64,000 nt of DNA, taken from contig JAJVII010000043.1 in the NCBI GenBank assembly GCA_022072085.1, positions 446 to 64,445 of the forward strand. Reading direction: 5' to 3'. Origin of the DNA: Phycisphaerae bacterium. Lineage in GTDB: Bacteria; Planctomycetota; Phycisphaerae; JAJVII01. How positions within the stretch are numbered: position 1 is the first letter of the stretch; each line of letters opens with the position of its first letter. The notes under the pieces were generated by a model. That model worked only from the letters and a program-made list of their open reading frames with translations, was not told the DNA's origin and searched no databases. Shown here piece after piece: positions 1 through 64,000 of the stretch. The translations under genes and the position numbers were made by a program.

Positions 1-767
1 ACCTCCGGGGCGTAGTTGCGCAGGCGGATGCCCTTGAGGTCAGCCGGGTCGCCGCCGAAGGTCAGCGGGCGTCCGTGTTCGAGGTAGACCAGGTTCTCGC
101 TGCGGGCTTTCTTGTCGGTGACGGCTTCGTGGCTCTCGGTGTTGAAGGTGGGGCAGCTCTGGTAGACCTCGATGAAGGCCGTGCCGCGATGCTTCGTGGC
201 CCGCTCGACCATCGCCCCCAGGTGCTGCACGTCCATATCGACCGTGCGGGCGACGAAGGTCGCGCCGGCGCCCAGCGCCAAGGCCGCGGGGGTGATCGGC
301 CATTCGATCGTGCCGGCCGGGCTGCTCTTGGTCCGCTTGCCGTGCTCGCTGGTCGGGCTGTACTGCCCCTTGGTCAGGCCGTAGATGCGGTTGTTCAGCA
401 GCAGGATGTTCACGTCGAGGTTTCGGCGGATGACGTGGATGAGGTGGTTGCCGCCGATGCTCAGTGCGTCGCCGTCGCCGGTGACGATCCAGACATCCAG
501 GTCCGGCCGGGCCAGCTTGAGCCCCGACGCGACGGTCGGCGCCCGCCCGTGCAGGGTGTGGAAGCCGTAGGTGTTCATGTAGTAGGGGAAGCGGCTGGAG
601 CAGCCGATGCCCGAGACGAACACCGTCCGTTCCGGGCGCACGCCGGCATCGGCGAGCACCTTGCGGACCTGGACCCAGACCGAGTGGTCGCCGCAGCCGG
701 GGCACCAGCGTGCCTGCTGGCTGGAGGCGAAGTCCTTGGGGGTCAGCTTGGGCGACTCGTCCATCAT
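1..767 (-). CDS. korB: 2-oxoacid:ferredoxin oxidoreductase beta subunit (TPP-binding); 3'-truncated by the window edge
   Basis: Not in the ORF track because there is no in-window stop. The minus-strand reading from ATG at 767 gives MMDESPKLTPKDFASSQQARWCPGCGDHSVW...GIGCSSRFPYY...GRAPTVASGLKLARPDLDVWIVTGDGDALSIGGNHLIHV... This is the classic KorB/PorB TPP-binding beta subunit with its CPGCGDH motif, starting 18 nt after the korA stop. The listed ORF 40..705(-) is in a different frame and is low-complexity junk. Confidence 0.8.
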   Translation of the reverse strand, partial: MMDESPKLTPKDFASSQQARWCPGCGDHSVWVQVRKVLADAGVRPERTVFVSGIGCSSRFPYYMNTYGFHTLHGRAPTVASGLKLARPDLDVWIVTGDGDALSIGGNHLIHVIRRNLDVNILLLNNRIYGLTKGQYSPTSEHGKRTKSSPAGTIEWPITPAALALGAGATFVARTVDMDVQHLGAMVERATKHRGTAFIEVYQSCPTFNTESHEAVTDKKARSENLVYLEHGRPLTFGGDPADLKGIRLRNYAPE

Positions 768-787
768 GACGCAGGATTCGGTCGAGC

Positions 788-2674
788 TCACTTGTTGGCT
801 CCTTCAGCAGTCAGCCTCAGCTTGAGGGTTTCGCGGATCGCCCGGGCGATGTCGCCGACAGCCAGGGGCTGGCCCTGGATGCGGTTGAAGCCGGCGGCGT
901 CCACCAGGTAGCGGTCGCGCAGCAGGCCGCGGAGTTGGCCGAGATTGCCCTCGACGACCAGCACGCGGTCGAACCGCTTCAACCGCTCGCCCAGGTCCGC
1001 GGGCAGCGGGTTGATCGCACGCAGGTGGCAGTGGCTGACGGTGACGCCCTCGTCGGCCAGTCGGCTGACGGCCGTGCGGATCGCCCCGCAGGTTCCGCCC
1101 CAGCCGACGACGAGCAACTCGCCGCGGTCAGGGCCGCTCCACAGCAGGCCGGGGCCTTGCAGCTTGACGCCGGCGACCTTGGCCGCCCGCAGCCGGACCA
1201 TCTTCTCGTGGTTGGCCGGGTCGTGGCTGACCTGGCCGGTGACGTCCTGCTTCTCCAGCCCGCCCAGGCGGTGCATCAGTCCGGGCGTGCCGGGGATCGC
1301 CCAGGGCCGGGCCAGTTCCTCGTTGCGCTGGTAGGGCTTGAACGTCGCCGGGTCGGTCGGGTGGGTCACCGGGATCGGCGCCAGCGTGCTGAAATCCGGC
1401 ACGCGCCAGGGCTCGGCGCCCTGGGCGAGGTAGCTGTCGGAGAGCACGACGACCGGAACCATGTAGCGGATCGCGATGCGGGCGGCCTCCAGCGTCGCCT
1501 CGAAGCAGTCGCCCGGCGACGCCGCCGCCAGCACGACCACGGGGCTCTCGCCGTGTCGGCCGAATATCGCCTGGTGCAGGTCGCTCTGCTCGGTCTTGGT
1601 CGGCAGGCCGGTGCTCGGCCCGCCGCGCTGGACGTTAACGATGACCACCGGCAGTTCGGCCATGACGGCCAGGCCGATCATCTCGCTCTTAAGGGCCATG
1701 CCCGGTCCGCTGGTTCCGGTGGCGGCGAGGTGGCCGCCGAAGGCAGCGCCGACGGTAGCGCCCATCGCGGCGATCTCGTCCTCAGCCTGGAAGGTCACCA
1801 CGCCGAAGTTCTTCAGCCGCGACAGCTCGTGGAGGATTTCGCTGGCCGGGGTGATCGGGTAGCTGCCGTAGAAGAGCTTCTTGCCGGCCAGTTGGGCGGC
1901 CGCGACCAGGCCCAGCGCGGCGGCCTGGTTGCCGGTGATCTTGCGATAGGTCCCCGGCGACTGCGGGGCCTGGTCGATGGTGTAGCGGTGGGTGAACAGC
2001 TCAGCCGACTCGCCGTACTGGTGTCCGGCGCCGAGGACTTTCAGGTTGGCCTCGACGAGCTGGGGCTTCTTGGCGAACTTGCTGCGGATGAACTGCTCGG
2101 TCGAGGCGGTTGGACGATCGAACAGCCAGCAGACCAGCCCCAGGGCGAACATGTTCTTGCAGCGGTCGGCTTCCTTAGCGCCAACGCCCAGGTCGGCGAC
2201 GGCCTGCTGGGTCAGCCGCGTCATCGGCACGCGGTAGAGGGTATAGCCCTTGAGCAGTGCGCCGTCGAGGCAGTCGGCGGGCAGGTCGGCCTTGGCCAGT
2301 TCCTTGGCGTTGAAGCTGTCCTCGTTGACGATGATGAGGCCGTCGGGCTTGAGCCGGGCCAGGCTGACCTTCAGCGCCGCCGGGTTCATCGCGACCAGCA
2401 CGTCGATCTCGTCGCCGGGGGTCTGGACGTCGCGGCTAGCGAACTGGAGCTGGAAGCCCGAGACCCCCGCGACGGTGCCGACGGGGGCGCGGATTTCCGA
2501 GGGGAAGTCCGGCAGCGTGGCGATGTCGTTGCCGGCGATTGCACAGGCGTCGGAGAACTGGCCGCCGGTGAGCTGCATCCCGTCGCCGCTGTCGCCGGCG
2601 AAACGGATGGTCACGGTCTGGAGAGGGGTGCGCGGCTTGCCCTGGCCGCCGCCGTTGTTGCCGGACGTTATCAT
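788..2674 (-). CDS. korA: 2-oxoacid (2-oxoglutarate/pyruvate-type):ferredoxin oxidoreductase alpha subunit
   Basis: 628 aa with typical KorA/OorA alpha-subunit N-terminal pyrimidine-binding and central domains (…GNQAAALGLVAAAQLAGKKLFYGSYPITPASEILHEL…GHLAATGTSGPGMALK…). Forms an operon with the downstream beta subunit. Confidence 0.85.
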   Translation of the reverse strand: MITSGNNGGGQGKPRTPLQTVTIRFAGDSGDGMQLTGGQFSDACAIAGNDIATLPDFPSEIRAPVGTVAGVSGFQLQFASRDVQTPGDEIDVLVAMNPAALKVSLARLKPDGLIIVNEDSFNAKELAKADLPADCLDGALLKGYTLYRVPMTRLTQQAVADLGVGAKEADRCKNMFALGLVCWLFDRPTASTEQFIRSKFAKKPQLVEANLKVLGAGHQYGESAELFTHRYTIDQAPQSPGTYRKITGNQAAALGLVAAAQLAGKKLFYGSYPITPASEILHELSRLKNFGVVTFQAEDEIAAMGATVGAAFGGHLAATGTSGPGMALKSEMIGLAVMAELPVVIVNVQRGGPSTGLPTKTEQSDLHQAIFGRHGESPVVVLAAASPGDCFEATLEAARIAIRYMVPVVVLSDSYLAQGAEPWRVPDFSTLAPIPVTHPTDPATFKPYQRNEELARPWAIPGTPGLMHRLGGLEKQDVTGQVSHDPANHEKMVRLRAAKVAGVKLQGPGLLWSGPDRGELLVVGWGGTCGAIRTAVSRLADEGVTVSHCHLRAINPLPADLGERLKRFDRVLVVEGNLGQLRGLLRDRYLVDAAGFNRIQGQPLAVGDIARAIRETLKLRLTAEGANK

Positions 2675-3647
2675 GCTGGCTCCCTGTCTGAGGTCACTGC
2701 CCGGAATCCCGGCGCTGCCGGGGTGAATCCAGTATTATGCCGCGTGGACCGCCCGTGATGGAAGGGGGAATCTTGCTTGTGACGAATATCACAAGCGAAG
2801 CAGGGCGACCGATCTGTCGGCCGCCCTGTCGTCTGGGGCCCGCTGGTGGATGTCTGGACAATCGCTGGTCGTTGACCGGCGCCGCTCATGGCACGCTCTG
2901 CACTCTAGACGGCTGTCCGCCCCGCCGGCCGTCCAAAATGAACAGGCCGACTCTCCGCGACTGATCTGAGGAGAGTCGGCCGATATCGACCGTCTCGTTG
3001 CCCGACCCGGGTGGGCTCGTGTCGGTGCGGATCCAGGTGACCGGAAGCGGCGGACGGCGACACGATCCGTCGGCTGAGAGTTCCCCGGAAACCAGGGAAC
3101 GACTCGATGGCAACCTGCCTTCGTGCGATTCAGGCCGCCGGATGGTGTTTCCGCCGCAACCGAACTCAACAACGCCCTGATGCAAGTCCCGCGTTCGCAG
3201 CATCTCTTGAGGTGGGAAATCTGGCTGCACGTCCGGGTGTCGATCAGTTGCGGGGCTCCCACCCGCGTCAGGCGCCCCTATAAAGATGCAAACCGCGTGC
3301 CACCACCGGTCAACTTGCGATTTTCGGCCTGGAGCGGCCGGATCGCGTTCTGACGCAATGCTTTACGGCCTGGCGCCATCGTCCCGCGGCCAGGGCCCGA
3401 GGCCTGGGTTTCCCGCAAACAGGAAGGGGCCCGGCCGGTGCATGCCAAATGTGGGAACGATTCCTCTGCCATGTTGCGGAGACCCTCTGTTCTTGCGGCC
3501 CTGATCGGGGTTGGCCGCTGCCGCTCGGCTGGCACGCCGTTTGCTCCCGGCTTGGTTGGAGGGGCCGGTCGCCCATCTAAGGAGTCCGCCATGTGGTGGG
3601 GGAAAGTGAAAGCTGACGGCTTTCAATCGGCAGCGGGAGGGCATACG

Positions 3648-5132
3648 ATGAACCCAGCCGGGAGCGGCCCGGGCGGATCGGCCGCGGCGGAGGCGCCGCA
3701 GCCGGTAACCAGCCCCTTCTCCCCCGGCGGGACAGGCCCGATGCCCTCGAGCAAGAAGATCCTGATCGTCGAGGACGAGTCGCTGCTGCGCGAGTCGCTG
3801 GCTGAACTGCTGGCCGGCGAAGGCTATGCCGTCGTCCAGGCCGAGAACGGCCGCGTCGCCCGCGAGAAGGTGCTGGCTGAGCCCGTGGACCTGGTGCTGT
3901 CCGACGTGCGGATGCCGGAGATGGACGGCATAGAGCTGCTCGGCCACCTGCACCAGATCGTGCCCGAGACGCCGGTCATCATGATCACGGCCTACGGCAC
4001 GGTGGAGAGCGCGGTCAAGGCGCTCCAGGCCGGGGCGTACGACTACCTGCTCAAGCCGGTGCAGTTCGAGGACGTGCTGGCCAAGATCGAGCGGGCGCTT
4101 CAGTACCAGGAAATCACGCGGACGCAGCGCGTCATCACCGAGCAACTGGCAGCCGACAGCCTGTTTCACAACCTGATCGGCCGATCGCAGACCATGACCC
4201 GCCTGTTCGAGACGGTCCGCAAGCTCTCGACGGTCCGCAGCAACGTGCTGATCGGCGGGGAGTCGGGCACGGGCAAGGAACTGTTCGCCCGGGCGATCCA
4301 CTACAACGGCATCACGCGGAACAAGCCGTTCGTCGCGGTCAACTGCGGGGCGATCCCCGACACGCTGATCGAGAGCGAGCTGTTCGGCTATCGGCGCGGG
4401 GCGTTCACCGGGGCGACGCGCGACAAAATCGGATACTTCGAGGCGGCCAACAACGGCACGCTGTTCCTGGACGAGATCAGCACGCTGCCGCTGGCGGTGC
4501 AGAGTTCGCTGCTGCGGGTGCTGGAGGAGCGCGTGGTCGTGCCGGTGGGCGACACGCAGCCGCGGCCGGTGGAGCTGCGCGTGATCGCCGCGAGCAACCA
4601 GGATCTGGACAAGATGGTCGAGGAGAAGCGGTTCCGCGAGGACGTGCTGTTCCGCCTGAACGTGGTGAAGCTGATTATCCCGCCGCTGCGGCAGCGCAAG
4701 GAGGACATCCCGCTGCTGGTGCAGCACTTCCTGGAGAAGTACACGTCGGAGTTGAACAAACAGGTCGCGGGCATCACCAACGGGGCGATGCGGGCGCTGC
4801 TCAACCACGACTGGCGGGGCAACGTGCGCGAGCTGGAGAACGTGATCGAGCGAGCCGTGATCTTCGCCGACGGGCGGCAGGTCGGCGTCGAGGACCTGCC
4901 CTTCGCAACCGATGACATGACCGACGAGGTCGGCGAGGACCTCAAGGAAGCGCTGCGGCAGTTCGAGCGCCAGCACATCATCCAGGCGCTGCGCCGCCAC
5001 CACTACGACAAGGTGGAGACGGCCAAACACCTGGGCATCGGCGTCTCGAGCCTCTACCGCAAGCTGGACGAGCTGGAGATCAACAAGAATCTGGACGAGA
5101 CGGAGTCGGCGCAGGGGGAGGAAAGAGGCTAG
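3648..5132 (+). CDS. Sigma-54-dependent response regulator (NtrC family: REC + AAA+ sigma-54 activator with GAFTGA + C-terminal Fis-type HTH)
   Basis: REC domain (KKILIVEDE…DLVLSDVRMPEMDG), Walker A (GESGTGKE), GAFTGA loop (RRGAFTGATRDK) and a C-terminal HTH (KVETAKHLGIGVSSLYRKL). The ORF-track start at 3438 is an upstream extension. Start 3648 is preferred because GGGAGG lies 7 nt upstream; 3741 is an alternative. Confidence 0.85.
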   Translation: MNPAGSGPGGSAAAEAPQPVTSPFSPGGTGPMPSSKKILIVEDESLLRESLAELLAGEGYAVVQAENGRVAREKVLAEPVDLVLSDVRMPEMDGIELLGHLHQIVPETPVIMITAYGTVESAVKALQAGAYDYLLKPVQFEDVLAKIERALQYQEITRTQRVITEQLAADSLFHNLIGRSQTMTRLFETVRKLSTVRSNVLIGGESGTGKELFARAIHYNGITRNKPFVAVNCGAIPDTLIESELFGYRRGAFTGATRDKIGYFEAANNGTLFLDEISTLPLAVQSSLLRVLEERVVVPVGDTQPRPVELRVIAASNQDLDKMVEEKRFREDVLFRLNVVKLIIPPLRQRKEDIPLLVQHFLEKYTSELNKQVAGITNGAMRALLNHDWRGNVRELENVIERAVIFADGRQVGVEDLPFATDDMTDEVGEDLKEALRQFERQHIIQALRRHHYDKVETAKHLGIGVSSLYRKLDELEINKNLDETESAQGEERG

Positions 5133-5134
5133 CG

Positions 5135-5204
5135 ACTAGAGGCCAGAGGCTAGAGAAGACCCTCCCCTCTCTAGCCCCTAGCCCCTGACCTCTAGCCTCT
5201 GGCC
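5135..5204. terminator. Long imperfect hairpin just after the activator gene stop (stem CTAGAGGCCAGAGGCTAGAG / CTCTAGCCTCTGGCC); a possible intrinsic terminator or attenuator, and the first member of the word-repeat palindrome family.
   Basis: Arms at 5135-5154 and 5189-5204 are reverse complements with a ~35-nt loop, lying between the stop at 5132 and the next start at 5219. There is no clear U-tract. Confidence 0.35.
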
Positions 5205-5218
5205 CCCGGACACACACC

Positions 5219-6235
5219 ATGAGAGTCACCTGGGTCATCCTGATCGCGGTGCTGGTCGGACTGATCGTCGCCCTGATGGGCTGGCTGGGGCACATGCCGG
5301 GACCCGGCAACACCCCGGCGACGCCCGCGCCGCCGCCAGCCGCCGGTCCGCCGCCCCTGCGCATCGGCGTCGTGCCCGAGCGCAACATCTACGAGCAACT
5401 CAACCGCTATCGGCAACTGACGGCCTACCTCCAGGCCCGGCTCGGCCAGCCGGTCGAGGCCGTGACGCTGAACACCTACCAGGCGGTGCTCCAGGACTTC
5501 CAGGACGGCAAGCTGGACGCGGCGTTCCTCGGCTCGCTGGCGGCGGTGCTCACGCTGGACCGCTGCAAGGCCCGCGTGCTGGTCAAGCCCGTCGTCGAGG
5601 TCCCCGACCCGGCGACCGGAAAGCTCATCCCGACGACGACCTATCGCGGGGTAATCTTCGTCCGCGACGACTCGCCGATCCGCGACATCGCCGGGCTGGC
5701 CCGCAAGACGATCGGCATGGTCAAGACGACGACGGCCGGACACCTCTTTCCCAAGTTCGTGCTCTTCGAGGCCGGGCTGCTCGACGGGCCCGACGCGCCG
5801 ACCACCGCCTGGCCGGGCACGCATGACGAGGCGATCCAGGAAGTCGTCGATCGCCACATCGACGCCGGGGCCGCGAAGGACCTGCGCGTGATGGCCTGGC
5901 AGGCCGACCATCCGCAGGTGAAGCTGCGCTGGCTGGCAGTCGGCCCGCCGGTGCCCAACAACGCCCTGGTGGTGCACCGCGACATGCCGCCGCAACTGCG
6001 GGCCCGGCTGCGCCAGGCGCTGCTGGGGATGGACTCGGACGACGCCGGCCGACGCGTGCTGGCCGACTTCGGGGCCCTGCGGTTCGTCGACTGCGACATC
6101 ATGGAGTATCAGGCGATCTGCGAGATGGTCAAGAAACTGGGCGACAACTGGAAGAAGATGGCCATCGAGGGCCCGCCGCCGGACCTGAAGCTCGGCTGCG
6201 ATACGCCGACGACGGCGTCCGAGAGTGCTGAGTGA
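5219..6235 (+). CDS. Membrane-anchored periplasmic solute-binding protein, PhnD/SsuA-like (phosphonate-binding fold); probable sensory partner of the adjacent kinase module
   Basis: N-terminal TM helix, a Pro-rich linker, then a ~280-aa domain resembling ABC phosphonate/sulfonate periplasmic binding proteins (GVVPERNIYEQLNRYRQLTAYL…). The call is by family resemblance only. Confidence 0.55.
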   Translation: MRVTWVILIAVLVGLIVALMGWLGHMPGPGNTPATPAPPPAAGPPPLRIGVVPERNIYEQLNRYRQLTAYLQARLGQPVEAVTLNTYQAVLQDFQDGKLDAAFLGSLAAVLTLDRCKARVLVKPVVEVPDPATGKLIPTTTYRGVIFVRDDSPIRDIAGLARKTIGMVKTTTAGHLFPKFVLFEAGLLDGPDAPTTAWPGTHDEAIQEVVDRHIDAGAAKDLRVMAWQADHPQVKLRWLAVGPPVPNNALVVHRDMPPQLRARLRQALLGMDSDDAGRRVLADFGALRFVDCDIMEYQAICEMVKKLGDNWKKMAIEGPPPDLKLGCDTPTTASESAE

Positions 6236-6360
6236 AGAGTGCTGAGTGCTGAGTAAGAAGTGCTGAGTGAAGAGTGCTGAGTGCCGAGTCCTGAGTGGCG
6301 GAAGTGAAGACCTGCTCTTCGCCCCGCACTCAGCACTCAGCACTCGGCACTCGGGACTTT
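6232..6360. repeat. Word-repeat inverted-repeat element: (GTGCTGAGT)n ... (ACTCAGCAC)n
   Basis: Forward copies of GTGCTGAGT/GAAGAGTGCTGAGT are followed by reverse-complement copies ACTCAGCACTCAGCACTCGGCACTCGG. It would form a long hairpin and has lower GC than the flanks. Confidence 0.6.
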
Positions 6361-6364
6361 CTTC

Positions 6365-7390
6365 ATGCTGCGACGCAAACTGCTGATGATCCTCGGTTCG
6401 CTGGTGGTGCTGCTGGCGGTGGTGGCGGCGCTGGCGGTGTGGCAGCTCCAGCAGGTGCTCTCGCGCCTGGACCACATCACCAGCGAGGCCGTGTCGCTGG
6501 TCACCGAGGTCAACGAGGTCGGCGCCAAGCTGACGCAGGTGGAAGTCGAGCTGTACGAGATTCAGCTCGGCCAGCAGCGCCACCTGGATCGGCTGATCGA
6601 CGACGTGGAGGCGATGCGCCGCCGGGTCGACGACATGCAGGGCCACCCCCTGCTCAGCAGCGGGCCCGGGGCCGACGCGTACGGCCGCATCCGCGGGCAG
6701 ATCCCCGCGTTCGCCGGACAGGTCGGCTCGCTGGCCACCACGCGCGACCCGGAACTGGCCCAGCAGCACAACAAGCGCGCCCTCCAGCTCTCGGTGAGTC
6801 TGAGGCGGGACATCCTGGACCTCAGCGACGTGGTCCGGCGCAACGCCGAAACCGAACAGAACGGGCTGGCGGCCCAGTTCCGTTGGCTGGTGCTGGGCCT
6901 GGCGCTGGTCTTCCTGCTGGTCATCAACATCTCGATCATGCTGCTGTGGCGGGTGGCCAGCATCATCCTTCGGCCGGTGGACGAGCTGGTGGCCGCCAGC
7001 CGCCAGCTCGGCATGGAGCACTTCGACCACCGCGTGCAGCTCAAGCAGAAGGACGAGTTCGGCGAACTGGCCGGCGCGTTCAACAGCCTGGGCGAGCGGC
7101 TGGCCGCCAACGAGCAACGCAAGATCGAGATGCTCCACCAGGTGGCGCTGACGCTCAACCACGAGCTGAACAACGCGATCGCGATCATCGAGCTGCAACT
7201 GGAGCTGCTCAGCCAGCAGGCCGGGATCAGCCAGGACGGGGCCTGGCCCAAGTGCCTGCGGCAGATCCGCGAGAACCTCAGGCGGATGACACAGACGGTG
7301 CAGGCGCTCAAGAACATCCGCCGCGTGGTCTTGACCGACTACACGCCGGGCGAGAAGATGATCGACCTGGAAGAGTCCACCCGGGACTGA
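6365..7390 (+). CDS. Signal-transduction protein with 2 TM helices, a HAMP and a DHp-like (HisKA-like) helical domain but no HATPase catalytic domain
   Basis: TM1 at residues 6-28 and TM2 at ~170-195, followed by HAMP-like heptads and an H-box-like LNHELNNAIAII. The protein ends at 341 aa without N/G1/G2 ATP-binding boxes. Confidence 0.6.
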   Translation: MLRRKLLMILGSLVVLLAVVAALAVWQLQQVLSRLDHITSEAVSLVTEVNEVGAKLTQVEVELYEIQLGQQRHLDRLIDDVEAMRRRVDDMQGHPLLSSGPGADAYGRIRGQIPAFAGQVGSLATTRDPELAQQHNKRALQLSVSLRRDILDLSDVVRRNAETEQNGLAAQFRWLVLGLALVFLLVINISIMLLWRVASIILRPVDELVAASRQLGMEHFDHRVQLKQKDEFGELAGAFNSLGERLAANEQRKIEMLHQVALTLNHELNNAIAIIELQLELLSQQAGISQDGAWPKCLRQIRENLRRMTQTVQALKNIRRVVLTDYTPGEKMIDLEESTRD

Positions 7391-7706
7391 GCCGGCCCGG
7401 GCGCAATGTCGAATGTCGAATGACGAATGAAGGAAGAGGCAGGACGGCTGCCGCCTGTGGCGTGCCATGAGTCCTGCTTTTTCGGGATCGGCTTCCGCGA
7501 GCCGCGAACGGGAGTTCGCGGATGGGCTGTGACCGGTGCAACGGCCGCGATGCCGCGCGATCTACCCGCCAGCTTCCGCTGGCGGCTCGAAAAGGCAAGA
7601 GTCGCGGCGTTGATGCCCCACACTCACCAGCCGCGGGCGCCGGAAGCGCATAAGTCTCCTGTTCCGGTTCGTCATTGATTCGGCATTCGACATTCGTTAT
7701 TCGACA
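7391..7706. repeat. MITE-like element bounded by inverted CGAATGTCGAATGACGAATG / CATTCGACATTCGTTATTCGACATTG word repeats
   Basis: Left end 7395-7420 carries GCAATGTCGAATGTCGAATGACGAATGAAGG and right end 7670-7706 carries CGTCATTGATTCGGCATTCGACATTCGTTATTCGACATTGG. The same repeat words recur at 35972-36231 and 36922-37085. The element occupies the whole intergenic spacer. Confidence 0.55.
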
Positions 7707-9056
7707 TTGGCTTCGGTCATCGTCATGAGTCCGACGCAACGAGAGATGCTGGCCAACCCGCTGCTGGTGCAATTGCGCTGGTTCATTTCGCTGCGCTGGG
7801 TGGCCGGTCTGGCAGTGGTGGCCGTCGCGCTGCTGGACCGCTTCTGGCTGCACTGGTACCAGGTCGACGGCTCGGTCGTGGACGCCTGGATCGTCGGCGT
7901 CGGGGGCGCGATCCTGGTCTACAACGCCCTGCTGCGGGTCTGGGTCCGACGCCTGATCGCCCACCCGCGGCACCTGATCGTCCTGTCGTGGACGCAGATC
8001 CTTCTCGACCTGGCCTGCCTGACGGTGCTGGTCCTCTGGGCCGGCGGTCCGGTCAGCCCGTTCCTGCTCTTTTTCGTCTTCCACATGGTCTTCACCAGCC
8101 TGCTGCTGCCCCAGCGGATGGCCTACGGCGGCGCCCTGGTCGCGATCATCATGGTCGTCTGCGGGCTGTGGTTGTACGGGACGCTGCCCGGCTCGCGCCA
8201 GAGCTGGCTGATGCTGGCCGGCTGGGGCATCACGCTGCTGCTGACGGTCTACCTGGCCAACCACATCACGCGGAGCATCCAGCGGCAGTGGCGTCGCCTG
8301 GCCCGGCAGAACAGCCGCATCCGCCGCATGTCCCGCCGCCTGCGGCTCCAGCAGCAGGCAATGATCCAGGGCGAGAAGATGGCCGCCCTGGGCCAGATGG
8401 CCGCCGGCGTCGCCCATGAAATCTCCAACCCCCTGGCCGGCATGGACAGCCTGCTCCAGCTCATCCAGCGACACCCCGAGCGGCAGAGCCCCGACCAGGT
8501 CTCCAAGCTCCGCGAGCAGATCGAGCGGATCAAGACGATCATCCGCCAGATGCACACCTTCAGCCACCCCTCGCAGACCGAGGGCCGCACCGTCGTCGCC
8601 GACGAACTGATCGACGACGCCCTGCGGATGCTTCAGTTCGACCGGCGGCTCAAGCGGGTCGAGGTCCGCCGCGAGCCGGCCCAGCCGCCCTGCCGCATCC
8701 ATGTCCAGCCCGAGGCCGTCCACCAGGTGCTGGTCAACCTGGTCATCAACGCCCTGGACGCAATGGAGGACCGCCAGACGCGGATCCTCACCGTCCGCAC
8801 CCGCCGCGACGGACGCTGGTGTCTGATCGACATCATCGACACCGGACACGGCATCCCCGACTCGCAGCGCAACCGGCTGTTCGAGCCCTTCTTCACCACC
8901 AAGCCGGTCGGCAAGGGCACCGGACTGGGCCTTGCCATCAGCTACGGACTGGTCAGCAAGCAGGGCGGGCGGATCGAAGTCCAGAGCCAGCCCGAGACCG
9001 GCACCACCTTCACCGTCTACCTTCCCGTCGCCGACGCAGCCGCGTCAGCCAAGTGA
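7707..9056 (+). CDS. Sensor histidine kinase (polytopic membrane N-terminus, HisKA, HATPase_c)
   Basis: About 6 TM helices, H-box VAHEISNPLAGM, N-box LVNLVINALDA, G1 DTGHGIP and G2 GKGTGLGL. Confidence 0.8.
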   Translation: MASVIVMSPTQREMLANPLLVQLRWFISLRWVAGLAVVAVALLDRFWLHWYQVDGSVVDAWIVGVGGAILVYNALLRVWVRRLIAHPRHLIVLSWTQILLDLACLTVLVLWAGGPVSPFLLFFVFHMVFTSLLLPQRMAYGGALVAIIMVVCGLWLYGTLPGSRQSWLMLAGWGITLLLTVYLANHITRSIQRQWRRLARQNSRIRRMSRRLRLQQQAMIQGEKMAALGQMAAGVAHEISNPLAGMDSLLQLIQRHPERQSPDQVSKLREQIERIKTIIRQMHTFSHPSQTEGRTVVADELIDDALRMLQFDRRLKRVEVRREPAQPPCRIHVQPEAVHQVLVNLVINALDAMEDRQTRILTVRTRRDGRWCLIDIIDTGHGIPDSQRNRLFEPFFTTKPVGKGTGLGLAISYGLVSKQGGRIEVQSQPETGTTFTVYLPVADAAASAK

Positions 9057-9135
9057 AGCGATCCCTGCGACCGCGCAAACAAGACGCCCCCGTCCTTGCG
9101 GGCGGGGGCGCCACGCGGAACATCCGGGCGGTGCG

Positions 9136-9546
9136 TCAATGGCGATCTCGGTGGTTTCGGCCGTCGTCGCGGTCGCGGCGACCGTTGTCGCGGCGGTCGT
9201 TGTCGCGGCGGCCGTTGTCGCGGCGGTCGTTGTCGCGGCGGCCGTTGTCGCGGCGGTCGAAGTCCCTGCGATCATTGTTGCCGCGCAGGATCACGGCCGA
9301 TCCGGGGCGATTCACGATCACCGGGGCCGGCCGGGTGACGATCACCGGCGCCGGCCGCGTCACCACCACCGGCCGCGGCGCAACCACCACCGGCGCCGGG
9401 GCGAAGCAGGCCGTGCTGTCGTAGTAACCGCGCCCGTAGTCGTTGTGATGGCGATAGTGCGAGCCGAAGGAGAGGTCGGCGTCCAGGCAGCCCGCCAGCA
9501 GGCCGACCGGTGCGAGCATCGTTGCCAACAGGAGGGTCCGGAACAT
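9136..9546 (-). CDS. Small lipoprotein with C-terminal RRDNGRRDND tandem repeats (unknown function)
   Basis: Start MFRTLLLATMLAPVGLLAGC gives a lipobox (L-A-G-C) with GAGGTG 5 nt upstream. The C-terminus is built from ~4 copies of a 30-bp tandem repeat. The ORF-track start at 9648 is an extension. Confidence 0.45.
   Translation of the reverse strand: MFRTLLLATMLAPVGLLAGCLDADLSFGSHYRHHNDYGRGYYDSTACFAPAPVVVAPRPVVVTRPAPVIVTRPAPVIVNRPGSAVILRGNNDRRDFDRRDNGRRDNDRRDNGRRDNDRRDNGRRDRDDGRNHRDRH
9150..9270. repeat. 30-bp tandem repeat (~4 copies; GTCGCGGCGGYCGTTGTCGCGGCGGYCGTT) inside the lipoprotein CDS
   Basis: Visible periodicity in the sequence. On the minus strand it encodes an RRDNGRRDND low-complexity repeat. 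Confidence 0.6.
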
Positions 9547-9699
9547 GGGGCACCTCATCGGGTTAGGCGGCGATCCGAAGCCGGCCTTTCCCGGCCTGGG
9601 CGTCGGACTCTTTGGTTCTCTCCGCACATGCAGGTAGACCCGGGCCACCTGATATGCGTTAGTTAATATTTTCAGATAGTCAACTATGTCTTGGCGTGT

Positions 9700-9830
9700 G
9701 CTTTGTGCACAGGCGGGGGTCAGGGGTCGGGCAATAGGGAGCTGTGGTCGGGGGTCGGAAGGCAGGTTCGCGTCTGTGCTCTTTCTGACCCCTGATCCCC
9801 GACCCCCAACCCTTTACCAGACCGCCGAGA
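9700..9830. repeat. Word-repeat inverted repeat (GGGGTCAGGGGTCGGG ... CTGACCCCTGATCCCCGACCCC)
   Basis: Imperfect reverse-complement arms built from GGGGTC/CTGAC words, in the spacer upstream of the first cytochrome operon. Confidence 0.45.
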
Positions 9831-9911
9831 CCGGGACCGGCAGCCCACCTGGATAAGCCCCTTCAGGGCAGCCTGCGCTTCCTGATTATAGGAGCAGGGC
9901 TATTTCCAGGA

Positions 9912-9927
9912 TTCTTGATTATGGGAA
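9912..9927. promoter_or_regulatory. Candidate enhancer (UAS) half-palindrome TTCTTG-ATTA-TGGGAA; a second degenerate copy TTCCTG-ATTA-TAGGAG lies at 9879-9894
   Basis: Same N4-spaced architecture and TGGGAA half-site as the perfect palindromes at 15719 and 26471. It lies 50-100 bp upstream of the sigma-54 promoter at 9977. Confidence 0.4.
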
Positions 9928-9976
9928 CCGCATACATGCCAACCCGTTTTTCAGTAGCGCCAAGTGGATCCGGCAG

Positions 9977-9992
9977 TGGTACGCGGTTTGCT
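9977..9992 (+). promoter_or_regulatory. Sigma-54 (RpoN) -24/-12 promoter TGGTAC-GCGGT-TTGCT
   Basis: GG and GC are separated by the canonical 10 nt. The 16-mer TGGTACGCGGTTTGCT is identical to the one at 26623. It sits 33 bp upstream of the multiheme cytochrome start at 10025. Confidence 0.7.
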
Positions 9993-10024
9993 CTAAAGGA
10001 CACCAAGTCTATTGGGATTGATAT

Positions 10025-11491
10025 ATGGATACCGCGCGCCAACGAAAGTTGGGGCGTGCAGGACTGCTGGTCGCGGTCGGCGGGTTGTGTGTCGCCTGGT
10101 CGGTGGGGCTGGGCGCTTCGCCAACAACGGCGCCGGACGCGGCCAGGAAGCCGGACACCAAGACAGCCACTTGCACCAATCAGACCTGTCACGCCACCCT
10201 GATCTCCCGGAAGGTCACGCACGGGCCGACGGCGCAGAACAAGTGCGACGCCTGCCATGTCTATGACGAACCGCGAGAGCACACGTTCAAACTCTCAGCC
10301 CCGGCCGACAAGCTTTGTGATAATTGTCACACCCTCAAGCAACGTACCGTCGTGCACACCCCGGTGAAGATGGCTCAGTGCACCGGCTGCCACGACCCGC
10401 ACGGCTCGGACAATCGCACGCTGCTCAAGGCCGACCCCACGCGCGGGCTCTGCGAAAGCTGCCACAAGAAGGATGCGTTCATGAACCGCAAGTTCCTGCA
10501 CGGACCGGTGGCAGCCGGCGCGTGCATCCTCTGCCACGAGCCGCATTCCTCGTGGGAGCCCAAGCTGCTGATCAAGCCCAAGGACCAGCTCTGCGTGACC
10601 TGTCACGCCGACGTCGTCAAGAAGGCCGAGGCCGCGCGCTTCGTCCACGAGCCGGTCAAGAAGGACTGCGGCCAGTGCCACGACCCCCACAGCGGCGACG
10701 CGAAGTATCAGCTCAAGGAGGCGCCGCCCAAGCTCTGCCTGGGTTGCCACGCGGATGTCCGCAAGCAACTGACCGACGCCAAGGTGATTCACGGACAGGC
10801 CCCGCCGCAGAAGAACGAGGACGGCATGCCCAAGGTCGACGCCGCCGCCCACCGGGCCCAGGAGGAGGCCTTTGGCTGCCTGGGCTGCCACAGCGCCCAC
10901 GTTTCGACGCTGCCCAAACTCCAGAAAGCCGCCCAGCCGGACCTCTGCCTCTCCTGCCACAACCAGACGCTGATCGCCGCCGACGGCAGCAAGCTGACCA
11001 ACATGGCGGCCCTGCTCAAGGACAACCCCGAGCACCACGGACCCATCCGCGAAGGAAGCTGCACCGCCTGTCACCAGCCGCACGGCGCGGGGACCTTCCG
11101 ACTGCTCTCGCACGAATATCCGCAGCAGTTCTACGCCCCGTTCAAGCTGGAGAGCTACGCCCTCTGCTTCGACTGCCACATCCCCCAACTCGTGCTCGCG
11201 GAGAAGGGAACCGGGCTGACGCGGTTCCGCAACGGCGACATCAACCTGCACTGGCTGCACGTGAACCGCGAGAAGGGCCGCACCTGCCGGGCCTGCCACG
11301 AGGTCCACGCCTCCAAGCGCCCCTTCCACATCCGCGACGCAGTGCCCTTCGGCGACAGCGGCTGGATGCTGGAGATTCGCTTCGAGCAGACCACGACCGG
11401 CGGCAGTTGCGCGCCGGGCTGCCACCAGAAGCGGACGTATGACCGCGGCCAGGAGAACCTGGGTCCCCCCAAGCCGGGAGGTCTGAAATGA
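10025..11491 (+). CDS. Periplasmic multiheme c-type cytochrome (13 CXXCH plus CX3CH/CX4CH variants), doubled-CXXCH (HGP…C..CH) repeat family
   Basis: Signal peptide, then repeated …HGP(V/T)…C..CH units (CDACH, CDNCH, CTGCH, CESCH, CILCH, CVTCH, CGQCH, CLGCH x2, CLSCH, CTACH, CFDCH, CRACH, plus CAPGCH). It is a paralogue of the gene at 17361. ORFs 10295..11425(-) and 10324..11442(+) are frame artefacts. Confidence 0.85.
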   Translation: MDTARQRKLGRAGLLVAVGGLCVAWSVGLGASPTTAPDAARKPDTKTATCTNQTCHATLISRKVTHGPTAQNKCDACHVYDEPREHTFKLSAPADKLCDNCHTLKQRTVVHTPVKMAQCTGCHDPHGSDNRTLLKADPTRGLCESCHKKDAFMNRKFLHGPVAAGACILCHEPHSSWEPKLLIKPKDQLCVTCHADVVKKAEAARFVHEPVKKDCGQCHDPHSGDAKYQLKEAPPKLCLGCHADVRKQLTDAKVIHGQAPPQKNEDGMPKVDAAAHRAQEEAFGCLGCHSAHVSTLPKLQKAAQPDLCLSCHNQTLIAADGSKLTNMAALLKDNPEHHGPIREGSCTACHQPHGAGTFRLLSHEYPQQFYAPFKLESYALCFDCHIPQLVLAEKGTGLTRFRNGDINLHWLHVNREKGRTCRACHEVHASKRPFHIRDAVPFGDSGWMLEIRFEQTTTGGSCAPGCHQKRTYDRGQENLGPPKPGGLK

Positions 11492-12531
11492 GCGCCCACA
11501 GGGTCACCATCCGCCGGCCGCCCGTTGCCGCCTGGGCGACGCTGGCCGCCCTGCTCTGGCTGGCGCTGCCCGCGACGCCGGCCGGCGCGGTCACGCACCT
11601 CAAGCGCGGCGACGCCGCCGATCCCGTCGCCTTGTCCGACCTGGACGGCAAGCAGGTCAGCACCGCCGACCTCAAGGGCCGCACGCTGATCCTGGTCTTC
11701 GGCGAACTGTATCACCCCCGCACGCGCGACCTGTGCACGCAGATCGCAACGATCCTCAAGGACGGGAGGCTGGCCGACCAGAAGATCGCGTCCATCCTCA
11801 TCGTCGCCCAGGACGCCAAGCCCGACGAGCTGAAGGCCGAGATGGGCGACATCCACTGGCCGGCGATCATCCTGCACGACGCCGGCCGAAAGGCCTTTGG
11901 CGATTACCGCGTCGCGGTGCTGCCCAGCCTGGTCGTCGTCGACCCCGAGGGCAAGGTGGTGCACGCGATGGCCGGGCCGGTCGACCGGTTGGCCGACGTG
12001 CTGACCGACGCCCTGCTGCTGTCGGCGGGCAAGCTGAGCGCGGAGCGGTTCGAGCAGACGCTGCACCCCCAGCCGACGACGGCCCCCAGCGAGGAGTCCG
12101 AGCGATCGGAGCGGTTCACGCAACTGGCCCGCCAACTCGCCCGACGCGGTATGGACGACCTGGCGGCCGAGAAGTATGCCGAGGCCCTGAGCCTCGACCC
12201 CGGCCACGAGTCGGCGCACCTGGGCCTGGGCCTGCTGCTGCTGCGGCAGCGTCGGCTGGCGCAGGCCGAGGAACGCTTCCGCCTCGTGCTGTTGAGCGAC
12301 CCGCAGTCGCAGGAGGCGGTGCTGGGGCTGGCCTACGTGCAGACGCTGCGCGGGGGCGCGGAGCTGGCGGCGGCGGAGAAGTCCGTCCGCGACCTGCTGG
12401 CCAAGAGCCCGTCGCAGCCGCGGGCGCATTACCTGCTGGGGCTGATATGCGAGCAGCGCCACCAGACCGACAAGGCGGCTGCCAGTTTCAAGCGGGCAGC
12501 CGAGCTGCTGCTGGAGCGGAGCGAAGAGTGA
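11488..12531 (+). CDS. Secreted thioredoxin-fold (TlpA/AhpC-like) domain protein with C-terminal TPR repeats; lacks a CXXC active site
   Basis: Signal peptide, a thioredoxin-like core (GRTLILVFGELYHP…VLPSLVVVDPEGKVV) with a single Cys instead of CXXC, then TPR-like helices (AEKYAEALSLDPGHESAHLGLGLLL…). Translationally coupled to the upstream cytochrome with a 4-nt overlap. Confidence 0.6.
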   Translation: MSAHRVTIRRPPVAAWATLAALLWLALPATPAGAVTHLKRGDAADPVALSDLDGKQVSTADLKGRTLILVFGELYHPRTRDLCTQIATILKDGRLADQKIASILIVAQDAKPDELKAEMGDIHWPAIILHDAGRKAFGDYRVAVLPSLVVVDPEGKVVHAMAGPVDRLADVLTDALLLSAGKLSAERFEQTLHPQPTTAPSEESERSERFTQLARQLARRGMDDLAAEKYAEALSLDPGHESAHLGLGLLLLRQRRLAQAEERFRLVLLSDPQSQEAVLGLAYVQTLRGGAELAAAEKSVRDLLAKSPSQPRAHYLLGLICEQRHQTDKAAASFKRAAELLLERSEE

Positions 12532-12980
12532 TGAGCGAAACCACGCACGACCCTGCGCCCACGCACGACCGCGATGGACGGCGGACCTTCTGCAAGCTGT
12601 GCATCGGCGGGCTTTCGGTGGCGTCGGCGGCGACGGTGGCCTACCCGGTGGCATCGTTCCTGGGCATGCCGATCACCGTCGGGGCCAACAAGCCCGTAGC
12701 GGTCCCGCTGAGCAGCCTGGCCCCGGGGCAGGCTCACTACGCGGAGTTCCAGGGCCAGCAGATCGTCATCCTGTCGGACGAGGAAGGCCAGCGGGTGTTC
12801 AGCGCGTCCTGTCCGCACCTGGGTTGCAACGTGATGTGGAGCCCGGCTGACGCCCTGTTCCACTGTCCGTGCCACGGGGCGGTGTTCAACTCGCACGGGC
12901 AGGTGGTCAGCGGGCCGGTCAGCGCGTCGCTGAAGAAGGTCCCCTTCGAGGTCAAGAACGGGGTCATCATCGTTTCCTGA
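12531..12980 (+). CDS. Rieske [2Fe-2S] protein of a cytochrome bc-type complex
   Basis: Box I CPHLGC and box II CPCHGA are 19 residues apart, with an N-terminal TM/TAT-like segment. TGATG overlap with the previous gene. The ORF-track entry 11733..12980 is a spurious N-terminal extension in the same frame. Confidence 0.85.
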   Translation: MSETTHDPAPTHDRDGRRTFCKLCIGGLSVASAATVAYPVASFLGMPITVGANKPVAVPLSSLAPGQAHYAEFQGQQIVILSDEEGQRVFSASCPHLGCNVMWSPADALFHCPCHGAVFNSHGQVVSGPVSASLKKVPFEVKNGVIIVS

Positions 12981-12989
12981 GGTGCCTCC

Positions 12990-13649
12990 ATGCGTCTGCT
13001 GGGACGGATATTCGACTGGTTCGACGAGCGGTATGAGCTGACGCCGCTGATCGAGAAGAACGTCACCCACAAGCAGGTGCCGCGGACGCTGGGCTGGAGC
13101 GCCTGCTTCGGCGGGCTGGCCTTCCTCACCTTCCTGGTCCAGGTCTTCACCGGGATGCTCCTGCTGATGTACTACAAGCCGCACCCGTCGGCCGCCTGGG
13201 ACAGCGTGACCTTCATCAAGAGCAACGTGCCGATGGGCTGGCTGGTGCAGCGGATCCACACCGTGGGCGCCAACACGATGATCGTGCTGGTGTTCATGCA
13301 CTTCGCCCGGGTGGCCTACTACAAGATCTTCCGCAAGCCGCGCGAACTGCACTGGATCAGCGGCGTGGTGCTGATGCTCATTACGACGATCATGGCCTTT
13401 ACCGGCTACCTGCTGCCCTGGACGCAACTGAGCTACTGGGGCGCCAAGGTCGGCACCGAAATCCCCGGCGCCGTCCCGTGGATCGGCGAAGGCATCCGCA
13501 ACTGGGTCCGGCGCGGGCCGGCCATCAGCGGCGAAACCCTCGGCTTCTTCTTCTCGCTGCACATCTGGATCCTGCCGGCGGTCGCGGTGGCCTTCATGCT
13601 CATGCACTTCATGATGATCCGGAGGACGGGCATCTCGCGGCCGCTGTGA
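12990..13649 (+). CDS. Cytochrome b, N-terminal half (cytochrome b6-like, 4 TM, bis-His heme ligands)
   Basis: 219 aa with four TM helices, conserved His in helices B and D (…RIHTVGANTMIVLVFMHF…, …FFFSLHIWILPAVAVAFMLMHF…) and a PetB-like length. Confidence 0.85.
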   Translation: MRLLGRIFDWFDERYELTPLIEKNVTHKQVPRTLGWSACFGGLAFLTFLVQVFTGMLLLMYYKPHPSAAWDSVTFIKSNVPMGWLVQRIHTVGANTMIVLVFMHFARVAYYKIFRKPRELHWISGVVLMLITTIMAFTGYLLPWTQLSYWGAKVGTEIPGAVPWIGEGIRNWVRRGPAISGETLGFFFSLHIWILPAVAVAFMLMHFMMIRRTGISRPL

Positions 13650-13848
13650 ACGCGCATAAGAGAACGCAGGGGGGCAGAGAAGGACAGAGGGCGCAGGGAC
13701 GGAATGAACGAAGCGAAGGAAGAGCGAAAGGGACACGGAGAACACGCGGCGGGCAGAAGGAAGATGAGAATCAGGATTTCTCTGCCCGACCTCTGCCTCT
13801 CCGCCCCTCTGCGTTCCTCTTGAACTCGCCCCCAGCCGGGGCGAACGG

Positions 13849-14499
13849 ATGGAGCAGGCCATGGGCGCCGATTACAAGAAGCAATACCGGCCCGACCAGT
13901 TGGAGCCCTTCTGGCCCAACGAGATCATCAAGATGGTCGTCGTCGTGCTCTGCACGCTGGCGGTCATCATGTTCTTTGCCGTCCTGCCGGTGCTGCTGGA
14001 CATGATCGGCGTGCACGGGGCGATGCACGGCGAGGAGCCGGCCAACCCGCAGGGCGCCACGCCCGCCGGCATCAAACCCGAGTGGTACTTCCTGGCCGTC
14101 TACCAGTATCTCCGCCTGATGCCCACCGAACTGTTCGGGATCAGCGGCAAGACGCTGGGCGTGCTCAGCCAGGGGGTGGGCATCGCGGCGGTCGTGCTGC
14201 TGCCGTTCTGGTATCGCCGACGGGCTAGCCGGCGCCCGGGCTGGGTCTATCGGCTGATTGTCACCGCCGGCCTGGTGGGGTTCCTGGTACTGACGATCTG
14301 GGGCGGCTGGCCCGAGACGCAGGGCCCCGACGGCGGCGAGGAACTGATTCCCTTCAAGGACTACCTCCACCAGAAGCCGACCATGTTCATCCTGTTCGGC
14401 GTGGCCCTGGTCGTCTTCTACTTCCTGATCTGGCGCGAGCGGCGGATGATCCGCCAGGTGCTCGACGCCCCCGATCCCGGGGAAGGAGCCGCGCCGTGA
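13849..14499 (+). CDS. Cytochrome b C-terminal half / subunit IV-like (PetD-like, PEWY motif)
   Basis: Three TM helices and a PEWYFL motif (…AGIKPEWYFLAVYQYLR…). An alternative start at 13861 has a GGAG 6 nt upstream. Confidence 0.75.
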   Translation: MEQAMGADYKKQYRPDQLEPFWPNEIIKMVVVVLCTLAVIMFFAVLPVLLDMIGVHGAMHGEEPANPQGATPAGIKPEWYFLAVYQYLRLMPTELFGISGKTLGVLSQGVGIAAVVLLPFWYRRRASRRPGWVYRLIVTAGLVGFLVLTIWGGWPETQGPDGGEELIPFKDYLHQKPTMFILFGVALVVFYFLIWRERRMIRQVLDAPDPGEGAAP

Positions 14500-15431
14500 A
14501 GACTTCGATGATCCGAATGGCTGCGGTCCTGCTGGCCACCGCGCTGGCCGCCCGGACGCCCGCCCTGCGCGCCGCCGACGACGATCCGTTCGCGAACAAC
14601 GCCTGCGTGAACTGCCACCGCGACCTGCCCGGGCGCAGCAGCGAGATCGTCACCCTCGAGTGGAAACAGAGCGTTCACCACGCCGCCGGGGTCGGCTGCG
14701 ACGGCTGCCACGGCGGCGACCCCTCGGTCCGCCGCGACCAGTTCGCCATCGAGGACGACTACAAGCGGGCGGCCCACCTTCAGCGCAATCCTGACTTCCT
14801 GCTGATGCAGGACCGCACCGACCCCTTCGTCGGTCCGGTCCGAGGACGCAAGGTTTCGTACTTCTGCGGCAAGTGCCACGCCGACATCAAGGAGAAGCAT
14901 CTGGGCAGCCCGCACGGCGACTTCGGCGACCCGACCTGTCTCTACTGCCACGGGCAGGGCTCGCACAAGATCACCCACCCGACAGCCGAGGAGATCATCG
15001 ACACGCGGCCCAAGTCCGAGAACGGACGGTGCAGCCCCTGCCACCGGGCCGCAACCATGCAGGCGGTCACTACTATCAAGAAGACGCTGATCGACGCCGA
15101 GGACAGGATCCAGACCTCCGGCAATCTCTACGCGCGACTGGAGAGCTGGGGCTACCAGAACCTGGAGTTGGAGAAGCTGCACCATCACGCCCGGGAGGTC
15201 CGCTCGCAACTGCGGCAGATCTTCCACAGTTTCAACATGAGGGACATTAACAATTTCGCCTCGGAGATCGGCGACGTGGCCGATCGCACGCAGGCGACCT
15301 ATGACCTGGTCAGCAACCTGCGCCGCACCCAGCGTCGCCAGACGGTCGTCGGAGCGTCCGCCGTCGGCATGCTGCTGCTGTTTGCCGGCCTGCTGGTTTA
15401 CTACAAGCGATCGTTCCTGGATGAGCATTAG
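14496..15431 (+). CDS. Pentaheme c-type cytochrome with C-terminal membrane anchor (bc-complex-associated)
   Basis: Signal peptide, then CVNCH, CDGCH, CGKCH, CLYCH and CSPCH, with a C-terminal TM helix (VVGASAVGMLLLFAGLLVYY). ATGA overlap with the preceding gene. Confidence 0.8.
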   Translation: MKTSMIRMAAVLLATALAARTPALRAADDDPFANNACVNCHRDLPGRSSEIVTLEWKQSVHHAAGVGCDGCHGGDPSVRRDQFAIEDDYKRAAHLQRNPDFLLMQDRTDPFVGPVRGRKVSYFCGKCHADIKEKHLGSPHGDFGDPTCLYCHGQGSHKITHPTAEEIIDTRPKSENGRCSPCHRAATMQAVTTIKKTLIDAEDRIQTSGNLYARLESWGYQNLELEKLHHHAREVRSQLRQIFHSFNMRDINNFASEIGDVADRTQATYDLVSNLRRTQRRQTVVGASAVGMLLLFAGLLVYYKRSFLDEH

Positions 15432-15718
15432 GCACTGTCTGACGAATCGATCGTCGGCCTGAGAGCGAGCGAATTCGCGGCCGGCAAGGCGGCCGAAGCA
15501 GGCGTTACTCTTTCGTATCGCCGATGCAGGCCAACGCCGCCGGACGCGAATGCAGCCGCTCGGAGCCAGAGCGATTCGTCAGACAGAGCCTGGGCGAAGG
15601 TCGGCCCCGCCCTGTTTCTCCCAGCGCCACACTGCCCGCAAGGTTGCATCGCGACGCCGCGACCTTTGTGAAAAGTCGCGCGAACGTCTTGTGGCCGGGA
15701 CGACGGCGAGCGAGGAAA

Positions 15719-15734
15719 TTCCCACTTATGGGAA
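15719..15734. promoter_or_regulatory. Perfect 16-bp palindrome TTCCCA-CTTA-TGGGAA; candidate enhancer-binding-protein site (UAS)
   Basis: Exact reverse-complement half-sites with a 4-nt spacer, 50 bp upstream of the -24 element at 15785. Confidence 0.5.
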
Positions 15735-15784
15735 CCGGATGGCATAAGTTCCATCACAATGTGGCCTTACGGGGGTTGACTCGC

Positions 15785-15799
15785 GGCACGCCGTTTGCT
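15785..15799 (+). promoter_or_regulatory. Sigma-54 -24/-12 promoter GGCACG-CCGT-TTGCT
   Basis: Matches the consensus (T)GGCACG-N4-TTGCW with correct GG/GC spacing. Lies ~40 bp upstream of the NapC-like cytochrome start. Confidence 0.7.
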
Positions 15800-15837
15800 T
15801 ACCTGATGGATGATCGACGGGTGTGAAGGAGGTTTCG

Positions 15838-17364
15838 GTGCGCAAGTTGTTCAGATGGTTCTGGGCCAAGCGCCTTCGCCGCTGGGGGCTGATCGCCGGC
15901 GTGGGGCTCGTCCTCCTGTCGGTCGGCACGGTAGAGCTGACCAGCCAGAGCTGGTTCTGCAATTCCTGCCACATCATGAACACCTACTACGCCAGTTGGA
16001 AGACTTCGCCGCACAAGGACGTGGAGTGCATCCGCTGCCACATCGCGCCGGGGATGAACAACTTCGTCTCGGCCAAGCTCAACGGGCTGGGCCAGGTCGT
16101 CGATGACGTCCTGCACCGCACGAGCACCAAGCCCTCGGCGTCGGTGAGCGACATGAGCTGCACCCGCGCCGGCTGCCACGAGCAGGCGGTCGTCCAGGCC
16201 AATGACTACACCGCCGTGACAGCCGCCGCCATGTCGGCGACACAGACCCCGCCACGTGCCTACTTCTTCGACCACAGCAAGCACCTGGGGCGCGAGTATC
16301 GGGGCATCAGCATCCACTGCTCGACCTGCCACTCGCACGTCCAGGGCGACCAGCACTTCGAGGTGAACACCAACGTCTGCGTCACCTGCCACCTGTTCAG
16401 CGGGCCGGGCACGGCGCCCCAGTGGTCGGCCCCGGTGCTGTCGGTCACGACGACCCGGCCCGACGCCGCCCCCAGCAGCCAGGCCGAGCAGATCACCGGC
16501 TCGACGGTCGCCTCCCCCGACCAGGCCGTCGCCGCCCCGTCGCGCTGCAAGAACTGCCACGAGCCGCCCAAGCAACCGGTGAACTACCACGGGCTTCAGG
16601 TCATCCACGACGAGTATCTGGCCTACGGAGCGGCCTGCGAAAGCTGCCATCGCAACGTGACGGCCGCGTTCGCCACGATCGGCGACACCCAGTGCTACGC
16701 CTGTCACGACTTCGGCGCCGAGCGGATCGGCGACATCGAGGACCTCCACCGCGTCCACACCGTCGGCGAGCACAAGGTCGAGTGCTTCAGTTGCCACGGG
16801 CTGACGGCCCACGGGCCCAAGGCGGCCGCCTCGGCGCTCCAGCTCGAGCAGCTCACCTGCGGCGCCTGCCACAAGGGCCAGCACCAGATCCAGCAGACGA
16901 CTTACAAGCCCGGCGTCGAGCCGACGCCGACCCAGCCCGAGCAGGGCCACGCCCAACCCGAGCAGTCGGTCGCGGTCTCGCCGATGTTCATGGCCCACGT
17001 CGACTGCACCGGATGCCACGTCAGGCAGCAGCCGCTGGAATTCAAGCCCGACACCGGCGCGACTGTCGCGATGGCCGCGCCGCAGGCCTGCGACGCCTGC
17101 CACAAGCCCGGACTGGGCGCGTCGCAGATCGCCCTGTGGCAGAAGGCCACCAAGGCGCTCTACGAGCAGGCGGCCGCCCTGCTGCCGGCAACGCCGCCGG
17201 CGCCGGGCAGCGAGTCGGCCCGGCTGGTCGCCGAGGCCCGCAAGCTGCTGGACCTCGTGCGGCTGGACGGCTCGTGGGGCGTTCACAATCCGAAGTACAC
17301 CGAGAGCCTGCTGCTGGAGGCGATCGCCAAGCTCCGGCAGGCGTCGGCGGGAGGTGGTTCATGA
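15838..17364 (+). CDS. NapC/NirT/NrfH-family membrane-anchored multiheme cytochrome c, extended (11 CXXCH + 1 CX4CH); putative quinol dehydrogenase
   Basis: N-terminal TM helix immediately followed by CNSCH…CIRCH, the NapC/NrfH hallmark, then 9 more heme motifs. GTG start at 15838 is preceded by AAGGAGG at -6; the ORF-track start 15823 is 5 codons upstream. Confidence 0.8.
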   Translation: MRKLFRWFWAKRLRRWGLIAGVGLVLLSVGTVELTSQSWFCNSCHIMNTYYASWKTSPHKDVECIRCHIAPGMNNFVSAKLNGLGQVVDDVLHRTSTKPSASVSDMSCTRAGCHEQAVVQANDYTAVTAAAMSATQTPPRAYFFDHSKHLGREYRGISIHCSTCHSHVQGDQHFEVNTNVCVTCHLFSGPGTAPQWSAPVLSVTTTRPDAAPSSQAEQITGSTVASPDQAVAAPSRCKNCHEPPKQPVNYHGLQVIHDEYLAYGAACESCHRNVTAAFATIGDTQCYACHDFGAERIGDIEDLHRVHTVGEHKVECFSCHGLTAHGPKAAASALQLEQLTCGACHKGQHQIQQTTYKPGVEPTPTQPEQGHAQPEQSVAVSPMFMAHVDCTGCHVRQQPLEFKPDTGATVAMAAPQACDACHKPGLGASQIALWQKATKALYEQAAALLPATPPAPGSESARLVAEARKLLDLVRLDGSWGVHNPKYTESLLLEAIAKLRQASAGGGS

Positions 17365-18857
17365 GCCGCCTGCCTCGCCGAAACGGCGCCAGGCGTCGCG
17401 TCGTCAGCCCGCTGCCGGCGGCGCTGGTGCTGGTCGGCCTGGGGTTGATGGCCTTGTCGATCCGGATCGGCCGGGCCGACGACGCTGCCGCCAAGAAGGC
17501 CCCGACGACGCGGACCGTCAACTGCACCGAGGGCGGCTGCCACGCCAAGGAGATCGACTACAAGGTGCTGCACGGGCCGACCTCCATCGGCGCCTGCGAC
17601 ACCTGCCACGAGTACACCGACGTCGCGACGCACAAGTTCAAGCTCAAGCGCGAACCGACCAAGCTGTGCACCTTCTGCCACGTCGGGCAGGAAGCCGGCA
17701 AGTTGATCCACAAGCCGGTGTCTGAGGGCCAGTGCCTGGGCTGCCACAACCCGCACGGGTCGAGCAACCGCCAGATGCTCCGCAGCGACAACGCCGGCCA
17801 GCTCTGCGCGACCTGCCACGGCGACGTCACGCAGGCCCGCAAGCAGGTCCACGGGCCGGTCGCCGCCGGCAACTGCGTCACCTGCCACAACGCCCACAGT
17901 TCCAACCACCCGCACCTGCTGGTGGCCGAGGGACGCGGCCTCTGCCTGGGCTGCCACAAGGAGATGGATCAGCAGCTCAAGGAGGTGAAGTATCTCCACG
18001 AGCCGGTCAAGGGCGACTGCCTCCAGTGCCACGAGCCCCACGCCTCCAACCAGAAGATGCATCTCCGCAAGGACCCGCTGGACCTGTGCAGCTCCTGCCA
18101 CGCCAATGTGAAGGACCAGGCCCTCAAGAGCACGCACAAGCACACCCCGGTGACCACCGGCGACGCCTGCATCAGTTGCCACACGCCCCACGGCAGCGAC
18201 ACGGCCAAGCTGATGAAGGCGCCCGCCGCCAAGGTCTGCCTCGCCTGCCACGACAAGCCGATCAAGGAAGACAACCTGACCGTCGCCTCGGTCGCCGAGA
18301 TCGCCAAGCCCGGCGAGTTCCTCCACGGGCCCATCCGCGACGGCAACTGCTCCGGCTGCCACAACGTCCACGGCAGCAACGAGAGTCGGCTGCTGGCGGC
18401 GCCCTACACATCCAACTTCTACGCCCCGTTCAGCGTCGAGGATTACGAGCTCTGCTTCACCTGCCACAGCAAGCAGATGGTGACCACCGCGCAGACCCAG
18501 GGGCTGACCAACTTCCGCGACGGGACGGCCAACCTGCACTACGTCCACGTCAACCGCGAAAAGGGGCGCACCTGCCGGGCCTGCCACAGCACCCACGCCT
18601 CCGACCACCCGCTGCACATCCGCGACAGCGTGCCGTTCGGCAACTGGGAGCTGCCGATCCACTTCACCCCGACCGCCAACGGCGGCAAGTGCCAGAGCGG
18701 CTGCCACAAGCCGCTGGAATACAACCGCCTCGGGGCCGTGACGATCAAGCCGCCCGGCGCCCCGGCCACCCAGCCCGACGCCCCGCCGCCCGGCCCGTCC
18801 GCGACCCCTGCGCCCGCAACGACGACCGCACCCGACACCCCGGATGCCAAGCCATGA
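17361..18857 (+). CDS. Periplasmic multiheme c-type cytochrome (13 CXXCH + variants), paralogue of 10025..11491
   Basis: Same doubled-CXXCH repeat architecture, ending …CRACHSTHASDHPLHIRDSVPFG…C..GCH as the paralogue. ATGA overlap with the upstream gene. ORF-track 16422..18857 is an N-terminal extension. Confidence 0.85.
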   Translation: MSRLPRRNGARRRVVSPLPAALVLVGLGLMALSIRIGRADDAAAKKAPTTRTVNCTEGGCHAKEIDYKVLHGPTSIGACDTCHEYTDVATHKFKLKREPTKLCTFCHVGQEAGKLIHKPVSEGQCLGCHNPHGSSNRQMLRSDNAGQLCATCHGDVTQARKQVHGPVAAGNCVTCHNAHSSNHPHLLVAEGRGLCLGCHKEMDQQLKEVKYLHEPVKGDCLQCHEPHASNQKMHLRKDPLDLCSSCHANVKDQALKSTHKHTPVTTGDACISCHTPHGSDTAKLMKAPAAKVCLACHDKPIKEDNLTVASVAEIAKPGEFLHGPIRDGNCSGCHNVHGSNESRLLAAPYTSNFYAPFSVEDYELCFTCHSKQMVTTAQTQGLTNFRDGTANLHYVHVNREKGRTCRACHSTHASDHPLHIRDSVPFGNWELPIHFTPTANGGKCQSGCHKPLEYNRLGAVTIKPPGAPATQPDAPPPGPSATPAPATTTAPDTPDAKP

Positions 18858-19915
18858 ACTCGAAGGAGTCTGCCATGATCTCGCATCCCGTTCGACTCCG
18901 CCTCACGCCGACGCTCGCCCTGGCGTTGCTGGCCGGGCTGAGCTTCTGGCCCACCGGCGCCGTCGGCGACGATCAGCCCACCACCGCCGCCGACGACGCT
19001 CAGTGGTCAGCCAAGGACCTCGACGGCAACGCCGTCCAACTGGGCGACCCGGCCAAGCCGACCGTGCTGCTGTTCCTCATGTCGGGCCAGCCGCAGAGCG
19101 CCGACGCCCTCAAACGCGTCACCGCGTCAGTCAAGGCCCACCCCGGCGTGGACGCCGTCGCCATCGTCAGCGCCGACAAGGCCGCCGACTACGCCGCCAA
19201 GATCAAGGCCGACTGGCCCGGAAAGGTCGCCCTGGACGCCGACTACGCGCTGGCCGGTCGGTGCAACGTGCACGTCTGGCCGACCACGGTCATCCGCGTG
19301 CCCGGCGGAAAGCAACTCGCCCACATGGGCGGACTGCCCGCGTCGCTGGACAACCAGGTGGGGGCCTGGCTGGACTTCGCGACCGGCGCGATCGACGAGG
19401 CCGCGCTCAAGCGTCGGCTCAGCGGGCAGGAGGTCGTCGAGGACAACCCCGCGCAGATGGCGGCGCGGCACCTGGCGGCTGCCGACCGGCTGCTGGACAA
19501 GGGGCTGGTCGCCCAGGCGCGCGACGAGTTGGAGCGCGGGCTGAAGATCAGGCCCGCCGACAGCGCCCTCCAGCTTGCGATGGCCCGCGTGCTGCTGCTG
19601 ATGGACCAGCCGGCCGACGCGATGGCCCTGCTGGACCGGATCGACGCCTCCTCCGTCCCGCCGTGGAAGCTGGACGTGGTGCGAGGCCGGGCCCTGATGG
19701 CGATGGAGAAATGGGACCAGGCCTCGGCGGTGCTGGTCCGGGCGGTGAAGCTGAACCCCGAGCCGTCGGAGGCCTACTACGCGCTGGGCCAAATCTACGA
19801 ACACGCCCTGGACTACCGCCAGGCGGCGACGGCCTACAGGGCGGCGTTCGAGAACAGCCCCACGGGGAGGAAGCTGACGATTTCCCCGATTCCGACGACG
19901 CAGCCGGGGGAGTGA
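18854..19915 (+). CDS. Secreted thioredoxin-fold + TPR protein, paralogue of 11488..12531 (no Cys in the Trx-like core)
   Basis: ATGA overlap with the cytochrome. Same domain order as the paralogue (Trx-like core PTVLLFLMSG…VWPTTVIRVPGGKQ, then TPR helices). ORF-track 17732..19915 is an extension. Confidence 0.6.
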   Translation: MNSKESAMISHPVRLRLTPTLALALLAGLSFWPTGAVGDDQPTTAADDAQWSAKDLDGNAVQLGDPAKPTVLLFLMSGQPQSADALKRVTASVKAHPGVDAVAIVSADKAADYAAKIKADWPGKVALDADYALAGRCNVHVWPTTVIRVPGGKQLAHMGGLPASLDNQVGAWLDFATGAIDEAALKRRLSGQEVVEDNPAQMAARHLAAADRLLDKGLVAQARDELERGLKIRPADSALQLAMARVLLLMDQPADAMALLDRIDASSVPPWKLDVVRGRALMAMEKWDQASAVLVRAVKLNPEPSEAYYALGQIYEHALDYRQAATAYRAAFENSPTGRKLTISPIPTTQPGE

Positions 19916-20044
19916 AACAGTTGGCAGGCCAGGACGCCTGAAGGAGCCGCGCGGGGCGAGCCGCCGCGGTTCCTTGCATTCCGGGCGCGGCGACCTTGCC
20001 CGCGACGGCACGTTGGAGTATGACAGCAGCGAGGGTTCCACCGG

Positions 20045-21223
20045 ATGTCCAGCGGCCTGCAACAGCCTGAGCGCCCGCCGCGGCTTCGTGCGCCCGGCGC
20101 GTGGGCCCGCCGCCTGATGCTGGCGGCGATGGTCGCGGTCGTCGCGGCCATGGGGTGCAGCGATCCGCACACGCGATACAAGGTGCTCAGCTTCTTCTTC
20201 GACGGCGTGCCCGACCCCGACGCCCCGCCGGGGACCGGTCCTGAGGGCACAGGAGAAACGGCGTCGGCCGCCGCCAACGTCAAGCCGCAATTCATCCACG
20301 CCCCCTACCGCGACCGCAACTGTCTGCCCTGCCACGAGGTGGCCACGCCCCAGACCGGGCTGACGGCCAACATGACCATCTGCGGCAAGTGCCACGCGGT
20401 CTACGGGCAGTTCGGGGCCGCCGAGTGGGTCCACGGGCCGACCGCGCTGGGCCTGTGCGGGCTCTGCCACGACCCGCACAAGTCGGAATACCCGCACATC
20501 ATCAAGCAGGCGCAGCCGACGCTCTGCCTCAACTGCCACACCGATCCCAAGCTGCTGGGCGAGCCCTATCACGAGCTGGCGGCGCTGGGCAAGGCCGTCT
20601 GCTCCGACTGCCACGACCCGCACATGGCGGGCAACCGGCTGCTGCTGGTCGACGCCGGCAGCTACCAGCGGCGCAAGCCGGACCTGAAGCTGGCCAGCAC
20701 GCACCCGCCGTTCCGCGACCGCAAGTGCCAGATGTGCCACTCGGGCGACTCCAACGCGGTGCGTCCGAACCTCGTCCAGGAAGCCTGCCGGACCTGCCAC
20801 AAGAACATTCGCGAGCCGAGCGGCCCGAACGAGAAGGTGCACCCGGCGCTGGCCCAGGACAAGTGCCTGAACTGCCACGAGCCGCACCAGTCGACGCGGC
20901 CGCACCTGATCCGCCCGACGGCCCAGGAGATCTGCATGACCTGCCACAAGGTCGAGCAGATCAGCGGGCCGGCGCATCCGCCGGTGGTGCGGGTCGACTG
21001 CCTGCTCTGCCACCAGGGACACGAATCGACGCGGGCGCACCTGCTGCGCCGCGGCGTGCCGATCGCCGGGGAGAAGGTTCCGCCGGTGGAATGGCTGGAG
21101 GAGCCCGGACGCCCGCCGGCCAACCTGGAAACGACGCCACCCACGACGCAGCCGACGACGGCGGAAGATGACGCCGCGCCGGCGCCCGGAACGGGGCCGA
21201 CCCCCGCAGGACCCCAGCCGTGA
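20045..21223 (+). CDS. Decaheme c-type cytochrome, probable lipoprotein (candidate periplasmic or OM component of a porin-cytochrome conduit)
   Basis: Signal/lipobox-like AAMGCS, then CLPCH, CGKCH, CGLCH, CLNCH, CSDCH, CQMCH, CRTCH, CLNCH, CMTCH, CLLCH, and a Thr/Pro-rich tail (TTPPTTQPTT). Confidence 0.8.
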   Translation: MSSGLQQPERPPRLRAPGAWARRLMLAAMVAVVAAMGCSDPHTRYKVLSFFFDGVPDPDAPPGTGPEGTGETASAAANVKPQFIHAPYRDRNCLPCHEVATPQTGLTANMTICGKCHAVYGQFGAAEWVHGPTALGLCGLCHDPHKSEYPHIIKQAQPTLCLNCHTDPKLLGEPYHELAALGKAVCSDCHDPHMAGNRLLLVDAGSYQRRKPDLKLASTHPPFRDRKCQMCHSGDSNAVRPNLVQEACRTCHKNIREPSGPNEKVHPALAQDKCLNCHEPHQSTRPHLIRPTAQEICMTCHKVEQISGPAHPPVVRVDCLLCHQGHESTRAHLLRRGVPIAGEKVPPVEWLEEPGRPPANLETTPPTTQPTTAEDDAAPAPGTGPTPAGPQP

Positions 21224-23238
21224 TGCGCTCGGCGCGTTGGATCTTGGGACTGGCGGGAGCGCTGGCGGCGGCGGCGTGGCCGGCGACAGCGCGGGCGGCC
21301 GAGCCCGACGCCGGTCCGGTCCAGATTGTGCCGCTCAAGGTACTGACGCGCAGCGGCAACCTGTACGTCCGCGGCAGCATGAAGCAGAAGAAGGAGACGT
21401 TCGGCGGCGGCAGCGACTCGAACCAGAAGGACACGTACCTCGAAGAGGGTGTCGACTTGCAGTCCACCGGATACATCTATCACCCCAACCTGATGGAGTG
21501 GTTCGCCGCCTTCCGCCTGGGGCTCACCCAGCAGCAGATTGACCTGAACGAAACGCAGGAGAAGTTCCGCGGCACGCTGCTGGGCTTCGACCTGTCGGGC
21601 CTGCTGCTCCAGAAGAAGCGCGTCTCCGCGCGGGTCTTCGCATCGCGGACGCAGAACCAGGTCGACCGCAACTTCGCCGCCCGCCTGGAGGTCATCCAGA
21701 GCCGCTTCGGCGTCGAGCTGATCCGCCGGGGCAAGTTCCCCATCACGCTGCTGCTGGAGCAACTGGGCCTGACCGAGAAGGACGAGCAGCGCAACGACGA
21801 CCAGACCAGCCGCCACGCCCGGTTCACGGTCAGCGACCAGCGGAACTCCGACCATTTCACCGAGCTGATCCTGGACCTGCTGGACGTGACCGAGACGATC
21901 ACCAACATCGGCGACACGACCAGCACGACCGAGGACGCCTCCTACCGACAGCTCGAGGCGCTGCTGAACACGGTGCACCGGTTCGGGTCGGGGACCGAGA
22001 AGAACCGCTTCGCCGCGTCGGGGCGACTGCGCGACCGCACGGGGTACTTCCCCGAGCGCGAAATGGACCTGGACGCGTCGCTGGACCTGGTCCACAGCCC
22101 GACGCTGACCAGCTTCTACCACGCCGCTTACCACGACAACCGCACCGACACGGACCAGGACAAGACGACGACGCTGGACGCCGGTTTCGCCAAGCAGATT
22201 TACGAGAGCCTGAACATCGCCGGGCGCGGGAACTGGACCAGCTCGCAGTTCATCGGCGGGACGCAGAAGATCGTCGGCCTGTTCACCGACCTTCAGTACC
22301 ACAAGAAGACGCCCATCGGCCCGTACACCAGTCAGTTGTCGCTGGGCTGGCAGCGCGAGCAGGAGCAGAACGCCGGCAGCACGCGCGTCGTCCGCGACGA
22401 GTCTCACACGCTGGACGACGTCACGTTCACCCAGCTCATGCAGGCCAACGTCATCTCCGGGACCGTCCAGGTCACCAACGCCGACCACACGCAGACCTAC
22501 GTGCTGGACAGCGACTACGAGCTTCAGACGACCGGCGCCTTCACCGAAATCCGCCGTAAGACCACCGGCGACATCGCCGCCGACCAGGCGGTGCTGGTCA
22601 CCTACTCGATCGCCGTCGCCGGAGACTCGACCTTCGACACGACCACGCTGACCTGGAACAACCGGCTGGCCCTGGAGAAGGTTCCCCTGACCCCTTACTA
22701 CAACATCCACCGCCGCGCCGACAAGCTGACCGGCGGGCAGGACCCCGGCAACCTGGACACCCAGACCACGCAGTTGTTCGGACTGCAACTGGACTGGAAG
22801 GGCCTGATCGTCAACGTCGAGCATGAGACCCGCGATCAGATGCTCTACCCCTCCTCGGTCGCCGACCGCGTCCGCGCCCGTTACCAGCACCGCCTCACCC
22901 GCGACGCCGACCTGTCGCTGGGCGGACTGATCGAGAAGCTGACCTACGACAGCGCCGCCCGCTACAACCTGGGTCCCAACGGCGACCGCCTGGACACCAC
23001 GACCGCCTTCGCCCGCACGACGATCCGGCTGCGCAACTCCCTGCTGCTGCGGCTGTCGGCCGACTACATCAAGACCCAGGGCCGCACCAACGACGAGCGG
23101 GCCGAGTTCAAGGGCCAACTGGAATGGAACTACCGCAACATCGAGCTGTCGGTGGAAGCGCGGCAGAACTTCTATCAGCACGAACAGAACAAGGGCAACG
23201 AACAGGCGATCCTCTTCTCGATCAAGAGGAGGTTCTGA
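21220..23238 (+). CDS. Outer-membrane beta-barrel protein (MtrB/OmbB-like porin candidate)
   Basis: Cleavable signal peptide (…AAAWPATARAAEP). 672 aa rich in T/S/N/Q/D/R/Y with alternating amphipathic stretches, and a C-terminal …AILFSIKRRF ending in Phe, the classic OMP signature. ATGA overlap with the decaheme gene. The 952-aa ORF 20662..23520(-) is its antisense artefact. Confidence 0.6.
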   Translation: MMRSARWILGLAGALAAAAWPATARAAEPDAGPVQIVPLKVLTRSGNLYVRGSMKQKKETFGGGSDSNQKDTYLEEGVDLQSTGYIYHPNLMEWFAAFRLGLTQQQIDLNETQEKFRGTLLGFDLSGLLLQKKRVSARVFASRTQNQVDRNFAARLEVIQSRFGVELIRRGKFPITLLLEQLGLTEKDEQRNDDQTSRHARFTVSDQRNSDHFTELILDLLDVTETITNIGDTTSTTEDASYRQLEALLNTVHRFGSGTEKNRFAASGRLRDRTGYFPEREMDLDASLDLVHSPTLTSFYHAAYHDNRTDTDQDKTTTLDAGFAKQIYESLNIAGRGNWTSSQFIGGTQKIVGLFTDLQYHKKTPIGPYTSQLSLGWQREQEQNAGSTRVVRDESHTLDDVTFTQLMQANVISGTVQVTNADHTQTYVLDSDYELQTTGAFTEIRRKTTGDIAADQAVLVTYSIAVAGDSTFDTTTLTWNNRLALEKVPLTPYYNIHRRADKLTGGQDPGNLDTQTTQLFGLQLDWKGLIVNVEHETRDQMLYPSSVADRVRARYQHRLTRDADLSLGGLIEKLTYDSAARYNLGPNGDRLDTTTAFARTTIRLRNSLLLRLSADYIKTQGRTNDERAEFKGQLEWNYRNIELSVEARQNFYQHEQNKGNEQAILFSIKRRF

Positions 23239-23239
23239 G

Positions 23240-24310
23240 ATGAACGCAACGAGAGTCGGACAACGCGCCCGGCGGCGCGGAGCGATCCGGATAACGCTGC
23301 TGGCGGCGGCGCTGCTGGCCGTCGCCGGGACGTCGGGCGGCTGCAAGCCCAACGAGCCGCCGCAGATTCTCCGCACCTGGCCCGCGACCGGCACGCCGCG
23401 AATCGTCCTGCGCAAGGTCATCCACGGAGCCCAGGACGTCGAGCCGCAGACCGGGCTGGCGGCGTTCATCCGCAATCTGGCCGGCCCGACCAAACAGGTC
23501 ATCCGCCGCCCGCAGGGCATCGCCGTGGACGACCGCCGGCGGCTGTTCGTCGTCGACCAGGAGAACCAGGGCGTTCACGTCCTGGACCTGGACAAGGGCG
23601 AGGTGCATTTCATCGACCGGGCCGGCAAGACGGCGTTCGTTTCGCCGGTGGCGGCCGCCTGGTGCGACGGCAAGCTGGCCGTCTCCGACAACGCCCTCAA
23701 GCAGGTCTTCTGGCTGGACGCCTCCGGCAAGCTGCTGGGGACGGTGAACGCGCCGGGCGGGTGGCGTCGGCCGACCGGACTGGCGTGGGATTCGACGTCG
23801 CACGAGCTTTACGTCGTCGACACGGTCACCGACGAGGTGCTGGTGTTCGGCGGCGACGGGCAACTGGTGCGGAAGTTCGGCCAGCCGGGGACCGGCCCGG
23901 GCCAGTTCAACGCCCCGACGCACCTGTCCGTCGCGCCCGGCGGGCCGGTGCTGGTGGCCGACTCGCTGAACTACCGCATCCAGCTTCTGGACCGCACGGG
24001 CAAGCCGCTGCTGGCGATCGGCAAGCAGGGCGACGCCAGCGGGCACATGGGCCTGCCCAAGGGCGTGGGCATCGACGCGCTGGGCCATCTCTACGTGGCC
24101 GACTCGGGCCTGGCGGCGGTGCAGATATTCGATCAGAAGGGCGACCTGCTGCTGGGCGTCGGCGAGCGAGGCAGCGGCGTGGGGGAGTTTGAAATCCCCA
24201 CGGGAATGGCTGTGCGCGGTAACATGATCTATGTCAGCGACTACTTCCTCAGTCGCGTCCTGGTGTTCGAATACGTGGGCGGGGAGGATGACCATGAACA
24301 GGCTCAGTAA
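23240..24310 (+). CDS. NHL-repeat beta-propeller lipoprotein
   Basis: Lipobox (AGTSGGC), then six NHL-like blades (…LYVADS…, …PTGLAWD…, …PTHLSVAPGGPVLVADSLNYRIQLLD…). Confidence 0.75.
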   Translation: MNATRVGQRARRRGAIRITLLAAALLAVAGTSGGCKPNEPPQILRTWPATGTPRIVLRKVIHGAQDVEPQTGLAAFIRNLAGPTKQVIRRPQGIAVDDRRRLFVVDQENQGVHVLDLDKGEVHFIDRAGKTAFVSPVAAAWCDGKLAVSDNALKQVFWLDASGKLLGTVNAPGGWRRPTGLAWDSTSHELYVVDTVTDEVLVFGGDGQLVRKFGQPGTGPGQFNAPTHLSVAPGGPVLVADSLNYRIQLLDRTGKPLLAIGKQGDASGHMGLPKGVGIDALGHLYVADSGLAAVQIFDQKGDLLLGVGERGSGVGEFEIPTGMAVRGNMIYVSDYFLSRVLVFEYVGGEDDHEQAQ

Positions 24311-25985
24311 TTTCGACTTCAGCGTCCGGATCGCGGCCTGGGCGATCTGCCTGCTGCTGCCGACGGCCCTGTCGGCGCAGGACTTCAGCAAGGTGGCCAA
24401 CACCAAGCACAACCTGACGGCCAGCGGACCCGGTCCAATCAAGGTGGCCGGCGCCGGCGAGGTCTGCTACTTCTGCCACACGCCGCACTCAGCCAACCCG
24501 ATCGCGCCGCTGTGGAACCGCCAGACCAACGGCCAATACTACGACGTCTACGGCAGTTCGACGATGAAGGCCGAAGTGCCCCAGCCGACCGGCTCGTCGC
24601 GGCTCTGCCTGAGCTGCCACGACGGGACCATCGCCCTGACGCAGACCTACAACCCGCGGGTCTCGTTCCAGGGGACGATCTACATCACCCCGCAGGACTC
24701 GGGCTATCTGGGCACGGACCTGCGCGACGACCACCCGATCAGCTTCGTCTACGACCAGGGGCTGACTACGCGCGATCCGCAGCTCCGTGACCCGCTCACG
24801 CTGCCCAAGCAGCTCCCCCTGGACGCCGAGAGCCGCGTCCAGTGCACCACCTGCCACGACGCCCACGACGACAGCCTGGGCTTCTTCCTGCGCATGGACA
24901 ACCGCGAGTCGGCCATGTGCGTGAGCTGCCACAACGTCACCGGCTGGACCGCCTCGGTCCACGCGACCTCGGGGCAGGCCGTCCCCGCCGGCAGCGGCAA
25001 GTGGGGCAACCTCACCTACGGCACCGTGCGCGAACTGGCCTGCGAAGCCTGCCACCGCCCCCACACTGCCGGCGGACGCGCCCGGCTGCTTCGCTACCAA
25101 GCCGAAGAGGACAACTGCCTGGACTGCCACGACGGCTCGGTCGCCACCAAGAACGTCTCAAGCGAGCTGACCAAATTCGGCTCGCACCGCGTCAGCCAAT
25201 ACATCAACATCCACGATCCGGCCGAGGATCCGGCGACGATGTCCGAGCACGTCGAATGCGCCGACTGCCACAACCCCCACCAGATGACGGCCACGGGCTC
25301 GGCGTCCGCGCCCAACATCAAGCCCACGATGAAGGGGGCCTCCGGATACACGCGCTTCGGCGCCTCCGTCTCGCCGGCCAACTACGAGTACGAGGTCTGC
25401 TACAAGTGCCACGCCGTGCGCAACCCGGCGACGCCGGTGGTTGACCGCGTCGATCACGACAACAACATCGCCAACGAACTGGACCCCGGCAACGTGAGCT
25501 ATCACCCCGTCGTCGCCCAGGGCCGCAACTCCAGCGTGCCCAGCCTCATCCTTCCCTGGCGGACCACGAGCATGGTCTACTGCACCGACTGCCACGGCAG
25601 CGACGGCAACACGGTCAAGGGCCCCCACGGCTCGGCTTTCTCTCCCCTGCTGGTCAAGAACTACGACTACCACGACCCCTCCAGCGAGTCGCCGCAGGCC
25701 TACGCCCTGTGCTACACCTGTCACAACCGCGACAGCATCCTGGCCAACCAGAGCTTCTCCGAGCACAACCGGCACGTTGCCGAGAAGAAGACCTCCTGCG
25801 CGATCTGCCACGACCCGCATGGCTCGCGGACCAACAAGTTCATGATCAACTTCGACCGCACCGTCGTCACCGCGACCTCCGGCGGCCAGGGACCGACCTA
25901 CACCAGCACGGGCTTGCGCAGCGGCACCTGCACCCTGCGCTGCCACAACGTCGATCACAACAACAAGGCCTACCCCGATCACTGA
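24294..25985 (+). CDS. Secreted multiheme c-type cytochrome (11 CXXCH + CX3CH), candidate extracellular or outer-surface cytochrome
   Basis: Signal peptide (…LLLPTALSAQD), then CYFCH, CLSCH, CTTCH, CVSCH, CEACH, CLDCH, CADCH, CYKCH, CTDCH, CYTCH, CAICH and CTLRCH. GGGAGG lies 7 nt upstream of ATG 24294, which overlaps the NHL gene by 17 nt. Confidence 0.8.
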   Translation: MNRLSNFDFSVRIAAWAICLLLPTALSAQDFSKVANTKHNLTASGPGPIKVAGAGEVCYFCHTPHSANPIAPLWNRQTNGQYYDVYGSSTMKAEVPQPTGSSRLCLSCHDGTIALTQTYNPRVSFQGTIYITPQDSGYLGTDLRDDHPISFVYDQGLTTRDPQLRDPLTLPKQLPLDAESRVQCTTCHDAHDDSLGFFLRMDNRESAMCVSCHNVTGWTASVHATSGQAVPAGSGKWGNLTYGTVRELACEACHRPHTAGGRARLLRYQAEEDNCLDCHDGSVATKNVSSELTKFGSHRVSQYINIHDPAEDPATMSEHVECADCHNPHQMTATGSASAPNIKPTMKGASGYTRFGASVSPANYEYEVCYKCHAVRNPATPVVDRVDHDNNIANELDPGNVSYHPVVAQGRNSSVPSLILPWRTTSMVYCTDCHGSDGNTVKGPHGSAFSPLLVKNYDYHDPSSESPQAYALCYTCHNRDSILANQSFSEHNRHVAEKKTSCAICHDPHGSRTNKFMINFDRTVVTATSGGQGPTYTSTGLRSGTCTLRCHNVDHNNKAYPDH

Positions 25986-26470
25986 CGCCGGGTCGCCGCG
26001 GCAAGGCCCTGATGACATCGCAGTCGCACTTTGCCCCCGGAGCGAGGCTGCATAGCGGGGTCTTCAGAACCTGCCGATCCGTTCCCGCGATGGGTTCCTG
26101 GGATGTCGCCAATCTCGAAATTGGGACAGGGGGAACTGGGTTTGGTGGATGCAAAGAAGGCAGAATGTAAAAATAGGGAATCCTGACAGCCTGGCCGTTG
26201 CCTGTTCGCATCCTCGCCCGTTGTCTGGCTGACGCATATCACCCAATTCGGGCAATTCTCCCCGGCGCCGTTTTCGTGATGTTCACGCCACGCATCATCG
26301 CCCCGATTAGCCGGTAATCATCCCCGCAACGCCCTCAGACCCCCATCGGCTGCCGGGATGCCTCGGATCGCCCTGAGCAGCCGGGCAAACCGCACCGCGT
26401 AAGCTCCATTACAGATTTGGACGCCTCGGCCCTTTCGCTCGCGGACGCTGGGCGTGGCCGACTGTCTGAA

Positions 26471-26484
26471 TCCCATTTTTGGGA
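26471..26484. promoter_or_regulatory. Palindrome TCCCA-TTTT-TGGGA; candidate UAS for the sigma-54 promoter at 26623
   Basis: Same half-sites and N4 spacing as 15719-15734, ~140 bp upstream of the -24 element. Confidence 0.45.
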
Positions 26485-26622
26485 CGGGTCGGAGGCGGGG
26501 AAAACCAATTTCGGAAAAGGTCGCGTGAAGCTGGGAAGACCTTGTCGGACATGCCTGTGGGCAAGTGTTCAAAGGGGCTCAGTTTGTGGCTTTTTCGGGG
26601 AAATCTACCCGAAAACGGCCTC

Positions 26623-26638
26623 TGGTACGCGGTTTGCT
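26623..26638 (+). promoter_or_regulatory. Sigma-54 -24/-12 promoter TGGTAC-GCGGT-TTGCT (identical 16-mer to 9977)
   Basis: Exact 16/16 identity with the promoter at 9977, 145 bp upstream of the first tetraheme gene. Confidence 0.75.
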
Positions 26639-26783
26639 ACATACTCCTTGTAGATCGGGGAAACGCCCCCTCCGATCAGGAGACTGACAGATGATGATGC
26701 GACCGGCTGAATATCGCAGGACCCGCGTGGGTGGCGGCGGCCAGGTTCATCAGGGCAACGGTCAGCCAACTAGGAGGTGTCTT

Positions 26784-27437
26784 GTGAGACATGTTGCCGG
26801 ACACGTATTGACTGGGCTGGCGTTCGTCGGGGTTATGGTGTGGGCCGCCCAGGCCCAGGCCCACCCGTCGACGTGCAGCAACTGTCACACGCCCCACAGC
26901 TCGGTCGACCCCAACAGTGATACGGACTACGGGGTTCCGCTGTGGAGCACGAAGTGGAACAGCGACGGCCTGCCGACGTTCACGGTCTACACCAGCCCGC
27001 TGTTCGACGCGTTGGGAACCGACATCGGCCAGCCCGACGGGCCGAGCAAGCTCTGCCTGGGATGCCACGACGGCAGCTACATCAGCTCCAAGACCGGCAA
27101 CCCGATGGGCACGACGCACAGCTTCAACCCCGGCGGCGGCTCGCTCGCCCAGGGCCAGATGACCCTGACCGAGTCGCACCCGATCAGCTTCACCTACGCG
27201 ACCGCCTACAACAATCCGAACCTGCATGTGCCCGGTTCGCTGAAGGATCCTTCCTCGCCCAGCGGACTGCCGACCGGCGGCACGATCGCCAGCGACCTGC
27301 TGGACAGCAAGGGCAAGGTGCAGTGCACCAGCTGCCATGACGTTCACAACGCCAGCGCCGTGGGCGATCCGAACCTCCGCTTCGACTACGAGGCCGATCA
27401 CGGCAAGACCATGTGCCGGGCCTGCCACAACAAGTAA
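26784..27437 (+). CDS. Small secreted tetraheme c-type cytochrome (paralogue 1)
   Basis: GTG start preceded by AGGAGGTGTCTT. Signal peptide, then CSNCH, CLGCH, CTSCH and CRACH. ORF-track 26691 is an upstream extension. ORF 26676..27428(-) is antisense. Confidence 0.75.
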   Translation: MRHVAGHVLTGLAFVGVMVWAAQAQAHPSTCSNCHTPHSSVDPNSDTDYGVPLWSTKWNSDGLPTFTVYTSPLFDALGTDIGQPDGPSKLCLGCHDGSYISSKTGNPMGTTHSFNPGGGSLAQGQMTLTESHPISFTYATAYNNPNLHVPGSLKDPSSPSGLPTGGTIASDLLDSKGKVQCTSCHDVHNASAVGDPNLRFDYEADHGKTMCRACHNK

Positions 27438-27583
27438 TCGACGCCCAGGGTTCTTAACCGCCGGCCTCGGCCGGCCGACATGGAGAGATGACGATGAACC
27501 TGGTTGAAAACAAGACGGCCAACATGGAAGGCAGCAGCCAGGCTCATCTGATCCGCGAAATGACTTTGAACAGGAGGTGTCTT

Positions 27584-28210
27584 GTGAGACACGTTGCCGG
27601 ATACGTAGTGATCGGATTGGCGGTTCTGGCTGTCGTGATGCAGCCCGCCCCGGTCCTGGCGGCTCATAGCGACTACGGGTGCGCCGGGTGCCACACCCCG
27701 CACTATGCGACCAAGGCCAATGACGCCGAAGGAACCTGGGGCGTCCCGCTGTGGAACAACGTGAACCTGAACGACCAGGCCCTGCCCACGTTCACGCTCT
27801 ACAACAGCCCGACCTTCGACGTTCTGGACACCCAGATCACCCAGCCCGACGGGCCGAGCAAGCTCTGCCTGGGTTGCCATGACGGGACCTACTCCTACAT
27901 GTCGACCGAGCACAGCTTCGGCGCCGGCGGCGGGATGAGCCTGGAAACGTCACACCCCATCAGCTTCGTCTACAGCGACGCGCTGGCCAGCGATCCCAAG
28001 CTCCAGCACGCCGGCGAGCTGAAGCCGCCGTCCACGACGGCCAGCGGGCTGACCGCCAGCGGCACCATCGCGACCGACATGCTCGACGCCAAGAGCAAGA
28101 TGCAGTGCACCAGTTGCCATGACGTGCACACCAGCGGCATCGGTGAGACCCTGCTCCGCAAGAGTTACACCGACGGCAAAACGCTGTGCGTCACCTGCCA
28201 CAACAAGTGA
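27584..28210 (+). CDS. Small secreted tetraheme c-type cytochrome (paralogue 2)
   Basis: Near-identical translation-initiation context (CAGGAGGTGTCTTGTGAGACACGTTGCCGGATAC). Signal peptide, then CAGCH, CLGCH, CTSCH and CVTCH. Confidence 0.75.
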   Translation: MRHVAGYVVIGLAVLAVVMQPAPVLAAHSDYGCAGCHTPHYATKANDAEGTWGVPLWNNVNLNDQALPTFTLYNSPTFDVLDTQITQPDGPSKLCLGCHDGTYSYMSTEHSFGAGGGMSLETSHPISFVYSDALASDPKLQHAGELKPPSTTASGLTASGTIATDMLDAKSKMQCTSCHDVHTSGIGETLLRKSYTDGKTLCVTCHNK

Positions 28211-28251
28211 CAGTGATCGGCAGGCGACCTGACTCGCACCCTTGATCCCCC

Positions 28252-28290
28252 GGGCCGCAGGCGGTCACCCCGCCTGCGGCCCTCTTCTTT
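28252..28290 (+). terminator. Rho-independent terminator (GGGCCGCAGGCGG-tcacc-CCGCCTGCGGCCC followed by TCTTCTTT)
   Basis: A 13-bp perfect GC-rich stem and 5-nt loop with a T-rich tract, 42 nt after the stop of the second tetraheme gene. Confidence 0.7.
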
Positions 28291-28474
28291 GAACGCCCGC
28301 GCGGATAGCCGCCAGGGCGCCAAGGAAGCGCCAAGGGAAGATCGGAAGAGAGAGGAGGGGAATTCAGAGTCGGGCCCGGACTCTTCCTCCCGGCGACTTG
28401 GCGGTTGTCTTCTCATGGCTGCGCCTTGGCAACGCGTCGGGGCAGAATACAATGAAAGGCCCAGGAGGTATGCG

Positions 28475-29623
28475 ATGAGCCGATTCGCGACACCCGTGAC
28501 GGTCCTGGTTCTGACGCTGGCCGCCGCCGCGCTGCTGCCGCTGGCCGGCTGCGAGAAGCCGGAGGAGTCCGGTCCGGCCAAGCTCGTCTTCTATCCCACG
28601 CCGCCCGACCCGCCGCGCTACCAGTTCCTGACCAGCTTCTCGGACATCCAGGAGTGGATCAAGCCCACCCAGACCAGCCTGAAGGACTGGATCGTCGGCG
28701 GACCCACCGAATCCGAGCAGGCGATCAGCAAGATCAAAAACCCCTACGGCGTCGCCTGCCACCAGGGCAAGCTCTACATCTGCGACCTGGGGTTGACGCG
28801 GCTGGACGTGATCGACCTGGTCAAGGGGACCTACACGACGCTGGGCGACAAGCGGACGCTGCCCGACCCGATGAGCATCGAGATCACGCCTGACGGCACG
28901 AAATACGTCTGCGACAAGGCGCTCAAGCAGATCGTCGTCTTCGACGCCAACGACCAGTTCGTCTCGGCCCTGGGCGACCCGAAGGCCTGCACCCCGTCGG
29001 ACGTGGCCGTCGGCGCTGACGAACTCTACGTCGTTGACCAGCTCGGCGCGAAAGTCCAGGTCTGGTCGCGCGACGGCCAACTCAAGCGCGTCATCGGCGG
29101 GGTGGACAAGAACAGCGGCCAACTCATCAAGCCCGTGAGCATTGTGCTCGGCCAGGACAACCAGCTCTTCGTCTCGGACATGATCGCCAACACGATCTTC
29201 GTCTTCGACACCCAGGGCAAGTATCTCCGCAAGATCGGCGCGCCCGGCGACACGACCGGCCACTTCGCCCGCATCAAGGGGATGTGCCTGGACCCGGCCG
29301 GCCGACTCTATGTCGCCGACTCGACCTGGGACACGCTCCAGATCTTCACCCAGGACGGCCAGTTGCTGCTGGCGATCCGCGACCTGACCGAGACCCCGCA
29401 CCAGATGACCCAGCCGACCTGGGTGGCCGCCGACGGCTCCCCGGCCACCATGGAAGTGTTCAGGAAATACGCCGCCCCAGGCTTCGACCCGCAGTTCGTC
29501 GTCTTCGTCTCCAACGAGTTCGGCAAGAACAAGATCACCGTGCTGGCCTACGGCGAAGGCCGACTGCAAGCCGTCCCGGTCCCCGCGGCTGCCCCGACCA
29601 CGCAGCCGGCATCGGCCGACTGA
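28475..29623 (+). CDS. NHL-repeat / beta-propeller lipoprotein
   Basis: AGGAGG lies 6 nt upstream of ATG 28475. Lipobox LAGC. Repeated …LYV(C/A)D… and …QL(F/Y)V(S/V)D… blade motifs. ORF-track 28289 is an extension. Confidence 0.7.
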   Translation: MSRFATPVTVLVLTLAAAALLPLAGCEKPEESGPAKLVFYPTPPDPPRYQFLTSFSDIQEWIKPTQTSLKDWIVGGPTESEQAISKIKNPYGVACHQGKLYICDLGLTRLDVIDLVKGTYTTLGDKRTLPDPMSIEITPDGTKYVCDKALKQIVVFDANDQFVSALGDPKACTPSDVAVGADELYVVDQLGAKVQVWSRDGQLKRVIGGVDKNSGQLIKPVSIVLGQDNQLFVSDMIANTIFVFDTQGKYLRKIGAPGDTTGHFARIKGMCLDPAGRLYVADSTWDTLQIFTQDGQLLLAIRDLTETPHQMTQPTWVAADGSPATMEVFRKYAAPGFDPQFVVFVSNEFGKNKITVLAYGEGRLQAVPVPAAAPTTQPASAD

Positions 29624-29796
29624 ACGCTCTTTCTTCTCCGCCGAGCCGCCAGCGGAAGCTGGCGGGTATCTCACGCGCCGAAGAGAACCGCCAAGGCGCC
29701 AAGGGAAGACGCCAAGGGCGCCAAGCGGGGAAGAGTTTCAACGCCACAGATGGGGCAGGCAGGAGGCGCTGGGCATGTCACCTGCTGGGACCGCTT

Positions 29797-29912
29797 GCAT
29801 TTCTCATTGATCATTGCTCATTTCACATTGAGGGATTGCAGACGCCGACAGCAGCCCGCGCAACCTCTTCAATCTGCAATGTGAAATGAGCAATGATCAA
29901 TGTTCAATTCTC
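29797..29912. repeat. Low-GC element with a perfect 26-bp inverted repeat (CATTGATCATTGCTCATTTCACATTG / CAATGTGAAATGAGCAATGATCAATG) separated by 46 bp
   Basis: Arms at 29805-29830 and 29877-29902 are exact reverse complements. The AT-rich composition contrasts with the 68% GC background. Confidence 0.6.
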
Positions 29913-29996
29913 CCCAGTGCGTCAGGATGACCTTCCGAGCCGATCCGCTGCCTCAAATCGCCCTTCCCGGGTCTAGGATGCTCGGGCGCGGGGGCT

Positions 29997-30012
29997 GTCT
30001 CAGGGGTGAGAC
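29997..30012. promoter_or_regulatory. Perfect palindrome GTCTCA-GGGG-TGAGAC, candidate regulator site upstream of the ccm sigma-54 promoter
   Basis: 16-bp palindrome with an N4 spacer, ~105 bp upstream of the -24 element at 30117. Confidence 0.4.
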
Positions 30013-30116
30013 TGCGGGGGAAAGCGGGGCAAGAAGATGCTGGACCGCCAACACATAAAACACTATCATTACATAGGTTAAGAAATCTCCGTCGAGCCCG
30101 TCGAAAACCCTGTGAT

Positions 30117-30132
30117 TGGCATGCCGCTTGCA
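30117..30132 (+). promoter_or_regulatory. Sigma-54 -24/-12 promoter TGGCAT-GCCGC-TTGCA
   Basis: Textbook TGGCAY-N5-TTGCW match, 42 bp upstream of the ccmE start. Confidence 0.75.
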
Positions 30133-30173
30133 ACTACACTACTTGCAGAGGGCGGCTGACAGGGAGCCTTGCG

Positions 30174-30593
30174 ATGCGACACATGAAGATCAAGCTGGGA
30201 GTCGGAGCGGCCGTCGTGCTGCTGGCGGTCGGGTTTCTGGCCTACGCCGGCGTCCGCAAAGCCCAGGTTTATTACATGGAAGTCGACCAGTTCCTGGCCG
30301 ACCACGACGCCCAGGGCCAGCGGGTCCGGCTGTGCGGCACGGTGGCTGACGGGTCAATCCAGCGCAACGAGTCCGACCTCTCCCTGAAGTTCGAGCTGGC
30401 CGGCCGCGAGCACCGGATCCCCGTCCACTACAGCGGCCAGGTGCCCGACCTGTTTGCCGCCGGCGGCGAGGTGGTCGTGGAAGGCACGCTGGGCGGCGAC
30501 GGGGTGTTCGAGGCCGCCACGCTGATGACCAAGTGCGCCAGCAAGTACAAGCCCGAGGATTACCCGGCCAAGAAGACGGAGACGGGTAAATGA
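30174..30593 (+). CDS. ccmE: Cytochrome c maturation heme chaperone CcmE, variant with Cys replacing the heme-binding His (CxxxY type)
   Basis: N-terminal TM anchor followed by an OB-fold. The VRLCGTVADGS…GQVPDLFAAGGEVVVEGTL…LMTKCASKY block aligns with the proteobacterial CcmE …LPDLFREGQGVVVQG…LAKHDENY, with C where the covalent heme His sits. ORF-track 30006 is an extension. Confidence 0.8.
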   Translation: MRHMKIKLGVGAAVVLLAVGFLAYAGVRKAQVYYMEVDQFLADHDAQGQRVRLCGTVADGSIQRNESDLSLKFELAGREHRIPVHYSGQVPDLFAAGGEVVVEGTLGGDGVFEAATLMTKCASKYKPEDYPAKKTETGK

Positions 30594-32962
30594 CCTCCGC
30601 GTCCTTGGGCGCCATTTCGCTCCTGATCGCAACGGTGATCGCGGCGGCGACGGCCCTGGCGGCCGTGGCGGCGGTCGCGTTCCGCCGTGACGGGCTGGCC
30701 CGCCTGGCCCGGCTGGGCCTGCTGCTGCTGGCGGTCGCGTTCACCCTCTCCTGCGGCATCCTGATCGAGGCCTTTGTTCATAACCGCTTCGTCATCCGCT
30801 ACGTCGCCGACTATTCCGACACCGCCCTGTCGATCGGCTACAAGGTCGCGGGCCTGTGGGCCGGTCAGGCCGGCAGCCTGCTGCTGTGGGGCTGGCTGGT
30901 CGCCGCCATGGGCCTGTTGGCAGCGTTCGGACTGCGCCGCCGCGAGCCGGCGATGCAGGGCGGGCTGATCCTGACGGTCGCGCTGGTCTGCGGCTTCTTC
31001 GGCCTGGTGATGGTCGCGGTGGACGAGGCCCGGCCCTTCACAACCTACGACGCCATCGCCCGCGTCGGGCAGGAGCAGATGCTCGACGCCTTCTCGCCGG
31101 GGGACCGCTCCCGCATCGGCGAGTGCGCCAACGCCCTCCAGAACGCCGTGATGGGCCTGGCGGCCCAGAAGGACAAGCCCTGGAGCGGCACGATCGCGCG
31201 GGTGACTTTCAAGTCCGAGTCGGTCCCCGTCCCGCCCGACCCGTCGCACCCCGGGCTTCACACGCATCAGGAATACGCCGCCTACATCTACCTGGCTGAC
31301 GGGCAGCCCGGCGGCAGCCAGGCGCTGCTGAAGGCGCTGTCAGCCCGTGTGGGCCGGCTGGCCCCGGCCAGCGAGGGCGTCGGCCTCAAGCCGCTGCTCC
31401 AGAACCCGGCGATGGTGATTCATCCGCCGATGCTGTTCGTCGGCTACGCGGGGTTCACGCTGCCGCTGGCGCTGCTGGTGGGCGGGCTGCTGGCAGGCGG
31501 GCTGGACCACGACTGGATCGCCCGCGCCCGCCGCTGGACGGTGGTGAGCTGGCTGTTCCTGGGCGTGGGCATCGTGCTGGGGATGTGGTGGGCCTACGTC
31601 GAACTGGGCTGGGGCGGCTACTGGGCGTGGGATCCGGTCGAGAACGCCTCGCTGCTGCCCTGGTTCGTGGGCACGGCGCTGCTGCACGCGCTGATCGTGA
31701 TGCGCCACCGCCGCCTGTTCAAGCCGATCGTCGCGATCCTCACGCTGCTGACTTTCGCGCTGTGCATCTTCGCGACCTACCTGGTCCGCAGCGGCGTGAT
31801 CCAGTCGGTTCACGCGTTCGGCACGAGCGTTATCGGCGACTGGTTCCTGTGGTTCCTGATCGGCTCGATCGTCGTTTCAGCCGTGGCGATGGTCGTCCGT
31901 TTCCGCGTGCTGGCGCCCGAGGGCGAGGCCCGCTGGGGCGGACGCGAGTGGGCATTGGCCGCCGCCTGCGCCCTGCTCGTGCTGATGTGCGGGTTCACGC
32001 TGGTCGGCACGACTTGGCCGCTCATTTACAAGGCCCTGTTCGGCAAGATGGGCCTGGCGATGGACCAATCCTTCTATAACAACCGCGTGCTGCTGCTGTG
32101 GGGCCTGCCCACTGTGGCGCTGATGGCGTTCGGCCCGCTGATCGCCTACGGCAAGAAGATCCCCGACGACCTCGTGCGGCTGCTGGCCTTCTGCGGCGTG
32201 GCCGCGGCGGTGGCGGTCGGCCTCCCCTACCTGGCCGGCGTAAAGAGCCTCTGGGCGGGCGTCGGGCTGGCGATCCTCGGCCTGACCTTCGGGCTGGTCG
32301 TCTACGACTTCGTGCGGGCGATGTCGCTGGAGCGGGGCCAGGGCCCGGGCGGGGTGGGCCTGGCGTTCCGCATATTCGACGCCAACCACCGCCGCTACGG
32401 CGCCCAGCTCGCCCACGCGGGCGTCGCCCTGTTCATGATGGGCGTGCTGGGCACGGCCCTGTTCAGCACCGACCAGAAGGTGCTGCTGCGGCCGCACCAG
32501 ACCGTCGCCGCGACCAACCCGCTGACCGGCGGCGAATACACCGTCACCTACGACCAGTTCGTGGAGAAGGCCGCCGACACCTACGACTACCAGGCGGTCG
32601 TCCTCGCCGTGGACGCCGGCGGCGGACTCATCCGTCTGACGCCCGAGCAGCGGTCCTACTACTCGCACGTCGGCGAGACCTACGGCGAGATCGACATGAA
32701 CTCCACCGCCGCCCGCGACGTCTACGTCGCCCTGATCGGCGTGGGCAACGGCGGGCTGGTGCGGCTGAACATCATGGTCAAGCCGCTGGCGATGTGGCTG
32801 TGGATCGGAGCGACGGCGATCGCCCTGGGCGGGCTGCTCTGCCTCGTGCCGCCGCTGATTCCCGCGTTCAACCCCGCGACGGCCCGTCAGGGGGACCGCA
32901 AACCCGAACGACCCCGGCCGACGCCGGCCAAGGCCCAGTCGCCCTCGACAGCACGGACCTGA
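30590..32962 (+). CDS. ccmF: Cytochrome c-type biogenesis protein CcmF (heme lyase, WWD domain)
   Basis: 790-aa polytopic membrane protein with a WWD signature (WWAYVELGWGGYWAWDPVENASLLPW). ATGA overlap with ccmE. Confidence 0.85.
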   Translation: MTSASLGAISLLIATVIAAATALAAVAAVAFRRDGLARLARLGLLLLAVAFTLSCGILIEAFVHNRFVIRYVADYSDTALSIGYKVAGLWAGQAGSLLLWGWLVAAMGLLAAFGLRRREPAMQGGLILTVALVCGFFGLVMVAVDEARPFTTYDAIARVGQEQMLDAFSPGDRSRIGECANALQNAVMGLAAQKDKPWSGTIARVTFKSESVPVPPDPSHPGLHTHQEYAAYIYLADGQPGGSQALLKALSARVGRLAPASEGVGLKPLLQNPAMVIHPPMLFVGYAGFTLPLALLVGGLLAGGLDHDWIARARRWTVVSWLFLGVGIVLGMWWAYVELGWGGYWAWDPVENASLLPWFVGTALLHALIVMRHRRLFKPIVAILTLLTFALCIFATYLVRSGVIQSVHAFGTSVIGDWFLWFLIGSIVVSAVAMVVRFRVLAPEGEARWGGREWALAAACALLVLMCGFTLVGTTWPLIYKALFGKMGLAMDQSFYNNRVLLLWGLPTVALMAFGPLIAYGKKIPDDLVRLLAFCGVAAAVAVGLPYLAGVKSLWAGVGLAILGLTFGLVVYDFVRAMSLERGQGPGGVGLAFRIFDANHRRYGAQLAHAGVALFMMGVLGTALFSTDQKVLLRPHQTVAATNPLTGGEYTVTYDQFVEKAADTYDYQAVVLAVDAGGGLIRLTPEQRSYYSHVGETYGEIDMNSTAARDVYVALIGVGNGGLVRLNIMVKPLAMWLWIGATAIALGGLLCLVPPLIPAFNPATARQGDRKPERPRPTPAKAQSPSTART

Positions 32963-32981
32963 CGACGGAAGGAAGCGACCC

Positions 32982-34166
32982 ATGAAACGCATCGCATACA
33001 CTCTCGCGGCCGCGCTGGCCGGCCTCCTGCTGATCGCCGGTTCGCCACTCCGCGCGGACGACGCCCCCCAGGCCCCGACGACCCAGCCCGACGCGACCGG
33101 CCAGACGCCGCGCCTGCCCGCGGGCCACCCGGCCATCGGCGACACGTCCCGCCTGCCGGCCGGGCATCCGGCCATCGGCGGACAGGGCAAGCTGCCGGCC
33201 GGCCACCCGGCGATCGGCGGGACGGGCGGCCTGCCCGCGGGCCATCCGGCCCTGGGTCCCAACGGCAAGATGCCCGCCGGCCATCCGCAGGTCGAGGGCG
33301 TGACTCCCGAGCAGGCCCCGCCCTTCCCCACCAGCCAGCCCGAGACCGTCCGCGGCGTGCTGATGATAACCGCGACCCAGGGCACCGCGGGCGCCGCCGT
33401 CCCGGCCGGCGACGACGTGCTGGTCGACCTGATGTACGGCGGGTTCTCCATCCGCCAGCTCCGCGGCAAGCTGGACAGCGGCGGGCGGCTGATCCTCAGC
33501 GACGTCCCCGTCGGCGTGAAGGTGATGCCGATGGTCACCGTGCGGCACGACAACCACGACTTCCGCCAGACCGGCCCGCTGATGTCGCCGGAGGACCCCG
33601 ACCGGGCCGTCCGCATCGCCGTCTACCAGACCACCGAGACCGCCCCGGCCTGGAAGGTGTCCATGCACCACCTGATCCTCACCAGGATGCCTGACGGCAA
33701 GTCCTATCGCGTTCGTGAGATGCTGGTCGTCGAGAACCCCACCGACAAGGTCTGGATCGGCCCGATGGACGCCAAGGGCCAGCGCGTGACCATGCACATC
33801 CCGCTGCCGGTCAACACCGACGGCCGGGCACAGGTCGACGCGACGGTGGCTGTGCCCCCGGGCAGCTCGCAGCACACGATCGCCTACGCGATCCCGGTCA
33901 AGGACGGCAAGGCCGTCGTCGAGCTGGTCGCCCCGGCCCCGACCGACCGGCTGGTCGTGGTCAAGGCCGACGACGACGGCGCGAAGGTGAGCCTGGCGGG
34001 CCTGGAGGTCGGCCAGCAGATGCAGATCGACAAGGGGCGCACGATGACCTTCTACCAGGCCGAGTCGCTCAAGGCCGGGCAGAAGGTGTCGTTGACGCTG
34101 GAGCTGTCCGACAAGCCCGCCCCGCCCAAGACCAACGAGGCGTGGCGGACCGGCGGCGGCAAGTGA
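32982..34166 (+). CDS. Secreted protein with five 13-aa xxxLPAGHPAIGx repeats (His/Pro-rich), unknown function, inserted in the ccm cluster
   Basis: Signal peptide, a 39-bp tandem DNA repeat encoding (T/S/G)xxLPAGHPAIGx five times, then a ~250-aa domain shared with the next gene (…ETAPAWKVSMHHLILTRMPDGKSYRVREMLVVENP…). Confidence 0.55.
   Translation: MKRIAYTLAAALAGLLLIAGSPLRADDAPQAPTTQPDATGQTPRLPAGHPAIGDTSRLPAGHPAIGGQGKLPAGHPAIGGTGGLPAGHPALGPNGKMPAGHPQVEGVTPEQAPPFPTSQPETVRGVLMITATQGTAGAAVPAGDDVLVDLMYGGFSIRQLRGKLDSGGRLILSDVPVGVKVMPMVTVRHDNHDFRQTGPLMSPEDPDRAVRIAVYQTTETAPAWKVSMHHLILTRMPDGKSYRVREMLVVENPTDKVWIGPMDAKGQRVTMHIPLPVNTDGRAQVDATVAVPPGSSQHTIAYAIPVKDGKAVVELVAPAPTDRLVVVKADDDGAKVSLAGLEVGQQMQIDKGRTMTFYQAESLKAGQKVSLTLELSDKPAPPKTNEAWRTGGGK
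33100..33295. repeat. 39-bp tandem repeat x5 inside the CDS (encodes LPAGHPAIG units)
   Basis: Five successive CTGCC(C/G)GC(C/G)GGCCA(C/T)CCGGC(C/G)ATCGGC-containing units. Confidence 0.6.
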
Positions 34167-34170
34167 ACCC

Positions 34171-35208
34171 ATGACGCGATCCGGGGAACAGCCCGTGTTT
34201 GGACAAGCTTACTTTCGATTCGGCGCGATGGGGATGGGAGTGGCGGCGGCGTGGCTGGCGTTCGCGCCGGCGGCGTCGGCCCAGCCCCAGGCCGACCCGA
34301 ACCCGACGCACATGACCGGCTCGATCCCCGGCACGCTGCTGGTCATGGTCCAGCAGGGAACCAAGGGGGCGCCGGCCATCGCGGGCGGCCAGGTGGCCGT
34401 GGACCTGGTGCACGGCCGGCAGTCGCACTGGCACAAGACGGCCGAGTTAAGGGAGGACGGGCGGGTGCTGTTGGAGCAGATCCCGATCACCCTGCCGATC
34501 CAGCCCCAGGTGACATTCGCCTACAAAGGCATCGACTACACGCTGGTGGGCAAGGCCATGACTCCCGGCGCCCCCGACGGCGTCGTGCGGATCACCGTGT
34601 TCGAGCCGACCGAGACCGAGCCGGCCTGGGTCGTGAAGATGCACCATATCATCATCACGCCGACGCCCGACGGGCAGGCCTACAGGGTCGAGGAGAGCCT
34701 GGTGGTCGAGAACCCCGACGACCATACCTGGATCGGCAGACCCGACGGCCACGGCGGGCACGTCACGATGCGGCGGGCCCTGCCGGAGAACCTGGACAAC
34801 AAGCCCGAGTTCGTCAGCGATCAGCCGCTGCTGGGCGGCACGTCGAACTTCAAACTCGGCTACGTCATCCCGGTCCGCGACCGCAAGGCCGCCCTGCGAG
34901 TGCCGATGGTCGCGCCGACGCGGCAGGTAGAGGTCATGGTGACCGCCGACGAGGGCACACAGGTCGAGGCGGTGGACCTCACGCCCGACCCGTCCATGAA
35001 CCAGATGACCGGCAGAGAGTGCTACAAGGCCACGGACCTGGCGACCGGGCAGACGGTGGGCGTCTCGCTGGCGCTGCCGGCAGCCAAGGCGGTCGCCACG
35101 GCCGCCGGCGGCTCGCCCCTGCGCAAGATGCTCGCGCTGATCGGCGGAGCGATCGTGCTGCTGGGCCTGGGCATGTTCTGGTTCAGGAAGAAAGAGAAGA
35201 AGGCGTAG
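34171..35208 (+). CDS. Paralogue of 32982..34166 without the HP repeats, with a C-terminal TM anchor (unknown function)
   Basis: Shares …TE(T/P)(A/E)PAW(K/V)V(S/K)MHH(L/I)I(L/I)T…DG(K/Q)(S/A)YRV(R/E)E…VVENP… with the previous gene. Signal-like MGMGVAAAWLAFAPAASA gives an alternative start at ~34228. C-terminal helix LALIGGAIVLLGLGMFWF. Confidence 0.5.
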   Translation: MTRSGEQPVFGQAYFRFGAMGMGVAAAWLAFAPAASAQPQADPNPTHMTGSIPGTLLVMVQQGTKGAPAIAGGQVAVDLVHGRQSHWHKTAELREDGRVLLEQIPITLPIQPQVTFAYKGIDYTLVGKAMTPGAPDGVVRITVFEPTETEPAWVVKMHHIIITPTPDGQAYRVEESLVVENPDDHTWIGRPDGHGGHVTMRRALPENLDNKPEFVSDQPLLGGTSNFKLGYVIPVRDRKAALRVPMVAPTRQVEVMVTADEGTQVEAVDLTPDPSMNQMTGRECYKATDLATGQTVGVSLALPAAKAVATAAGGSPLRKMLALIGGAIVLLGLGMFWFRKKEKKA

Positions 35209-35212
35209 CGTC

Positions 35213-35971
35213 ATGAGCGTCGTGCTGGCTGCATCCGACACCGCGAAGGCCCCGCCGCCGACCCGGTCGCTCCCGGCGGTGCAGGCGCTGGAGATCAGCA
35301 AGCGGATCGACGGCCGACCGATCCTCCAGGACGTCTGCATCGACATCGCCAAGGGGCGCTACGTCGCCCTGCTGGGGGCCAACGGCGCGGGCAAGACCAC
35401 ACTGATGAAACTGCTCTCGATGCTCGCCCCGCCCAGCGGCGGGCAGCTCCACCTGTTCGGCCAGCGGGTCACGCGCGAGGGGTCGCCGAAGCTCCGGGCG
35501 AGGATCGGGCTGATCGGCCATCAGCCGATGCTCTACGGCGACCTGACGGCGCGGGAGAACCTGCTGCTGTTCGGGCGGCTCTACGGCGTGTCCGACGTCG
35601 CCGACCGGGCCGAGGCGCTGCTGAAGCGCGTGGACCTGGCCGGCCGCGCGGACGACCCGGTGAAGGCTTACAGCCGCGGCATGACCCAGCGGGCCTCCAT
35701 CGCCCGGGCCCTGATGCACGGGCCGGACCTGCTGCTGGCCGACGAGCCCTTCAGCGGGCTGGACGCCCCCTCTAACCAGATGCTGGAGGAGCTGCTGGCC
35801 GAGTTGCACCGCGACGGCAAGACGATCGTGCTGGCCCATCACGACATCGAGCAGAGCCTGCGGGTCGCCGAGCAGGCCGTCGTGCTCCGCCGCGGACGCG
35901 TGGTCGTCGACCGCCCGACCCGGCAGCTCGACCGCGAGACGACGCTGGCGGAAATGACCGGGCAGGCATGA
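35213..35971 (+). CDS. ccmA: Heme exporter ATP-binding protein CcmA (ABC ATPase)
   Basis: Walker A GANGAGKTT, signature FSGLD?-like LSGG region (PFSGLD), Walker B LLLADEP. Position and family consistent with ccmA. Confidence 0.75.
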   Translation: MSVVLAASDTAKAPPPTRSLPAVQALEISKRIDGRPILQDVCIDIAKGRYVALLGANGAGKTTLMKLLSMLAPPSGGQLHLFGQRVTREGSPKLRARIGLIGHQPMLYGDLTARENLLLFGRLYGVSDVADRAEALLKRVDLAGRADDPVKAYSRGMTQRASIARALMHGPDLLLADEPFSGLDAPSNQMLEELLAELHRDGKTIVLAHHDIEQSLRVAEQAVVLRRGRVVVDRPTRQLDRETTLAEMTGQA

Positions 35972-36231
35972 ATACCGAATGGCGAATGTCGAATGGATGA
36001 CGAAACCCGAATGCCGAATGTCGAATGGCCCGCCGGCGGCGCAAGCTTCCGGTTCGTCATTGGTGCTTCGTCATTCTTTCGTCATTGGGAAATCGGGGCT
36101 TCCGAAAGGCCCCGGGGTCTGGCTCGCTTTTCGCCGGCTCGGAGGCGTAAAGCGTGCCTGACCCCCTCTCCCAGGGGCCTTTCAGAAACCCCCATTCGTC
36201 ATTCGTCATTGCCCCCCGAAGGGGGCCTGCC
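35972..36231. repeat. MITE-like CGAATG word-repeat element (left CCGAATGGCGAATGTCGAATGG…, right …CATTCGTCATTCGTCATTG) with internal hairpins
   Basis: Forward GAATG-type repeats at 35975-36030 and reverse-complement CGTCATT/CATTCG repeats at 36045-36210, plus small GC hairpins (GGGGCTTCCGAAAGGCCCC, CCCCCCGAAGGGGGC). Fills the ccmA-ccmB spacer. Same family as 7391-7706. Confidence 0.55.
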
Positions 36232-36921
36232 ATGACCGTGCTGGGCCAGATCGTTCTGCTCACCGGCAAGGACCTGCGGATCGAGCTGCGCACGCGGCAG
36301 ACCGTCGGACTGGTCATCACGCTGGGGCTGCTGATCGTGACGGTGCTGGGGCTGGGCCTGGCGCCGGAGGGCAAGCTGGGCGGCTACGCGGCGCCGGCAG
36401 TGCTCTGGGTCGCCTACCTCTTCGGCGGCGTGCTGATCTTCGAGAAGACGATGGACAAGGAGCGCCGCGACGGGGCGATGGCCGGCCTGATGATGGCCCC
36501 GATCGACCGCGGCGTGATCTTCCTGGCCAAGCTGCTGAGCAACCTGGCGCTGCTGGGGTTCCTGGCCGTCGTGATCGCGCTGTTCGCGATCGTGCTGTTC
36601 GGGCTGGACCTGTCGGCGGCCCCGGGCGGTTTCGCCGGGGTGATGGCGATGAGCCTGCTGGGGTTCGCCGCGGTCGGGACGCTTTTTTCGGCGCTGACCA
36701 GTTCGACGCGGCTGTCGGGCGGGCTGCTGGCGATGCTGGTGTTCCCGATCGCCATCCCATTGGTGATTGCATCGACCAGCGTGCTCAACCGGCTGTTCGC
36801 GTCCAAGCCCGCTGCCGGGGACGACGGCACGTTTCTGACGGCCCTGGGCGTGCTGGTCGCATTTGACGTGGTGTTCCTGGTGGTGAGTTGGCTGATCTTC
36901 GAGGTCGTGCTGGAACCGTGA
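36232..36921 (+). CDS. ccmB: Heme exporter membrane protein CcmB
   Basis: About 229 aa with 6 TM helices and CcmB-like N-terminus MTVLGQIVLLTGKDLRIELRTRQ. ORF-track 36154 is an extension into the repeat element. Confidence 0.7.
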   Translation: MTVLGQIVLLTGKDLRIELRTRQTVGLVITLGLLIVTVLGLGLAPEGKLGGYAAPAVLWVAYLFGGVLIFEKTMDKERRDGAMAGLMMAPIDRGVIFLAKLLSNLALLGFLAVVIALFAIVLFGLDLSAAPGGFAGVMAMSLLGFAAVGTLFSALTSSTRLSGGLLAMLVFPIAIPLVIASTSVLNRLFASKPAAGDDGTFLTALGVLVAFDVVFLVVSWLIFEVVLEP

Positions 36922-37085
36922 GGTCAATGACGAATGTCGAATTCCGAATGACGAAGGAATGGCGAAGCACCAATGACGAATGGAAGGCGCGCGTCGCTCT
37001 CGGCCCGTGGGCATTCGTGATTCGGGCTTCGTCATTCACTCGACATTCGACATTCATCACTCGACATTGCCCGTAGGAGTCTTCC
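36922..37085. repeat. MITE-like CGAATG word-repeat element (third copy), ccmB-ccmC spacer
   Basis: AATGACGAATGTCGAATTCCGAATGACGAAGGAATGG… is followed by its inverted counterpart …ATTCGTGATTCGGGCTTCGTCATTCACTCGACATTCGACATTCATCACTCGACATTG. Confidence 0.55.
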
Positions 37086-37763
37086 ATGCGGATGAGAGTC
37101 ACACTCTACTGGCTGGCCACGGCGGCGGCGTTCGCCGGCGGGGTGGCCTTGCTGATCCTCTACACGCCCAGGGAACGGACGATGGGCGTGATCCAGAAGG
37201 TCTTCTACGTCCATCTGCCGTCGGCAATCTGCATGCTGCTGTGCGGGCTGCTGGTGTTTGTCGCAAGCATCGGCTACCTCGGCTCGCGGCGGATGTGGTG
37301 GGACGACCTGGCGGCGGCCGCGGCGCGGGTGGCGATCCTGCTGGGGGCGATCGTCCTGATGACCGGCATGCTGTGGGGCCACATCGCCTGGTGGGGCCGG
37401 ATGCGGTGGTGGTACTTCACCCCCAAGCTCACCTTCAGCCTGCTGCTGTTCCTGCTCTATCTGGTCTACGTGATGATTCGGCCGGCCGTCGAGTCGCCGC
37501 AACGCCGGGCGGTCGTGGCGGCCGTCTACGGCGTCATCGCCTTCCTGGATGTACCGCTGGTCTGGCTGTCGGCCAGGCTGATCCCCGACCCGCTGCACCC
37601 GGTCAACGAGGGCATGGCCGCCCCGATGAAGATGACCCTGCTCTACTGGTTCGTGCCGGTGGGGCTGATGGTGGCCGGGCTGATCGTCGCCCGGTTCCGG
37701 CTCAACCGCGCCGTCCGCGAGCGGGCCGACGCCCTGGCCGGGTCGGCCGGAGGTGACGCATGA
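37086..37763 (+). CDS. ccmC: Heme exporter protein CcmC-like (divergent tryptophan-rich loop)
   Basis: 225 aa with 6 TM helices and a W-rich periplasmic loop (GMLWGHIAWWGRMRWWYFTPKLT) in the position of the CcmC WWD motif. Family call is by architecture and context. Confidence 0.65.
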   Translation: MRMRVTLYWLATAAAFAGGVALLILYTPRERTMGVIQKVFYVHLPSAICMLLCGLLVFVASIGYLGSRRMWWDDLAAAAARVAILLGAIVLMTGMLWGHIAWWGRMRWWYFTPKLTFSLLLFLLYLVYVMIRPAVESPQRRAVVAAVYGVIAFLDVPLVWLSARLIPDPLHPVNEGMAAPMKMTLLYWFVPVGLMVAGLIVARFRLNRAVRERADALAGSAGGDA

Positions 37764-37876
37764 GCGACAGGCAGTTCCTTATCCTGGCTTACGCGATCGC
37801 CCTGGGCTTGATGTGGGGCTACGCCGCGATCCTCTGGGCAGGCCTGGCCAGGTTGCGTGCGAAGTCGAAGCGGTAA
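37760..37876 (+). CDS. ccmD: Small single-TM protein, CcmD-like
   Basis: 38 aa (MSDRQFLILAYAIALGLMWGYAAILWAGLARLRAKSKR), ATGA-coupled to ccmC. Not in the ORF track, which is presumably length-filtered. Confidence 0.45.
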   Translation: MSDRQFLILAYAIALGLMWGYAAILWAGLARLRAKSKR

Positions 37877-37880
37877 GACC

Positions 37881-37894
37881 GGCACGAACGACGC
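37881..37894 (+). promoter_or_regulatory. Weak sigma-54-like element GGCACG-AACGA-CGC
   Basis: GG/GC spacing and the GGCACG -24 box are correct but the -12 region lacks TT. Lies upstream of the 37934 octaheme gene. Confidence 0.3.
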
Positions 37895-37933
37895 CCGCAA
37901 CCGTTCGGTCCTGATTCTGGATTCGAGTCTGAA

Positions 37934-39136
37934 GTGAACGAGCAACTTGTACGACATCTTGGCGTGTCCCGATGGATCGCCCGATCCGCGATGGCGCTGC
38001 TGTCGATCGGACTGGTCGCGGGTCTGGCCCGGGCGCTGGCTGACGGCGACGCCCCGGCCGCCGAACCCGCGAAGGTGCAACCCGCGCCCAACCCGCACTG
38101 GAACGACGCCGGCTGCGCCACCTGCCACGGGCCGGGCGAGCCGAAGAAGATCGCCCCGGCTGACGCCGACAAGCTCTGCCTCTCCTGCCACGACGGCAAG
38201 CGGGCGCTGCTGGAGACCCACCCGGTCGGCCGACCGCTGGACGCCGAGCAGTTCAACCAGCCGCCCGGCTGGCCGTTGACCGACGGGCGCATCGGCTGCC
38301 TGAGCTGCCACAACCCGGCCCGGGAGCACTGCCGGCGCGGGCAGCGGAGGCCGATGCTCAACCCGATGTTCCTGCGCGGGCTGGCCGCCGGGGGCGTGGT
38401 CAACGCGTTCTGCTCCAACTGCCATCGGCTGGGCAATTACCAGAAGCTCAACCCGCACGTCCAGCGCGACGAGTCGGGCGTGCTGGCAGCCAAGTGCGGC
38501 TTCTGCCACGGCGAGGCGATGAGCGCCCAGGCGAAGGTGCGCACCGGCTACGAGGGGCTGCACCGCCCGCAGGTGGAACTCTGCCGCGGCTGCCATCCGA
38601 CGCACATCGAGTATTTCAATCCCGGCCATGTCGGGCAGAAGCTCTCGCCGACGATGCTGGCGCGGGTCAAGCCGCTGGCTGACCTGGTCGGTCCGGCGCC
38701 CGGCGGGCAGATCGCCTGCTCAACCTGCCACAACCCGCACGAAGCCGGCGTCTTCCCCCTCGGCAGCGAAATGAACGGTCCGACGCCGCTGCGGGCGGCC
38801 GGCCCGGACAAGATCATCGCCTCGATGAACCCCAGCAAGCTCTGCTCGAGCTGCCACGAGATGGCCCGCGGCGCCGGGGCGCTGAAGGTCGAGAAGGGCC
38901 CGGAGGACGCCAACGCCCCGGTCCTGCCCGAGCCGCCGCTGCTGAAGCTGGCCGTCTGCCCCGTGGACGACCGGCCGCTGGGGCCCGACGCGATCACCGC
39001 GACCGTCCGCGGGCAGCGGATCACCTTCTGCTCGCGCGTCTGCATGAGGAAGTTCCAGACCGACCCCGACGCCTGCCTGCTGAAGATCCGCCGTATGCAG
39101 CAGCAGGCGCCGACCACGCAACCGCAATCGCCGTGA
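37934..39136 (+). CDS. Octaheme c-type cytochrome with C-terminal YHS/TRASH-like metal-binding domain
   Basis: Signal peptide (MALLSIGLVAGLARALA is an alternative start at 37991). Eight heme motifs: CATCH, CLSCH x2, CSNCH, CGFCH, CRGCH, CSTCH, CSSCH. The C-terminal CPVDDRPLGPDAITATVRGQRITFCSRVCMRKFQTDP matches a YHS-type Cys pattern. Confidence 0.75.
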   Translation: MNEQLVRHLGVSRWIARSAMALLSIGLVAGLARALADGDAPAAEPAKVQPAPNPHWNDAGCATCHGPGEPKKIAPADADKLCLSCHDGKRALLETHPVGRPLDAEQFNQPPGWPLTDGRIGCLSCHNPAREHCRRGQRRPMLNPMFLRGLAAGGVVNAFCSNCHRLGNYQKLNPHVQRDESGVLAAKCGFCHGEAMSAQAKVRTGYEGLHRPQVELCRGCHPTHIEYFNPGHVGQKLSPTMLARVKPLADLVGPAPGGQIACSTCHNPHEAGVFPLGSEMNGPTPLRAAGPDKIIASMNPSKLCSSCHEMARGAGALKVEKGPEDANAPVLPEPPLLKLAVCPVDDRPLGPDAITATVRGQRITFCSRVCMRKFQTDPDACLLKIRRMQQQAPTTQPQSP

Positions 39137-39146
39137 GGACGCCGCC

Positions 39147-41144
39147 TTGGGCATGACAAGAATCATAAGCGTGCTTGTGAAGGATCGCACCGGCGACAGG
39201 CTCCGTCGCTTGCAGCGGGGACTCTGCTGCGCGGCGCTGGCAGCGCTGGCCATGATGGGCCTGCCCGCAGGCGCCCGCGCCGACGACACCGAAGGCTGCC
39301 TGATGTGCCACCGCTACGCGGGGCTGACGGCGGTCGACCCCAAGACCGACCACATTCGGCTCTATGGCGTCGACCCGGACTACTATCGCCACGAGCTGGG
39401 CCCGCACGTCCGGCTGAAGTGCACCGACTGCCACGACCGCGAAGCGGTGAGCACCGTGCCGCACAAACCGGTCCAGCCGGTGGACTGCACGCGGCAGTGC
39501 CACCTGAGAAGTCCGCAGCGGACCGAGCAGCTCTTCAGCCACAGCCGCATCGCCAGCATGCTCAAGGCGTCGGTTCACGACCCCGGCATGACGCTGGCCC
39601 AGAGCAACCGGCTGCTGGGCAGCCCGCTGCGCGAGGGCCAGAGCACCTGCCTGCTCTGCCACGACGAGCCGCGGTTCCTGCCGCCGGGGCACTCGTGGGC
39701 CGACAGTGAGGCCCCGATCGAGCGCTGCAACGTCTGCCACGACGAGTCGATGGGCGTGGACACGCGATACTTCTACCGCCACGTCGAGGCCCGCAGCGCG
39801 TCGGCCCGCAACAACCAGGACACCGTCCGCGTCTGCGCCCTCTGCCACGCCAACGACGCGGTGCGCAAGCAGTACGAGCTGCCCGACTCGATCGCCAGCT
39901 ACCTCAACAGCTTTCACGGCAAGGCCACGCTGCTGGGCAGCCAGGAGACCGCCGACTGCCTCGACTGCCATGTCGGGCCCATGCAGAACGTCCACATGGT
40001 GATGCGGCACGCCGACGCCAGGGCGCCGACGCATCCCGGCCGGCTCGAGGACACCTGCCGCACGCCCAGATGCCACCCGGCCGCAGGTGCAAGAATCAGC
40101 TCGGCCGCCGTCCACCTGGACCTCGCGACCGGACGAAGCGTCGAGTGGGTCATCGCACTGCTGTTCATCTTCCTGATCCTGTTCACCTTCGGCCCGTCGG
40201 TGATGCTGACGGCGCTCAAGATGCTCCACGTCGTCGTCGGCCGCCACGACCCGGGCGACCACGACCGTGCCCACCGCGCCGAGCGGATCGTCGTCCAGCC
40301 GCGCGGGCGCAAGCTGCTCGAGCGGTTCAACCCACACCAGCGGGCCCAGCACTGGGTGCTGGCGATCACCTTCGCGACGCTCGTGCTGACGGGCTTCCCG
40401 ATGAAGTTCGCCGACCGGGCGTGGGCCGCCTGGCTGGTCAACCTGATCGGCGGGCTCACCGTCGCCCGCGTCGTCCACCGCGTCGCCGGCGTGACGCTGA
40501 TCGTCGCGATGCTCTACCACATCGGCTACATCATCCGCACGCTGGTGCGCAGCAAGCGGCGCGAGGGCAAGAGCTGGTTCCGCGCCGTCTACGAACTGCC
40601 GATGATGATCACGTTCGCCGACCTCAAGCAGATGGGCCAGATGATGGCCTACCTGCTGTTCCTGCGCCGGACGCGGCCGCAGTTCGACCGCTTCAACCTC
40701 GAAGAGAAGTTCGAATACATCGGCGTGTTCTGGGGCACGTTCCTGCTGGGGTTCACCGGGGCGCTGATGTGGGCCAACGCATGGACCAGCCAGCACTTCC
40801 CCGGGCGGCTGCTCACCATCGCCACGCTCGTCCACACGATGGAGGCGCTGCTGGCGCTGCTGCACGTGGGCGTCGTCCACATGATCAGCGTCATTTTCGC
40901 GCCCGGCGTGTTCCCGATCAGCCCGGCCATGTTCACCGGCAGGACGCCCACCGAGGAAATCGCCGAGGCCCACGGCGCGATGCTCGCCCGGGCCGAGGCG
41001 GCCATGGGCGTCGGCGAGCATTACGATTCCCCGCCGTCAGGTGGGGATCGGGGGTCAGGGGCCGGGGGCCAGGCGCCTCCGCCCGATCCCCAGCCCCCGA
41101 CCCCCGACCCGGCCAAGGGCGGAAAGGAGGACAGCCATGGTTAA
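39147..41144 (+). CDS. CbcL-like fusion: periplasmic multiheme cytochrome c domain (6 CXXCH + CX3CH/CX4CH) fused to a membrane diheme cytochrome b (HydC/FdnI family) domain; putative quinol oxidoreductase feeding periplasmic cytochromes
   Basis: Signal peptide, then CLMCH, CTDCH, CTRQCH, CLLCH, CNVCH, CALCH, CLDCH and CRTPRCH. Five TM helices follow, with HydC/FdnI-like His pairs (…NPHQRAQHWVLAITFATLVLTGFPMKF…, …EALLALLHVGVVHMISV…). Low-complexity Pro-rich tail. Confidence 0.8.
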   Translation: MGMTRIISVLVKDRTGDRLRRLQRGLCCAALAALAMMGLPAGARADDTEGCLMCHRYAGLTAVDPKTDHIRLYGVDPDYYRHELGPHVRLKCTDCHDREAVSTVPHKPVQPVDCTRQCHLRSPQRTEQLFSHSRIASMLKASVHDPGMTLAQSNRLLGSPLREGQSTCLLCHDEPRFLPPGHSWADSEAPIERCNVCHDESMGVDTRYFYRHVEARSASARNNQDTVRVCALCHANDAVRKQYELPDSIASYLNSFHGKATLLGSQETADCLDCHVGPMQNVHMVMRHADARAPTHPGRLEDTCRTPRCHPAAGARISSAAVHLDLATGRSVEWVIALLFIFLILFTFGPSVMLTALKMLHVVVGRHDPGDHDRAHRAERIVVQPRGRKLLERFNPHQRAQHWVLAITFATLVLTGFPMKFADRAWAAWLVNLIGGLTVARVVHRVAGVTLIVAMLYHIGYIIRTLVRSKRREGKSWFRAVYELPMMITFADLKQMGQMMAYLLFLRRTRPQFDRFNLEEKFEYIGVFWGTFLLGFTGALMWANAWTSQHFPGRLLTIATLVHTMEALLALLHVGVVHMISVIFAPGVFPISPAMFTGRTPTEEIAEAHGAMLARAEAAMGVGEHYDSPPSGGDRGSGAGGQAPPPDPQPPTPDPAKGGKEDSHG

Positions 41145-42279
41145 GCGCGTCCTCCGACAGATCGAGGTGAAGCTGGCCAAGCTGAGCTGGGCCGCCATCC
41201 GCACGACGACGGTTCGGCTGTGGGCGGCGGCGATCCTGGTCGTCGTGGTCTGGGCCGGCGCCGTCGCGGTGCGCTACCTGGTCCGCCAGGTCTTCCAGCC
41301 CGCGCCGGTTCCGCAGAAGTTCCTCGCCTGGCAGGGACACATAGAAGCCGACGACCTGCGACAGCCTGACGTGCCGGGCCTGAACGCCCCCAGCCAGCGG
41401 GCCCCGCTGGGCCACTATCACACCGTCGAGTCGTGGTATCAGCCCGAGCCGCGCAACGCCTGCACGCTGTCCGGCTGCCACGGTCCGCTGCCGCACGAGA
41501 AGATCGCGACGGTGCGGGCCTTCGCCAACTTCCACACGACGTTCCTCAACTGCCTCACCTGCCACGGAGAATATGACGCCGGTCCGATCCCCGCCTGCTG
41601 GGTAAACACCCAGAGCGGCGAGGCCCAGGACCCGCCGCCGCTGCTCCAGATCATCAGCTACTTCCAGGAGCAGCAGGCCGAGCTTCGCAAGCGGGCCGAG
41701 TCGGCCGACGCCGCCGGCCAGCCTCAGCCTGACGCCGGAGCGGCGCTCTTCCCGCCGCTGTTCGCCGACACGCCACGGCAGGCCAACGACAAGGTGCTGC
41801 CGTTGCTGCGCGAGGTGATCGCGCTGACCGGTCCGCGCGGCGTGCTGAACTACCTGCTGCTCCAGATTCAGACCAGCCAGCCCGGCTCGCCGGTGTGGAA
41901 GCACGCGATGGCCCAACTCGCCAGCGAAGCCCCCAGCCATGCCCGCGGGCAATACGGCGCCAAGATCGCCCCGGGCGGCGGCGACGACTACCTCGACGCC
42001 AACGACGCCTTGGCCAAGCTGGCCCGGCAGTATCTCAAGGCCTCCCAGGGCGGCGACCGCTCACGGCTCTACGGGCAGATTCACAAGTCCGTGATGTCCC
42101 AGCCGCACGATTGCGTCACCTGTCACGACACGCAGGCCCATCGGCTGGATTTCGCCAAGCTCGGCTATTCGCCGCAGCGTGAGAACGACCTGCGCAACCT
42201 GGAGCAGGCACGCGTCGGCGACATGGTCCGCCACGGCGGCGTCTGGCGGATGCCGGCCATGATGATGGAGGGCCCGTGA
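41137..42279 (+). CDS. Membrane-anchored c-type cytochrome (2 CXXCH + 1 CX4CH), CbcL-associated
   Basis: AAGGAGG lies 6 nt upstream of ATG 41137. TM anchor (LWAAAILVVVVWAGAVAV), then CTLSGCH, CLTCH and CVTCH. Overlaps the preceding gene by 8 nt. ORF-track 41041 is an extension. Confidence 0.6.
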   Translation: MVKRVLRQIEVKLAKLSWAAIRTTTVRLWAAAILVVVVWAGAVAVRYLVRQVFQPAPVPQKFLAWQGHIEADDLRQPDVPGLNAPSQRAPLGHYHTVESWYQPEPRNACTLSGCHGPLPHEKIATVRAFANFHTTFLNCLTCHGEYDAGPIPACWVNTQSGEAQDPPPLLQIISYFQEQQAELRKRAESADAAGQPQPDAGAALFPPLFADTPRQANDKVLPLLREVIALTGPRGVLNYLLLQIQTSQPGSPVWKHAMAQLASEAPSHARGQYGAKIAPGGGDDYLDANDALAKLARQYLKASQGGDRSRLYGQIHKSVMSQPHDCVTCHDTQAHRLDFAKLGYSPQRENDLRNLEQARVGDMVRHGGVWRMPAMMMEGP

Positions 42280-43289
42280 TGCGCGCCCGCCTCCTCTGCC
42301 TGGTCCTGGGGGCGACGGTCCTGCTGACGGCCCCCGCCGACGCCGTCGCGCCCATGCCCCCGGACAAGCGGATCGTCGCGAAGGTCTCCAGCCGACTGGC
42401 CGGTCCCGACGATGCCCCGCTGGTCATGCCCACCGACGTCGCCTCCGACAGCCGCGGCCGCGTCTACGTCGCCGACGGCGTGAACAACCGCGTGCTGATC
42501 TTCGACGCCGCAGGCAAACCCGCCGGCCTGCTGACCACCGCCCGCGACACGCCGCTCAAGTGCCCGACCGGCCTGTTCGTGGACGCGACCGACCGGCTCT
42601 GGATCGCCGACACCGGCAACCGGCGGGTTGTCGTCGTCGCCCCGACCGGCGAACTGGCCGACGTGATCCCCGTCGCGGGCGCCGACGCCGCCCACCCGAC
42701 CGACGCCACCGACGTCGCCGTCAGCGCCGACGGGACGCGCCTGTTCGTCATCGACAACGACAACCACCGCATCCTGATCCGCGACAACGCGACCGGCAAG
42801 TGGACCGCCGCCGGCAAGTCCGGCCAGGCGCTGGGCCAGTTCCGCTGGCCATTTACCGCCTGCATCGACGGCGACGGCGAGCTGCTGGTCTGTGAGGCCA
42901 TCGGCGCCCGCGTGCAGCGGGTCGTCCCCGGACCCGAGCCCCGGTGGGCCGGCGAAATCGGCCACTTCGGCGTTCGGCTGGGCCAGCTCTATCGCCCCAA
43001 GGGCGTCGCGTCGGTCGGCCGCGGCGACGCGACCCGCGTCTACGTCTCCGACTCGACCACCGGCACGGTGCAGGCGTTCGACCTCCAGGGCCGCTCGCAG
43101 GGCGCGCTGACCGACGACCAGGGCCGCCTGCTTCGATTCGAGCACCCGATGGGCCTGTGGATCGACCGCCAGGGGCGGCTGCTCATCGTCGAATTCGGCG
43201 CCAACCGCGTCGCGGTCGTCGACCTGCCCGACAGCCGGCCCGCGCCCGACGCGCCGACCACGCAACCCGACGCGGAGGGCCGCCCGTGA
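42276..43289 (+). CDS. NHL-repeat beta-propeller protein (periplasmic)
   Basis: Signal peptide, then repeated …RVYVADGVNNRVLIFD…, …LWIADTGNRRVVVV…, …LFVIDNDNHRILIRD…, …VYVSDSTTGTVQAFD… blades. Confidence 0.7.
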   Translation: MMRARLLCLVLGATVLLTAPADAVAPMPPDKRIVAKVSSRLAGPDDAPLVMPTDVASDSRGRVYVADGVNNRVLIFDAAGKPAGLLTTARDTPLKCPTGLFVDATDRLWIADTGNRRVVVVAPTGELADVIPVAGADAAHPTDATDVAVSADGTRLFVIDNDNHRILIRDNATGKWTAAGKSGQALGQFRWPFTACIDGDGELLVCEAIGARVQRVVPGPEPRWAGEIGHFGVRLGQLYRPKGVASVGRGDATRVYVSDSTTGTVQAFDLQGRSQGALTDDQGRLLRFEHPMGLWIDRQGRLLIVEFGANRVAVVDLPDSRPAPDAPTTQPDAEGRP

Positions 43290-46099
43290 TCGGCAGCCGA
43301 CCAGACCGGCCCGCCGTCGTTGGCCTGCTGGCGCTGGCGGCCGCTGCGCTCTGCCTGCCGGCCGGCGCCCGCGGCCAGGACCGCAACCCGGTCTCGCTGA
43401 CGGCCAACGGCGGCCAGCAGTGCGCGACCTGCCACCTGCGATGGACCGACAGTTTCACGACCAACTATCAGGCCGGCCAGTTGCCGCTGCTGATCGATCG
43501 GCCGGACAACAACGTCGTCGCCGAGGAAGACTCCTGCCTGGGCTGCCATGACGGCGGCGTCGCCGACAGCCGCGACCGCGTCTGGCGCAAGCACGGCCAC
43601 CGCACCGGCATCGCCGTACCCAAGGACATGGCCGTCCCCGAGCAACTGCCACTGGACGGCGGCAAGGTCGCCTGCCGCACCTGCCACTCGGCCCACGGCG
43701 GCGGCGCCGGCGCGGGCGGCATCTCCGACATCGTCTTCCTGCGCATGGACAACAGCCGGGACCAGCTCTGCAAGAGCTGCCACACCGACGCCGCCGGCGG
43801 CAAGGTCGCCCACTCGGCCCACCCGATGGGCCCGATGCCCGCGCCGATCCCCGCGATGCTCGCCGACGCCGGCGGACGCGCCGGCAAGGACGGCCGCACC
43901 CTTTCCTGCCAGACCTGCCACGCCCCCCACGGCGGCGGCGACGACAACCTGCTCATCATCGACGCCAGCCGAAGCACCCTGTGCGTCGCCTGCCACACGC
44001 AGATGGCAGTCGAGCGCTGGCGGCCGGGCATCAGCGGCGATCACCCCCAGAACCCGCCGCTCCAGAACCGCGCCCAACGCGACGCGATCAAGGCCATGGG
44101 CGGACGCGTCGGACCCGACGACACCCTCGTCTGCCTGAGCTGCCACCGCATGCACAACGGCGCCGCCGGCAGCAAGATGCTCGCCGACACGCTGGCCGAC
44201 GGACGCTTCTGCCTCGACTGCCACCCCGACCGCAAGACGATACTGGCCTCGATGCACGACCTGCGCAAGAGCGCCCCCGAGTCCCGCAACGACGCTGGCC
44301 GAACGCCCGACCAGAGCGGGCCCTGCGGCGCGTGCCACAGCTTCCACACCTACTCCCGCAAGCCGGTTCCCGCACCGGTCGATCCGACCGGGCTGTGCAC
44401 CACCTGCCACCGACCGGGCGGCGCGGCCGCGAAGTTCAACCCGACCTTCGGCCATCCGACGGACCTGGGCGGGGCCAACCTGCCGGCGCAGGCCAGGCTG
44501 CCGCTCTATCCCGACGCCGCCCACGCCGGGGCCAGGTCCATCGCCTGCCTGAGCTGCCACAACCCGCACGACCCGGGCAACGCGAACTTCCTCCGCGACA
44601 AGCCCGACGAACTCTGCGGCCGATGCCACCCTGGGCCGGCCGAGTCGCTCGCGGGCGCCCACGACCTGACCGCCATGCCCAAGGCCGCCAACGGCCGCGG
44701 CATGACGGTTGAGCAGAGCGGGCGCTGCGGCTTCTGCCACGCCATCCACAACAGCGAAGGCCCGCTGCTGTGGGCCGCAACGCCCGGCCAGCCGGCTTCG
44801 CCCGACGCCGCATGCACCGGCTGCCACAGCGGCGAAGGTGTCGCCCGGGCCAAGCCCGCCAGCGCCCTGTCGCACCCGACCGGCCCGGGGACCGCGGGGT
44901 TCGCGCAGGTGCTGCCGATCAGCGTGCCGCTGTTCGACGCCGCCGGCCATCGCGCCAAGGACGGCGCCGTCGCCTGCGGAACCTGCCACGACGTCCACGG
45001 CGACAGCCGCGCCCGCGCGTCGCTGCTCCGCCTGGACAAGGGCCTGCCGACTTCCGCGCTCTGCGTCCAGTGCCACGCCGAGCAAGGCTTCATGGCCCGA
45101 GGCCAGCACGACGCCCGCGGCGGCGCCGACGCGTGGAAGGCAATCGTCAAGACCAACCCCAAGGCTGGTGAGGACCTCTGCGCCGCCTGCCACGTCGCCC
45201 ACAGCGACGACAAGGCCCGCGGCCTGTGGACCGTCGCCGGCAAGGGCGGCGGCGCCCCGGCTGACGCCGCCTGTCTGAGCTGCCATCCCAAGCAGGCCTG
45301 GGCCCAGCCGGCCGGCGAGCTGGCTGCCGGGACGATGATTCATCCGCAGATCGTCCAGGCGACCGCGGCGCTCAAGGCCGTCGCCCTGCCGATGGGGCCC
45401 GATCCGGGCGACGGCAAGCTGGACATCGAGTGCGCGACCTGCCACAACCCGCACGCGACGCGCGGGACGGCCGACATGCTCCGCACCGCCGGCAGCCTCG
45501 AGGCAGCGACGCTCTGCACCCGCTGCCACGCCGATGCCCGCGCGGTGCAGTCCGGCCCGCACGGGGCGGCGTCGCTGGCTGCGGCGAACAAGGTCAAGGC
45601 GGCCCAGCCCGCCGCCGGCCAGGCGGCCGCGGTCTGCGGGCCCTGCCACGACGTCCACGCAACCGACCACAGCAGCCGCTCGAAGCTCTGGGCCCTGGGA
45701 GAGCCGACCAAGGCCGACGGCACGCCGGACGGCTCGCCCGACGCCCGCTGCCTCCAGTGCCACGGGCCGGGCGGCTCGGCCCGCCAGCCGGCGATGGTCA
45801 AGCACCCCAAGGTTTACCTGCCGGTGGGCGGCGCCCAGGGCGGGATCACCTGCGCGACCTGCCACATCCCGCACGGAAGGACCGACCTGCCCGTGGCCGC
45901 GCTGGGCGACGACGCCGAAGCCCGCACGCGGCGCGAATCGACCCGGCCGATGGTTCGCCCCGACGCCGTGCAGGACAGCTGCGCCATCTGCCACGGGCCC
46001 GACGCCCTGCGGCGGTTCCTCTACTTCCACCAGCCCGAGAAGCGGCTGCGGATGCACTTCTGGGCATCGCCGCCGCCCAAAGGTCCGTCGCAGAAATAG
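43286..46099 (+). CDS. Giant multiheme c-type cytochrome (~24 CXXCH), secreted
   Basis: GTG start (GTGA overlap, GGAGGG 7 nt upstream). Signal peptide (…LCLPAGARGQD), then 24 CXXCH motifs spread over 937 aa. ORF-track 42944 is an extension. The 1005-aa ORF 43040..46057(-) is antisense. Confidence 0.8.
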   Translation: MIGSRPDRPAVVGLLALAAAALCLPAGARGQDRNPVSLTANGGQQCATCHLRWTDSFTTNYQAGQLPLLIDRPDNNVVAEEDSCLGCHDGGVADSRDRVWRKHGHRTGIAVPKDMAVPEQLPLDGGKVACRTCHSAHGGGAGAGGISDIVFLRMDNSRDQLCKSCHTDAAGGKVAHSAHPMGPMPAPIPAMLADAGGRAGKDGRTLSCQTCHAPHGGGDDNLLIIDASRSTLCVACHTQMAVERWRPGISGDHPQNPPLQNRAQRDAIKAMGGRVGPDDTLVCLSCHRMHNGAAGSKMLADTLADGRFCLDCHPDRKTILASMHDLRKSAPESRNDAGRTPDQSGPCGACHSFHTYSRKPVPAPVDPTGLCTTCHRPGGAAAKFNPTFGHPTDLGGANLPAQARLPLYPDAAHAGARSIACLSCHNPHDPGNANFLRDKPDELCGRCHPGPAESLAGAHDLTAMPKAANGRGMTVEQSGRCGFCHAIHNSEGPLLWAATPGQPASPDAACTGCHSGEGVARAKPASALSHPTGPGTAGFAQVLPISVPLFDAAGHRAKDGAVACGTCHDVHGDSRARASLLRLDKGLPTSALCVQCHAEQGFMARGQHDARGGADAWKAIVKTNPKAGEDLCAACHVAHSDDKARGLWTVAGKGGGAPADAACLSCHPKQAWAQPAGELAAGTMIHPQIVQATAALKAVALPMGPDPGDGKLDIECATCHNPHATRGTADMLRTAGSLEAATLCTRCHADARAVQSGPHGAASLAAANKVKAAQPAAGQAAAVCGPCHDVHATDHSSRSKLWALGEPTKADGTPDGSPDARCLQCHGPGGSARQPAMVKHPKVYLPVGGAQGGITCATCHIPHGRTDLPVAALGDDAEARTRRESTRPMVRPDAVQDSCAICHGPDALRRFLYFHQPEKRLRMHFWASPPPKGPSQK

Positions 46100-46149
46100 A
46101 GTCGCCCCGCGGATTCCGCCCGGCGACCCGCGCCGCTTGCGACCTCTGC

Positions 46150-46380
46150 GTCTCAGGACTTCTCATAATTGGCCGCTGAGGCGCTGAGTCGCAGAGGGAC
46201 AAAGGTTGATGGAAGGCGTTGCGTTCGAGTCTTTCGATCGCTTCCGATGCCTGTCTTCAACCAAGTCCTTTCCCTCAGCGACTCAGCGCCTCAGCGGCGA
46301 ACTGAATTATGAGAAATGCTTCGTATCCTAACTCCTAACTCCTGACTTCTGACTTCTGACTCCTGACCCCTGACTTCGCA
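46150..46380. repeat. Composite word-repeat element: ~40-bp imperfect inverted repeat (…CTCATAATTGGCCGCTGAGGCGCTGAGTCGCAGAGGG / CCCTCAGCGACTCAGCGCCTCAGCGGCGAACTGAATTATGAG…) followed by tandem CTGACTTCTGAC/CTAACTCCTAAC 8-mers
   Basis: Arms at ~46158-46197 and ~46271-46315 are near reverse complements. A tandem pyrimidine-rich 8-mer array lies at 46327-46377. Confidence 0.5.
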
Positions 46381-46562
46381 TCCCAAGCCCGCAAATCGCC
46401 CCGGCGCAGCCCTGTTAGAAAGACAGCCGCGCGAAATATGGGACCTGTCCGGCGATTTGCCTTTCCTTTTTCCGCATCTGAGTTACTTTTTAGTCAGGAG
46501 GCGCCGTTCCCAGGCCGATACCTCTCGGGTCGTGTCAACCAACATGATCCTGGAGGGGCGTC

Positions 46563-47063
46563 ATGCGTATGATGTTGGCCGGAACGGTTTTCTTTTGCGC
46601 CGCGCTCGCGCTGCCCGGCTGCCAGTGGGCCATTACGCCCGATCCCGAAGCCGACAGTTGGGCTCCCCTGCATCACGAGTATCCCCCGTCGCTGGTGGAG
46701 ATAGGCCCTGACGGGTCGGCCTGCACCCGCGACCAGGGCGACGAATGCCCCCTGGTCAACGGGCGGACCTACATCATCGTCTACTGCTACGGCCGCGACC
46801 GCGACCGGGCCTACGAACTGAAAGACCTGCTGGCGGTCCTCGGCGTGGACGTGGTCGTCGGCCACCAGTTCAGCCACGGGATGTTCTTCGTGCGATCGCG
46901 CAAGGGCTACGACTGGGACGACCCGGCCAGCCGAAGTGAAGCCATCGAGCTGATGTCGGAAGCGACGACGGCCATGGAGCAGATTCGCCGCGATCGCCCG
47001 GGGGCGCTCGAAACGCGGATCAACAACGAACCGCCCTACGCCCTGCCGGCGATGAGACCCTGA
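46563..47063 (+). CDS. Lipoprotein, unknown function
   Basis: Signal peptide with lipobox LPGC, 166 aa. No recognisable domain. Confidence 0.5.
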   Translation: MRMMLAGTVFFCAALALPGCQWAITPDPEADSWAPLHHEYPPSLVEIGPDGSACTRDQGDECPLVNGRTYIIVYCYGRDRDRAYELKDLLAVLGVDVVVGHQFSHGMFFVRSRKGYDWDDPASRSEAIELMSEATTAMEQIRRDRPGALETRINNEPPYALPAMRP

Positions 47064-47202
47064 GCGGCGGAAAAGGCCTCAACACCAAGAACCACGAAGC
47101 AACGGGGAGGCTCACGAAGCTGTTCCCTCTTTCGGAAGAGGTAAATTCGCTTCGCGGCCCTTCGTGTTGTTTCTTTCCGTCTTGCGACGGGCATGACCCG
47201 CG

Positions 47203-48090
47203 CTATTCGCGGGACGCCCCCAGGCGCACCGTCGCCGGGCGGCCGGCTACGAAGGCGTTGTCCTTGTTGTCCATCTCCAGGATCACGCCGAAGGTGTTGG
47301 ACGCACGATCGACCTGCGGATCGACGCGGAGCACGCGGGCCTCGCGGACTTGGCTGCCCATCGTCACCGTGGCCTTCAGGCCCGGGACGATCTGGCCGTA
47401 GTAGTCGCCCAGCACGTTCAACTCGACCCAGAGGCTGTCCAGGTTGACCAGCTCGCAGACGGGGGCCTGCTCCTGCACGGCCTCGCCGGCCTCCTTGTAG
47501 GTCCGGGAGATCACGCCGTCCCACGGCGCCAGCAGGCGGCGGCGTTTCAGGGCGACCTCGGCCTGGCGGGCTTCCTGGATTTCCAGATCCTGCTGAAACT
47601 TCGCGTAGTCCATGCGGACCTTGGCCAGCTCGACCTCCAGCTCGGCCTGGCGAAGCTCCCACGCCGTCGCGGCGTTCTTCTTCTGCAACTCCTTCACCCG
47701 TTCCAGGTCGTGGGCCTTCTGATCCATCGTCAGGCGGGCGGCGGCGACCTGGTGCGTGCTGGAGGCCTTGAGCTTGGCGATCGCCAGCGCCGCCTCCTCC
47801 AGTTCGCTGTCCAGCCGGGCGAGCAGGTCGCCCTGGCGGACACGCTGGCCGACCTCGGCGGTCCGCTCGGCGATCACGCCCGCGATGCTGAGCGCCAGCG
47901 TCACCTGCTTGCTCGGCCGCAGTTGGCCCTGGAGGTCGATGTCGGTCACGCGCCGGGCCTCGGTCCGCCCGTTGCCGGCCGGGTCGGCGGCCCGCCCCTG
48001 TCGCTCGATGCCGACCACCACCGCCGACGCCAGGCAGATCACCAGGAACGCCCAGACCGTCGGCCGCGAATTCAGCTTCAACCTGCTCAT
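47203..48090 (-). CDS. HlyD/membrane-fusion-protein family periplasmic adaptor (third adaptor of the operon)
   Basis: N-terminal TM anchor (VWAFLVICLASAVVV), a coiled-coil hairpin (…ARLDSELEEAALAIAKLKA…ELEVELAKVRMDYAKFQQ…) and a beta-barrel/lipoyl-like C-terminus. Start 48090 (MSRLKLNS) sits downstream of the ORF-track start. Confidence 0.65.
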   Translation of the reverse strand: MSRLKLNSRPTVWAFLVICLASAVVVGIERQGRAADPAGNGRTEARRVTDIDLQGQLRPSKQVTLALSIAGVIAERTAEVGQRVRQGDLLARLDSELEEAALAIAKLKASSTHQVAAARLTMDQKAHDLERVKELQKKNAATAWELRQAELEVELAKVRMDYAKFQQDLEIQEARQAEVALKRRRLLAPWDGVISRTYKEAGEAVQEQAPVCELVNLDSLWVELNVLGDYYGQIVPGLKATVTMGSQVREARVLRVDPQVDRASNTFGVILEMDNKDNAFVAGRPATVRLGASRE

Positions 48091-48196
48091 CTCGGTCTCC
48101 TCGTGCGGGAGCGCTGTCGGGCGCTCCGGGGGGTTACTTGATAGTGTAGCGCTCATCTCTGCCGCGCTCCCATCGCGGCGGATGTCGCGCGCCCGG

Positions 48197-50185
48197 TCAC
48201 GTCTCGCGGCCGGCGAATCCAAGGTACTCGTCCAGCCAGTCGTCGGTCCGCAGCACGTCCTTGCGCTGCCGCAGCGCGACCCGCCCGCTGCGCCGCTGGG
48301 CGGCGTCGATGACCCGCCTGGCCGACGCCGAGTCGATCTCGCCGTCGGCGGCGGCGTAGCGGCGGCGGAGCAACCCGCCCAGCCGCGGGGCGTAACGGGC
48401 CAGCAGTTCGTCGGTCAGGCTGACCATCGCAACGGCGCTGCCGGGATCGCCCTGCCGGCCGGATCGGCCGAAAAGCTGGCGATCGACGCGGGCCGAGTCG
48501 TTCCGCTCGGCGGCGATGACGTGCAGGCCGCCGGCTTCGGCGACGTCGCGTCCGAGTTTGATGTCGGTGCCGCGGCCGGCCATGTTGGTCGCGACGGTGA
48601 CGCGTCCGGCGGCGCCCGCGCCGGCGACCACCTGGGCCTCCTCGCGGTGGCGGACGGCGTTGAGGACCGCGTGCTCCAGCCCGACGGCCGTCAGCAGGGC
48701 GCTTAGATTCTCGCTGGCTCGCACGTTGCGGGTGCCGACCAGGACCGGGCGGCCGGCCTGGTGCATGCGGGCGACCTCCTCGACGACGGCGCGGCTGCGG
48801 GCCTCGTCGGTCGCGAAGACGCGGTCGGGCAGATGCACGCGGCGGATCGGCCGATGCGTCGGGATCACGACGGTAGGCAGGTGGTAGATCTGCCAGAACT
48901 CGCGCCACGCCTCGGCGGCTGTGCCGGTCATGCCCGAGAGCTTGCGATACATGCGGAAGAACCGCTGGAAGCTGATCCGCGCGAACGTGTCCTTGGGCGG
49001 GTTAACGGTCAGCCGCTCCTTGGCCTCGATCGCCTGGTGCAGCCCCTCGCGCCAGGTGCGGTCGGGCATGAGTCGGCCGGTGAAGTCGTCGACGATGACG
49101 ACCTTGCCCTCGTCGATGACGTATTGCTTTTCGAGCAGGTAGAAGTGGCGGGCGACCAGGGCCTGGTTGACCATCTCCTCGCGCCGCCGGGCGCCGGCCC
49201 AGACGCCGCCCAGGCCGGCTGCAAGTCCCTCGGCCCGCCGGCGACCTTCAGCGGTCAGGTCCACCTCGCGGTAGCGCTGGTTGAGACGGTAGTCGCGGCC
49301 CTCGACCAGCGCCGGGGCCAGGGCGGCCGCCTGCACGTAGGCCTCCACCTGCTCGGCGTTGGGGGCGTCGCCGGAGATGATCAGCGGCGTGACGGCCTCG
49401 TCGATGAGCACAGAGTCGGCTTCGTCTATGATCGCGTAGTGCAGCCCGCGCCCGACCAGTCGGTCGGTCCCCGCGCCGCTGCCGTCGACCAGGCGGGCCA
49501 GCAGCGCCGACGACAGGTTGCTCAGCCGGCCCAGCGCGAGCCGGTCGCGGAGGTAATCGGCGGTGATCTCCTTGTTGGTGCAATAGGTGATGTCGCAGCG
49601 GTAGGCGTGGCGTCGGTCAGGGGCGGCCATCGGGCCCTGGACGGCCGACACCGTCAGCCCGCAGAAGCGGTAGACCGGCGCCATCCAGGCGGCGTCGCGG
49701 TCGGCCAGGTAGTCGTTGACGGTGACGACGTGGCAGCCGCGGCCGCGCCAGCCGGCAATCGTCGCGGGCATCGTCGCCGAGAGCGTCTTGCCCTCGCCGG
49801 TGGCCATCTCCGCGACGCAGCCGGCCTCCAGCGCCAGGGCGCAGGCGACCTGCTCCAGGAACGGCCGCATCCCCATCTGCCGCGACGCGACCTCACGGAC
49901 CATGGCGAACGCCCGCAGCCGGTCGTCCGGCCGCTCGCGCCCGCGGGCGAACAACTCGCGCATCTGCCCGGCCTGCTCGCGGAGGCGGGCCTCGGTCAAC
50001 TCGGCGAATTCCTTCTCCATCGCCAGCACGCGGGCGGCTTCGCCCAGGAACCGGGCCCGTCGCGGGGCCAGCCGGGCCAGCGCCCCGCCGGCGGCGTCCC
50101 AGGCGGCGTCCAGTCCGCGCGGCAGCGGCTTGCGGGCTGTCCGCTGGGCGAGCATCCGCCAGATTGTGCTGGGCACGGTGCTCAT
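48197..50185 (-). CDS. SecA-like motor ATPase paralogue (DEAD motor NBD1/PPXD/NBD2, truncated C-terminus), non-canonical context
   Basis: Contains the SecA hallmarks …MATGEGKTLSATMPA…VVTVNDYLADRDAAWMAPVYRFCGLTV…, …IDEADSVLIDEA… and …TNMAGRGTDIKLG…, but is only ~660 aa against >850 for housekeeping SecA, and lacks the C-terminal Zn-finger region. Start 50185 is 2 nt after the upstream gene's stop; the ORF-track alternative is 50236. Confidence 0.7.
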   Translation of the reverse strand: MSTVPSTIWRMLAQRTARKPLPRGLDAAWDAAGGALARLAPRRARFLGEAARVLAMEKEFAELTEARLREQAGQMRELFARGRERPDDRLRAFAMVREVASRQMGMRPFLEQVACALALEAGCVAEMATGEGKTLSATMPATIAGWRGRGCHVVTVNDYLADRDAAWMAPVYRFCGLTVSAVQGPMAAPDRRHAYRCDITYCTNKEITADYLRDRLALGRLSNLSSALLARLVDGSGAGTDRLVGRGLHYAIIDEADSVLIDEAVTPLIISGDAPNAEQVEAYVQAAALAPALVEGRDYRLNQRYREVDLTAEGRRRAEGLAAGLGGVWAGARRREEMVNQALVARHFYLLEKQYVIDEGKVVIVDDFTGRLMPDRTWREGLHQAIEAKERLTVNPPKDTFARISFQRFFRMYRKLSGMTGTAAEAWREFWQIYHLPTVVIPTHRPIRRVHLPDRVFATDEARSRAVVEEVARMHQAGRPVLVGTRNVRASENLSALLTAVGLEHAVLNAVRHREEAQVVAGAGAAGRVTVATNMAGRGTDIKLGRDVAEAGGLHVIAAERNDSARVDRQLFGRSGRQGDPGSAVAMVSLTDELLARYAPRLGGLLRRRYAAADGEIDSASARRVIDAAQRRSGRVALRQRKDVLRTDDWLDEYLGFAGRET

Positions 50186-50187
50186 GG

Positions 50188-52425
50188 CTACTGGGCGGCC
50201 TTCTCCTGGAACATCTGCCGCAGGGTCCGCCACCACTGCCGGGCCAGCGGCTTGGGCGGGTTCTGGAAACGGACCACGACCCGCTGGCCGCTGCGGAGCG
50301 CGACCGGTCGGCCGGTTTCGTCGCAGAGCCTGCGGATGGATTCATCGTCGGGGACGATGCGCAGCTCGAATCCGCGCTGAAGGGCCCGCGTGCCTTCCTT
50401 GTCGCCAGGGGCGGTCATGATCGACCCGCCGGCGGCGTAGCCCAGGGCTGCGGAGGGCAACTGCTCCTGGCCGGCCGGCAGCATGCGGTCCAGCCGCCCG
50501 GTCAGCTTCAGGTCGGGCCGGCCCTGGACGCGAATCTCGACGCGGGGGTCGGCGTCCTGAATGCGGGCGGCCTCGGAGGGGTCGGCCCAGGCGCGAATGA
50601 TGAAGCGGTCCGTGCCGGCCACCTTGCCCAGTTCCTGGCCGCGCAGCAGCCGGGCGCCTTGCAGGGCGTCGGCGTCGGGCGAAAGCCAGACGCCCGTCCG
50701 CGGGGCGTGGATCGTCAACCTGGCTTCGCGGTCGCGGGCCAACTTCTGCTGACCGTCGATCAGCGCCTCGCGCTGCCGCTGGACCTGCTGGCGGACGCTC
50801 TCCTGGCTCTCGCCGGTCTGCCGCTCCTGGAGCCAGGTCAGCCCGGCGTAGGCCTGGAGGTAGGCCAGATCGGCGTCGATGCCGGCCAGGTCGGCCTGCA
50901 CCTCGGGGCTCTCGGAGATCAGCAGCGGCGGCCCGTCGGGGCTCACCGCCGCGCCGTCGGGCAGCACCTTGTCAGCCGTGCCGTCCTCGGCGACGTAGAT
51001 GACCGACAGCTCCTCCGGCTCCCAGACGCCGTCGACGCGCGTGCGGTCGGGCATGCGGATGGCCCCGACGCCGACGTAGATCGCCGCGGCCGCCAGCAGC
51101 GCGGTGAAGACCGCCCGCCCCCGGGTCCGCGACAGCTCCTGGTGCGTAAGCAGGTAGTGGGCGAACTTGCCCAGCGGGACCAGCACCCACGCGACCGCCG
51201 CCGCCAGCGCCAGGGCGACGCCGAGCATGAGAAAGCGCGCGGCGATGAACAGCAGGATCGCAACACAGATGAAGACGCGGTAGATCGTCGAGGCGACGGC
51301 GTAGACGACCAGCCAGGCCTTCTCGCCGCGGCTGTGCGAGGGGTCGGGCGCCCGGCGGACCGACCAGACCCAGCGGCGGACGAGGTAGTAGAGATACTGT
51401 CGGCTGCGCTGCTGGAGGTTGGGCATCTCCAGCCAGTCGCTCAGAATGTAGTAGCCGTCGTAGCGGAGCAGCGGGTTGGCGTTGAACAGCAGCGTGCTGA
51501 CCGAGGCAATGAAGATGGCGTTGTAGGCGACGGTGTTGATCGTGCTGCCCGGGATGGTGCGGGCCCAGACGATGGCCGCGACGGCGGCGACGGCCATTTC
51601 GACGTACATGCCGGCGGCCGAGACGACGATCCGCCGCCACTTGCTGCGAAAAGCCCACGCGCTGCTGGCGTCGACGTAGGGCAGCGGGGTGAATACCAGG
51701 AACATGACGCCCATCGCGTGGACCTCGCCGCCGCCGCCGTCGCGCCCGAACCACTTGCAGGCGAACGCGTGGCCGAACTCGTGCAGCACCTTGAGCCCGA
51801 CGATCGTCGCGTAGAGCAGCGGAAGGTTGCCCAGGAGGTTCTGTCGGCTGAAGAACTGCATTGTCTGCGAGGTCAGTTCGCCGAAGCGCGGCAGGACGAA
51901 GTAGAGCCCCGCGCCCATCAGCGCCAGCCACAGCACGAAGCCCGTGCGCGTGAACAGGCGGCCGAACAGTCCGACCCAGCGCTTGAGGAAATGGTCGGGG
52001 TCCAGAAGCGGGATGCGGACGAACAGGAAGTTCATCAGGTAGCCACGCACCTCACGGGTGACGCGCTTGTGGTAGCGTTCGAACAGGCCCGCGGCGTCGG
52101 GGGGCAGCTCGGCGGCGATCAGGTTGTTGACGTAGAGCTGGCCCAGGAGCTGGATGGCCTCGTTCTGCGTGGGGGCCTCGTCGCCCAGCCGGTCGTTGCA
52201 CAGGTCCCAGACCTCGGCGACGGTCCGCCGTCCGTCCAGCAGGGCGACGAAACGATAGGCCGACTCGTTGAGGCGGAAGAACTGGTTGCTGCCCGGGTCC
52301 TGGAGCACCTGCCACATCCGCCCGCGGTAGTGCTGGCGGAACGACTGCACCGTGCCGCGCAGCCGCGGGCGGAGGTCCGCGACGCGATACCACGACTCGC
52401 TGAATGTCGGGCGATCGACGGGCAT
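50188..52425 (-). CDS. Three-part fusion: N-terminal PqqD-like (RiPP-recognition-element-like) domain + site-2-protease/M50-like polytopic metalloprotease (HEFGH) + C-terminal HlyD-like periplasmic adaptor domain
   Basis: The N-terminus …FFRLNESAYRFVALLDGRRTVAEVWDLCNDRLGDEAPTQNEAIQLLGQLYVNNLI… resembles the PqqD/RRE fold. About 6 TM helices carry HEFGHAFACKWFG (HExxH) and a downstream conserved Asp region. The C-terminal ~300 aa is coiled-coil/beta like membrane fusion proteins. 745 aa. Confidence 0.65.
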   Translation of the reverse strand: MPVDRPTFSESWYRVADLRPRLRGTVQSFRQHYRGRMWQVLQDPGSNQFFRLNESAYRFVALLDGRRTVAEVWDLCNDRLGDEAPTQNEAIQLLGQLYVNNLIAAELPPDAAGLFERYHKRVTREVRGYLMNFLFVRIPLLDPDHFLKRWVGLFGRLFTRTGFVLWLALMGAGLYFVLPRFGELTSQTMQFFSRQNLLGNLPLLYATIVGLKVLHEFGHAFACKWFGRDGGGGEVHAMGVMFLVFTPLPYVDASSAWAFRSKWRRIVVSAAGMYVEMAVAAVAAIVWARTIPGSTINTVAYNAIFIASVSTLLFNANPLLRYDGYYILSDWLEMPNLQQRSRQYLYYLVRRWVWSVRRAPDPSHSRGEKAWLVVYAVASTIYRVFICVAILLFIAARFLMLGVALALAAAVAWVLVPLGKFAHYLLTHQELSRTRGRAVFTALLAAAAIYVGVGAIRMPDRTRVDGVWEPEELSVIYVAEDGTADKVLPDGAAVSPDGPPLLISESPEVQADLAGIDADLAYLQAYAGLTWLQERQTGESQESVRQQVQRQREALIDGQQKLARDREARLTIHAPRTGVWLSPDADALQGARLLRGQELGKVAGTDRFIIRAWADPSEAARIQDADPRVEIRVQGRPDLKLTGRLDRMLPAGQEQLPSAALGYAAGGSIMTAPGDKEGTRALQRGFELRIVPDDESIRRLCDETGRPVALRSGQRVVVRFQNPPKPLARQWWRTLRQMFQEKAAQ

Positions 52426-52431
52426 CGCGGC

Positions 52432-54366
52432 TCACCACCAGAGTTTCATGCGGACCCAGCGGATCAGCGGGCGGGTCCAGAGCGTCGCGTAGCGGTCGCG
52501 GCCGAGGTGGATGCGGGCCGAGCCCTCCAGTCCGGGCTTCATCCAGTCCGGCTGCTCGTCCAGCCGCACGCGCACTTTGAAGACGTTGTCGCCGCCGACG
52601 ACCTCGGCCACCGGGCTGATGTGCACGACCTCGAACCCGACGGTCTTGTCCGGGTCCGACGGGTTGACCAGCCGACCGTGCTGGTGCTCCTGCACGTCCA
52701 CGATGTCGCGCTCGGGGACGTTCAGCTCAGCCAGCAGCGCCGTCGGGCCGATCTCGAACAGCTTGTCGCCGGTGTGCAGCGGGCGGCCGACGGTCTGCGT
52801 CCAGTCGCCCCAGAGCACCTGGCCATCGATCGGCGCTGCGATCTTCGCCCGGCTGATCTGCTCGTCCAGGAGCCGGACCTTGGCGCGGGCCCCGTCGGCC
52901 TGGGCGAGCTGGGCCTGCTGCTCGGCCACCTTCTTGGCGGCCAGCGCCGTGTCGGCCTGCTTGAGGTAGCGGTCGACCTCCGCCTGGGCCGCCTCGCGCT
53001 GCGAGACCAGCGTACTGACATCCAGGACCGCGAGGAGTTGGCCGTCCTTGACATGGGCGCCGGGCTCGATGCCCTCGCCCAGTTCCTTGAGCGGCGCGTC
53101 GTAGGGCGCGGTGATGATCCGCTTCTGCATCGGCTGAAGCACATAGGGCGACTTCACCTCGTGGTCGCCGCGGGCCAGTATCGAAAAGACGATCAGCCCG
53201 CAGATCGCCATCGCCGTCAGCTTGGCCCAGGTGTGCTTGGGACCGATCAGCACGCCCAGACCGCGCCCGGCGGCGTCGGCCCAGCGGGCCCCGAACCAGC
53301 GGTCGGTCCGGTGCAGACGCAGCAGCCAGGGGGTGCACAGGTCGCAGGTCAGCCGCATCGCCTCGATGTCGGCGGCGTCCCACGGGCGATCCAGCGGGCG
53401 CTCGGCCGTCACGACACCGACCACCTCGCCCTCGCGGCGGAGCGGCAGGCTGAGCACCGCCGACGGGCCGAACCGGCCGGCCAGTTCCGCGGTCATCCGC
53501 CCGACGCACGAAGACTGGGGCGGCGGCGGGTGGATCACCTCCAGGTCCTGGTCGAGGCACTCCTCCATCGCCGACTCGACGGACTGGATCAGCTCCATCC
53601 GGCGGCTGAATTTTTCGGTGTGGCTGGTGGCGCGGAGCTGCACGTAGCGCCCGCGCAGGAAGCCGATGCTCACGCGGTCGGCGTCCCAGCGGGAAGCCAG
53701 CTCGTTGCAGAAGGTCATCGCGGCGGCGCGAAAACGGTCGTGCTCGCCGACGGCCGCGAGCGTTTCCATCGCAGTCCGCATGTGGGCCATGTCGGCCTGG
53801 CGGGTCTGGGTGGCCAGCCGCATCTCGTAGAGGCTCAGCAGCGGCAGGGTCATCTCCAGCCGCTCGCAGGCCACCGACACGGCCGCCGGCTCGGACCGGT
53901 CGATGAGGAACGCCTCGGCGCCTCGCGTCTGCCCGGCCCCGCGGATCGGCAGCAACACGATGTGGCGGGCCGCCTGCTGGCCGTAGAGTTCGTCGCCGCG
54001 CAGCAGCGGCGCGGTGCGGGCCGAGCCGCTCTGCACGACCTCCGGGCCCAGCTCGACGGCCCGGGCCAGCCAGGCCGGGATCGTCCGGTCCTGCGGCAAT
54101 TGAGGCCAGACGCAGAGCAGCCCGAGGCGGGACTGGGCGGGCCGGCCCTCCTCGGATTGGTCAGCCGACACGCGGAGGATCGCCCCCCCAGCCGCCGGGC
54201 CGAGCAGGCACTGGGTCTGAAGCAGGCTGACAAGGAAGTCCTGGGGCGGGCCGGTGAAACGCATCAGCCGCTCGACGATTTCGCCGGCGGTGGGCGCACC
54301 CTGTCCGGCGCCCGCGGCGACGGGCTGGGTCCGGACCGGCTGGGCCTGTTCGCTCTCCATCGTCAT
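52432..54366 (-). CDS. Cytoplasmic GAF-like domain(s) + TM + HlyD-like periplasmic adaptor domain protein
   Basis: The N-terminal ~370 aa is GAF-like by fold resemblance. A TM helix follows (LTAMAICGLIVFSILA), then an MFP-like coiled coil (…QREAAQAEVDRYLKQADTALAAKKVAEQQAQLAQADGARAKVRLLDEQ…) and beta domain. Confidence 0.55.
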   Translation of the reverse strand: MTMESEQAQPVRTQPVAAGAGQGAPTAGEIVERLMRFTGPPQDFLVSLLQTQCLLGPAAGGAILRVSADQSEEGRPAQSRLGLLCVWPQLPQDRTIPAWLARAVELGPEVVQSGSARTAPLLRGDELYGQQAARHIVLLPIRGAGQTRGAEAFLIDRSEPAAVSVACERLEMTLPLLSLYEMRLATQTRQADMAHMRTAMETLAAVGEHDRFRAAAMTFCNELASRWDADRVSIGFLRGRYVQLRATSHTEKFSRRMELIQSVESAMEECLDQDLEVIHPPPPQSSCVGRMTAELAGRFGPSAVLSLPLRREGEVVGVVTAERPLDRPWDAADIEAMRLTCDLCTPWLLRLHRTDRWFGARWADAAGRGLGVLIGPKHTWAKLTAMAICGLIVFSILARGDHEVKSPYVLQPMQKRIITAPYDAPLKELGEGIEPGAHVKDGQLLAVLDVSTLVSQREAAQAEVDRYLKQADTALAAKKVAEQQAQLAQADGARAKVRLLDEQISRAKIAAPIDGQVLWGDWTQTVGRPLHTGDKLFEIGPTALLAELNVPERDIVDVQEHQHGRLVNPSDPDKTVGFEVVHISPVAEVVGGDNVFKVRVRLDEQPDWMKPGLEGSARIHLGRDRYATLWTRPLIRWVRMKLWW

Positions 54367-54420
54367 CGGCTTGCCCCCGGTCCGTCGGTCGGACGGGCTG
54401 GGCGCGGCGGCGACGCCGAC

Positions 54421-54828
54421 CTAGTTGGCCTGCGTCCGCCGGGCGCGTTTGTTGGCGTCCAGTTCCAGCTCGCCGAACTGCTCCTCGTGACGCCGCACGA
54501 GCTGGCTGAGCGTGATCGCCAGGCGCTTGGCCGAGTAGTAGTTCAGGATCACCCGGTGGGTGAGCTTGAGCAGGATTTCGGGTTGGCTGTCGGGTTGGGC
54601 GCCCTGGTTGACCAGGTTCAACCCCAGGTCGAGGATGACCTCGTCGGGCGTGCCGTTGGTGCGGAACGCGTTGGCATAGGAAGTAGTCAGCTCGCGCTCG
54701 TCGACCCGGACGCGGACCTGCGTGCCGGCCTGTTCGGAGGCCTGCGGCGAAGCCGGAGCGGCGCCGGGGGCGGGTTCCTTCTTCTCGACCATGCGTGGGT
54801 TCCTTTCCATCACAGGATTATCGGCCAT
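54421..54828 (-). CDS. DUF3467-family small protein (start uncertain: 54828, 54810 or 54792)
   Basis: …TSYANAFRTNGTPDEVILDLGL…ILLKLTHRVILNYYSAKRLAITLSQLV… matches the conserved YSN…EF(V/I)LDF…AKRL pattern of DUF3467. Lies 54 nt upstream of the GAF-HlyD gene on the same strand. Confidence 0.45.
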   Translation of the reverse strand: MADNPVMERNPRMVEKKEPAPGAAPASPQASEQAGTQVRVRVDERELTTSYANAFRTNGTPDEVILDLGLNLVNQGAQPDSQPEILLKLTHRVILNYYSAKRLAITLSQLVRRHEEQFGELELDANKRARRTQAN

Positions 54829-54959
54829 CGGCCGGTCTTGCTTAATGCCTATTGCGTTAGCGCGTGGCGTCCAATTCAGCCCCTCGTGAATACTCGGGGG
54901 GCGGCGGACTCCGCGATTGCTGCGGCCCCGAGCGTGTTCACCCGGGCTATTGAGTCCCG

Positions 54960-55085
54960 CAAAAGAAATCTTCACCACAGAGAACACAGAGGGCACAGAG
55001 TCAGACGTATTGAATGATTCTGGATTTCGGTCATTTCTTGACGTTTCGGACCCCCTCTGTGATCTCGGTGTCCTCTGTGGTGAAT
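54960..55085. repeat. Word-repeat inverted repeat (CACCACAGAGAACACAGAGGGCACAGAG / CTCTGTGATCTCGGTGTCCTCTGTGGTG) flanking an AT-rich core
   Basis: Arms at ~54967-54995 and ~55053-55081 are near reverse complements built from CACAGAG words. Confidence 0.45.
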
Positions 55086-55140
55086 GAAGATTCCTTTTGC
55101 AGGAGTCAATAAGTACGCCCCCTGCATTCTCGACGCCGAC

Positions 55141-56514
55141 CTACCCCTCGTTGAACAGCGTGATCGTCTGGCCGTCCGGCTCGATGGCGTCGGGCGCCGT
55201 CACTTCGTGGGCCCCCGCGCCCTGGAGGCGGAATGTTACCGGCCGACCGGCCACGCGGCAGGTCAGTTCCGCCGCCAGCCGACCGCCGCCCGCCCCGTGC
55301 AGCCGCACGACGTTGAGCCCGGGGCGCAGCCGCGGGGTGACCTGGGGGTTCAGCTCGACCACCGCGTCCAGTTCCAGGTCGACCGCCCCGCTTCGCCCGG
55401 GCGCGCGGACGATCAGTTCGAACCCCGTGCCGGCCAGAGCGTCGGGCCCGGGCTGGTGCGTGCCAGCCGACCGGATCGGCAGCAGCACGTCGCGCGTGCT
55501 GGGCGGGAAGAGCAGGAAGCCCGAGCAGTCGCCCGCGCCGCCGGCCGGGGTCGTCCGCCAGTCGATCGACGTGACCGGATAGGGCAACTCGACGCCCAGC
55601 CGCCAGTCGCCGGTGGGCCCGTTCCAGCCCGTGCTTCCCGCGCCGGGGGTCAGCCGCGTGCGCCACGAGAACCGCCCGTTGCCATAGCGGGCCGGGCGGG
55701 CGTTGCGGCGTCCCTCGCGCGGGCCGCCGCCGATGGATTCGGCATCGAAGATCGCCCGCATCTGCGGGTGCAGGAAAAACTGCCCGGGCAGCGGCTCGCC
55801 CAGGAAGGTGAACGACTGCCCCGGCGCCAGCGTCAGCGGGGCCAGCCGCCCGGGCCAGCAGTTCAGCCCCGGCTCGTGGAACTTGATCGTGGAGCGGGTG
55901 AAGATTTCCGGCTCGGGCCCGTAGGGCATGTCGCCCTCGGGGTCGCCGACGGGCCGGTCGGCCAACTCGGGGCGATCGGCGATCTCCTGGAGCGAGACGA
56001 TCCGCCCGGCGGCGTCGCGGCGGTAGAAGCCGACCATCACGTCCAGGAAGTGCCACCGGCCGTCCCAGCGGACCTCCAGCGAGCTGTGGCCGGACAGGTC
56101 GCCGGGCTTGCGCTTCGTCGAGGCCATCGACCAGCGGAACGCCCACGGGCGGCCGTCCTCGCCGATCCGCCACGCCCCGACTTCGCGCTCCTGCATGCCG
56201 ACCAGGCGGACGTTCTGATGGCCGAGCAGTTCGCCAGCCAGGATGCCGAAGGTCTTGGACAGCCGCCCGCACAGTCCGAAGCCCCACCAGTTGATGGTGC
56301 GGATCGCCTGGTTCAGCGGGTCGAGGGTGTCGTCCACGGTGCCCAGGTAGGCGAACAGGTTCCGCCGCGTCCAGCGGTAGAGCGCGAGCACCTGGGTTTC
56401 GGTGTCAGCGCCGGCAGGCAGATCGGCCAATACGTCGCGGACGATGCTCGCGATCGAGCCGGCATCGACCTGGCCGTCGATCGTCAACCTGCAACCGGTG
56501 ATGGCGTCGGACAT
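55141..56514 (-). CDS. Hypothetical protein, possibly transglutaminase-like cysteine protease fold
   Basis: AGGAGC lies 6 nt upstream of ATG 56514. It has a Cys…His…Asp arrangement (…NWWGFGLCGRLSKTFG… / …RWDGRWHFLDV…) reminiscent of the transglutaminase-like core, which is a weak call. ORF-track 56910 is an extension. ORF 55084..56532(+) is antisense. Confidence 0.4.
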   Translation of the reverse strand: MSDAITGCRLTIDGQVDAGSIASIVRDVLADLPAGADTETQVLALYRWTRRNLFAYLGTVDDTLDPLNQAIRTINWWGFGLCGRLSKTFGILAGELLGHQNVRLVGMQEREVGAWRIGEDGRPWAFRWSMASTKRKPGDLSGHSSLEVRWDGRWHFLDVMVGFYRRDAAGRIVSLQEIADRPELADRPVGDPEGDMPYGPEPEIFTRSTIKFHEPGLNCWPGRLAPLTLAPGQSFTFLGEPLPGQFFLHPQMRAIFDAESIGGGPREGRRNARPARYGNGRFSWRTRLTPGAGSTGWNGPTGDWRLGVELPYPVTSIDWRTTPAGGAGDCSGFLLFPPSTRDVLLPIRSAGTHQPGPDALAGTGFELIVRAPGRSGAVDLELDAVVELNPQVTPRLRPGLNVVRLHGAGGGRLAAELTCRVAGRPVTFRLQGAGAHEVTAPDAIEPDGQTITLFNEG

Positions 56515-56728
56515 GCGGCGCTCCTGGCGTAGGGAATGACCGACTGTCATTGTAACCCGACTCGGGCGTCCGCCAAGCGGGGGAACAGGGCAAAGCCATC
56601 CGGCCTGGCCGATGCCGTGCGACGGGTTCTCCGGTCCTGACACGGGCGGGACGGGTTGAAATAGGGATGTCATCCGGATCTCGCGGCGACCCGGAGATAT
56701 ACCCATTGATACATGGAAAGGACGCAAG

Positions 56729-59700
56729 ATGAGCCATCGGAAAATGCGAGTCGGAGTTGCGACCATCGGCCTGATGCTGCTGGGGCTGGCCTTGTCGGCC
56801 GGTCCGGCCTGGGCGCTGGACATCCCCATCACCGTTGCCGAGCCGATCGGCCTGGCCCGCAAGGCCGCTCCCGTATCCTGCGGCATTCCCCTGCCCGGCG
56901 GACAGTTCAAGGCTGACCAGGCCTTCTCGCTCTTTGACGGCGAGGCCGAGACGCCCCTTCAAGCCCTGCCGCTGGTGGTTGACGAGAAGGGCTTCCTCCG
57001 CTGGGTCCTGCTGGACTTCCAGGCCGACCTGGCCGCGGGGCAGACCAGGACTTTCACGCTGAAGACCGAGAAGGGCGCCGCCGCGCCGGCCAAGGCCCTG
57101 AAGGTGACCGACGCCGCGGACGGCGTCACGGTGGACACCGGCAAGGCCAGCTTCGCGATCGCCAGGAACAAGCCCTTCGCCCTGTTCGATTCGGCGGCAG
57201 CCGGCGGCAGGCAGGTCGTCGCCGGGGGGACCGCGACCTACACCGACGGATTCGACGGCAAGCAGTACGTCGCCGACAAGCCCGACAGCGTCGAGGTAAA
57301 CTACGCCGGCCCGCTGCGGACGACGATCAGCGTCAAGGGCCACTTCGTGGGCGACGCGAACAACAGGTTCCAATACATCGCCCGGATCACCGCATGGGCC
57401 GGCCACAGCGACGTGCTCGTGAAATACTCGCTGGCCAACAGCAACCCGGACCACTACTGCTACCGCCAGGTGTCCGACTCGACGGTGACGCTGAAGCTGG
57501 CGAACGCGCCGGCCGGGGCGATCCTCGGGACGTCCAAGGCCCTTGAAGCCGACGGACCGGCCTGGATGCAGCAGTCCGAGCGGGCGGTCGTCGCCGCCTG
57601 CCACCACAACGACGCCCTGGGTTCGGCCGCTTGGGCGCAGAAAGCGCCCGCGGCGTCGGCGCCGGGCGGCTGCAAGGCGATGGCCGGCGAGAAGGAACTC
57701 TGGACCAGCCAGGGCAAGGGCGACCAGTCGCAGGGCTGGATCGCCGCCAAGGCCGGCGCCGGCACGGTCTTCGTGACCGACCTCTACTTCGTCGAGGATC
57801 CGCCGCGCAAGCTCGCCGTCACCGCCGAAGGGCTGGCGCTGGTGGGCGTCACGACGCCGCTGGAGGGCGCCCAGCTGCCCTTCGCCGAGCCGATCCGCTG
57901 GTTGTTCGACTGCTCGCACCTCAGCTCGCAGTACGTGATCGACTTCGCCGCCGAGGATCCGGCGACCATGTCGGCGCTGGCTCGCGCCGCCCGCGGGCGG
58001 CTGTGGGGCATGGCCCCGCCGGCATGGTATTTCCAGACCGAGCAGTTGCCGGTCGGCCACTTCGGCACGCAGGCCGATGAACTGAAGTGCTACGACCTGT
58101 GGGACTGGAAGTATGACAAGTCGAAGGTTCCGACGGGCCCGGTGGATCAGATGGCCCGCATCGGCCGATGGACCTATGCCGACGACAACCACTTCACCAG
58201 CGAACAGGACACAGCCGACGGCCTGCTGCTGATGTACCTGCGGACCGGGGACCGCGGGTTCTTCGACGCGACCGAGAGCTGGATCCATTACTTCGAGGAT
58301 CTCCAGACCTGGCGGACCGACGGGTGGCGCTGGAAGGACGGCGGGGTGTGGTGGCACGGCGGGCCCGCAGGCAACCGGCCCCAGCGCGCCCCCGACCCGG
58401 TGACAGGCCTGCGCAACAGTCTGCCGGCCGAGTGGACCAAGAGCGTCAAGACCCCGCTGGGCGAGTGGGGCCTGGCGCGGTGCCGGCAGATCAGCTCGCT
58501 GTTCCTGGCCAAGGCCTGCCACTGCCACAACTGGGGCGAGGGGCTGGCAGAGTGGTTCATGCTCACCGGCGACCGCGACGCCTATGAGGCGGCCATCGAC
58601 ACCGTCGAGCAGAACGTGGACACGCAAGTCCGGGCCTTCGGCAAGGCGCCGGGCAAGGCCAACTCCTACAGCCGCGACTTCACCCGCTCCTGCTACCTCA
58701 CCAACGCGACGCGGATGATCGCTCCGACCGACGAGTTCGTGGTCAAATCGTCCGACGAACTGGCGGCCGCGTTCCTCGGCCGCGCGGGACGCGAGGTCCG
58801 CGGACTGGTCAACGGCCCGCACTCGATGTCGCTGTCGGCGGCCGAGCTCAAGAAGCTCGTCGGCCAGCAGGGCATCGACGAGATGAACCGGCTGGGCGTG
58901 TCGTGCAACCCCAAGACCGGCGAACTGACCGACCCGAAGACCGGGGCCAAATGGTACCCGATCGCCGGGATCACGACGTGGATGTATCCGCCACTGTCGC
59001 GGGCGATGGAGCTGTACTACCGCCTGACCGGCAACGAGGACGCGATGGACTGGGTCGTCGCCTACGGCCAGGCCGCCGCCCGCGTGATGTATCAGCCGCG
59101 GCACGGGCAACTGCACGCGAGCATCCTGGCCGATTTCCCGGCCAAGGGCGTGGTCAAGGACGTGGCAAGCTGGACGCTGCCGCCGGACAGCAAGGACGGC
59201 GACGGGATGAGCATCAGCGGCTACCTGGCCCAGTTCTATCCTGACGTGGCGATGCGCGGCTACACGTTTGCCGGCGAGGAGATCTGCAAGCAGCGGGCCT
59301 ACGACTACTGGTACTACGGCAGCCACCGCGGCTACCAGGCCACCAAACTGTCCAACATTGGCGGCGTCGGCATGTGGGTGAACGTCTATACGACCCACGG
59401 CGAGAGCGTCTGCTTCACCGGCGACACGTTCTACCAGTTTGCCCACCCGCGCAGCGACGAGAAGGCCCCGGCCGCCGTCGATGACTTGAGAGTCACGCTG
59501 GCCGGCGACAAGGCGACGGTGAGCTTCACCGCCCCGGCCGACGCCGGCGGCGGCAAGGTGGTCCGCTACCAGCTCAAATGCTCGGACAAGCCGATCGTCG
59601 ACTACGCAACCTTCCTGGACAAGTACGCCGCCAACCAGGACGCGGCCCTGACCAACTGGTGGATGGCCGCCAACCTCGCCGGCGAACCGGCCCCGCAGGC

Positions 59701-59827
59701 TGCCGGCGCGAAGGTCTCGTTCCAGGTCAGTGGCGTGCCCGAGGGTGCGAAGTACTTCGCACTGCGGACGTTCGACGATTCGTCCAACCGCAGCGCGATC
59801 GGCAACGTCGTCCAGGCCGGCGACTGA
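56729..59827 (+). CDS. Large secreted protein (1032 aa), unknown function
   Basis: Clear signal peptide (MSHRKMRVGVATIGLMLLGLALSAGPAWALD) and consistent codon usage. No confidently recognisable domain; it is rich in W/G/D and may be a carbohydrate-active or lyase-like beta-helix/alpha-toroid fold. Confidence 0.55.
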   Translation: MSHRKMRVGVATIGLMLLGLALSAGPAWALDIPITVAEPIGLARKAAPVSCGIPLPGGQFKADQAFSLFDGEAETPLQALPLVVDEKGFLRWVLLDFQADLAAGQTRTFTLKTEKGAAAPAKALKVTDAADGVTVDTGKASFAIARNKPFALFDSAAAGGRQVVAGGTATYTDGFDGKQYVADKPDSVEVNYAGPLRTTISVKGHFVGDANNRFQYIARITAWAGHSDVLVKYSLANSNPDHYCYRQVSDSTVTLKLANAPAGAILGTSKALEADGPAWMQQSERAVVAACHHNDALGSAAWAQKAPAASAPGGCKAMAGEKELWTSQGKGDQSQGWIAAKAGAGTVFVTDLYFVEDPPRKLAVTAEGLALVGVTTPLEGAQLPFAEPIRWLFDCSHLSSQYVIDFAAEDPATMSALARAARGRLWGMAPPAWYFQTEQLPVGHFGTQADELKCYDLWDWKYDKSKVPTGPVDQMARIGRWTYADDNHFTSEQDTADGLLLMYLRTGDRGFFDATESWIHYFEDLQTWRTDGWRWKDGGVWWHGGPAGNRPQRAPDPVTGLRNSLPAEWTKSVKTPLGEWGLARCRQISSLFLAKACHCHNWGEGLAEWFMLTGDRDAYEAAIDTVEQNVDTQVRAFGKAPGKANSYSRDFTRSCYLTNATRMIAPTDEFVVKSSDELAAAFLGRAGREVRGLVNGPHSMSLSAAELKKLVGQQGIDEMNRLGVSCNPKTGELTDPKTGAKWYPIAGITTWMYPPLSRAMELYYRLTGNEDAMDWVVAYGQAAARVMYQPRHGQLHASILADFPAKGVVKDVASWTLPPDSKDGDGMSISGYLAQFYPDVAMRGYTFAGEEICKQRAYDYWYYGSHRGYQATKLSNIGGVGMWVNVYTTHGESVCFTGDTFYQFAHPRSDEKAPAAVDDLRVTLAGDKATVSFTAPADAGGGKVVRYQLKCSDKPIVDYATFLDKYAANQDAALTNWWMAANLAGEPAPQAAGAKVSFQVSGVPEGAKYFALRTFDDSSNRSAIGNVVQAGD

Positions 59828-59978
59828 CGCCGGCCTCGAAGGCCACACGAGCCCCGCGCGGCCTGGCGCGGGGCTCGCTCTCTGCGCGCCGGCCCGGCGC
59901 GGGAATGGGCCGCAACACCGGCTGCCCGATCCGGGGTTTGGTATACTGTCCGCCTGTCAACCGGGAGCGGCGAAACAG

Positions 59979-62900
59979 ATGACGCGATGTGCCACGATGA
60001 TCGGCCGGTCCACACCGGCCCGGGCGAGTGCTTGGTACATTCTCCTGCTGCTCGCGTCGTCGGCGTCGGCCCAGCCGGCGCCGCCCAACCCCGACGACGC
60101 CGAGGCCGCCCGGCTGCTCGCCGCCGCACGCAACACTTACAGCCAGCGCAACTATCCGGCTGCGGTTCAGCAGTTCCGGCAGTACCTGACGCGCTTCGCC
60201 GCCCGGCCCGAGGCCGCCGACGCCCAGTTCGGGCTGGGCATGGCCCTGCTCGATCAGCCGGGCGCGAGGCCTGAGGACCTCAAGGCCGCCGCCGAGGCGC
60301 TCAAAGCCGCCGCCGAGGCCAAGGGCTTCGCCGACCCGCCGGCGGCGTTGTACTGGCTGGGCGCCGCTCACCGCGACCAGGGCGTCGCCGCCCTGGCTCA
60401 GGCCGTCGCTCATCCCGAAGCCGCGGCCCAGCACCGCGCCGCCGCTGAGCAGGCGTTCGGTGACGCGGCAGCCCGATTCGCCGCCGCCGCCGCCGCGTTC
60501 GCTCAGCGGGCCAGGTCCGCCCCTGCTGACCGGCAGGCGATCGACCTCGCCTGGTCCGCGCGGGCCCGGTGCGACCGCTGCCGCATGCTGCTCTGCATGG
60601 GCAAGAACAAGGAGGCGCTGGCGGCCGCCGACGCCATTCTCACCGACGCGGCATTGGCCGGTCCGGCCGCCGCCGACAGCCGGGCGCTGGCCCTCTACCT
60701 GTCCGGTGACGCCGCCTACCGGTCGGACGATCTGCTGGCAGCCGGGCGGACGCTCAGCCGCCTGGCCCCGTTTGACGGCAACTTCGACTTCATCCCGCAG
60801 ACCCGCTACCTGCTCGGCCGCATCCATCACCGGCTCGATCAGCAGCCCGAAGCCGCCGCCCAATACAAGGCCGCCCTCGATGCGTTCGAGCAACAGAAGA
60901 AGTCGGCCCGCCAGAAGCTCGGCAACCCGGCCGCCCTGACCCCGCAGCAGCGCGACGCCTGCCGGTCGCTGGCCAACGGGCCCGCGCCGGACTTCGTCGT
61001 CCGGGCCACCTACTACCTGGCGATCCTCCAGGCCGACCTCGGCCGCTTCTCCGAAGCCGTGCAGGGCTTCGCCGCCCTGCTGAACGCCTGGCCGCGCTCG
61101 CCGCTGGCCCCGCAGGCCCAGCTCCGCCTGGGCTACTGCCAGCTCCAGCTTCGCAACCTGCCTGAGGCCGTTCGCTGGCTGACGCCCCTGCTGTCCAGCG
61201 GCGAACTGGGCGACCGCGCCGGCTGGTGGCTGGCCCGGGCCCAGGTGGCCGGCGCCGACCGCAACAACGCCCCCGCCTGGCAGCAGGCGCTCGCGGCCGC
61301 GATCGCCAACCTCAAGGCCGCCGCCGACAAGGCCGCCTCCCTGGCCAAGAGCGACCCGGCCGCCGCTGCCCGCCGCGCCGACATGCTGCTGGAGCTGAGC
61401 GACCTACAGCAGTCGGCAGCCCGGTTCGCCGATGCCGCCGCGACCTGCGCCGCCGTCGTCGCCGACAAAGTGGACCCGCTCCGCGGCGAGCAGGCGCTCC
61501 AGCGGCAGGTTGAGGCCCTGCACCTGGCGGGCCAATACGCCGCCTCCGACGCTGCCGCCGAGCGATTCCTGCGAGGCTGGCCCCGCAGCACGCTGGCCCC
61601 GGCGGTGCTGTTCCGCCAGGCCGAGAACGCCTACCTCCTCGCCGTCGCGGCGACCGCCGCCGAGCCGCCCGCGCCGCAGGCCGACCGCGACCGGCTGTTT
61701 GCCGCCGCCGTTGACCGCTACCGCGGCCTCATCGCCCGCTACCCCGACTTCGACCGCGCTAACCTCGCCCGGCTGGGACTGGCGACGGCGCTCTATCAGC
61801 TTGGAAAGTTCGACGACGCCGCAGCCGCGCTGGCCGACATCCCCGAGCCCGACCGCGTCGGCGAACTGGCGGCGGTTCCCTACCTGCTGGCCGACTGCAC
61901 GATGCGGGCCCTGCCGCCCGAGTCGCCGGCCGCCGACGCGCTGGTCGCTGCCCGCGTGATCGATCGGGCCGACCGCTGCGCCCGCCTGCTGGAGGGCTAC
62001 GTCGCCGCGGCTCCACCGGACGCTGCCCAGCTCGACGATGCCCTGGTGAAGCTGGGCTGCTGTTACCTGCGGCTGGCCGGGCTGGTCGCCGACAAGCCGG
62101 AGCGCGACAAGGTGCTGGTGCAGGCCCGCACCGCGCTGGAGCGGGCGCTGGCGATCCCGGGCCGACCGAGCCGACCGGCGGCCCATTACGAGCACGCCCG
62201 CTGCGTCGCGCTCCAGGGCGACCTGAACGCAGGCATCGAGGAACTGGGCCGCTTTCGGCCGGAGAACCCCAACTACGGCGCCAGCCCGATCGCCGCGCTG
62301 GGCATGCTGCGACAGGCGACCTACCTGCGGGCGGCCGGCCGATCGGCTGAGGCGGCCGCCGTGCTGGACCTCTGCCGCAAAAGCTACGAGCAGGCCCTGC
62401 TGAAGGATCCCGTTCGTACCGCGTGGGTTCCGGCGATCCAGTACGAGCAGGCGGCCGCGGCGGCTGACCTGGGCAAACCCGCTGACGCCCGGACCCTGTT
62501 CGAGGCGCTGGCCCGGCAGTTCCCCAGGCAACCCGAGGCGACGGACGCCGTCTGGCAGGCGGCACGTTGCGCCCGGCTGGAAGCGACGCCCGCCGCAGCG
62601 GCCGCGGCTGCAACGCTGGCCCGACCGCTGGCGTCGGCGCAGGAGATCGCCGCTGCTGAGAAGGCGCTGGACGCCGCCGCGGCGACGCTGGCGCCCTGGA
62701 TCGACGCGCTGGCCGGCCAGGCCGAGACGCTCGCGACGCTCGCCCGCGGCAGTGAGTCGCACCTGCGGATGGAATACGAACTGGCGAACTGCCACCGCTT
62801 CTGCGCCGACGCCCGGCTGGAGAAGGCCCGCCGCCGCCTCGCCCGCGAGCTGCGCGACAAGGCCACCCCCCCCGGCCAGGCGCCTGGCCCGCTGCCCGAC

Positions 62901-63167
62901 GTGGCGCCGGCAGCCGTCCCGGTCGATCCGGTAGAGAACCTCGCGTGCAAGGCGCTGGCCAGGCTGATCGCCGCGGCGCCACAGGCGGAGCTGGCGACGG
63001 CGGCCCGCATCGAACTGGCTGAACTGCACCGGCGGCGCGGCCACCGCGAGGCGGCCGTCGCCCTGCTGGCTGAGGCGCTGGAGAACAGCCCACCGGCCGA
63101 CCAGGCCAAACGGATTCGCCGGTGGCTGGCGGAACTGAACAAACCGGCGACGGAGAAACGGCCATGA
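59979..63167 (+). CDS. Secreted TPR-repeat protein (about 1060 aa)
   Basis: Signal peptide (…WYILLLLASSASAQP) followed by many TPR-like helical repeats (…AEALKAAAEAKGFADPPAALYWLGAAH…, …YYLAILQADLGRFSEAVQGFAAL…). ORF-track 59730 is an extension. The long minus-strand ORFs across it are antisense artefacts. Confidence 0.6.
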   Translation: MTRCATMIGRSTPARASAWYILLLLASSASAQPAPPNPDDAEAARLLAAARNTYSQRNYPAAVQQFRQYLTRFAARPEAADAQFGLGMALLDQPGARPEDLKAAAEALKAAAEAKGFADPPAALYWLGAAHRDQGVAALAQAVAHPEAAAQHRAAAEQAFGDAAARFAAAAAAFAQRARSAPADRQAIDLAWSARARCDRCRMLLCMGKNKEALAAADAILTDAALAGPAAADSRALALYLSGDAAYRSDDLLAAGRTLSRLAPFDGNFDFIPQTRYLLGRIHHRLDQQPEAAAQYKAALDAFEQQKKSARQKLGNPAALTPQQRDACRSLANGPAPDFVVRATYYLAILQADLGRFSEAVQGFAALLNAWPRSPLAPQAQLRLGYCQLQLRNLPEAVRWLTPLLSSGELGDRAGWWLARAQVAGADRNNAPAWQQALAAAIANLKAAADKAASLAKSDPAAAARRADMLLELSDLQQSAARFADAAATCAAVVADKVDPLRGEQALQRQVEALHLAGQYAASDAAAERFLRGWPRSTLAPAVLFRQAENAYLLAVAATAAEPPAPQADRDRLFAAAVDRYRGLIARYPDFDRANLARLGLATALYQLGKFDDAAAALADIPEPDRVGELAAVPYLLADCTMRALPPESPAADALVAARVIDRADRCARLLEGYVAAAPPDAAQLDDALVKLGCCYLRLAGLVADKPERDKVLVQARTALERALAIPGRPSRPAAHYEHARCVALQGDLNAGIEELGRFRPENPNYGASPIAALGMLRQATYLRAAGRSAEAAAVLDLCRKSYEQALLKDPVRTAWVPAIQYEQAAAAADLGKPADARTLFEALARQFPRQPEATDAVWQAARCARLEATPAAAAAAATLARPLASAQEIAAAEKALDAAAATLAPWIDALAGQAETLATLARGSESHLRMEYELANCHRFCADARLEKARRRLARELRDKATPPGQAPGPLPDVAPAAVPVDPVENLACKALARLIAAAPQAELATAARIELAELHRRRGHREAAVALLAEALENSPPADQAKRIRRWLAELNKPATEKRP

Positions 63168-64000
63168 GACAGCGACGCTGCATCGGCCTGGTGTTCGCGG
63201 TGGCGCTGCTGCTGGCGATGCCGCGCCCGGGGCGGGCGTACATCGAGGCCCCCTTCACGCTCGGACGCATCTGCAACGAATCAACCAACATCCTGGTCAT
63301 GCGGATCGAGAGCGTGGACCGGCAGAAGAACCTGATCGTCTACCGCAAGGTGCGCGACCTGAAGGGTACGCACCCGGGCGAGGTGATCCGCCACAACATC
63401 GCCCGCGCGGGCTTCAACCCGCGCGAGTGGCAGAACGTGATGGCCTGGGCCGAGGTGGGCAAGACGGCGGTCTTCTTCCACAACGGCGGCGCGGGCGAGG
63501 TCTGCATCGATCACTACTGGTACCAGGCCTACGCCGGCGAGTGGTGGTCGATGAGCCACGCCGAGCCCTTCCTGCTGCGGTCCTTCTGCGGTCGGCCGTC
63601 ACGGCTCATCACCTCGGTCCAGGCGATGCTCGCAGGCCAGGAGGTCGTCGTCCCCTGCATGGTCGACGGCGACAAGAACGCCCTGCACCTCCGCACGGCG
63701 CGGCTGCAACGGCTGCGGGCCAGCCTCAAACTCGTGGAATACGACACCAAGCGCGACTTCGCCGGCTGGGGCGTCGAGGAGTTCTCGCCGCTGGTCGGCC
63801 TGCCCGGGTTCACGCACCAGGCCCCGTTGGCCAACGTCGGCCCGTCGGCGATCGGCATCGCCGCCGGCGACTTCGACGGCGACGGCAAGAGCGACTTCTG
63901 CCTCTACGGACCGACGCGGCTGTCGCTGCTGCACAACGAGTCGGGCTCGCCGGCCGACGCGTCGCCCGGCCTCGACGGTGGGGCCCGCGGGGCGAGTTGG
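63164..64000 (+). CDS. Secreted protein with FG-GAP-like repeat (5' part only; runs off the window)
   Basis: ATGA overlap with the TPR gene. Signal peptide (…LLLAMPRPGRAYIEAP). The C-terminal …GIAAGDFDGDGKSDF… is an FG-GAP/VCBS-like motif. No stop before position 64000. Confidence 0.5.
   Translation, partial: MRQRRCIGLVFAVALLLAMPRPGRAYIEAPFTLGRICNESTNILVMRIESVDRQKNLIVYRKVRDLKGTHPGEVIRHNIARAGFNPREWQNVMAWAEVGKTAVFFHNGGAGEVCIDHYWYQAYAGEWWSMSHAEPFLLRSFCGRPSRLITSVQAMLAGQEVVVPCMVDGDKNALHLRTARLQRLRASLKLVEYDTKRDFAGWGVEEFSPLVGLPGFTHQAPLANVGPSAIGIAAGDFDGDGKSDFCLYGPTRLSLLHNESGSPADASPGLDGGARGASW

Follow-up and report, generated by a model that had tools for sequence, protein, structure and literature searches.

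Which protein acts on the sigma-54 promoters that precede the respiratory cytochrome operons of this Phycisphaerae MAG, and through which DNA site? The DNA analysed, called here the window, is a 64-kb stretch of this genome. The promoter pattern TGGYAY-N5-TTGCW gave five matches in the window compared to 0.08 expected, and CGGCACGCCGTTTGCT at 15784 raises the promoter count to six. All six are intergenic and display GG at -24 and GC at -12 in a TGGCAC-N5-TTGCW arrangement. Five of them are directed toward a gene and lie 25-105 bp upstream of its start codon, measured from the GC of the -12 box, and no recognisable gene was detected in the window downstream of the promoter at 3287 on the reverse strand. 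The promoters are the following.

3287-3302, reverse strand: sigma-54 promoter TGGCACGCGGTTTGCA (P3287), divergent from the activator promoter
3530-3545, forward strand: sigma-54 promoter TGGCACGCCGTTTGCT of the activator gene (P3530), a match to the pattern
9977-9992, forward strand: sigma-54 promoter TGGTACGCGGTTTGCT (P9977), -24 box TGGTAC at 9977
15784-15799, forward strand: sigma-54 promoter CGGCACGCCGTTTGCT (P15784), -24 box CGGCAC at 15784
26623-26638, forward strand: sigma-54 promoter TGGTACGCGGTTTGCT (P26623), -24 box TGGTAC at 26623
30117-30132, forward strand: sigma-54 promoter TGGCATGCCGCTTGCA (P30117), upstream of the ccm operon

Behind P9977, P15784, P26623 and P30117 lie the operons listed below. 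The window cytochrome b is of the PF00033/PF00032 type and is accompanied by a Rieske protein. The start of ccmE was placed at 30175 because a longer open reading frame begins upstream of the promoter.

10025-15431, forward strand: bc-type complex operon behind P9977, in the order multiheme cytochrome c, thioredoxin/TPR, Rieske, cytochrome b, cytochrome b C-terminal subunit, multiheme cytochrome c
15838-25985, forward strand: NapC/NirT-like/multiheme/NHL operon behind P15784, in the order NapC/NirT-like multiheme cytochrome, multiheme cytochromes, TPR, 672-aa uncharacterised protein, NHL propeller, multiheme cytochrome
26691-29623, forward strand: operon of two small multiheme cytochromes and an NHL propeller, behind P26623
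30175-37763, forward strand: cytochrome c maturation operon behind P30117, in the order ccmE, ccmF, two genes without assigned function, ccmA, ccmB, ccmC

Upstream of these promoters, we observed an inverted repeat with the consensus TTCCCR-N4-YGGGAA, in which N4 is A/T-rich. The sites, given without strand, are listed with the distance of their start from the -24 box and, for some, their score on the position weight matrix described below.

3410-3425: dyad TTCCCGCAAACAGGAA, -120 relative to P3530 and -123 relative to P3287, score 18.5
3442-3457: weaker dyad ATGCCAAATGTGGGAA, 32 bp from the 3410 dyad and -88 from P3530, score 11.3
9879-9894: distal dyad TTCCTGATTATAGGAG, -98 from P9977
9912-9927: proximal dyad TTCTTGATTATGGGAA, -65 from P9977
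15719-15734: dyad TTCCCACTTATGGGAA, -65 from P15784, the best site in the window
26470-26485: dyad ATCCCATTTTTGGGAC, -153 from P26623, moderate score of 13.4
29964-29979: dyad TTCCCGGGTCTAGGAT, -153 from P30117 (ccm), score 11.4
29997-30012: GTCTCAGGGGTGAGAC, -120 from P30117, low score and uncertain call

The first-pass annotation had described four of these dyads, and all four are present within 1 bp of the positions it gave, at a frequency far above chance (6 compared to 0.62 expected). It called the site at 15719 a perfect 16-bp palindrome; the two 6-bp arms are indeed perfect, but the 4-bp spacer between them, CTTA, is asymmetric. This dyad ends 49 bp before the -24 box. The two degenerate copies that it placed upstream of the 9977 promoter correspond to the 9879 and 9912 dyads, which are 33 bp apart and lie 50-98 bp before TGGTAC, and its TCCCATTTTTGGGA at 26471-26484 falls inside the 26470 dyad, 139 bp before TGGTAC at 26623. 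For the ccm promoter, it had reported GTCTCAGGGGTGAGAC instead of the dyad and proposed a second regulator. GTCTCAGGGGTGAGAC is found there, but the dyad at 29964 also lies upstream; a second regulator is needless, as this dyad shares the -153 register with P26623 and is followed exactly 33 bp further on by GTCTCAGGGGTGAGAC. With half-sites TCTCA/TGAGA that recur in orthologous sites, GTCTCAGGGGTGAGAC may be a degenerate second dyad.

Several elements come in addition to those of the first-pass annotation, namely the divergent promoters beside the activator gene with the 3410 and 3442 dyads between them, the 29964 dyad, the tandem spacing of 32-33 bp (P3530 and P9977 in the window), and the reuse of the registers -65, -98 and -153, the first at both P9977 and P15784 and the last at both P26623 and P30117. 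The half-site centres of the dyad are 10 bp apart, which fits a dimeric helix-turn-helix (HTH) protein, and in a symmetrised matrix built from 20 sites T2, C3, G14 and A15 are found at 95-100%. Taking the window and related loci together, dyads begin between -54 and -155 relative to the -24 box. With respect to the predicted transcription start, site positions are about 84-174 bp upstream.

The recurrence could be a matter of chance in AT-richer intergenic DNA, and the whole window indeed contains only 10 matches at <=3 mismatches, fewer than the 15.2 found in shuffles. However, six of these 10 lie in the 1,107 bp upstream of the six promoters, where first-order Markov simulation of the same regions gives a mean of 0.62 and none of 5000 composition-matched simulations reaches six. 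These counts use the pattern of the first-pass annotation; the window sites were already known when the degenerate pattern TTCCYR-N4-YRGGAA was refined. We also enumerated every inverted 5-mer dyad, with spacer lengths from 0 to 12, over 24 promoter-upstream regions. TTCCC-N6-GGGAA ranked first, with 12 of the 24 regions compared to a shuffle maximum of six, that is, twice the best shuffle, and was the sole motif recovered upstream of these promoters. A position weight matrix built from the orthologous-locus sites alone returned the 15719, 9912, 3410 and 9879 dyads as the top four 16-mers of the 64-kb window (scores of 17.5-21.1). The scores of the weaker 26470, 29964 and 3442 sites overlap those of the top random matches in shuffles, and the support for these sites comes mainly from register and spacing. 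Together with the independent loci described below (rounded, p=4e-11), the simulations and the enumeration refute chance, to which we leave next to no probability.

We then compared the window with nine related Phycisphaerae loci and with 80 unrelated control loci (1.35 Mb). The tests on orthologous loci do not depend on the window, but a few of these loci had been inspected by eye before the pattern was formalised. In the nine related loci, the regions preceding strong sigma-54 promoters make up 2% of the DNA but contain eight of the 13 dyads (<=1 mismatch; binomial p=3.7e-11), while the control loci, with 87 promoter-like sites, have zero dyads upstream of them. The related loci repeat the registers of the window as well as its tandem spacing, pairs 32-33 bp apart being found at P3530, P9977, L091 (twice), L092 and L094 and, with less certainty, at L095 (second site with three mismatches) and P30117 (second site low-scoring). 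In L097, which encodes the closest NapC-like homolog (59% identity), TTCTCAGTTATGGGAA stands at exactly -65 from CGGTACGCGGTTTGCT. An alignment of four sequences shows the dyad and the -24/-12 boxes as the main conserved blocks, with only isolated invariant columns elsewhere. At <=2 mismatches, a dyad is missing from six of the 18 strong promoter-like sites that the related loci contain, including P6355 of L096 and P13202 of L082 (reverse strand). Cytochrome c maturation is of the ResB/CcsA type in L093 and L094 whereas it is of the Ccm type in the window.

The same comparison bears on whether the dyad could be the remnant of a promoter-region duplication, or a member of a dispersed intergenic repeat family, instead of a protein site. 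The intergenic DNA of the window holds many short repeats and heptamer arrays, P9977 and P15784 have 12 bp in common (TTATGGGAACCG) in the same register, and TCAGGGGT is common to GTCTCAGGGGTGAGAC and three other intergenic repeats. Nevertheless, the dyad is symmetric with a fixed spacing, is absent from coding DNA and from the control loci, and is kept in genomes where the flanking promoter DNA has diverged and protein identity to the window is only 50-80%, a level that also speaks against recent horizontal copies of a single element. A repeat origin is thus largely refuted and appears very improbable.

A conserved protein-binding site being the preferred reading, which protein could bind it? 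The genes between the divergent promoters and P9977 encode a signalling system.

3648-5132, forward strand: NtrC-type response-regulator enhancer-binding protein with REC, AAA+ (GAFTGA) and HTH_8 domains, called here the activator
5219-6235, forward strand: PhnD-like periplasmic binding protein, putative ligand sensor
6365-7390, forward strand: membrane HAMP protein with a weak HisKA match and without ATPase domain
7707-9056, forward strand: histidine kinase (HisKA and HATPase_c), presumed partner of the activator

The ATG at 3591, preceded by AAGGAG, is a possible alternative start for the activator. Its receiver domain (Response_reg, 3.1e-32) contains the phospho-acceptor aspartate and the conserved lysine, with DLVLSDVRMPEMDG and LLKP invariant in 14 orthologs. 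The AAA+ domain (Sigma54_activat, 9.8e-67) has Walker A, Walker B and the GAFTGA loop, as GESGTGKE, LFLDEI and GAFTGA are legible in the translation, and the protein ends with a Fis-type HTH (HTH_8, 1.5e-12). The orthologs are 66-80% identical, and their HTH is almost invariant (YDK-ETAK-LGIGVSSLYRKL). We also considered whether the activator is a named equivalog, NtrC, AtoC, ZraR, GlrR or PrsR, and rejected these assignments since every score is under the NCBIfam cut-off: 448.6 bits for a cut-off of 714 (AtoC), 405.3 for 558.6 (NtrC), 385.6 for 502.6 (PEP_resp_reg), 374.3 for 760 (ZraR) and 352.7 for 763 (GlrR).

In Fontivita pretiosa and six other Phycisphaerae loci (L091-L096), homologous cytochrome operons lie beside the activator, PhnD-like, HAMP and kinase genes, the activator gene being inside the retrieved DNA in five of these seven syntenic loci. 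The promoter of the activator carries dyads in the window and also in L093 and L094. The two dyads in the divergent promoter region of the window imply autoregulation. From synteny, autoregulatory sites and HTH conservation, we infer that the motif belongs to this protein, and we consider it likely that the dyad is the upstream activating sequence, or enhancer, of the activator encoded at 3648-5132. The central proposal of the first-pass annotation, one motif common to the sigma-54 promoters and predicted to be the site of this activator, is thereby retained, the conserved registers and the near-invariant HTH also pointing to it.

Another explanation could be that the dyad is functional but bound by a different protein, either a sigma-54 activator encoded elsewhere or a dimeric global regulator (CRP/FNR-type, or a repressor), in which case the local activator would recognise some different sequence. 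A dyad of 5/6-N4/6-5/6 form with half-sites one turn apart suits many dimeric HTH regulators besides bEBPs, and our view of the genome is 64 kb, its other sigma-54 activators lying beyond the window. Moreover, the activator orthologs of L083, L084 and L098 have neither dyad nor sigma-54 promoter nearby; if the motif belongs to these orthologs, their targets therefore lie elsewhere. Against this explanation, sigma-54 promoters require an enhancer-bound activator and the dyad is the sole motif recovered upstream of them, the activator is the only DNA-binding protein found in more than one of the seven syntenic loci, and dyads occupy its own promoter. In addition, the tandem spacing and the distance to the start site are typical of enhancers and not of operators, and the conservation of the HTH equals that of the motif. 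Binding by another protein is thus unlikely.

Assuming that the activator is the binding protein, the predicted regulon would comprise the activator itself (P3530), the divergent transcript (P3287), the Rieske/cytochrome b/multiheme complex (P9977), the NapC-like/multiheme/NHL operon (P15784), the small-multiheme/NHL operon (P26623) and the Ccm heme-attachment system (P30117). The bEBPs are known to occupy UAS sites through pairs of DNA-binding domains and to reach sigma-54 RNA polymerase by looping (PMC7175178). The motif, its enrichment, its architecture and its conservation together with synteny are direct results of the analysis, whereas the binding protein, its activating effect and the signalling steps are deduced. 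By analogy with NtrC-class activators, the mechanism would be as follows. The products of 5219-9056, namely the PhnD-like protein, the HAMP protein and the kinase, would sense a signal and phosphorylate the receiver domain of the activator, whose Fis-type HTH dimers would occupy the dyads, the 10 bp between half-site centres corresponding to one helical turn. Tandem sites 32-33 bp apart, that is, three turns, would present the paired dimers on the same face of the helix. The AAA+ domains would assemble into an oligomer, DNA looping would carry it to the sigma-54 RNA polymerase at -24/-12, and ATP hydrolysis would open the promoter.

More tentatively, and with slightly less than even confidence, we propose that this represents a class-wide Phycisphaerae circuit, in which an unnamed NtrC-type activator, together with a periplasmic PhnD-like ligand sensor, a HAMP protein and a kinase, would use one enhancer code to switch on a whole respiratory module via sigma-54. 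This module would consist of a Rieske/cytochrome b complex oxidising quinol, of NapC-like and multiheme/NHL conduits that could move electrons outward, and of the machinery for cytochrome c maturation. Such a circuit would give a handle on possible metal or extracellular respiration in a poorly cultured class. Our literature searches revealed neither a cis-regulatory motif nor a regulon for any sigma-54 activator of Phycisphaerae, and no account of the control of their multiheme cytochrome clusters. The proposed enhancer is of an ordinary kind, conventional and NtrC-style, and previously undescribed for this group; with such a mechanism, the result would be useful to the specialist rather than surprising. 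If the predicted enhancer is correct, its code is compact and searchable, and the full regulon could be read from any Phycisphaerae genome or MAG. Cytochrome maturation, the bc-type complex and the putative electron conduits would be tied to one signal, and the search for this signal would be directed to the PhnD-like binding protein. Fontivita pretiosa, a named species with a 5.5-Mb genome record, has the same arrangement, so the prediction is directly testable there.

NtrC (NR-I) at the glnAp2 promoter of E. coli and Salmonella is one of the closest known systems. Both involve a response-regulator bEBP with REC, AAA+ and Fis-type HTH domains, a dyad of 16-17 bp whose half-sites are separated by one helical turn, a pair of strong sites spaced by three turns roughly 100-140 bp upstream of a sigma-54 promoter, and autoregulation of the regulator's own operon, in the window as judged from predicted sites. 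The NtrC sites at glnAp2 are centred near -140 and -108, and those of P3530 compute to about -139 and -107. In contrast, the NtrC motif is TGCACC-N5-GGTGCA whereas that of the window is TTCCCR-N4-YGGGAA, the activator is under the NtrC equivalog cut-off (405 vs 558.6 bits), the sensor consists of PhnD-like, HAMP and kinase proteins instead of NtrB/PII, and the regulon concerns respiratory cytochromes instead of nitrogen assimilation. AtoC, ZraR and PilR are names given to the activator by automatic annotation; the domain architecture is alike and the best NCBIfam similarity is to AtoC, with ZraR also scoring, but all scores are far under the cut-offs given above, the labels are generic, and no ato, zra or pil genes occur in the genomic context of the activator in the window.

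A functional parallel is provided by BccR (GSU0598) of Geobacter sulfurreducens, a response-regulator sigma-54-dependent activator encoded beside the bc-type CbcBA operon and needed for its induction (10.1101/2021.04.15.440034). In both cases, the activator gene adjoins a bc-type cytochrome operon and the linkage is kept across relatives. The paper on BccR makes no mention of an enhancer (10.1101/2021.04.15.440034), Geobacter belongs to a different phylum, and its cytochrome b is of the CbcB type whereas that of the window is of the b6/petB and petD type with a Rieske protein. Unlike what is described for BccR and CbcBA, in the window the site is found at more than one operon, at Ccm and at the regulator itself. 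If the circuit proposed above holds, the system would be a planctomycete counterpart of BccR with a broader regulon.

Five occurrences of TGGYAY-N5-TTGCW were found in the window, which has a G+C content of 68.7%, against 0.08 expected, and a sixth sigma-54 promoter, CGGCACGCCGTTTGCT, lies at 15784. The six promoters, named here by the position of the -24 box, are P3287(-), P3530(+), P9977, P15784, P26623 and P30117. The genes around them are listed below and include an NtrC-type response-regulator enhancer-binding protein (bEBP), hereafter the activator.

Genes in the first 43 kb of the window
788-2674 (-), 2-oxoacid:ferredoxin oxidoreductase
3648-5132, response-regulator sigma-54 activator
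5219-6235, PhnD-like periplasmic binding protein
6365-7390, HAMP protein
7707-9056, histidine kinase
10025-15431, multiheme c, thioredoxin/TPR, Rieske, cytochrome b, cytochrome b C-terminal subunit, multiheme c
15838-25985, NapC/NirT-like multiheme cytochrome, further multihemes, TPR, 672-aa unknown, NHL propeller
26691-29623, two small multihemes and NHL propeller
about 30175-37763, ccmE, ccmF, two unknowns, ccmA, ccmB, ccmC
37934-43289, additional cytochromes

The first-pass annotation had pointed to palindromes of the form TTCCCA-N4-TGGGAA recurring upstream of three sigma-54 promoters, and all the sequences it quoted were found at the positions given or at most 1 bp away. The recurrence itself is borne out by six matches with up to three mismatches in 1,107 bp of upstream sequence, compared with 0.62 in simulation, while the whole 64 kb holds only ten such matches. 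None of 5000 composition-matched Markov simulations of the promoter-upstream regions reached six, and recurrence by chance is extremely improbable. Three dyads had been missed: TTCCCGCAAACAGGAA at 3410 and ATGCCAAATGTGGGAA at 3442, which are 32 bp apart and sit between the divergent promoters on either side of the activator gene, and TTCCCGGGTCTAGGAT at 29964 in front of the ccm genes. With positions given relative to the first base of the -24 box, register -65 is common to P9977 and P15784, where both sites terminate in TTATGGGAACCG, and register -153 is common to P26623 and P30117; the other P9977 dyad is at -98 and those of P3530 are at -120 and -88. Taken together, the sites are only loosely in helical phase with the -24 box, and this carries no weight as evidence. 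Inspection by eye for IHF sites between enhancer and promoter gave no convincing WATCAA-N4-TTR match, and an AT-rich tract is present at P30117.

For the activator protein, NCBI has an identical entry, from a Phycisphaerae MAG; Tepidisphaeraceae MAGs and Fontivita pretiosa have orthologs sharing 73-80% identity with it. Related loci were obtained via exact-protein look-ups. In Fontivita, the same multiheme/thioredoxin-TPR/Rieske/cytochrome b operon comes after the genes for activator, binding protein, HAMP protein and kinase (58% identity to the window for the multiheme protein, 45% for the binding protein). Six homologs of the NapC-like cytochrome were then taken, picked solely by the length of surrounding sequence; all six adjoin binding-protein or HAMP/kinase genes, and four adjoin the activator as well. 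The activators of these related loci are 66-78% identical to that of the window, and their DNA-binding HTH domain is almost invariant. A search for the activator with back-translated peptides, which correspond to generic response-regulator motifs, gave among the matches listed only distant activators of other phyla (L002-L081), and these loci were reused as negative-control DNA. A metagenome search with a two-sequence multiheme alignment gave five loci only.

Nine related loci (171 kb) were scanned for strong sigma-54 promoters together with TTCCYR-N4-YRGGAA, using a stricter promoter score because loose scoring was too noisy. The dyad-promoter architecture of the window reappears in the loci scanned.

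Dyads at sigma-54 promoters of related loci (L087, L091-L095 and Fontivita)
L091 P9938, dyads at -97 and -65
L091 P4405, dyads at -88 and -56
L092 P9997, dyads at -107 and -74
L092 P20366, dyad at -121
L094 P21108, dyads at -96 and -64, common to divergent P20927(-)
L094 P7399(-) and P7547(+), single shared dyad at -65 and -98
L093 P9534(-), promoter of the activator operon, dyad at -54
L095, dyad at -107 and a 3-mismatch site near -74
L087, dyad at -66
Fontivita, GTCCCGCAAACGGGAA, 133 bp ahead of a weaker promoter

The locus of the closest NapC-like homolog, L097, carries TTCTCAGTTATGGGAA at exactly -65. The nine loci hold 13 dyads with no more than one mismatch, and 8 of these fall upstream of strong promoters, in 2% of the sequence (p=3.7e-11); in the unrelated loci (1.35 Mb, 87 promoter-like sites) no dyad was found upstream of a promoter-like site. 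At L086, a sigma-54-like promoter is accompanied by isolated TGGGAA half-sites but by no full dyad. Three activator orthologs (L083, L084 and L098) stand in other contexts with neither a dyad nor a clear sigma-54 promoter nearby, and are uninformative for footprinting.

The motif was also recovered when all inverted 5-mer dyads with a spacer length between 0 and 12 were enumerated in 24 regions upstream of promoters: TTCCC-N6-GGGAA ranked first, in 12 regions (best shuffle count, 6), followed by TCCCA-N4, TCCCG-N4 and TCTCA-N4. The symmetrised consensus of 20 sites reads TTCCC(A/G)-wwww-(T/C)GGGAA. With a matrix built from non-window sites only, the sites at 15719, 9912, 3410 and 9879 are the four best 16-mers of the window (17.5-21.1). 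Those at 26470, 29964 and 3442 score 13.4, 11.4 and 11.3, no better than the best random matches; their support comes from register and spacing. Three further matrix matches are not credible as enhancers, one at 36076 within the repeat-rich ccmA-ccmB spacer, one at 26112 lying 511 bp upstream of P26623, and one at 47123 with no sigma-54 promoter nearby.

For the ccm promoter, a separate regulator had been suggested on account of the palindrome GTCTCAGGGGTGAGAC at 29997; it is not needed. This promoter has a dyad at -153. With its start at -120, GTCTCAGGGGTGAGAC lies exactly 33 bp away from that dyad, in the tandem position, and its half-sites, TCTCA/TGAGA, are found too in L091, L093, L094 and L097. 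Its matrix score is low (7.2), and its core TCAGGGGT also occurs in other intergenic repeats. GTCTCAGGGGTGAGAC may be a second dyad of this promoter. Derivation of the dyads as a whole from a repeat or a duplication is very unlikely; in an ungapped alignment of four promoters the main conserved blocks are the dyad and the -24/-12 boxes, with only isolated invariant columns elsewhere.

Tandem heptamer arrays such as (AGAGTGC)n occupy gaps between genes, in several cases within an operon, and a reverse-complement array, (GCACTCA)n, comes shortly downstream (6222-6297/6326-6352; 7405-7429/7678-7708; 35970-36095; 36926-37037; 46326-46375; 9716-9800). An array and its reverse complement could form long hairpins in transcript or DNA, and the arrays resemble a class of repeats dispersed in this genome. 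An inverted repeat, TTTTCGGG-N8-CCCGAAAA at 26593-26616, ends 6 bp before the -24 box of P26623 and could be the operator of a second regulator or have a structural role.

The activator shows every defining feature of an NtrC-class bEBP. It reached none of the named equivalogs; the names 'AtoC' and 'PilR' are therefore no more than generic for it. Since it is the only DNA-binding protein seen in more than one syntenic locus, we assign the dyad to it: the dyad is probably the binding site of the local activator, and binding by another regulator instead is unlikely.

The sensor genes beside the activator show an unusual split. The 6365-7390 product has a four-helix-bundle/HAMP region that matches HisKA only weakly, lacks an ATPase domain, and is followed by a separate multi-pass kinase (7707-9056) whose orthologs in L082, L093 and L095 have a 6TM_PilS-like region; this split is kept in all syntenic loci. 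In L093 (1000-9460, minus strand) and L094 (1-7278, minus strand) the activator/HAMP/kinase operon extends into ResB, and in L093 it additionally contains CcsA and hemB. ResB/CcsA represent system II cytochrome c maturation, whereas in the window Ccm system I has a dyad-bearing sigma-54 promoter to itself; a regulatory link to heme attachment thus appears to persist even though the maturation systems differ. The 672-aa protein (21220-23238), located between multiheme cytochromes and the NHL propeller, has no Pfam domain, and its sole NCBIfam match, to a phage tail tube model, is weak and below cut-off. Its position is kept in L092 and L094, and it might be an outer-membrane component of a cytochrome conduit.

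The perfect sigma-54 promoter TGGCACGCGGTTTGCA (3287-3302, minus strand) faces about 590 bp (2675-3262) without a recognisable gene. An ORF there (2789-3262, minus strand) gave no Pfam match, and Rfam returned no family at gathering threshold over the whole window; the next gene leftward encodes the 2-oxoacid:ferredoxin oxidoreductase. In some relatives, the activator or binding-protein gene has as its adjacent or divergent neighbour a gene of the NO-induced YgbA_NO family, together with a radical-SAM gene; in three, YgbA_NO and radical-SAM/SPASM genes are divergent from the binding-protein gene (L082 12775-13202; L091 1-804; L095 4719-6457). Fontivita has a strong sigma-54 promoter, TGGCACGGCTTCTGCA, ahead of its YgbA_NO and radical-SAM genes, and the dyad was not found there. 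This arrangement is a hint that the regulon may have a branch related to nitrosative stress or heme.

The literature searched gave no account of this regulon or motif for Planctomycetota. The dyad and its predicted regulon are useful for annotating Phycisphaerae respiration and can be tested in Fontivita pretiosa; they are not mechanistically surprising. NtrC sites at glnAp2 are a precedent for bEBP upstream activating sequences, and the mechanism proposed here would be that of a classical NtrC enhancer. As with bEBP sites, the half-sites are one helical turn apart and tandem sites three turns apart, the centres precede the predicted start sites by about 84-174 bp, dyads are shared by divergent promoters, and sites occur in the regulator's own promoter. 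Such upstream activating sequences are used by bEBP dimers (PMC7175178). Among biological systems, Geobacter BccR comes closest: this response-regulator sigma-54 activator, whose paper mentions no enhancer, is required to induce its neighbouring bc-type cytochrome operon (10.1101/2021.04.15.440034).

Follow-up and report, generated by a model that had tools for sequence, protein, structure and literature searches.

Putative sigma-54 promoters linked to an NtrC-family activator precede multihaem cytochrome and cytochrome c maturation operons in a Phycisphaerae bacterium

Operons for multihaem cytochromes and for cytochrome c maturation (ccm) in a Phycisphaerae bacterium are preceded by -24/-12 elements that are probably genuine sigma-54 promoters, belonging to one conserved, enhancer-dependent regulon. 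The same layout recurs in related genomes, which indicates that the regulon is real and conserved, its transcription side being a prediction. Its promoters have positional counterparts at further Phycisphaerae/Planctomycetota loci, Fontivita pretiosa and several metagenomic loci among them. Judged from gene context, the most likely driver is the adjacent response-regulator activator together with a three-part sensor. The regulatory type is a familiar one.

The 64,000-nucleotide stretch analysed here (the window) was scanned with the strict pattern TGGCAC-N5-TTGCW, counting mismatches and taking the expectation from shuffles, and with a 17-nt position weight matrix (PWM) that approximates the published sigma-54 consensus. 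The original prediction placed four -24/-12 elements before a doubled-CXXCH cytochrome, a NapC-like cytochrome, two tetrahaem cytochromes and ccmE, and all four were found there, on the plus strand, with matching gene identities. They are the promoters of the cytA operon (9976-9992, PWM 15.8), the NapC-like operon (15783-15799, GCGGCACGCCGTTTGCT, PWM 12.6), the tetrahaem operon (26622-26638, PWM 17.3) and the ccm operon (30116-30132, TTGGCATGCCGCTTGCA, core TGGCATGCCGCTTGCA at 30117-30132, PWM 18.4). The NapC core, GGCACGCCGTTTGCT at 15785-15799, is preceded by C, so that its -24 element reads CGGCAC. The cytA and tetrahaem promoters share the 16-mer TGGTACGCGGTTTGCT, which occurs on the plus strand exactly twice, at 9977-9992 and 26623-26638, as had been claimed; none was expected from 100 shuffles. 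Identity is confined to the core element and the flanks differ, so this is not a duplicated segment. Two perfect-consensus sites had been missed, one on the minus strand at 3287-3303 (GTGGCACGCGGTTTGCA, core TGGCACGCGGTTTGCA at 3287-3302, PWM 17.2) and one on the plus strand at 3529-3545 (CTGGCACGCCGTTTGCT, core TGGCACGCCGTTTGCT at 3530-3545, PWM 18.5). The core sequences are nearly identical across all units. A further "weaker copy" proposed at 37881 did not hold up: the site (37879-37895, plus strand) has a background PWM score of 3.5, 68 plus-strand positions in the window score at least 5, and it was rejected as lying outside the system.

The four promoters are statistically exceptional and correctly placed. 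At up to one mismatch to the strict pattern the window contains 6 sites against 1.9 expected, a number reached in 0 of 100 shuffles. In 200 Markov simulations, sites scoring at least 15 averaged 0.55 (maximum 3) and those scoring at least 17 averaged 0.095; the window has 5 and 4, respectively. All seven sites scoring at least 12.5 are intergenic, although intergenic DNA makes up 10% of the window, and the four predicted sites and the 3530 site end 32-52 nt 5′ of the start codon of a same-strand gene. There is no enrichment at up to two mismatches (22 sites, 27 expected), and thus only strong sites carry meaning. This last result would also suit an explanation by coincidence, or by some other conserved element such as a repeat or repressor site, with the operons driven by sigma-70-type promoters, as would a weak sigma-70-like match 5′ of ccmE. 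A consensus scan found no sigma-70-like match upstream of three of the four operons, but this proves little, since the housekeeping promoters of planctomycetes are ill defined. We nevertheless regard coincidence as very improbable: strong sites are 9-40 times commoner than simulated, all intergenic and correctly oriented, the identity of the 16-mers ends before the flanks, a GAFTGA-containing activator is encoded alongside, and the GG-N10-GC geometry and position relative to the start codon are kept in relatives where the surrounding sequence has diverged.

The original prediction of an NtrC-family activator with kinase partners at 3.6-9.1 kb was borne out. The activator gene (3591-5132, plus strand) encodes a complete protein with REC, Sigma54_activat (AAA+) and HTH_8 domains by Pfam, a Walker A motif, the GAFTGA motif and a Fis-type HTH whose region is conserved among orthologues; its NCBIfam matches are generic (AtoC/NtrC/ZraR-like) and below equivalog cut-offs. 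Three sensor genes follow on the same strand (5219-9056; Pfam/NCBIfam), for a PhnD-like periplasmic binding protein (5219-6235), a 4HB/HAMP/HisKA membrane protein that lacks an ATPase domain (6365-7390) and a histidine kinase (7707-9056) with full-length but weak, below cut-off similarity to the RegB/ActS type. The 3529 promoter ends 45 nt before the activator ATG at 3591, which has the ribosome-binding site aaggag, and its position before the activator's own operon implies autoregulation. The divergent 3287 promoter faces a non-coding stretch of about 600 nt upstream of 2-oxoacid:ferredoxin oxidoreductase genes, and no coding-like ORF was found downstream of it. No rpoN gene lies in the window, but both the GAFTGA activator and a survey predicting sigma-54-dependent genes in Phycisphaerae suggest that the organism has one.

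Activator, sensor genes and cytochrome operon are also linked in Fontivita pretiosa, where the activator orthologue is 78% identical, and at further loci. The order activator-sensors-cytochrome operon is kept in L082 and the sensor-cytochrome order also in L083, and activator orthologues lie close to cytA in L089, L092 and L110. Upstream of the Fontivita activator gene no site scores 7.5 or more.

The cytochrome operons were annotated by Pfam and haem-motif counts, all on the plus strand. The first (10025-15431) encodes CytA (start 10025), a Paired_CXXCH cytochrome with 13 CXXCH motifs, followed by a TlpA-thioredoxin/CcmH-TPR protein, a Rieske protein, a split cytochrome b (N and C parts) and a pentahaem cytochrome. 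Among 20 cytA orthologues of at least 48% identity, 12 have a same-strand site scoring at least 11 immediately upstream. Scanning of all cytA-homologue loci gave 14 such sites against 2.3 expected from a background density of 0.068 per kb (Poisson p about 1e-7). The Fontivita site is weak (TTGGTCTGTTCTTTGCG, PWM 11.9). The second operon (15838-25985) encodes a NapC/NirT-like 11-haem protein (15838), a small ORF, a TPR protein, a 10-haem cytochrome, an unknown protein, an NHL propeller protein and an 11-haem MtrC-domain cytochrome. Sigma-54 sites are seen in the NapC region of Fontivita and L083; the positional equivalents of the NapC promoter score 12.5 in L082 and 10.7 in L083. The third (26691-29623) comprises two cytochromes with four CXXCH motifs each (starts 26691 and 27488) and an NHL propeller protein; a strong hairpin lies at 28252-28282, 3′ of the second tetrahaem gene. 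Homologous tetrahaem operons with sigma-54 sites were found in L095, L149, L151, L159, L166, L168 and L170.

In the window and its relatives a candidate enhancer, the 16-bp palindrome TTCYC-N6-GRGAA, lies 55-155 nt 5′ of the promoters. A perfect copy (TTCCCACTTATGGGAA, 15719-15734) precedes the NapC promoter and a copy with one mismatch (TTCTTGATTATGGGAA, 9912-9927) the cytA promoter, each 64 nt before the -24 element; the two share TTATGGGAACCG at identical spacing, and a weaker copy (TTCCTGATTATAGGAG, 9882-9897) lies near the one before cytA. Another one-mismatch copy (TTCCCGCAAACAGGAA, 3410-3425) is about 120 nt from each of the divergent promoters at 3287 and 3529. Copies this good occur in 1% of control windows. 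The tetrahaem promoter has a weaker copy (ATCCCATTTTTGGGAC, 26470-26485) with two mismatches, both at outer positions, 152 nt 5′ of the -24 element, and the ccmE promoter a tandem pair (29964-30012) of copies with two mismatches each, TTCCCGGGTCTAGGAT at 29964 and GTCTCAGGGGTGAGAC at 29997, which lie 33 nt apart, 152 and 119 nt 5′ of the -24 element. Such two-mismatch copies, found in 12% of control windows, are not significant alone and are supported by their conserved position in relatives.

Palindromes also stand upstream of cytA in Fontivita (GTCCCGCAAACGGGAA) and of the NapC-region promoters of L082 (no mismatches) and L083 (one), and in relatives palindrome and sigma-54 site pairs also adjoin sensor and activator genes. 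Of 19 orthologous promoters, 13 have a palindrome with at most one mismatch in the preceding 200 nt, compared with 3% of control windows; the p-value of this comparison is inflated, since the pattern was first read by eye from this same orthologue set. The test independent of motif derivation used orthologous tetrahaem promoters, of which four out of five have a perfect palindrome (control 0.8%). These data support the view that the shared enhancer-like palindrome ties the promoters to one another. The predicted enhancer-dependent expression of the whole island is supported by conserved promoters, a shared palindrome and a linked activator, but within the window a strong palindrome is confined to the activator, cytA and NapC promoters.

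This distribution could also mean that the sigma-54 promoters are real without forming one regulon, the neighbouring activator being limited to its own, the cytA and the NapC-like operons and other enhancer-binding proteins, encoded elsewhere, driving the tetrahaem and ccm operons. The wider palindrome spacing at the latter (119-152 nt, compared with 64 nt) fits such a division, as do the ccm loci of L166, L168 and L170, which have no activator gene within 4 kb on either side. However, the half-site consensus TYCYC/GRGRR is identical at all promoters, as the sigma-54 cores nearly are, orthologous tetrahaem promoters carry perfect copies, and the L168 ccmE orthologue has two copies with one mismatch. 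We therefore consider separate regulons unlikely, and assign all the promoters provisionally to the neighbouring activator.

The ccm promoter lies 41 nt before the true start of ccmE (ATG 30174). From there a same-strand gene run extends to 46099 (plus strand; Pfam, with ccmD read from the sequence), comprising ccmE, ccmF, two unknown genes, ccmA, ccmB, ccmC and ccmD, then genes for an 8-haem cytochrome, a CbcL-like fusion of a multihaem domain to a b561-type cytochrome b, an unknown protein, an NHL protein and a large multihaem cytochrome. Each of the four independent relatives has a sigma-54 site 36-40 nt 5′ of the ccmE ATG. It reads CTGGCATGCCGATTGCT in L164 and CTGGCACC...CTTGTC, at unchanged distance, in L166, L168 and L170; in these three the -12 element has TTGT in place of TTGC and the PWM score is low (7.6-9.2). 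The tandem palindromes recur in the same four loci at 151-155 and 119-121 nt, so that the pair precedes ccmE at constant spacing in five loci, the window included.

Since a constant supply of c-type cytochromes is needed, the sigma-54 promoters might provide a conditional boost only, with ccm especially being expressed constitutively from another promoter. A sigma-70-like sequence, TGGACC-17-TATCAT at 30041-30069, does lie just upstream of the ccmE sigma-54 site, and internal promoters could lie in the 165-183 nt gaps that precede ccmB and ccmC. But only 9 of its 12 positions match, similar sequences turn up about as often as chance predicts (2, with 1.0 expected), and the five-locus alignment has its conserved blocks at the palindromes and the -24/-12 element rather than at the hexamer pair. 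A mere boost is possible but the less probable reading, and we favour the predicted sigma-54 regulon.

The arrangement resembles NtrC/NtrB control of glnAp2 in its -24 GG/-12 GC core, in a REC-AAA+-HTH activator with GAFTGA and, as predicted here, in tandem dyad-symmetric activator sites about 100-150 nt upstream and an autoregulated regulator operon. The NtrC site is TGCACC-N5-GGTGCA, unlike the palindrome found here. The targets here are respiratory rather than nitrogen-assimilatory, the sensor has a periplasmic binding protein and a separate HAMP protein, and the E. coli-type IHF consensus is not present. Among known systems, BccR-cbcBA of Geobacter comes closest. In G. sulfurreducens, BccR (GSU0598) is needed for sigma-54-dependent induction of cbcBA as redox conditions change; there too the gene of a response-regulator-type sigma-54 activator adjoins a bc-type/multihaem cytochrome operon with a -24/-12 promoter, and the target is a quinol-oxidising inner-membrane cytochrome complex. 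The present system belongs to another phylum, has a Rieske/split-cytochrome-b complex with 13-haem and 5-haem partners in place of CbcB/CbcA, and apparently also covers NapC-like, tetrahaem/NHL and ccm genes; its activator is predicted to be co-transcribed with a three-gene sensor, whereas BccR is encoded alone and divergently. The consensus predicted for the G. sulfurreducens RpoN regulon, TTGGCACGGTTTTTGCT, is close to the elements described here, although that regulon is from another phylum and "ccm" does not occur in the main text of the report (Leang et al. 2009). A cross-phylum survey (PLoS One 2025) predicted sigma-54-dependent promoters and self-regulated NtrC-family (ZraR-like) regulators in Planctomycetota, including some Phycisphaerae; its main text nowhere uses the word "cytochrome", and it does not report respiratory and ccm targets or the enhancer palindrome. 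The original remark that sigma-54 control of ccm is unusual agrees with this survey and with the lack of a precedent in the literature searched, an absence which is not proof.

In the mechanism we propose, RNA polymerase-sigma-54 would bind the TGGYAYGCSGYTTGCW elements as a closed complex and initiate transcription there. The NtrC-type activator, phosphorylated by the adjacent sensor module, would bind TTCYC-N6-GRGAA 55-155 nt upstream and spend ATP on opening the promoter. Candidates for the signal are an oxyanion and the redox state of the quinone pool. The regulon would comprise at least six transcription units, namely the operon of the activator itself, the divergent non-coding transcript, the Rieske/cytochrome b and multihaem operon, the NapC-like/multihaem/NHL operon, the tetrahaem/NHL operon and the System I ccm operon. 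If this is correct, one signal would co-induce apocytochromes, quinol-oxidising cytochrome complexes, an electron conduit and the cytochrome c maturation machinery that attaches haem.

Genes were called from third-position G+C together with Pfam and NCBIfam models; the G+C content of the window is 62–75% in 2-kb windows, mostly 65–72%. Between 3.6 and 46 kb all genes lie on the plus strand. The original prediction had placed an NtrC-family sigma-54 activator with kinase partners at 3.6–9.1 kb, and domain content bears this out. The activator gene (3591–5132, +) encodes REC, Sigma54_activat and HTH_8 domains (Pfam E-values of 2e-32 for Response_reg, 7e-67 and 1e-12, respectively). A GAFTGA loop and the Walker A motif GESGTGKE can be read directly in the protein, which reached no equivalog cut-off in NCBIfam. 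On the same strand follow genes for a PhnD-like periplasmic binding protein (5219–6235), a 4-helix-bundle/HAMP/HisKA membrane protein without an ATPase domain (6365–7390) and a histidine kinase (7707–9056) that aligns end-to-end, if weakly, to the RegB/ActS redox-kinase model.

Three cytochrome operons lie downstream, all on the plus strand. Operon 1 (10025–15431) encodes a 13-CXXCH cytochrome, a TlpA-thioredoxin/CcmH-TPR fusion, a Rieske protein, a split cytochrome b of the b6 type and a pentahaem cytochrome. The product of its first gene, cytA (10025–11491), matches NCBI protein BIFFINMI_03132 from 'Phycisphaerae bacterium' at 100% identity. Operon 2 (15838–25985) encodes a NapC/NirT-like 11-haem protein along with a TPR protein, two cytochromes of 10 and 11 haems and an NHL propeller protein, and operon 3 (26691–29623) two tetrahaem cytochromes and an NHL protein. 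The fusion gene of operon 1 (11488–12531, +), in which a TlpA/AhpC-type thioredoxin is joined to a CcmH/CycH-type TPR domain, is a maturation accessory encoded away from the ccm cluster and is kept in Fontivita pretiosa. Between the second tetrahaem and NHL genes of operon 3, a 13-bp hairpin with 12 G-C pairs and a T-rich tail (28252–28282, +) may be an internal terminator or attenuator setting the ratio of cytochrome to propeller protein. An imperfect 24-nt inverted repeat of GGGGTCGG-like units (9737–9806), 3′ of the kinase gene and about 170 nt before the cytA promoter, is probably a terminator or REP-like element. Beyond the island, and unrelated to the sigma-54 sites, a minus-strand cluster (47203–54366) contains three HlyD-family membrane-fusion proteins, one with a PqqD-like and one with a GAF domain, and a SecA-like ATPase of only 679 amino acids.

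All four −24/−12 elements proposed upstream of the cytochrome and ccm operons were found: TGGTACGCGGTTTGCT at 9977 and 26623, GGCACGCCGTTTGCT at 15785 and TGGCATGCCGCTTGCA at 30117. TGGTACGCGGTTTGCT occurs exactly twice in the window and never in shuffled sequences. The flanks of its two copies are without similarity, which rules out a repeat or duplication origin and points to selection on the promoter core. Allowing at most one mismatch to TGGCAC-N5-TTGCW, six sites were present where 1.9 were expected, a number reached in none of 100 shuffles, and all six have the GG-N10-GC geometry. Two perfect-consensus sites, at 3287–3302 (−) and 3530–3545 (+), had been overlooked in the original prediction. 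At two mismatches or fewer there was no enrichment in the window (22 against 27), so only strong sites are informative.

Sites were also scored with a 17-nt position weight matrix (PWM), our own approximation of the published consensus YTGGCACGrNNNTTGCW. The highest scores in the window were 18.5 (3529, +), 18.4 (30116, +), 17.3 (26622, +), 17.2 (3287, −) and 15.8 (9976, +), followed by 12.9 (29770, +) and 12.6 (15783, +); all lower-scoring sites lie within genes. Five sites scored at least 15, against 0.55 in Markov simulations, and four at least 17, against 0.095. All seven sites scoring at least 12.5 fall in intergenic DNA, which makes up 10% of the window. The promoters for protein-coding units lie upstream of their genes in the sense orientation, and in all five cases the distance from promoter end to start codon is 32–52 nt: the promoter ends at 3545 for the activator (ATG at 3591), 9992 for operon 1 (start at 10025), 15799 for operon 2 (GTG at 15838), 26638 for operon 3 (start at 26691) and 30132 for ccmE (start at 30174). 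The 'weaker copy' suggested at 37881 scored only 3.5, within a background of 68 plus-strand positions scoring at least 5, and is therefore not credible. We did not retain the 29770 site, which adjoins a long inverted repeat, since relatives lend it no support.

A scan for the sigma-70 consensus found nothing upstream of operons 1–3. Upstream of ccmE it found one weak match (9/12), immediately 5′ of the sigma-54 site, so that a basal ccm promoter may exist beside the sigma-54 one. The rpoN gene does not lie in the 64-kb window; the GAFTGA activator, together with the Phycisphaerae entries in a 2025 survey of sigma-54 regulons (PLoS One), leads us to infer its presence in the genome.

Conservation was examined in loci collected with the cytochrome and CcmE proteins instead of the activator; a search of genome contigs with the activator protein gave generic NtrC-family matches only, at 46% identity or less. 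In the cultured Fontivita pretiosa (locus L082) the entire gene order is kept: activator, binding protein, HAMP protein, kinase, 13-haem cytochrome, TlpA/TPR protein, Rieske protein, cytochrome b, pentahaem cytochrome and NapC-like protein. The same order is kept from the binding protein onward in L083, from an ENA metagenome-assembled genome, where the 10 kb retrieved on the upstream side contain no activator gene. Between Fontivita and the window the activator shows 78% identity, and activator orthologues at 65% identity adjoin the cytA homologue in three metagenomic loci (L089, L092 and L110).

In eighty metagenomic loci with 13-haem cytochrome homologues, the stretch scanned began 300 nt before the gene and ran to the point where homology starts. 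Among loci with at least 48% identity in cytA (n = 20), a same-strand site scoring at least 11 was present in 12 and one scoring at least 13 in nine, compared with 2 of 61 more distant loci for the threshold of 11. Over all scanned loci there were 14 upstream sites scoring at least 11 where 2.3 were expected from the background elsewhere in these loci (0.068 per kb), giving a Poisson p of about 1e-7, which is conservative because the background includes other true sites. The sigma-54 site of the NapC region was found in both relatives available, Fontivita (CTGGCACGGCTCATGCG, scoring 12.5) and L083 (10.7).

The ccmE site was present in all four independent orthologous loci. In the closest (L164, 63% CcmE identity), CTGGCATGCCGATTGCT scores 17.0 and lies 36 nt before the ccmE ATG. 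The other three (L166, L168 and L170) carry CTGGCACC(N4)CTTGTC 38–40 nt before the ATG, with a perfect −24 element and TTGT rather than TTGC at −12 (scores of 7.6–9.2). In these ccmE-locus relatives a homologous tetrahaem/NHL operon is divergent from ccmE and has its own sigma-54 site (12.1–14.3). Tetrahaem homologues in four further loci (L095, L149, L151 and L159) have sites scoring 13.2–17.0, and the tetrahaem operon is preceded by such sites in seven related loci in all. High-scoring sites across the related loci lie mostly before cytochrome or sensor/activator genes.

A 16-bp dyad, TTCYC-N6-GRGAA, emerged when the upstream regions were set side by side. It replaced two earlier enhancer candidates that were not enriched window-wide, TCCCA-N4-TGGGA (3 against 2.1) and TGGGAAC (5 against 6.1). 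With at most one mismatch the dyad occurs within 200 nt 5′ of 13 of the 19 orthologous promoters (eight perfect) compared with 3% of control windows, a comparison whose p-value is inflated because the pattern was derived from that very set. An independent set of tetrahaem promoters contained a perfect dyad in four of five cases, 86–131 nt upstream, against a control frequency of 0.8% (roughly 2e-8 by our own arithmetic).

Within the window, the NapC-like promoter has a perfect dyad at 15719 and the cytA promoter one with 0–1 mismatch at 9912, each 64 nt ahead of the respective −24 element; TTATGGGAACCG is common to both promoters, at identical spacing. A third dyad with 0–1 mismatch, at 3410, lies about 120 nt from both divergent promoters upstream of the activator gene. 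Dyads with 0–1 mismatch occur in only 1% of the control windows for these copies. When up to two mismatches are allowed, the window shows no excess of TTCYC-N6-GRGAA (49 against 58), and weight is therefore placed only on dyads with 0–1 mismatch or with a conserved position. The ccmE and tetrahaem dyads of the window have two mismatches each and alone are not significant; they are supported by conservation of their position in relatives. Upstream of ccmE two dyads, 151–155 nt and 119–121 nt from the −24 element, are present in all five loci, and in the window these are TTCCCGGGTCTAGGAT and GTCTCAGGGGTGAGAC, 33 nt apart and followed by an AT-rich block.

The upstream activating sequence (UAS) of a sigma-54 promoter is expected to consist of dyad-symmetric sites some 80–150 nt upstream that co-regulated promoters have in common and orthologues retain. 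TTCYC-N6-GRGAA is dyad-symmetric, shared by promoters and orthologue-conserved, and we regard it as a putative UAS. The C-terminal HTH region of the activator is well conserved among orthologues. Beside the sensor/activator genes, two related loci (L091 and L092) have a dyad with a sigma-54 site, and a third (L110) has a perfect dyad with no sigma-54 site above threshold; the dyad/sigma-54 combinations at this position fit autoregulation.

Ahead of the minus-strand promoter (3303..3287) lie about 600 nt that lack any coding-like ORF, ending in a 12-bp GC-rich hairpin and U-run near 2987..2935. A 347-nt RNA from 3276 to 2930 folds with −165 kcal/mol (z = −3.96 against shuffles). Rfam has no family matching this transcript or any other part of the window. 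The transcript is a candidate for a structured small RNA dependent on sigma-54, or for the leader of the downstream 2-oxoacid:ferredoxin oxidoreductase genes (2674..3). The corresponding divergent promoter of Fontivita drives YgbA_NO and a radical-SAM/SPASM gene instead.

The ccm cluster begins at 30174 (+) with ccmE, ccmF, two unknown genes, ccmA, ccmB, ccmC and a ccmD-like ORF of 38 amino acids (37761–37877). Pfam models identified CcmE, F, A, B and C. Of the thiol-redox/chaperone components (CcmG, H and I) that belong to System I maturation, the CcmG and CcmH models of Pfam and NCBIfam had no matches inside the cluster. The two ORFs between ccmF and ccmA (32982–35208, +; 394 and 345 amino acids) belong to no Pfam or NCBIfam family and may be divergent CcmH/I-like components; unannotated ORFs occupy the equivalent position in L166, L168 and L170. 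The intergenic DNA separating the NHL gene from ccmE contains, 5′ of the dyads, a long AT-rich near-perfect inverted repeat (29797–29905; tgcatttctcattgatcattgctcatttcacattgag ... ctgcaatgtgaaatgagcaatgatcaatg), which adjoins the 12.9-scoring sigma-54-like match at 29770. The AT-rich block at 30040–30100, between the tandem dyads and the ccmE −24 element, is also seen in L164, L166, L168 and L170. It contrasts with the window average of about 68% G+C and suggests a DNA-bending site; the E. coli IHF consensus gave no match, so the conserved block is a compositional observation only.

Multihaem cytochromes continue 3′ of the ccm genes up to about 46.1 kb. One (39147–41144, +) fuses a multihaem c-type domain, with six CXXCH and two longer-spaced motifs, to a b561/Ni_hydr_CYTB membrane domain, the architecture of Geobacter CbcL. 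Counting this CbcL-like fusion, the Rieske/b complex and the NapC-like protein, the island would have three different putative quinol-oxidising modules.

The placement of the sites, their excess over chance, their conservation and the activator domains support the proposal of enhancer-dependent expression of the cytochrome island, and a classical enhancer-dependent sigma-54 system is the best-supported reading of the sequence. Sigma-54 holoenzyme would occupy the −24/−12 elements, and the phosphorylated NtrC-type activator would bind the dyads and remodel the closed complex. The outputs would be the activator/sensor operon, the three cytochrome operons, the ccm operon and the divergent non-coding transcript. 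As to the signal, the PhnD-like binding protein suggests, speculatively, an oxyanion, and the weak RegB-like similarity of the kinase, equally speculatively, sensing of the quinone-pool redox state.

The closest functional analogue is BccR-cbcBA of Geobacter sulfurreducens, in which a sigma-54 activator of the response-regulator class, whose gene adjoins a bc-type cytochrome operon, is needed to induce that operon at low redox potential. There, the products of cbcBA are CbcB, a thiosulfate-reductase-like cytochrome b with two haems, and CbcA, a cytochrome c with seven, whereas operon 1 specifies a split b6-type cytochrome b, a Rieske protein and cytochromes with 13 and 5 haems. Because the target is a Rieske/split-b complex rather than CbcB/CbcA, the present system would work alike without being a member of the BccR-cbcBA family. 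The window elements also resemble the consensus of the Geobacter RpoN regulon, TTGGCACGGTTTTTGCT, whose reported members include electron-transfer cytochromes (Leang et al. 2009). For Planctomycetota, including some Phycisphaerae, the 2025 cross-phylum survey predicted sigma-54 regulons as well as NtrC-like regulators that control their own expression; its main text nowhere mentions cytochromes, and Francke et al. (2011) mention neither Planctomycetes nor cytochromes. This kind of sigma-54 control is itself well known, and moderate interest lies in its conservation in a poorly known class, the newly defined dyad and the inclusion of ccm genes, for which we found no report of sigma-54 dependence in the searchable literature.

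A much broader reading, which we hold only tentatively and think improbable as a whole, is that one two-component enhancer-binding system is the master switch of anaerobic/extracellular respiration across a Phycisphaerae clade. Acting through sigma-54 and the hitherto unreported enhancer TTCYC-N6-GRGAA, this system would switch on together three types of quinol-oxidising cytochrome module, an electron conduit of NHL and multihaem proteins, the System I haem-attachment machinery and a structured sigma-54-dependent sRNA of about 340 nt, which may couple the response to expression of 2-oxoacid:ferredoxin oxidoreductase. If this were true, enhancer control of ccm would mean that almost no c-type cytochromes are made before the signal.

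Members of the Phycisphaerae abound in soils, sediments and bog lakes. To our knowledge they have hardly been cultured, and their respiration is essentially uncharacterised. A regulon defined by precise cis-elements (core promoter, enhancer palindrome and fixed spacings) allows the genes of multihaem-cytochrome respiration in this class to be predicted from sequence alone. It also provides a candidate sensor whose ligand would point to the electron acceptor, and Fontivita pretiosa, cultured and with the same gene order, is a testable system. The Geobacter BccR paradigm, in which a respiratory branch is gated by sigma-54, is thereby extended to another phylum, and the arrangement upstream of ccmE suggests, without precedent in the searchable literature, that cytochrome c maturation itself can be enhancer-gated.

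Follow-up and report, generated by a model that had tools for sequence, protein, structure and literature searches.

Described routes of extracellular electron transfer

The closest described system is the omcE cluster of Geobacter sulfurreducens and Desulfuromonas soudanensis, with solved OmcE filaments (PDB 7TFS, 9YUQ). Its published minimal form comprises two multiheme cytochromes, two beta-propeller lipoproteins, an OmcE-type tetraheme cytochrome, and a large beta-barrel. A 2025 survey of omcE-type clusters reported five phyla, Planctomycetota not among them. The undecaheme electron transfer (Uet) cluster of Candidatus Tenderia electrophaga and Gallionella, with a proposed role in electron uptake, encodes a tetraheme (UetA), a barrel of ~28 strands (UetC), NHL proteins (UetH/I), and an undecaheme cytochrome with doubled CXXCH motifs (UetJ); it adjoins cytochrome maturation genes and a TPR protein. 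MtrCAB of Shewanella and the Geobacter porin-cytochrome conduits (OmaB-OmbB-OmcB, ExtABCD) follow a common logic of periplasm-facing decaheme, large barrel, and surface multiheme lipoprotein.

At the inner membrane, Geobacter possesses several alternative quinol oxidases per organism (CbcL, ImcH). CbcL (GSU0274) joins a multiheme c domain to a HydC/FdnI-type dihaem b domain and carries 9 hemes; CymA is built on a NapC/NirT N-terminal module. A Rieske protein, a split cytochrome b6 with a heme-ci cysteine, and subunit IV characterize b6f-type complexes. Anammox bacteria and other Planctomycetota have multiheme Rieske/cytochrome b complexes, and in the anammox R/b complexes a multiheme c subunit stands in place of cytochrome f. 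In Desulfovibrio ferrophilus (DFE_0448-0451 and DFE_0461-0465; 'DFE' in FeGenie), NHL beta-propeller genes lie interspersed among those for multiheme cytochromes, and no porin is apparent. DFE variants and CbcL have been reported in Phycisphaerae by earlier surveys.

A heme-rich locus in a Phycisphaerae bacterium

Judged from sequences and structural models, the locus described here probably provides a Phycisphaerae bacterium with a complete route for extracellular electron transfer (EET), starting at the menaquinol pool and ending at the cell surface. It lies in a window of 64,000 nucleotides, the whole stretch analysed, to which all coordinates refer. Since the contig belongs to an NCBI "Phycisphaerae bacterium" MAG in which the products of the locus are annotated as hypothetical proteins, it does not represent a well-known electroactive genus with this locus already annotated, the origin that the initial annotation had named as speaking against its interpretation.

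Over ~36 kb (10025-46099), 12 multiheme cytochrome ORFs, all on the + strand and with a GC3 of 0.86-0.93, carry 13, 5, 11, 13, 10, 11, 4, 4, 8, 6, 2, and 24 CXXCH motifs in gene order. The total of 111 and the per-gene numbers agree with those given initially in a slightly different order. In six frames, CXXCH occurs 111 times within the locus and twice across the other 28 kb of the window, so that the enrichment is not a matter of chance. Nine CX3CH/CX4CH variants, previously proposed as functional heme sites, were confirmed in the translations of g1 (CAPGCH, CTNQTCH), g7 (CQSGCH, CTEGGCH), g6 (CTRAGCH), g12 (CTLRCH), g24 (CTRQCH, CRTPRCH), and g25 (CTLSGCH). Among g7/g1 homologues, the CX4CH motif is conserved in 119/121 and the CX3CH motif in 121/121; the g6 CX4CH is present in 23/23 orthologues, the g12 CX3CH in 22/26, and the position of CRTPRCH in g24 is a heme motif in 35/36. 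A functional role is thus supported by conservation for seven of the nine variants, those other than CTRQCH and CTLSGCH, and the locus would bind ~118 hemes in total. The genes form four separately conserved modules (A to D) plus cytochrome c maturation (ccm) genes.

Predicted quinol oxidases and periplasmic wires

Module A (g1 to g5 with the Rieske gene) and module B (g6 to g8) encode:

10025-11491, +: g1, 15-heme periplasmic cytochrome (13 CXXCH, CX4CH, CX3CH); paralogue of g7 (43% identity)
11488-12531, +: g2, thioredoxin-fold (no CXXC) and TPR protein (Pfam AhpC-TSA/Redoxin, TPR; weak TPR_CcmH_CycH match)
12531-12980, +: Rieske 2Fe-2S subunit (CPHLGC...CPCHG)
12990-13649, +: g3, b6-type cytochrome b, split form, heme-ci cysteine conserved (Pfam Cytochrome_B, 181 bits)
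13849-14499, +: g4, subunit IV, PetD-like (Pfam Cytochrom_B_C)
14496-15431, +: g5, pentaheme cytochrome c with C-terminal membrane anchor, replacing cytochrome f/c1
15823-17364, +: g6, N-terminally anchored NapC/NirT-type quinol dehydrogenase, 12 hemes (11 CXXCH, CX4CH; Pfam Cytochrom_NNT, 43 bits; transmembrane segment)
17361-18857, +: g7, 15-heme periplasmic cytochrome (13 CXXCH, CX4CH, CX3CH), g1 paralogue
18854-19915, +: g8, TPR protein with Trx-like N-terminus lacking Cys, coupled to g7

The best PDB matches of g3 are cytochromes b6 of b6f complexes (E=1e-54, full length, Cys aligned), and the Rieske protein and subunit IV are likewise shared with these complexes, with a multiheme c subunit as in anammox bacteria. 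In contrast to known Rieske/cytochrome b6 complexes, the operon begins with genes for a 15-heme cytochrome and a Trx/TPR protein, translationally coupled by an ATGA overlap, and is part of an EET-type supercluster. The NapC/NirT module of g6 is that of CymA, but extended to 12 hemes. Together with the CbcL-like g24 (see below), the Rieske/b6-type complex with its pentaheme c and g6 would constitute three alternative inner-membrane quinol oxidases, a pattern shared with Geobacter. The periplasm would be spanned by heme wires, namely g1 and g7, each with its coupled Trx-fold/TPR partner, and the octaheme g23. MtrA is resembled by g9 and, weakly, by g7 (6r2q_A, E=2e-12).

The outer-membrane module and its OmcE-like cytochromes

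Module C comprises:

20045-21223, +: g9, decaheme cytochrome of lipoprotein type (motifs, lipoprotein signal, MtrA-like), proposed to sit in the barrel and face the periplasm
21220-23238, +: g10, outer-membrane beta-barrel, 672 aa, Cys-free, about 28-30 strands (AF2 pLDDT 93)
23240-24310, +: g11, NHL beta-propeller lipoprotein
24288-25985, +: g12, 12-heme cytochrome (11 CXXCH, CX3CH; alternative start 24231); N-terminal ~200 aa form an OmcE-like tetraheme domain
26691-27437, +: g13, OmcE-like tetraheme cytochrome, candidate filament subunit
27488-28210, +: g14, OmcE-like tetraheme cytochrome, candidate filament subunit
28475-29623, +: g15, NHL/6-bladed beta-propeller lipoprotein (lipobox LAGC)

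Based on its AF2 model, g10, unannotated in the source, is a very large outer-membrane beta-barrel. MtrB is the top Foldseek match of this model, while g10 gives no match to the Pfam profile for MtrB, from which it differs in having ~30 instead of 26 strands and a small inserted beta domain at about aa 400-465. No curated family cutoff of the MtrCAB/porin-cytochrome type was reached (TIGR03508: score 146, cutoff 192), and, unlike those conduits, whose logic it shares, the locus encodes NHL propeller partners.

The N-terminus of g12 matches nearly full-length OmcE (9yuq_N, E=2e-25; 7tfs_A, E=3e-23), and the family profile of g13 and g14, which lie in tandem and are 49% identical, matches only two sequences in the PDB, both OmcE (E=5e-16 and 1e-14). 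By this similarity, g13, g14, and the g12 N-terminus are homologous to OmcE, the cytochrome of the nanowires. The gene content of g9-g15 appears identical to that of the minimal omcE cluster, with g9 and g12 as the multiheme cytochromes, g11 and g15 as the propeller lipoproteins, g13/g14 as the tetraheme, and g10, matched by type, as the barrel. Differences concern the phylum, the tandem duplication of the tetraheme, the OmcE-like domain on one large cytochrome (g12), the linkage to quinol oxidases and ccm genes, and the absence from g13/g14 of the N-terminal NTKHDL segment, in place of which a near-invariant His lies 5 residues before heme 1. For both solved OmcE proteins, the sequence homology of the tetrahemes and the g12 N-terminus is direct. 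The barrel, the OmcE homologies, and the match of g9-g15 to the minimal omcE cluster had escaped the first reading of the DNA.

These features bear on a periplasmic respiratory or detoxifying network, in which quinol would feed, via the NapC-like protein or the bc complex, large cytochromes reducing soluble or periplasm-accessible acceptors (nitrite, hydroxylamine, sulfur species, chelated metals, or quinones), with the barrel and NHL proteins acting in uptake or assembly rather than in conduction across the outer membrane. Such a network is quite unlikely: g10 contains no plug domain, in a natural fusion (P0196) a cytochrome resembling g9 is joined to a barrel resembling g10, and three proteins bear signals of lipoproteins, a trait of known outer-membrane conduits. 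Furthermore, homology to OmcE suggests a polymer outside the cell, and family searches revealed neither a catalytic heme environment nor a reductase domain (NrfA, HAO, molybdopterin).

Cytochrome c maturation genes and module D

A System I maturation block (30174-37763, +; Pfam) in the middle of the locus is followed by further cytochrome genes, including module D (g24, g26, and g27):

30174-30593, +: ccmE
30590-32962, +: ccmF
32982-34166, +: g18, 39% identical to its paralogue g19
34171-35208, +: g19, paralogue of g18
35213-35971, +: ccmA
36154-36921, +: ccmB
37086-37763, +: ccmC
37934-39136, +: g23, octaheme periplasmic cytochrome
39147-41144, +: g24, CbcL-like, multiheme c domain (6 CXXCH, CX4CH, CX3CH) fused to a HydC/FdnI-type cytochrome b membrane domain (Pfam Ni_hydr_CYTB, 40.5 bits)
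41137-42279, +: g25, membrane-anchored, 2 CXXCH and CX4CH
42276-43289, +: g26, NHL beta-propeller protein (Pfam)
43286-46099, +: g27, 24-heme cytochrome with paired CXXCH motifs at regular spacing

Family searches gave no match for g18, g19, or g25. The assignment of g24 is further supported by partial NCBIfam FdnI matches and transmembrane segments; it shares the architecture of CbcL, but has 6-8 heme motifs. The Rieske/cytochrome b complex, the NapC-like protein, the cytochrome b-fused multiheme protein, and the ccm genes recognized initially are all present. The NHL protein g26, the 24-heme g27, and the Ccm heme-attachment genes would represent further parts of the pathway.

Predicted sigma-54 control and proposed direction of electron flow

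The 14-mer GGYACGCSGTTTGC occurs five times in the window, each time upstream of a gene. The regulatory features are:

3288-3301, -: sigma-54 promoter (-24/-12) GGCACGCGGTTTGC, exact match to the 14-mer (PWM score 31.5), facing ORF 2789-3262 and kor/POR genes
3531-3544, +: sigma-54 promoter before the activator gene (14-mer/PWM), possible autoregulation
3591-5132, +: NtrC-type sigma-54 enhancer-binding protein with receiver, AAA+ sigma-54 interaction domain, and HTH_8 (Pfam Sigma54_activat, 224 bits; Response_reg; HTH_8); candidate start codons at 3591 or 3741
5219-6235, +: periplasmic phosphonate-binding-like protein, sensor gene (Pfam)
6365-7390, +: HAMP/HisKA protein, sensor gene (Pfam)
7707-9056, +: histidine kinase, sensor gene (Pfam)
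9978-9991, +: sigma-54 promoter, 34 nt 5' of the g1 ATG (14-mer/PWM)
15785-15798, +: sigma-54 promoter upstream of g6 (14-mer/PWM)
26624-26637, +: sigma-54 promoter upstream of g13 (14-mer/PWM)
30118-30131, +: weak sigma-54-like site upstream of ccmE, 2 mismatches (motif search)
15720-15733: palindrome TCCCA-N4-TGGGA, candidate activator binding site; also 26471-26484 and, with one mismatch, 3443-3456

The exact 14-mer is common to three cytochrome operons and the regulator gene, and the NtrC-type activator adjoins them. The common sigma-54 control proposed initially therefore holds for these three operons, not for the ccm genes with their weak site or for g23-g27, upstream of which the motif and PWM scan found none. 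All three palindromes lie upstream of sigma-54 promoters, their raw count not being above chance. It is supposed that the adjacent two-component system activates these promoters and thereby the expression of at least three operons.

The best reading in silico is an EET pathway, in either direction, which strengthens the initial proposal that a lineage without known electroactivity respires an extracellular acceptor or takes up electrons. The decaheme g9 would be inserted into g10 like MtrA into MtrB, g12 would reside at the cell surface, and g13/g14 may polymerise into an OmcE-type filament anchored or capped by g12. Net flow would be outward, with Fe(III)/Mn(IV) minerals, humic matter, or partner cells as acceptors; if so, the pathway would offer an electron sink to a sugar-fermenting lineage.

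With the same hardware, electrons could also enter from Fe(II), reduced minerals, cathodes, or partner cells, pass the conduit to the Rieske/b6 complex, and reach an oxidase or, by reverse flow, the quinone pool, as proposed for Uet of Tenderia, PCC3/MtoAB of Gallionellaceae, and D. ferrophilus. Mtr-type conduits are reversible, Fe(II) oxidisers typically have Rieske/cytochrome b complexes, and electron uptake has been linked to the clusters of multiheme cytochromes and NHL proteins of D. ferrophilus, which the locus resembles by published descriptions, apart from its barrel gene. The Uet-like composition (tetraheme, 28-strand barrel, two NHL proteins, doubled-CXXCH-type undecaheme), a likeness that again rests on published descriptions, fits this direction too, although the three triheme c7 proteins, cupredoxin, PPIase, and CcsAB (System II) of Uet are absent here. 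Neighbouring cytochrome maturation genes and a TPR protein are likewise common to the two. Inward flow is nevertheless unlikely, as the window contains no cyc2, cupredoxin, carbon-fixation gene, or terminal oxidase, the relatives are heterotrophic polysaccharide degraders, oxidative EET markers were rare in Phycisphaerae in a boreal-lake survey (3/139 OTUs), and the catabolic kor/POR operon appears to carry the same sigma-54 motif.

Distribution and integrity of the locus

Modules of the locus are present in >500 species genomes and distributed over several phyla. This distribution is consistent with horizontal transfer, cytochrome maturation genes have been reported to be co-transferred with EET modules, and the contig comes from a MAG; that the locus is a chimera of metagenome assembly, or an island of recent transfer without functional integration, is nonetheless very improbable. 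GC content (0.62-0.74) and GC3 are uniform over the locus and its flanks, and one promoter motif unites three operons with the regulator gene. The segment from the Rieske gene to g5 is identical in an independent Logan assembly, and each of the junctions A-B, B-C, C-D, D-A, and ccm-A is found independently elsewhere, complete chromosomes being among the genomes concerned.

The density, initially called exceptional, is typical of this kind of locus: the best 21 kb contain 71 CXXCH, whereas related ~21-kb loci reach up to 80 (median 45), those of Fontivita pretiosa and ZRK34, both cultured, being equally dense. Nor can the locus be shown to be self-contained, as initially suggested, since in relatives modules A and B are found on their own too, amid housekeeping genes. 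With its modules common across Planctomycetota, it illustrates well a little-described kind of system and is no isolated case; the novelty lies in a complete omcE-type cluster within this phylum.

Gene content and heme motifs

The region 10025-46099 of the window harbors 28 genes on the plus strand, numbered g1 to g27 with the exception of a Rieske protein gene that is absent from the gene list of the initial annotation. Since the G+C content of the window is 62-75%, genes were chosen by third-position GC and frame analysis. They are arranged in four modules (A to D), with genes for cytochrome maturation located between C and D.

Genes of the cytochrome region (all plus strand), with predicted products and heme numbers
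Module A: g1, 15-heme cytochrome; g2 (11488-12531), thioredoxin fold plus TPR; Rieske protein (12531-12980); g3 (12990-13649), cytochrome b; g4, subunit IV; g5, pentaheme cytochrome
Module B: g6, NapC/NirT N-terminal module with membrane anchor, 12 hemes; g7, 15 hemes; g8 (18854-19915), TPR protein
Module C: g9, decaheme cytochrome with lipoprotein-type signal; g10, barrel; g11, NHL lipoprotein; g12, 12 hemes; g13 and g14, tetraheme cytochromes; g15, NHL protein
Maturation genes, in this order: ccmE, ccmF, g18 (32982-34166), g19 (34171-35208), ccmA, ccmB, ccmC
Module D: g23 (37934-39136), octaheme cytochrome; g24, CbcL architecture; g25, membrane-anchored, 2-3 hemes; g26, NHL protein; g27, 24 hemes

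Twelve of these genes encode CXXCH motifs (13, 5, 11, 13, 10, 11, 4, 4, 8, 6, 2, and 24, in sum 111), which reproduces the earlier count, and a six-frame search yields 111 motifs inside the region vs. two in the remaining 28 kb of the window. The density, initially regarded as exceptional, is characteristic of such loci, as related loci hold comparable numbers: the best ~21 kb of the window contain 71 CXXCH motifs, those of related loci up to 80 (median 45), and those of two cultured strains 67 (strain ZRK34) and 59 (Fontivita pretiosa). The unusual trait of the locus is the concatenation of all modules plus the ccm genes.

All nine CX3CH and CX4CH variants listed in the initial annotation were located in the translations. 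In an alignment of g7 and g1 with 119 homologues (121 sequences), the N-terminal CX4CH motif is kept in 119 sequences, the C-terminal CX3CH motif in all 121, and all 13 CXXCH motifs are conserved as well; the family is therefore most likely to bind 15 hemes. The variants of g6, g12, and g24 were checked in orthologues from related loci, where the CX4CH of g6 is retained in 23/23, the CX3CH of g12 in 22/26, and the position of CRTPRCH in g24 is a heme motif in 35/36. CTRQCH of g24 and CTLSGCH of g25 lie outside this tally. Altogether, the locus is likely to encode approximately 118 heme sites, with a maximum of 120. None of the cytochromes, NHL proteins, g18, g19, or g25 receives a family-level assignment from NCBIfam. 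An anammox-type function was rejected, with no HZS, HDH, or HAO domains found in the locus by Pfam and NCBIfam searches.

Predicted quinol oxidases and periplasmic cytochromes

Module A encodes a cytochrome b6-type Rieske/cytochrome b complex, as judged from the presence of a Rieske protein (PF00355, 49.6 bits), a split cytochrome b6 (g3; PF00033, 181 bits), a subunit IV (PF00032, 50 bits), and the heme-ci cysteine. The best PDB matches of g3 are cytochromes b6 of b6f complexes (E=1e-54), with the heme-ci cysteine aligned, and the protein resembles the cytochromes b6 of chloroplasts and cyanobacteria more closely than any cytochrome b of bc1 complexes. The complex has no cytochrome f; this position is taken by the pentaheme g5, which carries a C-terminal anchor.

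Two further putative quinol-oxidizing proteins are encoded in modules B and D. The g6 protein shows the order expected of a NapC/NirT quinol dehydrogenase, an N-terminal anchor (transmembrane segment 22-40) followed by a NapC/NirT heme module (PF03264, 43.2 bits at a cutoff of 24.1, aa 21-103); it aligns with the first part of the profile only and has eight further hemes beyond. As in CbcL-type proteins, g24 unites a multiheme c domain (aa 51-304, six CXXCH and two variant motifs) and a HydC/FdnI-type cytochrome b (PF01292, 40.5 bits at a cutoff of 30.1, aa 393-597, 5-6 transmembrane segments) in a single polypeptide. The neighboring g23 has a Cys-rich C-terminus with a weak YHS/TRASH-like match (E=0.002), which may be a metal-binding tail.

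Both 15-heme cytochrome genes are translationally coupled, by an ATGA overlap of stop and start codon, to a gene for a thioredoxin-fold/TPR protein without a CXXC motif (g2 and g8, respectively). Since this pairing is kept in most related loci, it suggests that g2 and g8 act as dedicated chaperones or partners rather than as redox enzymes.

Predicted outer-membrane conduit and OmcE-like cytochromes

The first ~200 residues of g12 match OmcE of Desulfuromonas soudanensis (9YUQ, E=2e-25) and of Geobacter sulfurreducens (7TFS, E=3e-23) over nearly the whole length of the latter proteins. After a gap of 0.7 kb follow g13 and g14, a tandem pair with 49% identity to each other and ~34% each to the N-terminus of g12. 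The g14 protein aligns end to end with 7tfs_A (E=3e-11), with its four heme motifs in register, and a profile of the family (53 members) retrieves only 7tfs_A (5e-16) and 9yuq_N (1e-14) from the PDB. Besides the four CXXCH histidines, H60, H72, H156, and H214 are invariant or nearly so, the same number of extra histidines as the four heme ligands reported for OmcE. The assignment of g14 rests on sequence and profile homology and not on predicted structure, as an AlphaFold2 model of the monomer, built in the absence of hemes, was of low quality (pLDDT 64) and had no fold match in Foldseek. The published minimal definition of an omcE cluster comprises a large barrel, two beta-propeller lipoproteins, two further multiheme cytochromes, and a tetraheme cytochrome. 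When matched to this gene list, g9-g15 equal it in content, with g10 as the barrel, g11 and g15 (the latter with a classic lipobox) as NHL proteins, g9 and g12 as the further cytochromes, and a tetraheme OmcE homologue with four CXXCH motifs and four further histidines.

The g14 family yields 742 matches, mostly from Phycisphaerae and other Planctomycetota and often as tandem copies. A third OmcE-like tetraheme cytochrome of the source MAG (P0284, BIFFINMI_02142) is encoded on another contig, and at least five copies (P0274, P0289, P0302, P0343, P0275) lie on one 11.6-kb contig of another Phycisphaerae MAG; because of these copies, the family appears to be prone to tandem amplification.

The g10 protein (672 aa, no Cys) gives nothing in Pfam at E<=0.01, and thus no MtrB_PioB match, and a word-indexed homologue search returned only g10 itself. 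With an exhaustive HMMER search, 1075 representatives were recovered, of which nearly all have 650-690 aa. An AlphaFold2 model built with 65 relatives (pLDDT 93, pTM 0.81) is all-beta, without a plug domain, and shows a small beta domain inserted among ~28-30 long strands. On the strength of this model, the predicted fold class, a large beta-barrel, is regarded as certain and a specific kinship with MtrB as not certain. The C-terminus (...FSIKRRF) is consistent with an outer-membrane protein. P0196, a metagenomic protein of 934 aa, is a naturally fused form in which a 5-heme lipoprotein cytochrome related to g9 (37% identity to g9, shared N-terminus LSFFFDGVPDP) is combined with a g10-like barrel; as it joins both kinds of domain in one chain, it supports a physical complex of g9 and g10. 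P0196 can also be described as a ‘fused cytochrome-porin’, of a type far larger than Cyc2.

The best scores for the MtrCAB/DmsE model TIGR03508 (146 for g7, 126 for g1, and 95 for g9) stay below the cutoff of 192. Compared by its published description, the Uet system of Tenderiales has the tetraheme, the barrel, two NHL proteins, and an undecaheme in common with the locus, but the complete set uetABCDEFGHIJ is not present, as no cupredoxin, PPIase, or small triheme c7 is encoded in 10-46 kb. Some features are variants relative to known systems: g12 contains a fused OmcE domain, the system is linked to a b6-type complex, and Trx/TPR proteins are present as partners.

Cytochrome maturation

The scores of CcmE, CcmF, CcmB, and CcmC exceed the Pfam cutoffs; CcmA matches as a generic ABC ATPase. 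CcmD, CcmG, and CcmH were not identified in the window, and the Trx-fold proteins g2 and g8 lack CXXC. Between ccmF and ccmA lie the paralogues g18 and g19 (39% identity), for which no Pfam or NCBIfam family was matched. Genes of the CcmH/CcmI type might be expected at this position; g18 contains five LPAGHPAIG-type repeats (aa 45-103), and g19 a C-terminal membrane anchor.

Regulation

Five exact copies of the 14-mer GGYACGCSGTTTGC, which represents a sigma-54 -24/-12 element, are present, at an estimated chance expectation of ~0.002 per window. Exact sites precede g1, g6, g13, and an activator gene; the fifth lies on the opposite strand and faces a small ORF and the kor/POR genes (2-oxoacid:ferredoxin oxidoreductase).

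Regulatory elements and the genes faced by the opposite-strand site
3288-3301, minus strand: exact sigma-54 14-mer
2789-3262, minus strand: small unknown ORF
788-2674 and 1-803, minus strand: kor/POR
3443-3456, 15720-15733, and 26471-26484: palindrome TCCCA-N4-TGGGA
near 9915-9926: half-site of the palindrome

The common sigma-54 control initially proposed holds for the operons starting at g1, g6, and g13; the site before ccmE has two mismatches, and a PWM scan found none before g9 or g23. Because the same exact 14-mer faces kor/POR, this catabolic enzyme may belong to the same regulon as the cytochrome operons. The palindrome is not more frequent than expected by chance, but its position, upstream of sigma-54 promoters only (three of them, plus the half-site), is suggestive and marks it as a candidate site for binding of the NtrC-type activator encoded nearby.

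Origin, distribution, and modularity

The proteins g7, g10, g13, and g14 are identical to BIFFINMI_03139, _03142, _03145, and _03146, encoded on a 72-kb contig and annotated as hypothetical in ‘MAG: Phycisphaerae bacterium’. The genus is not a known electroactive one, in line with the initial suggestion about the lineage. A chimeric assembly was rejected on the grounds of uniform composition and of junctions seen independently; the Rieske-to-g5 segment is also present in an independent Logan assembly. In the best species-representative genomes, which belong to Tepidisphaerales, g7 reaches only 54% identity, and the cytochrome b (g3) is 78% identical to that of Fontivita pretiosa.

A scan with the g7 family alignment detected this family in at least 535 species-representative genomes, most of them Phycisphaerae and other Planctomycetota; further members occur in Nitrospirota, Ignavibacteriales/Bacteroidota, Acidobacteriota, Marinimicrobia, Binatia, and one Deltaproteobacteria MAG. 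Members of the g10 family are also found in MAGs of Deltaproteobacteria (L048) and Acidobacteriota (L073), and neighboring module C genes in one of Marinimicrobia (L078).

Synteny was assessed by tblastn over 43 related loci, each 18 kb or longer. Nine of them contain module A and 13 module B; the barrel/NHL/12-heme core of module C occurs in 14, and g26-g27 in 3. Five loci possess the full six-gene module C, which is contiguous in L017, L020, L034, L044, and L076. The order of joined modules varies between genomes. Among cultured carriers, the facultative anaerobe Fontivita pretiosa has modules A and B, and strain ZRK34 has B and C (L008). In a relative with 59% identity to g7 (L082/L083), a unit of NapC-like multiheme cytochrome, 15-heme cytochrome, and Trx/TPR protein stands alone among housekeeping genes. 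This three-gene unit may be the ancestral and most widespread core of these systems. In view of its isolated occurrence, a role confined to the periplasm is a serious rival reading of modules A and B.

Proposed electron pathway and direction of flow

An electron pathway from the inner membrane to the cell surface is the best-supported reading of the locus. Quinol would be oxidized by the b6-type complex, g6, and g24, and electrons would pass via the periplasmic heme wires g1, g7, and g23 to a conduit of g9 and g10 with NHL scaffolds, and from there to g12 and OmcE-like filaments; g27 would be an additional large cytochrome. We observe the parts and their homologies, and infer from them assembly, localisation, filament formation, and direction of flow. 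The initial interpretation as a module for respiration to an extracellular acceptor is largely right and was overstated with regard to rarity and common regulation.

In published descriptions, Phycisphaerae figure as fermenters with incomplete respiratory chains, and the class is known for degrading polysaccharides and fermenting sugars. Outward flow, which would provide a fermentative heterotroph with an electron sink, is favored because relatives degrade polysaccharides, oxidative markers are rare in Phycisphaerae, and the catabolic kor genes are seemingly co-regulated. The same three points stand against inward flow through the pathway, a serious rival nonetheless and the direction proposed for Uet, PCC3, and D. 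ferrophilus.

Several surveys touch on such systems. A FeGenie-based survey lists ‘DFE variants or CbcL’ in Phycisphaerae, and a second one DFE/PCC matches in Phycisphaerae MAGs. A class-wide genome survey of Phycisphaerae (2024) sought only mtrBC, and its accessible text describes no such clusters. For Acidobacteriota and Verrucomicrobiota, a preprint of 2026 covers porin-scaffold-cytochrome clusters as well as OmcE-like cytochromes, and a nanowire survey found OmcE homologues in five phyla, Planctomycetota not among them. Our literature search returned no account of an omcE-type cluster, the 15-heme family, or the supercluster in Planctomycetota, and nothing useful on strain ZRK34 or on 15-heme cytochromes.

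A more specific version of the surface pathway is put forward tentatively, as we give it somewhat less than even chances: Phycisphaerae might build OmcE-type filaments on a ~30-strand barrel, fed from the quinol pool via the b6-type Rieske complex and periplasm-spanning 15-heme cytochromes that would use the conserved CX4CH and CX3CH sites. With its own OmcE-like domain, g12 would be the filament base or cap near the membrane. To our knowledge, a ‘stopper/anchor’ protein of this kind has yet to be found inside an omcE cluster. Anoxic sediments, soils, peat, and engineered systems all harbor Phycisphaerae in abundance. If such filaments are formed, a sixth, ecologically very abundant phylum would have nanowire-based EET, and this would account for the electron sink that anaerobic Phycisphaerae use in sediments and peat. 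If the modules export electrons, Phycisphaerae would link their carbon turnover to metals, humics, or other species as electron sinks, and their part in carbon and iron cycling would be modelled differently. The g12 fusion and the natural g9::g10 fusion offer testable material on anchoring and termination of OmcE-type filaments, and the locus on maturation of non-canonical CX3CH/CX4CH sites; experiments are feasible in Fontivita pretiosa (modules A, B) and strain ZRK34 (B, C).

Flanking genes

The genes upstream of the cytochromes code for an enhancer-binding protein of the NtrC type, two histidine kinases, and a periplasmic binding protein. Scans for Rfam families and tRNAs gave no matches in the window. 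On the other side, 47203-54366 (minus strand) is an unusual secretion-type cluster. It encodes a short SecA-like ATPase (679 aa), which has no match to the scaffold and wing domains of the C-terminus, alongside three membrane-fusion proteins of the HlyD type; among the latter, one has a PqqD and another a GAF domain.
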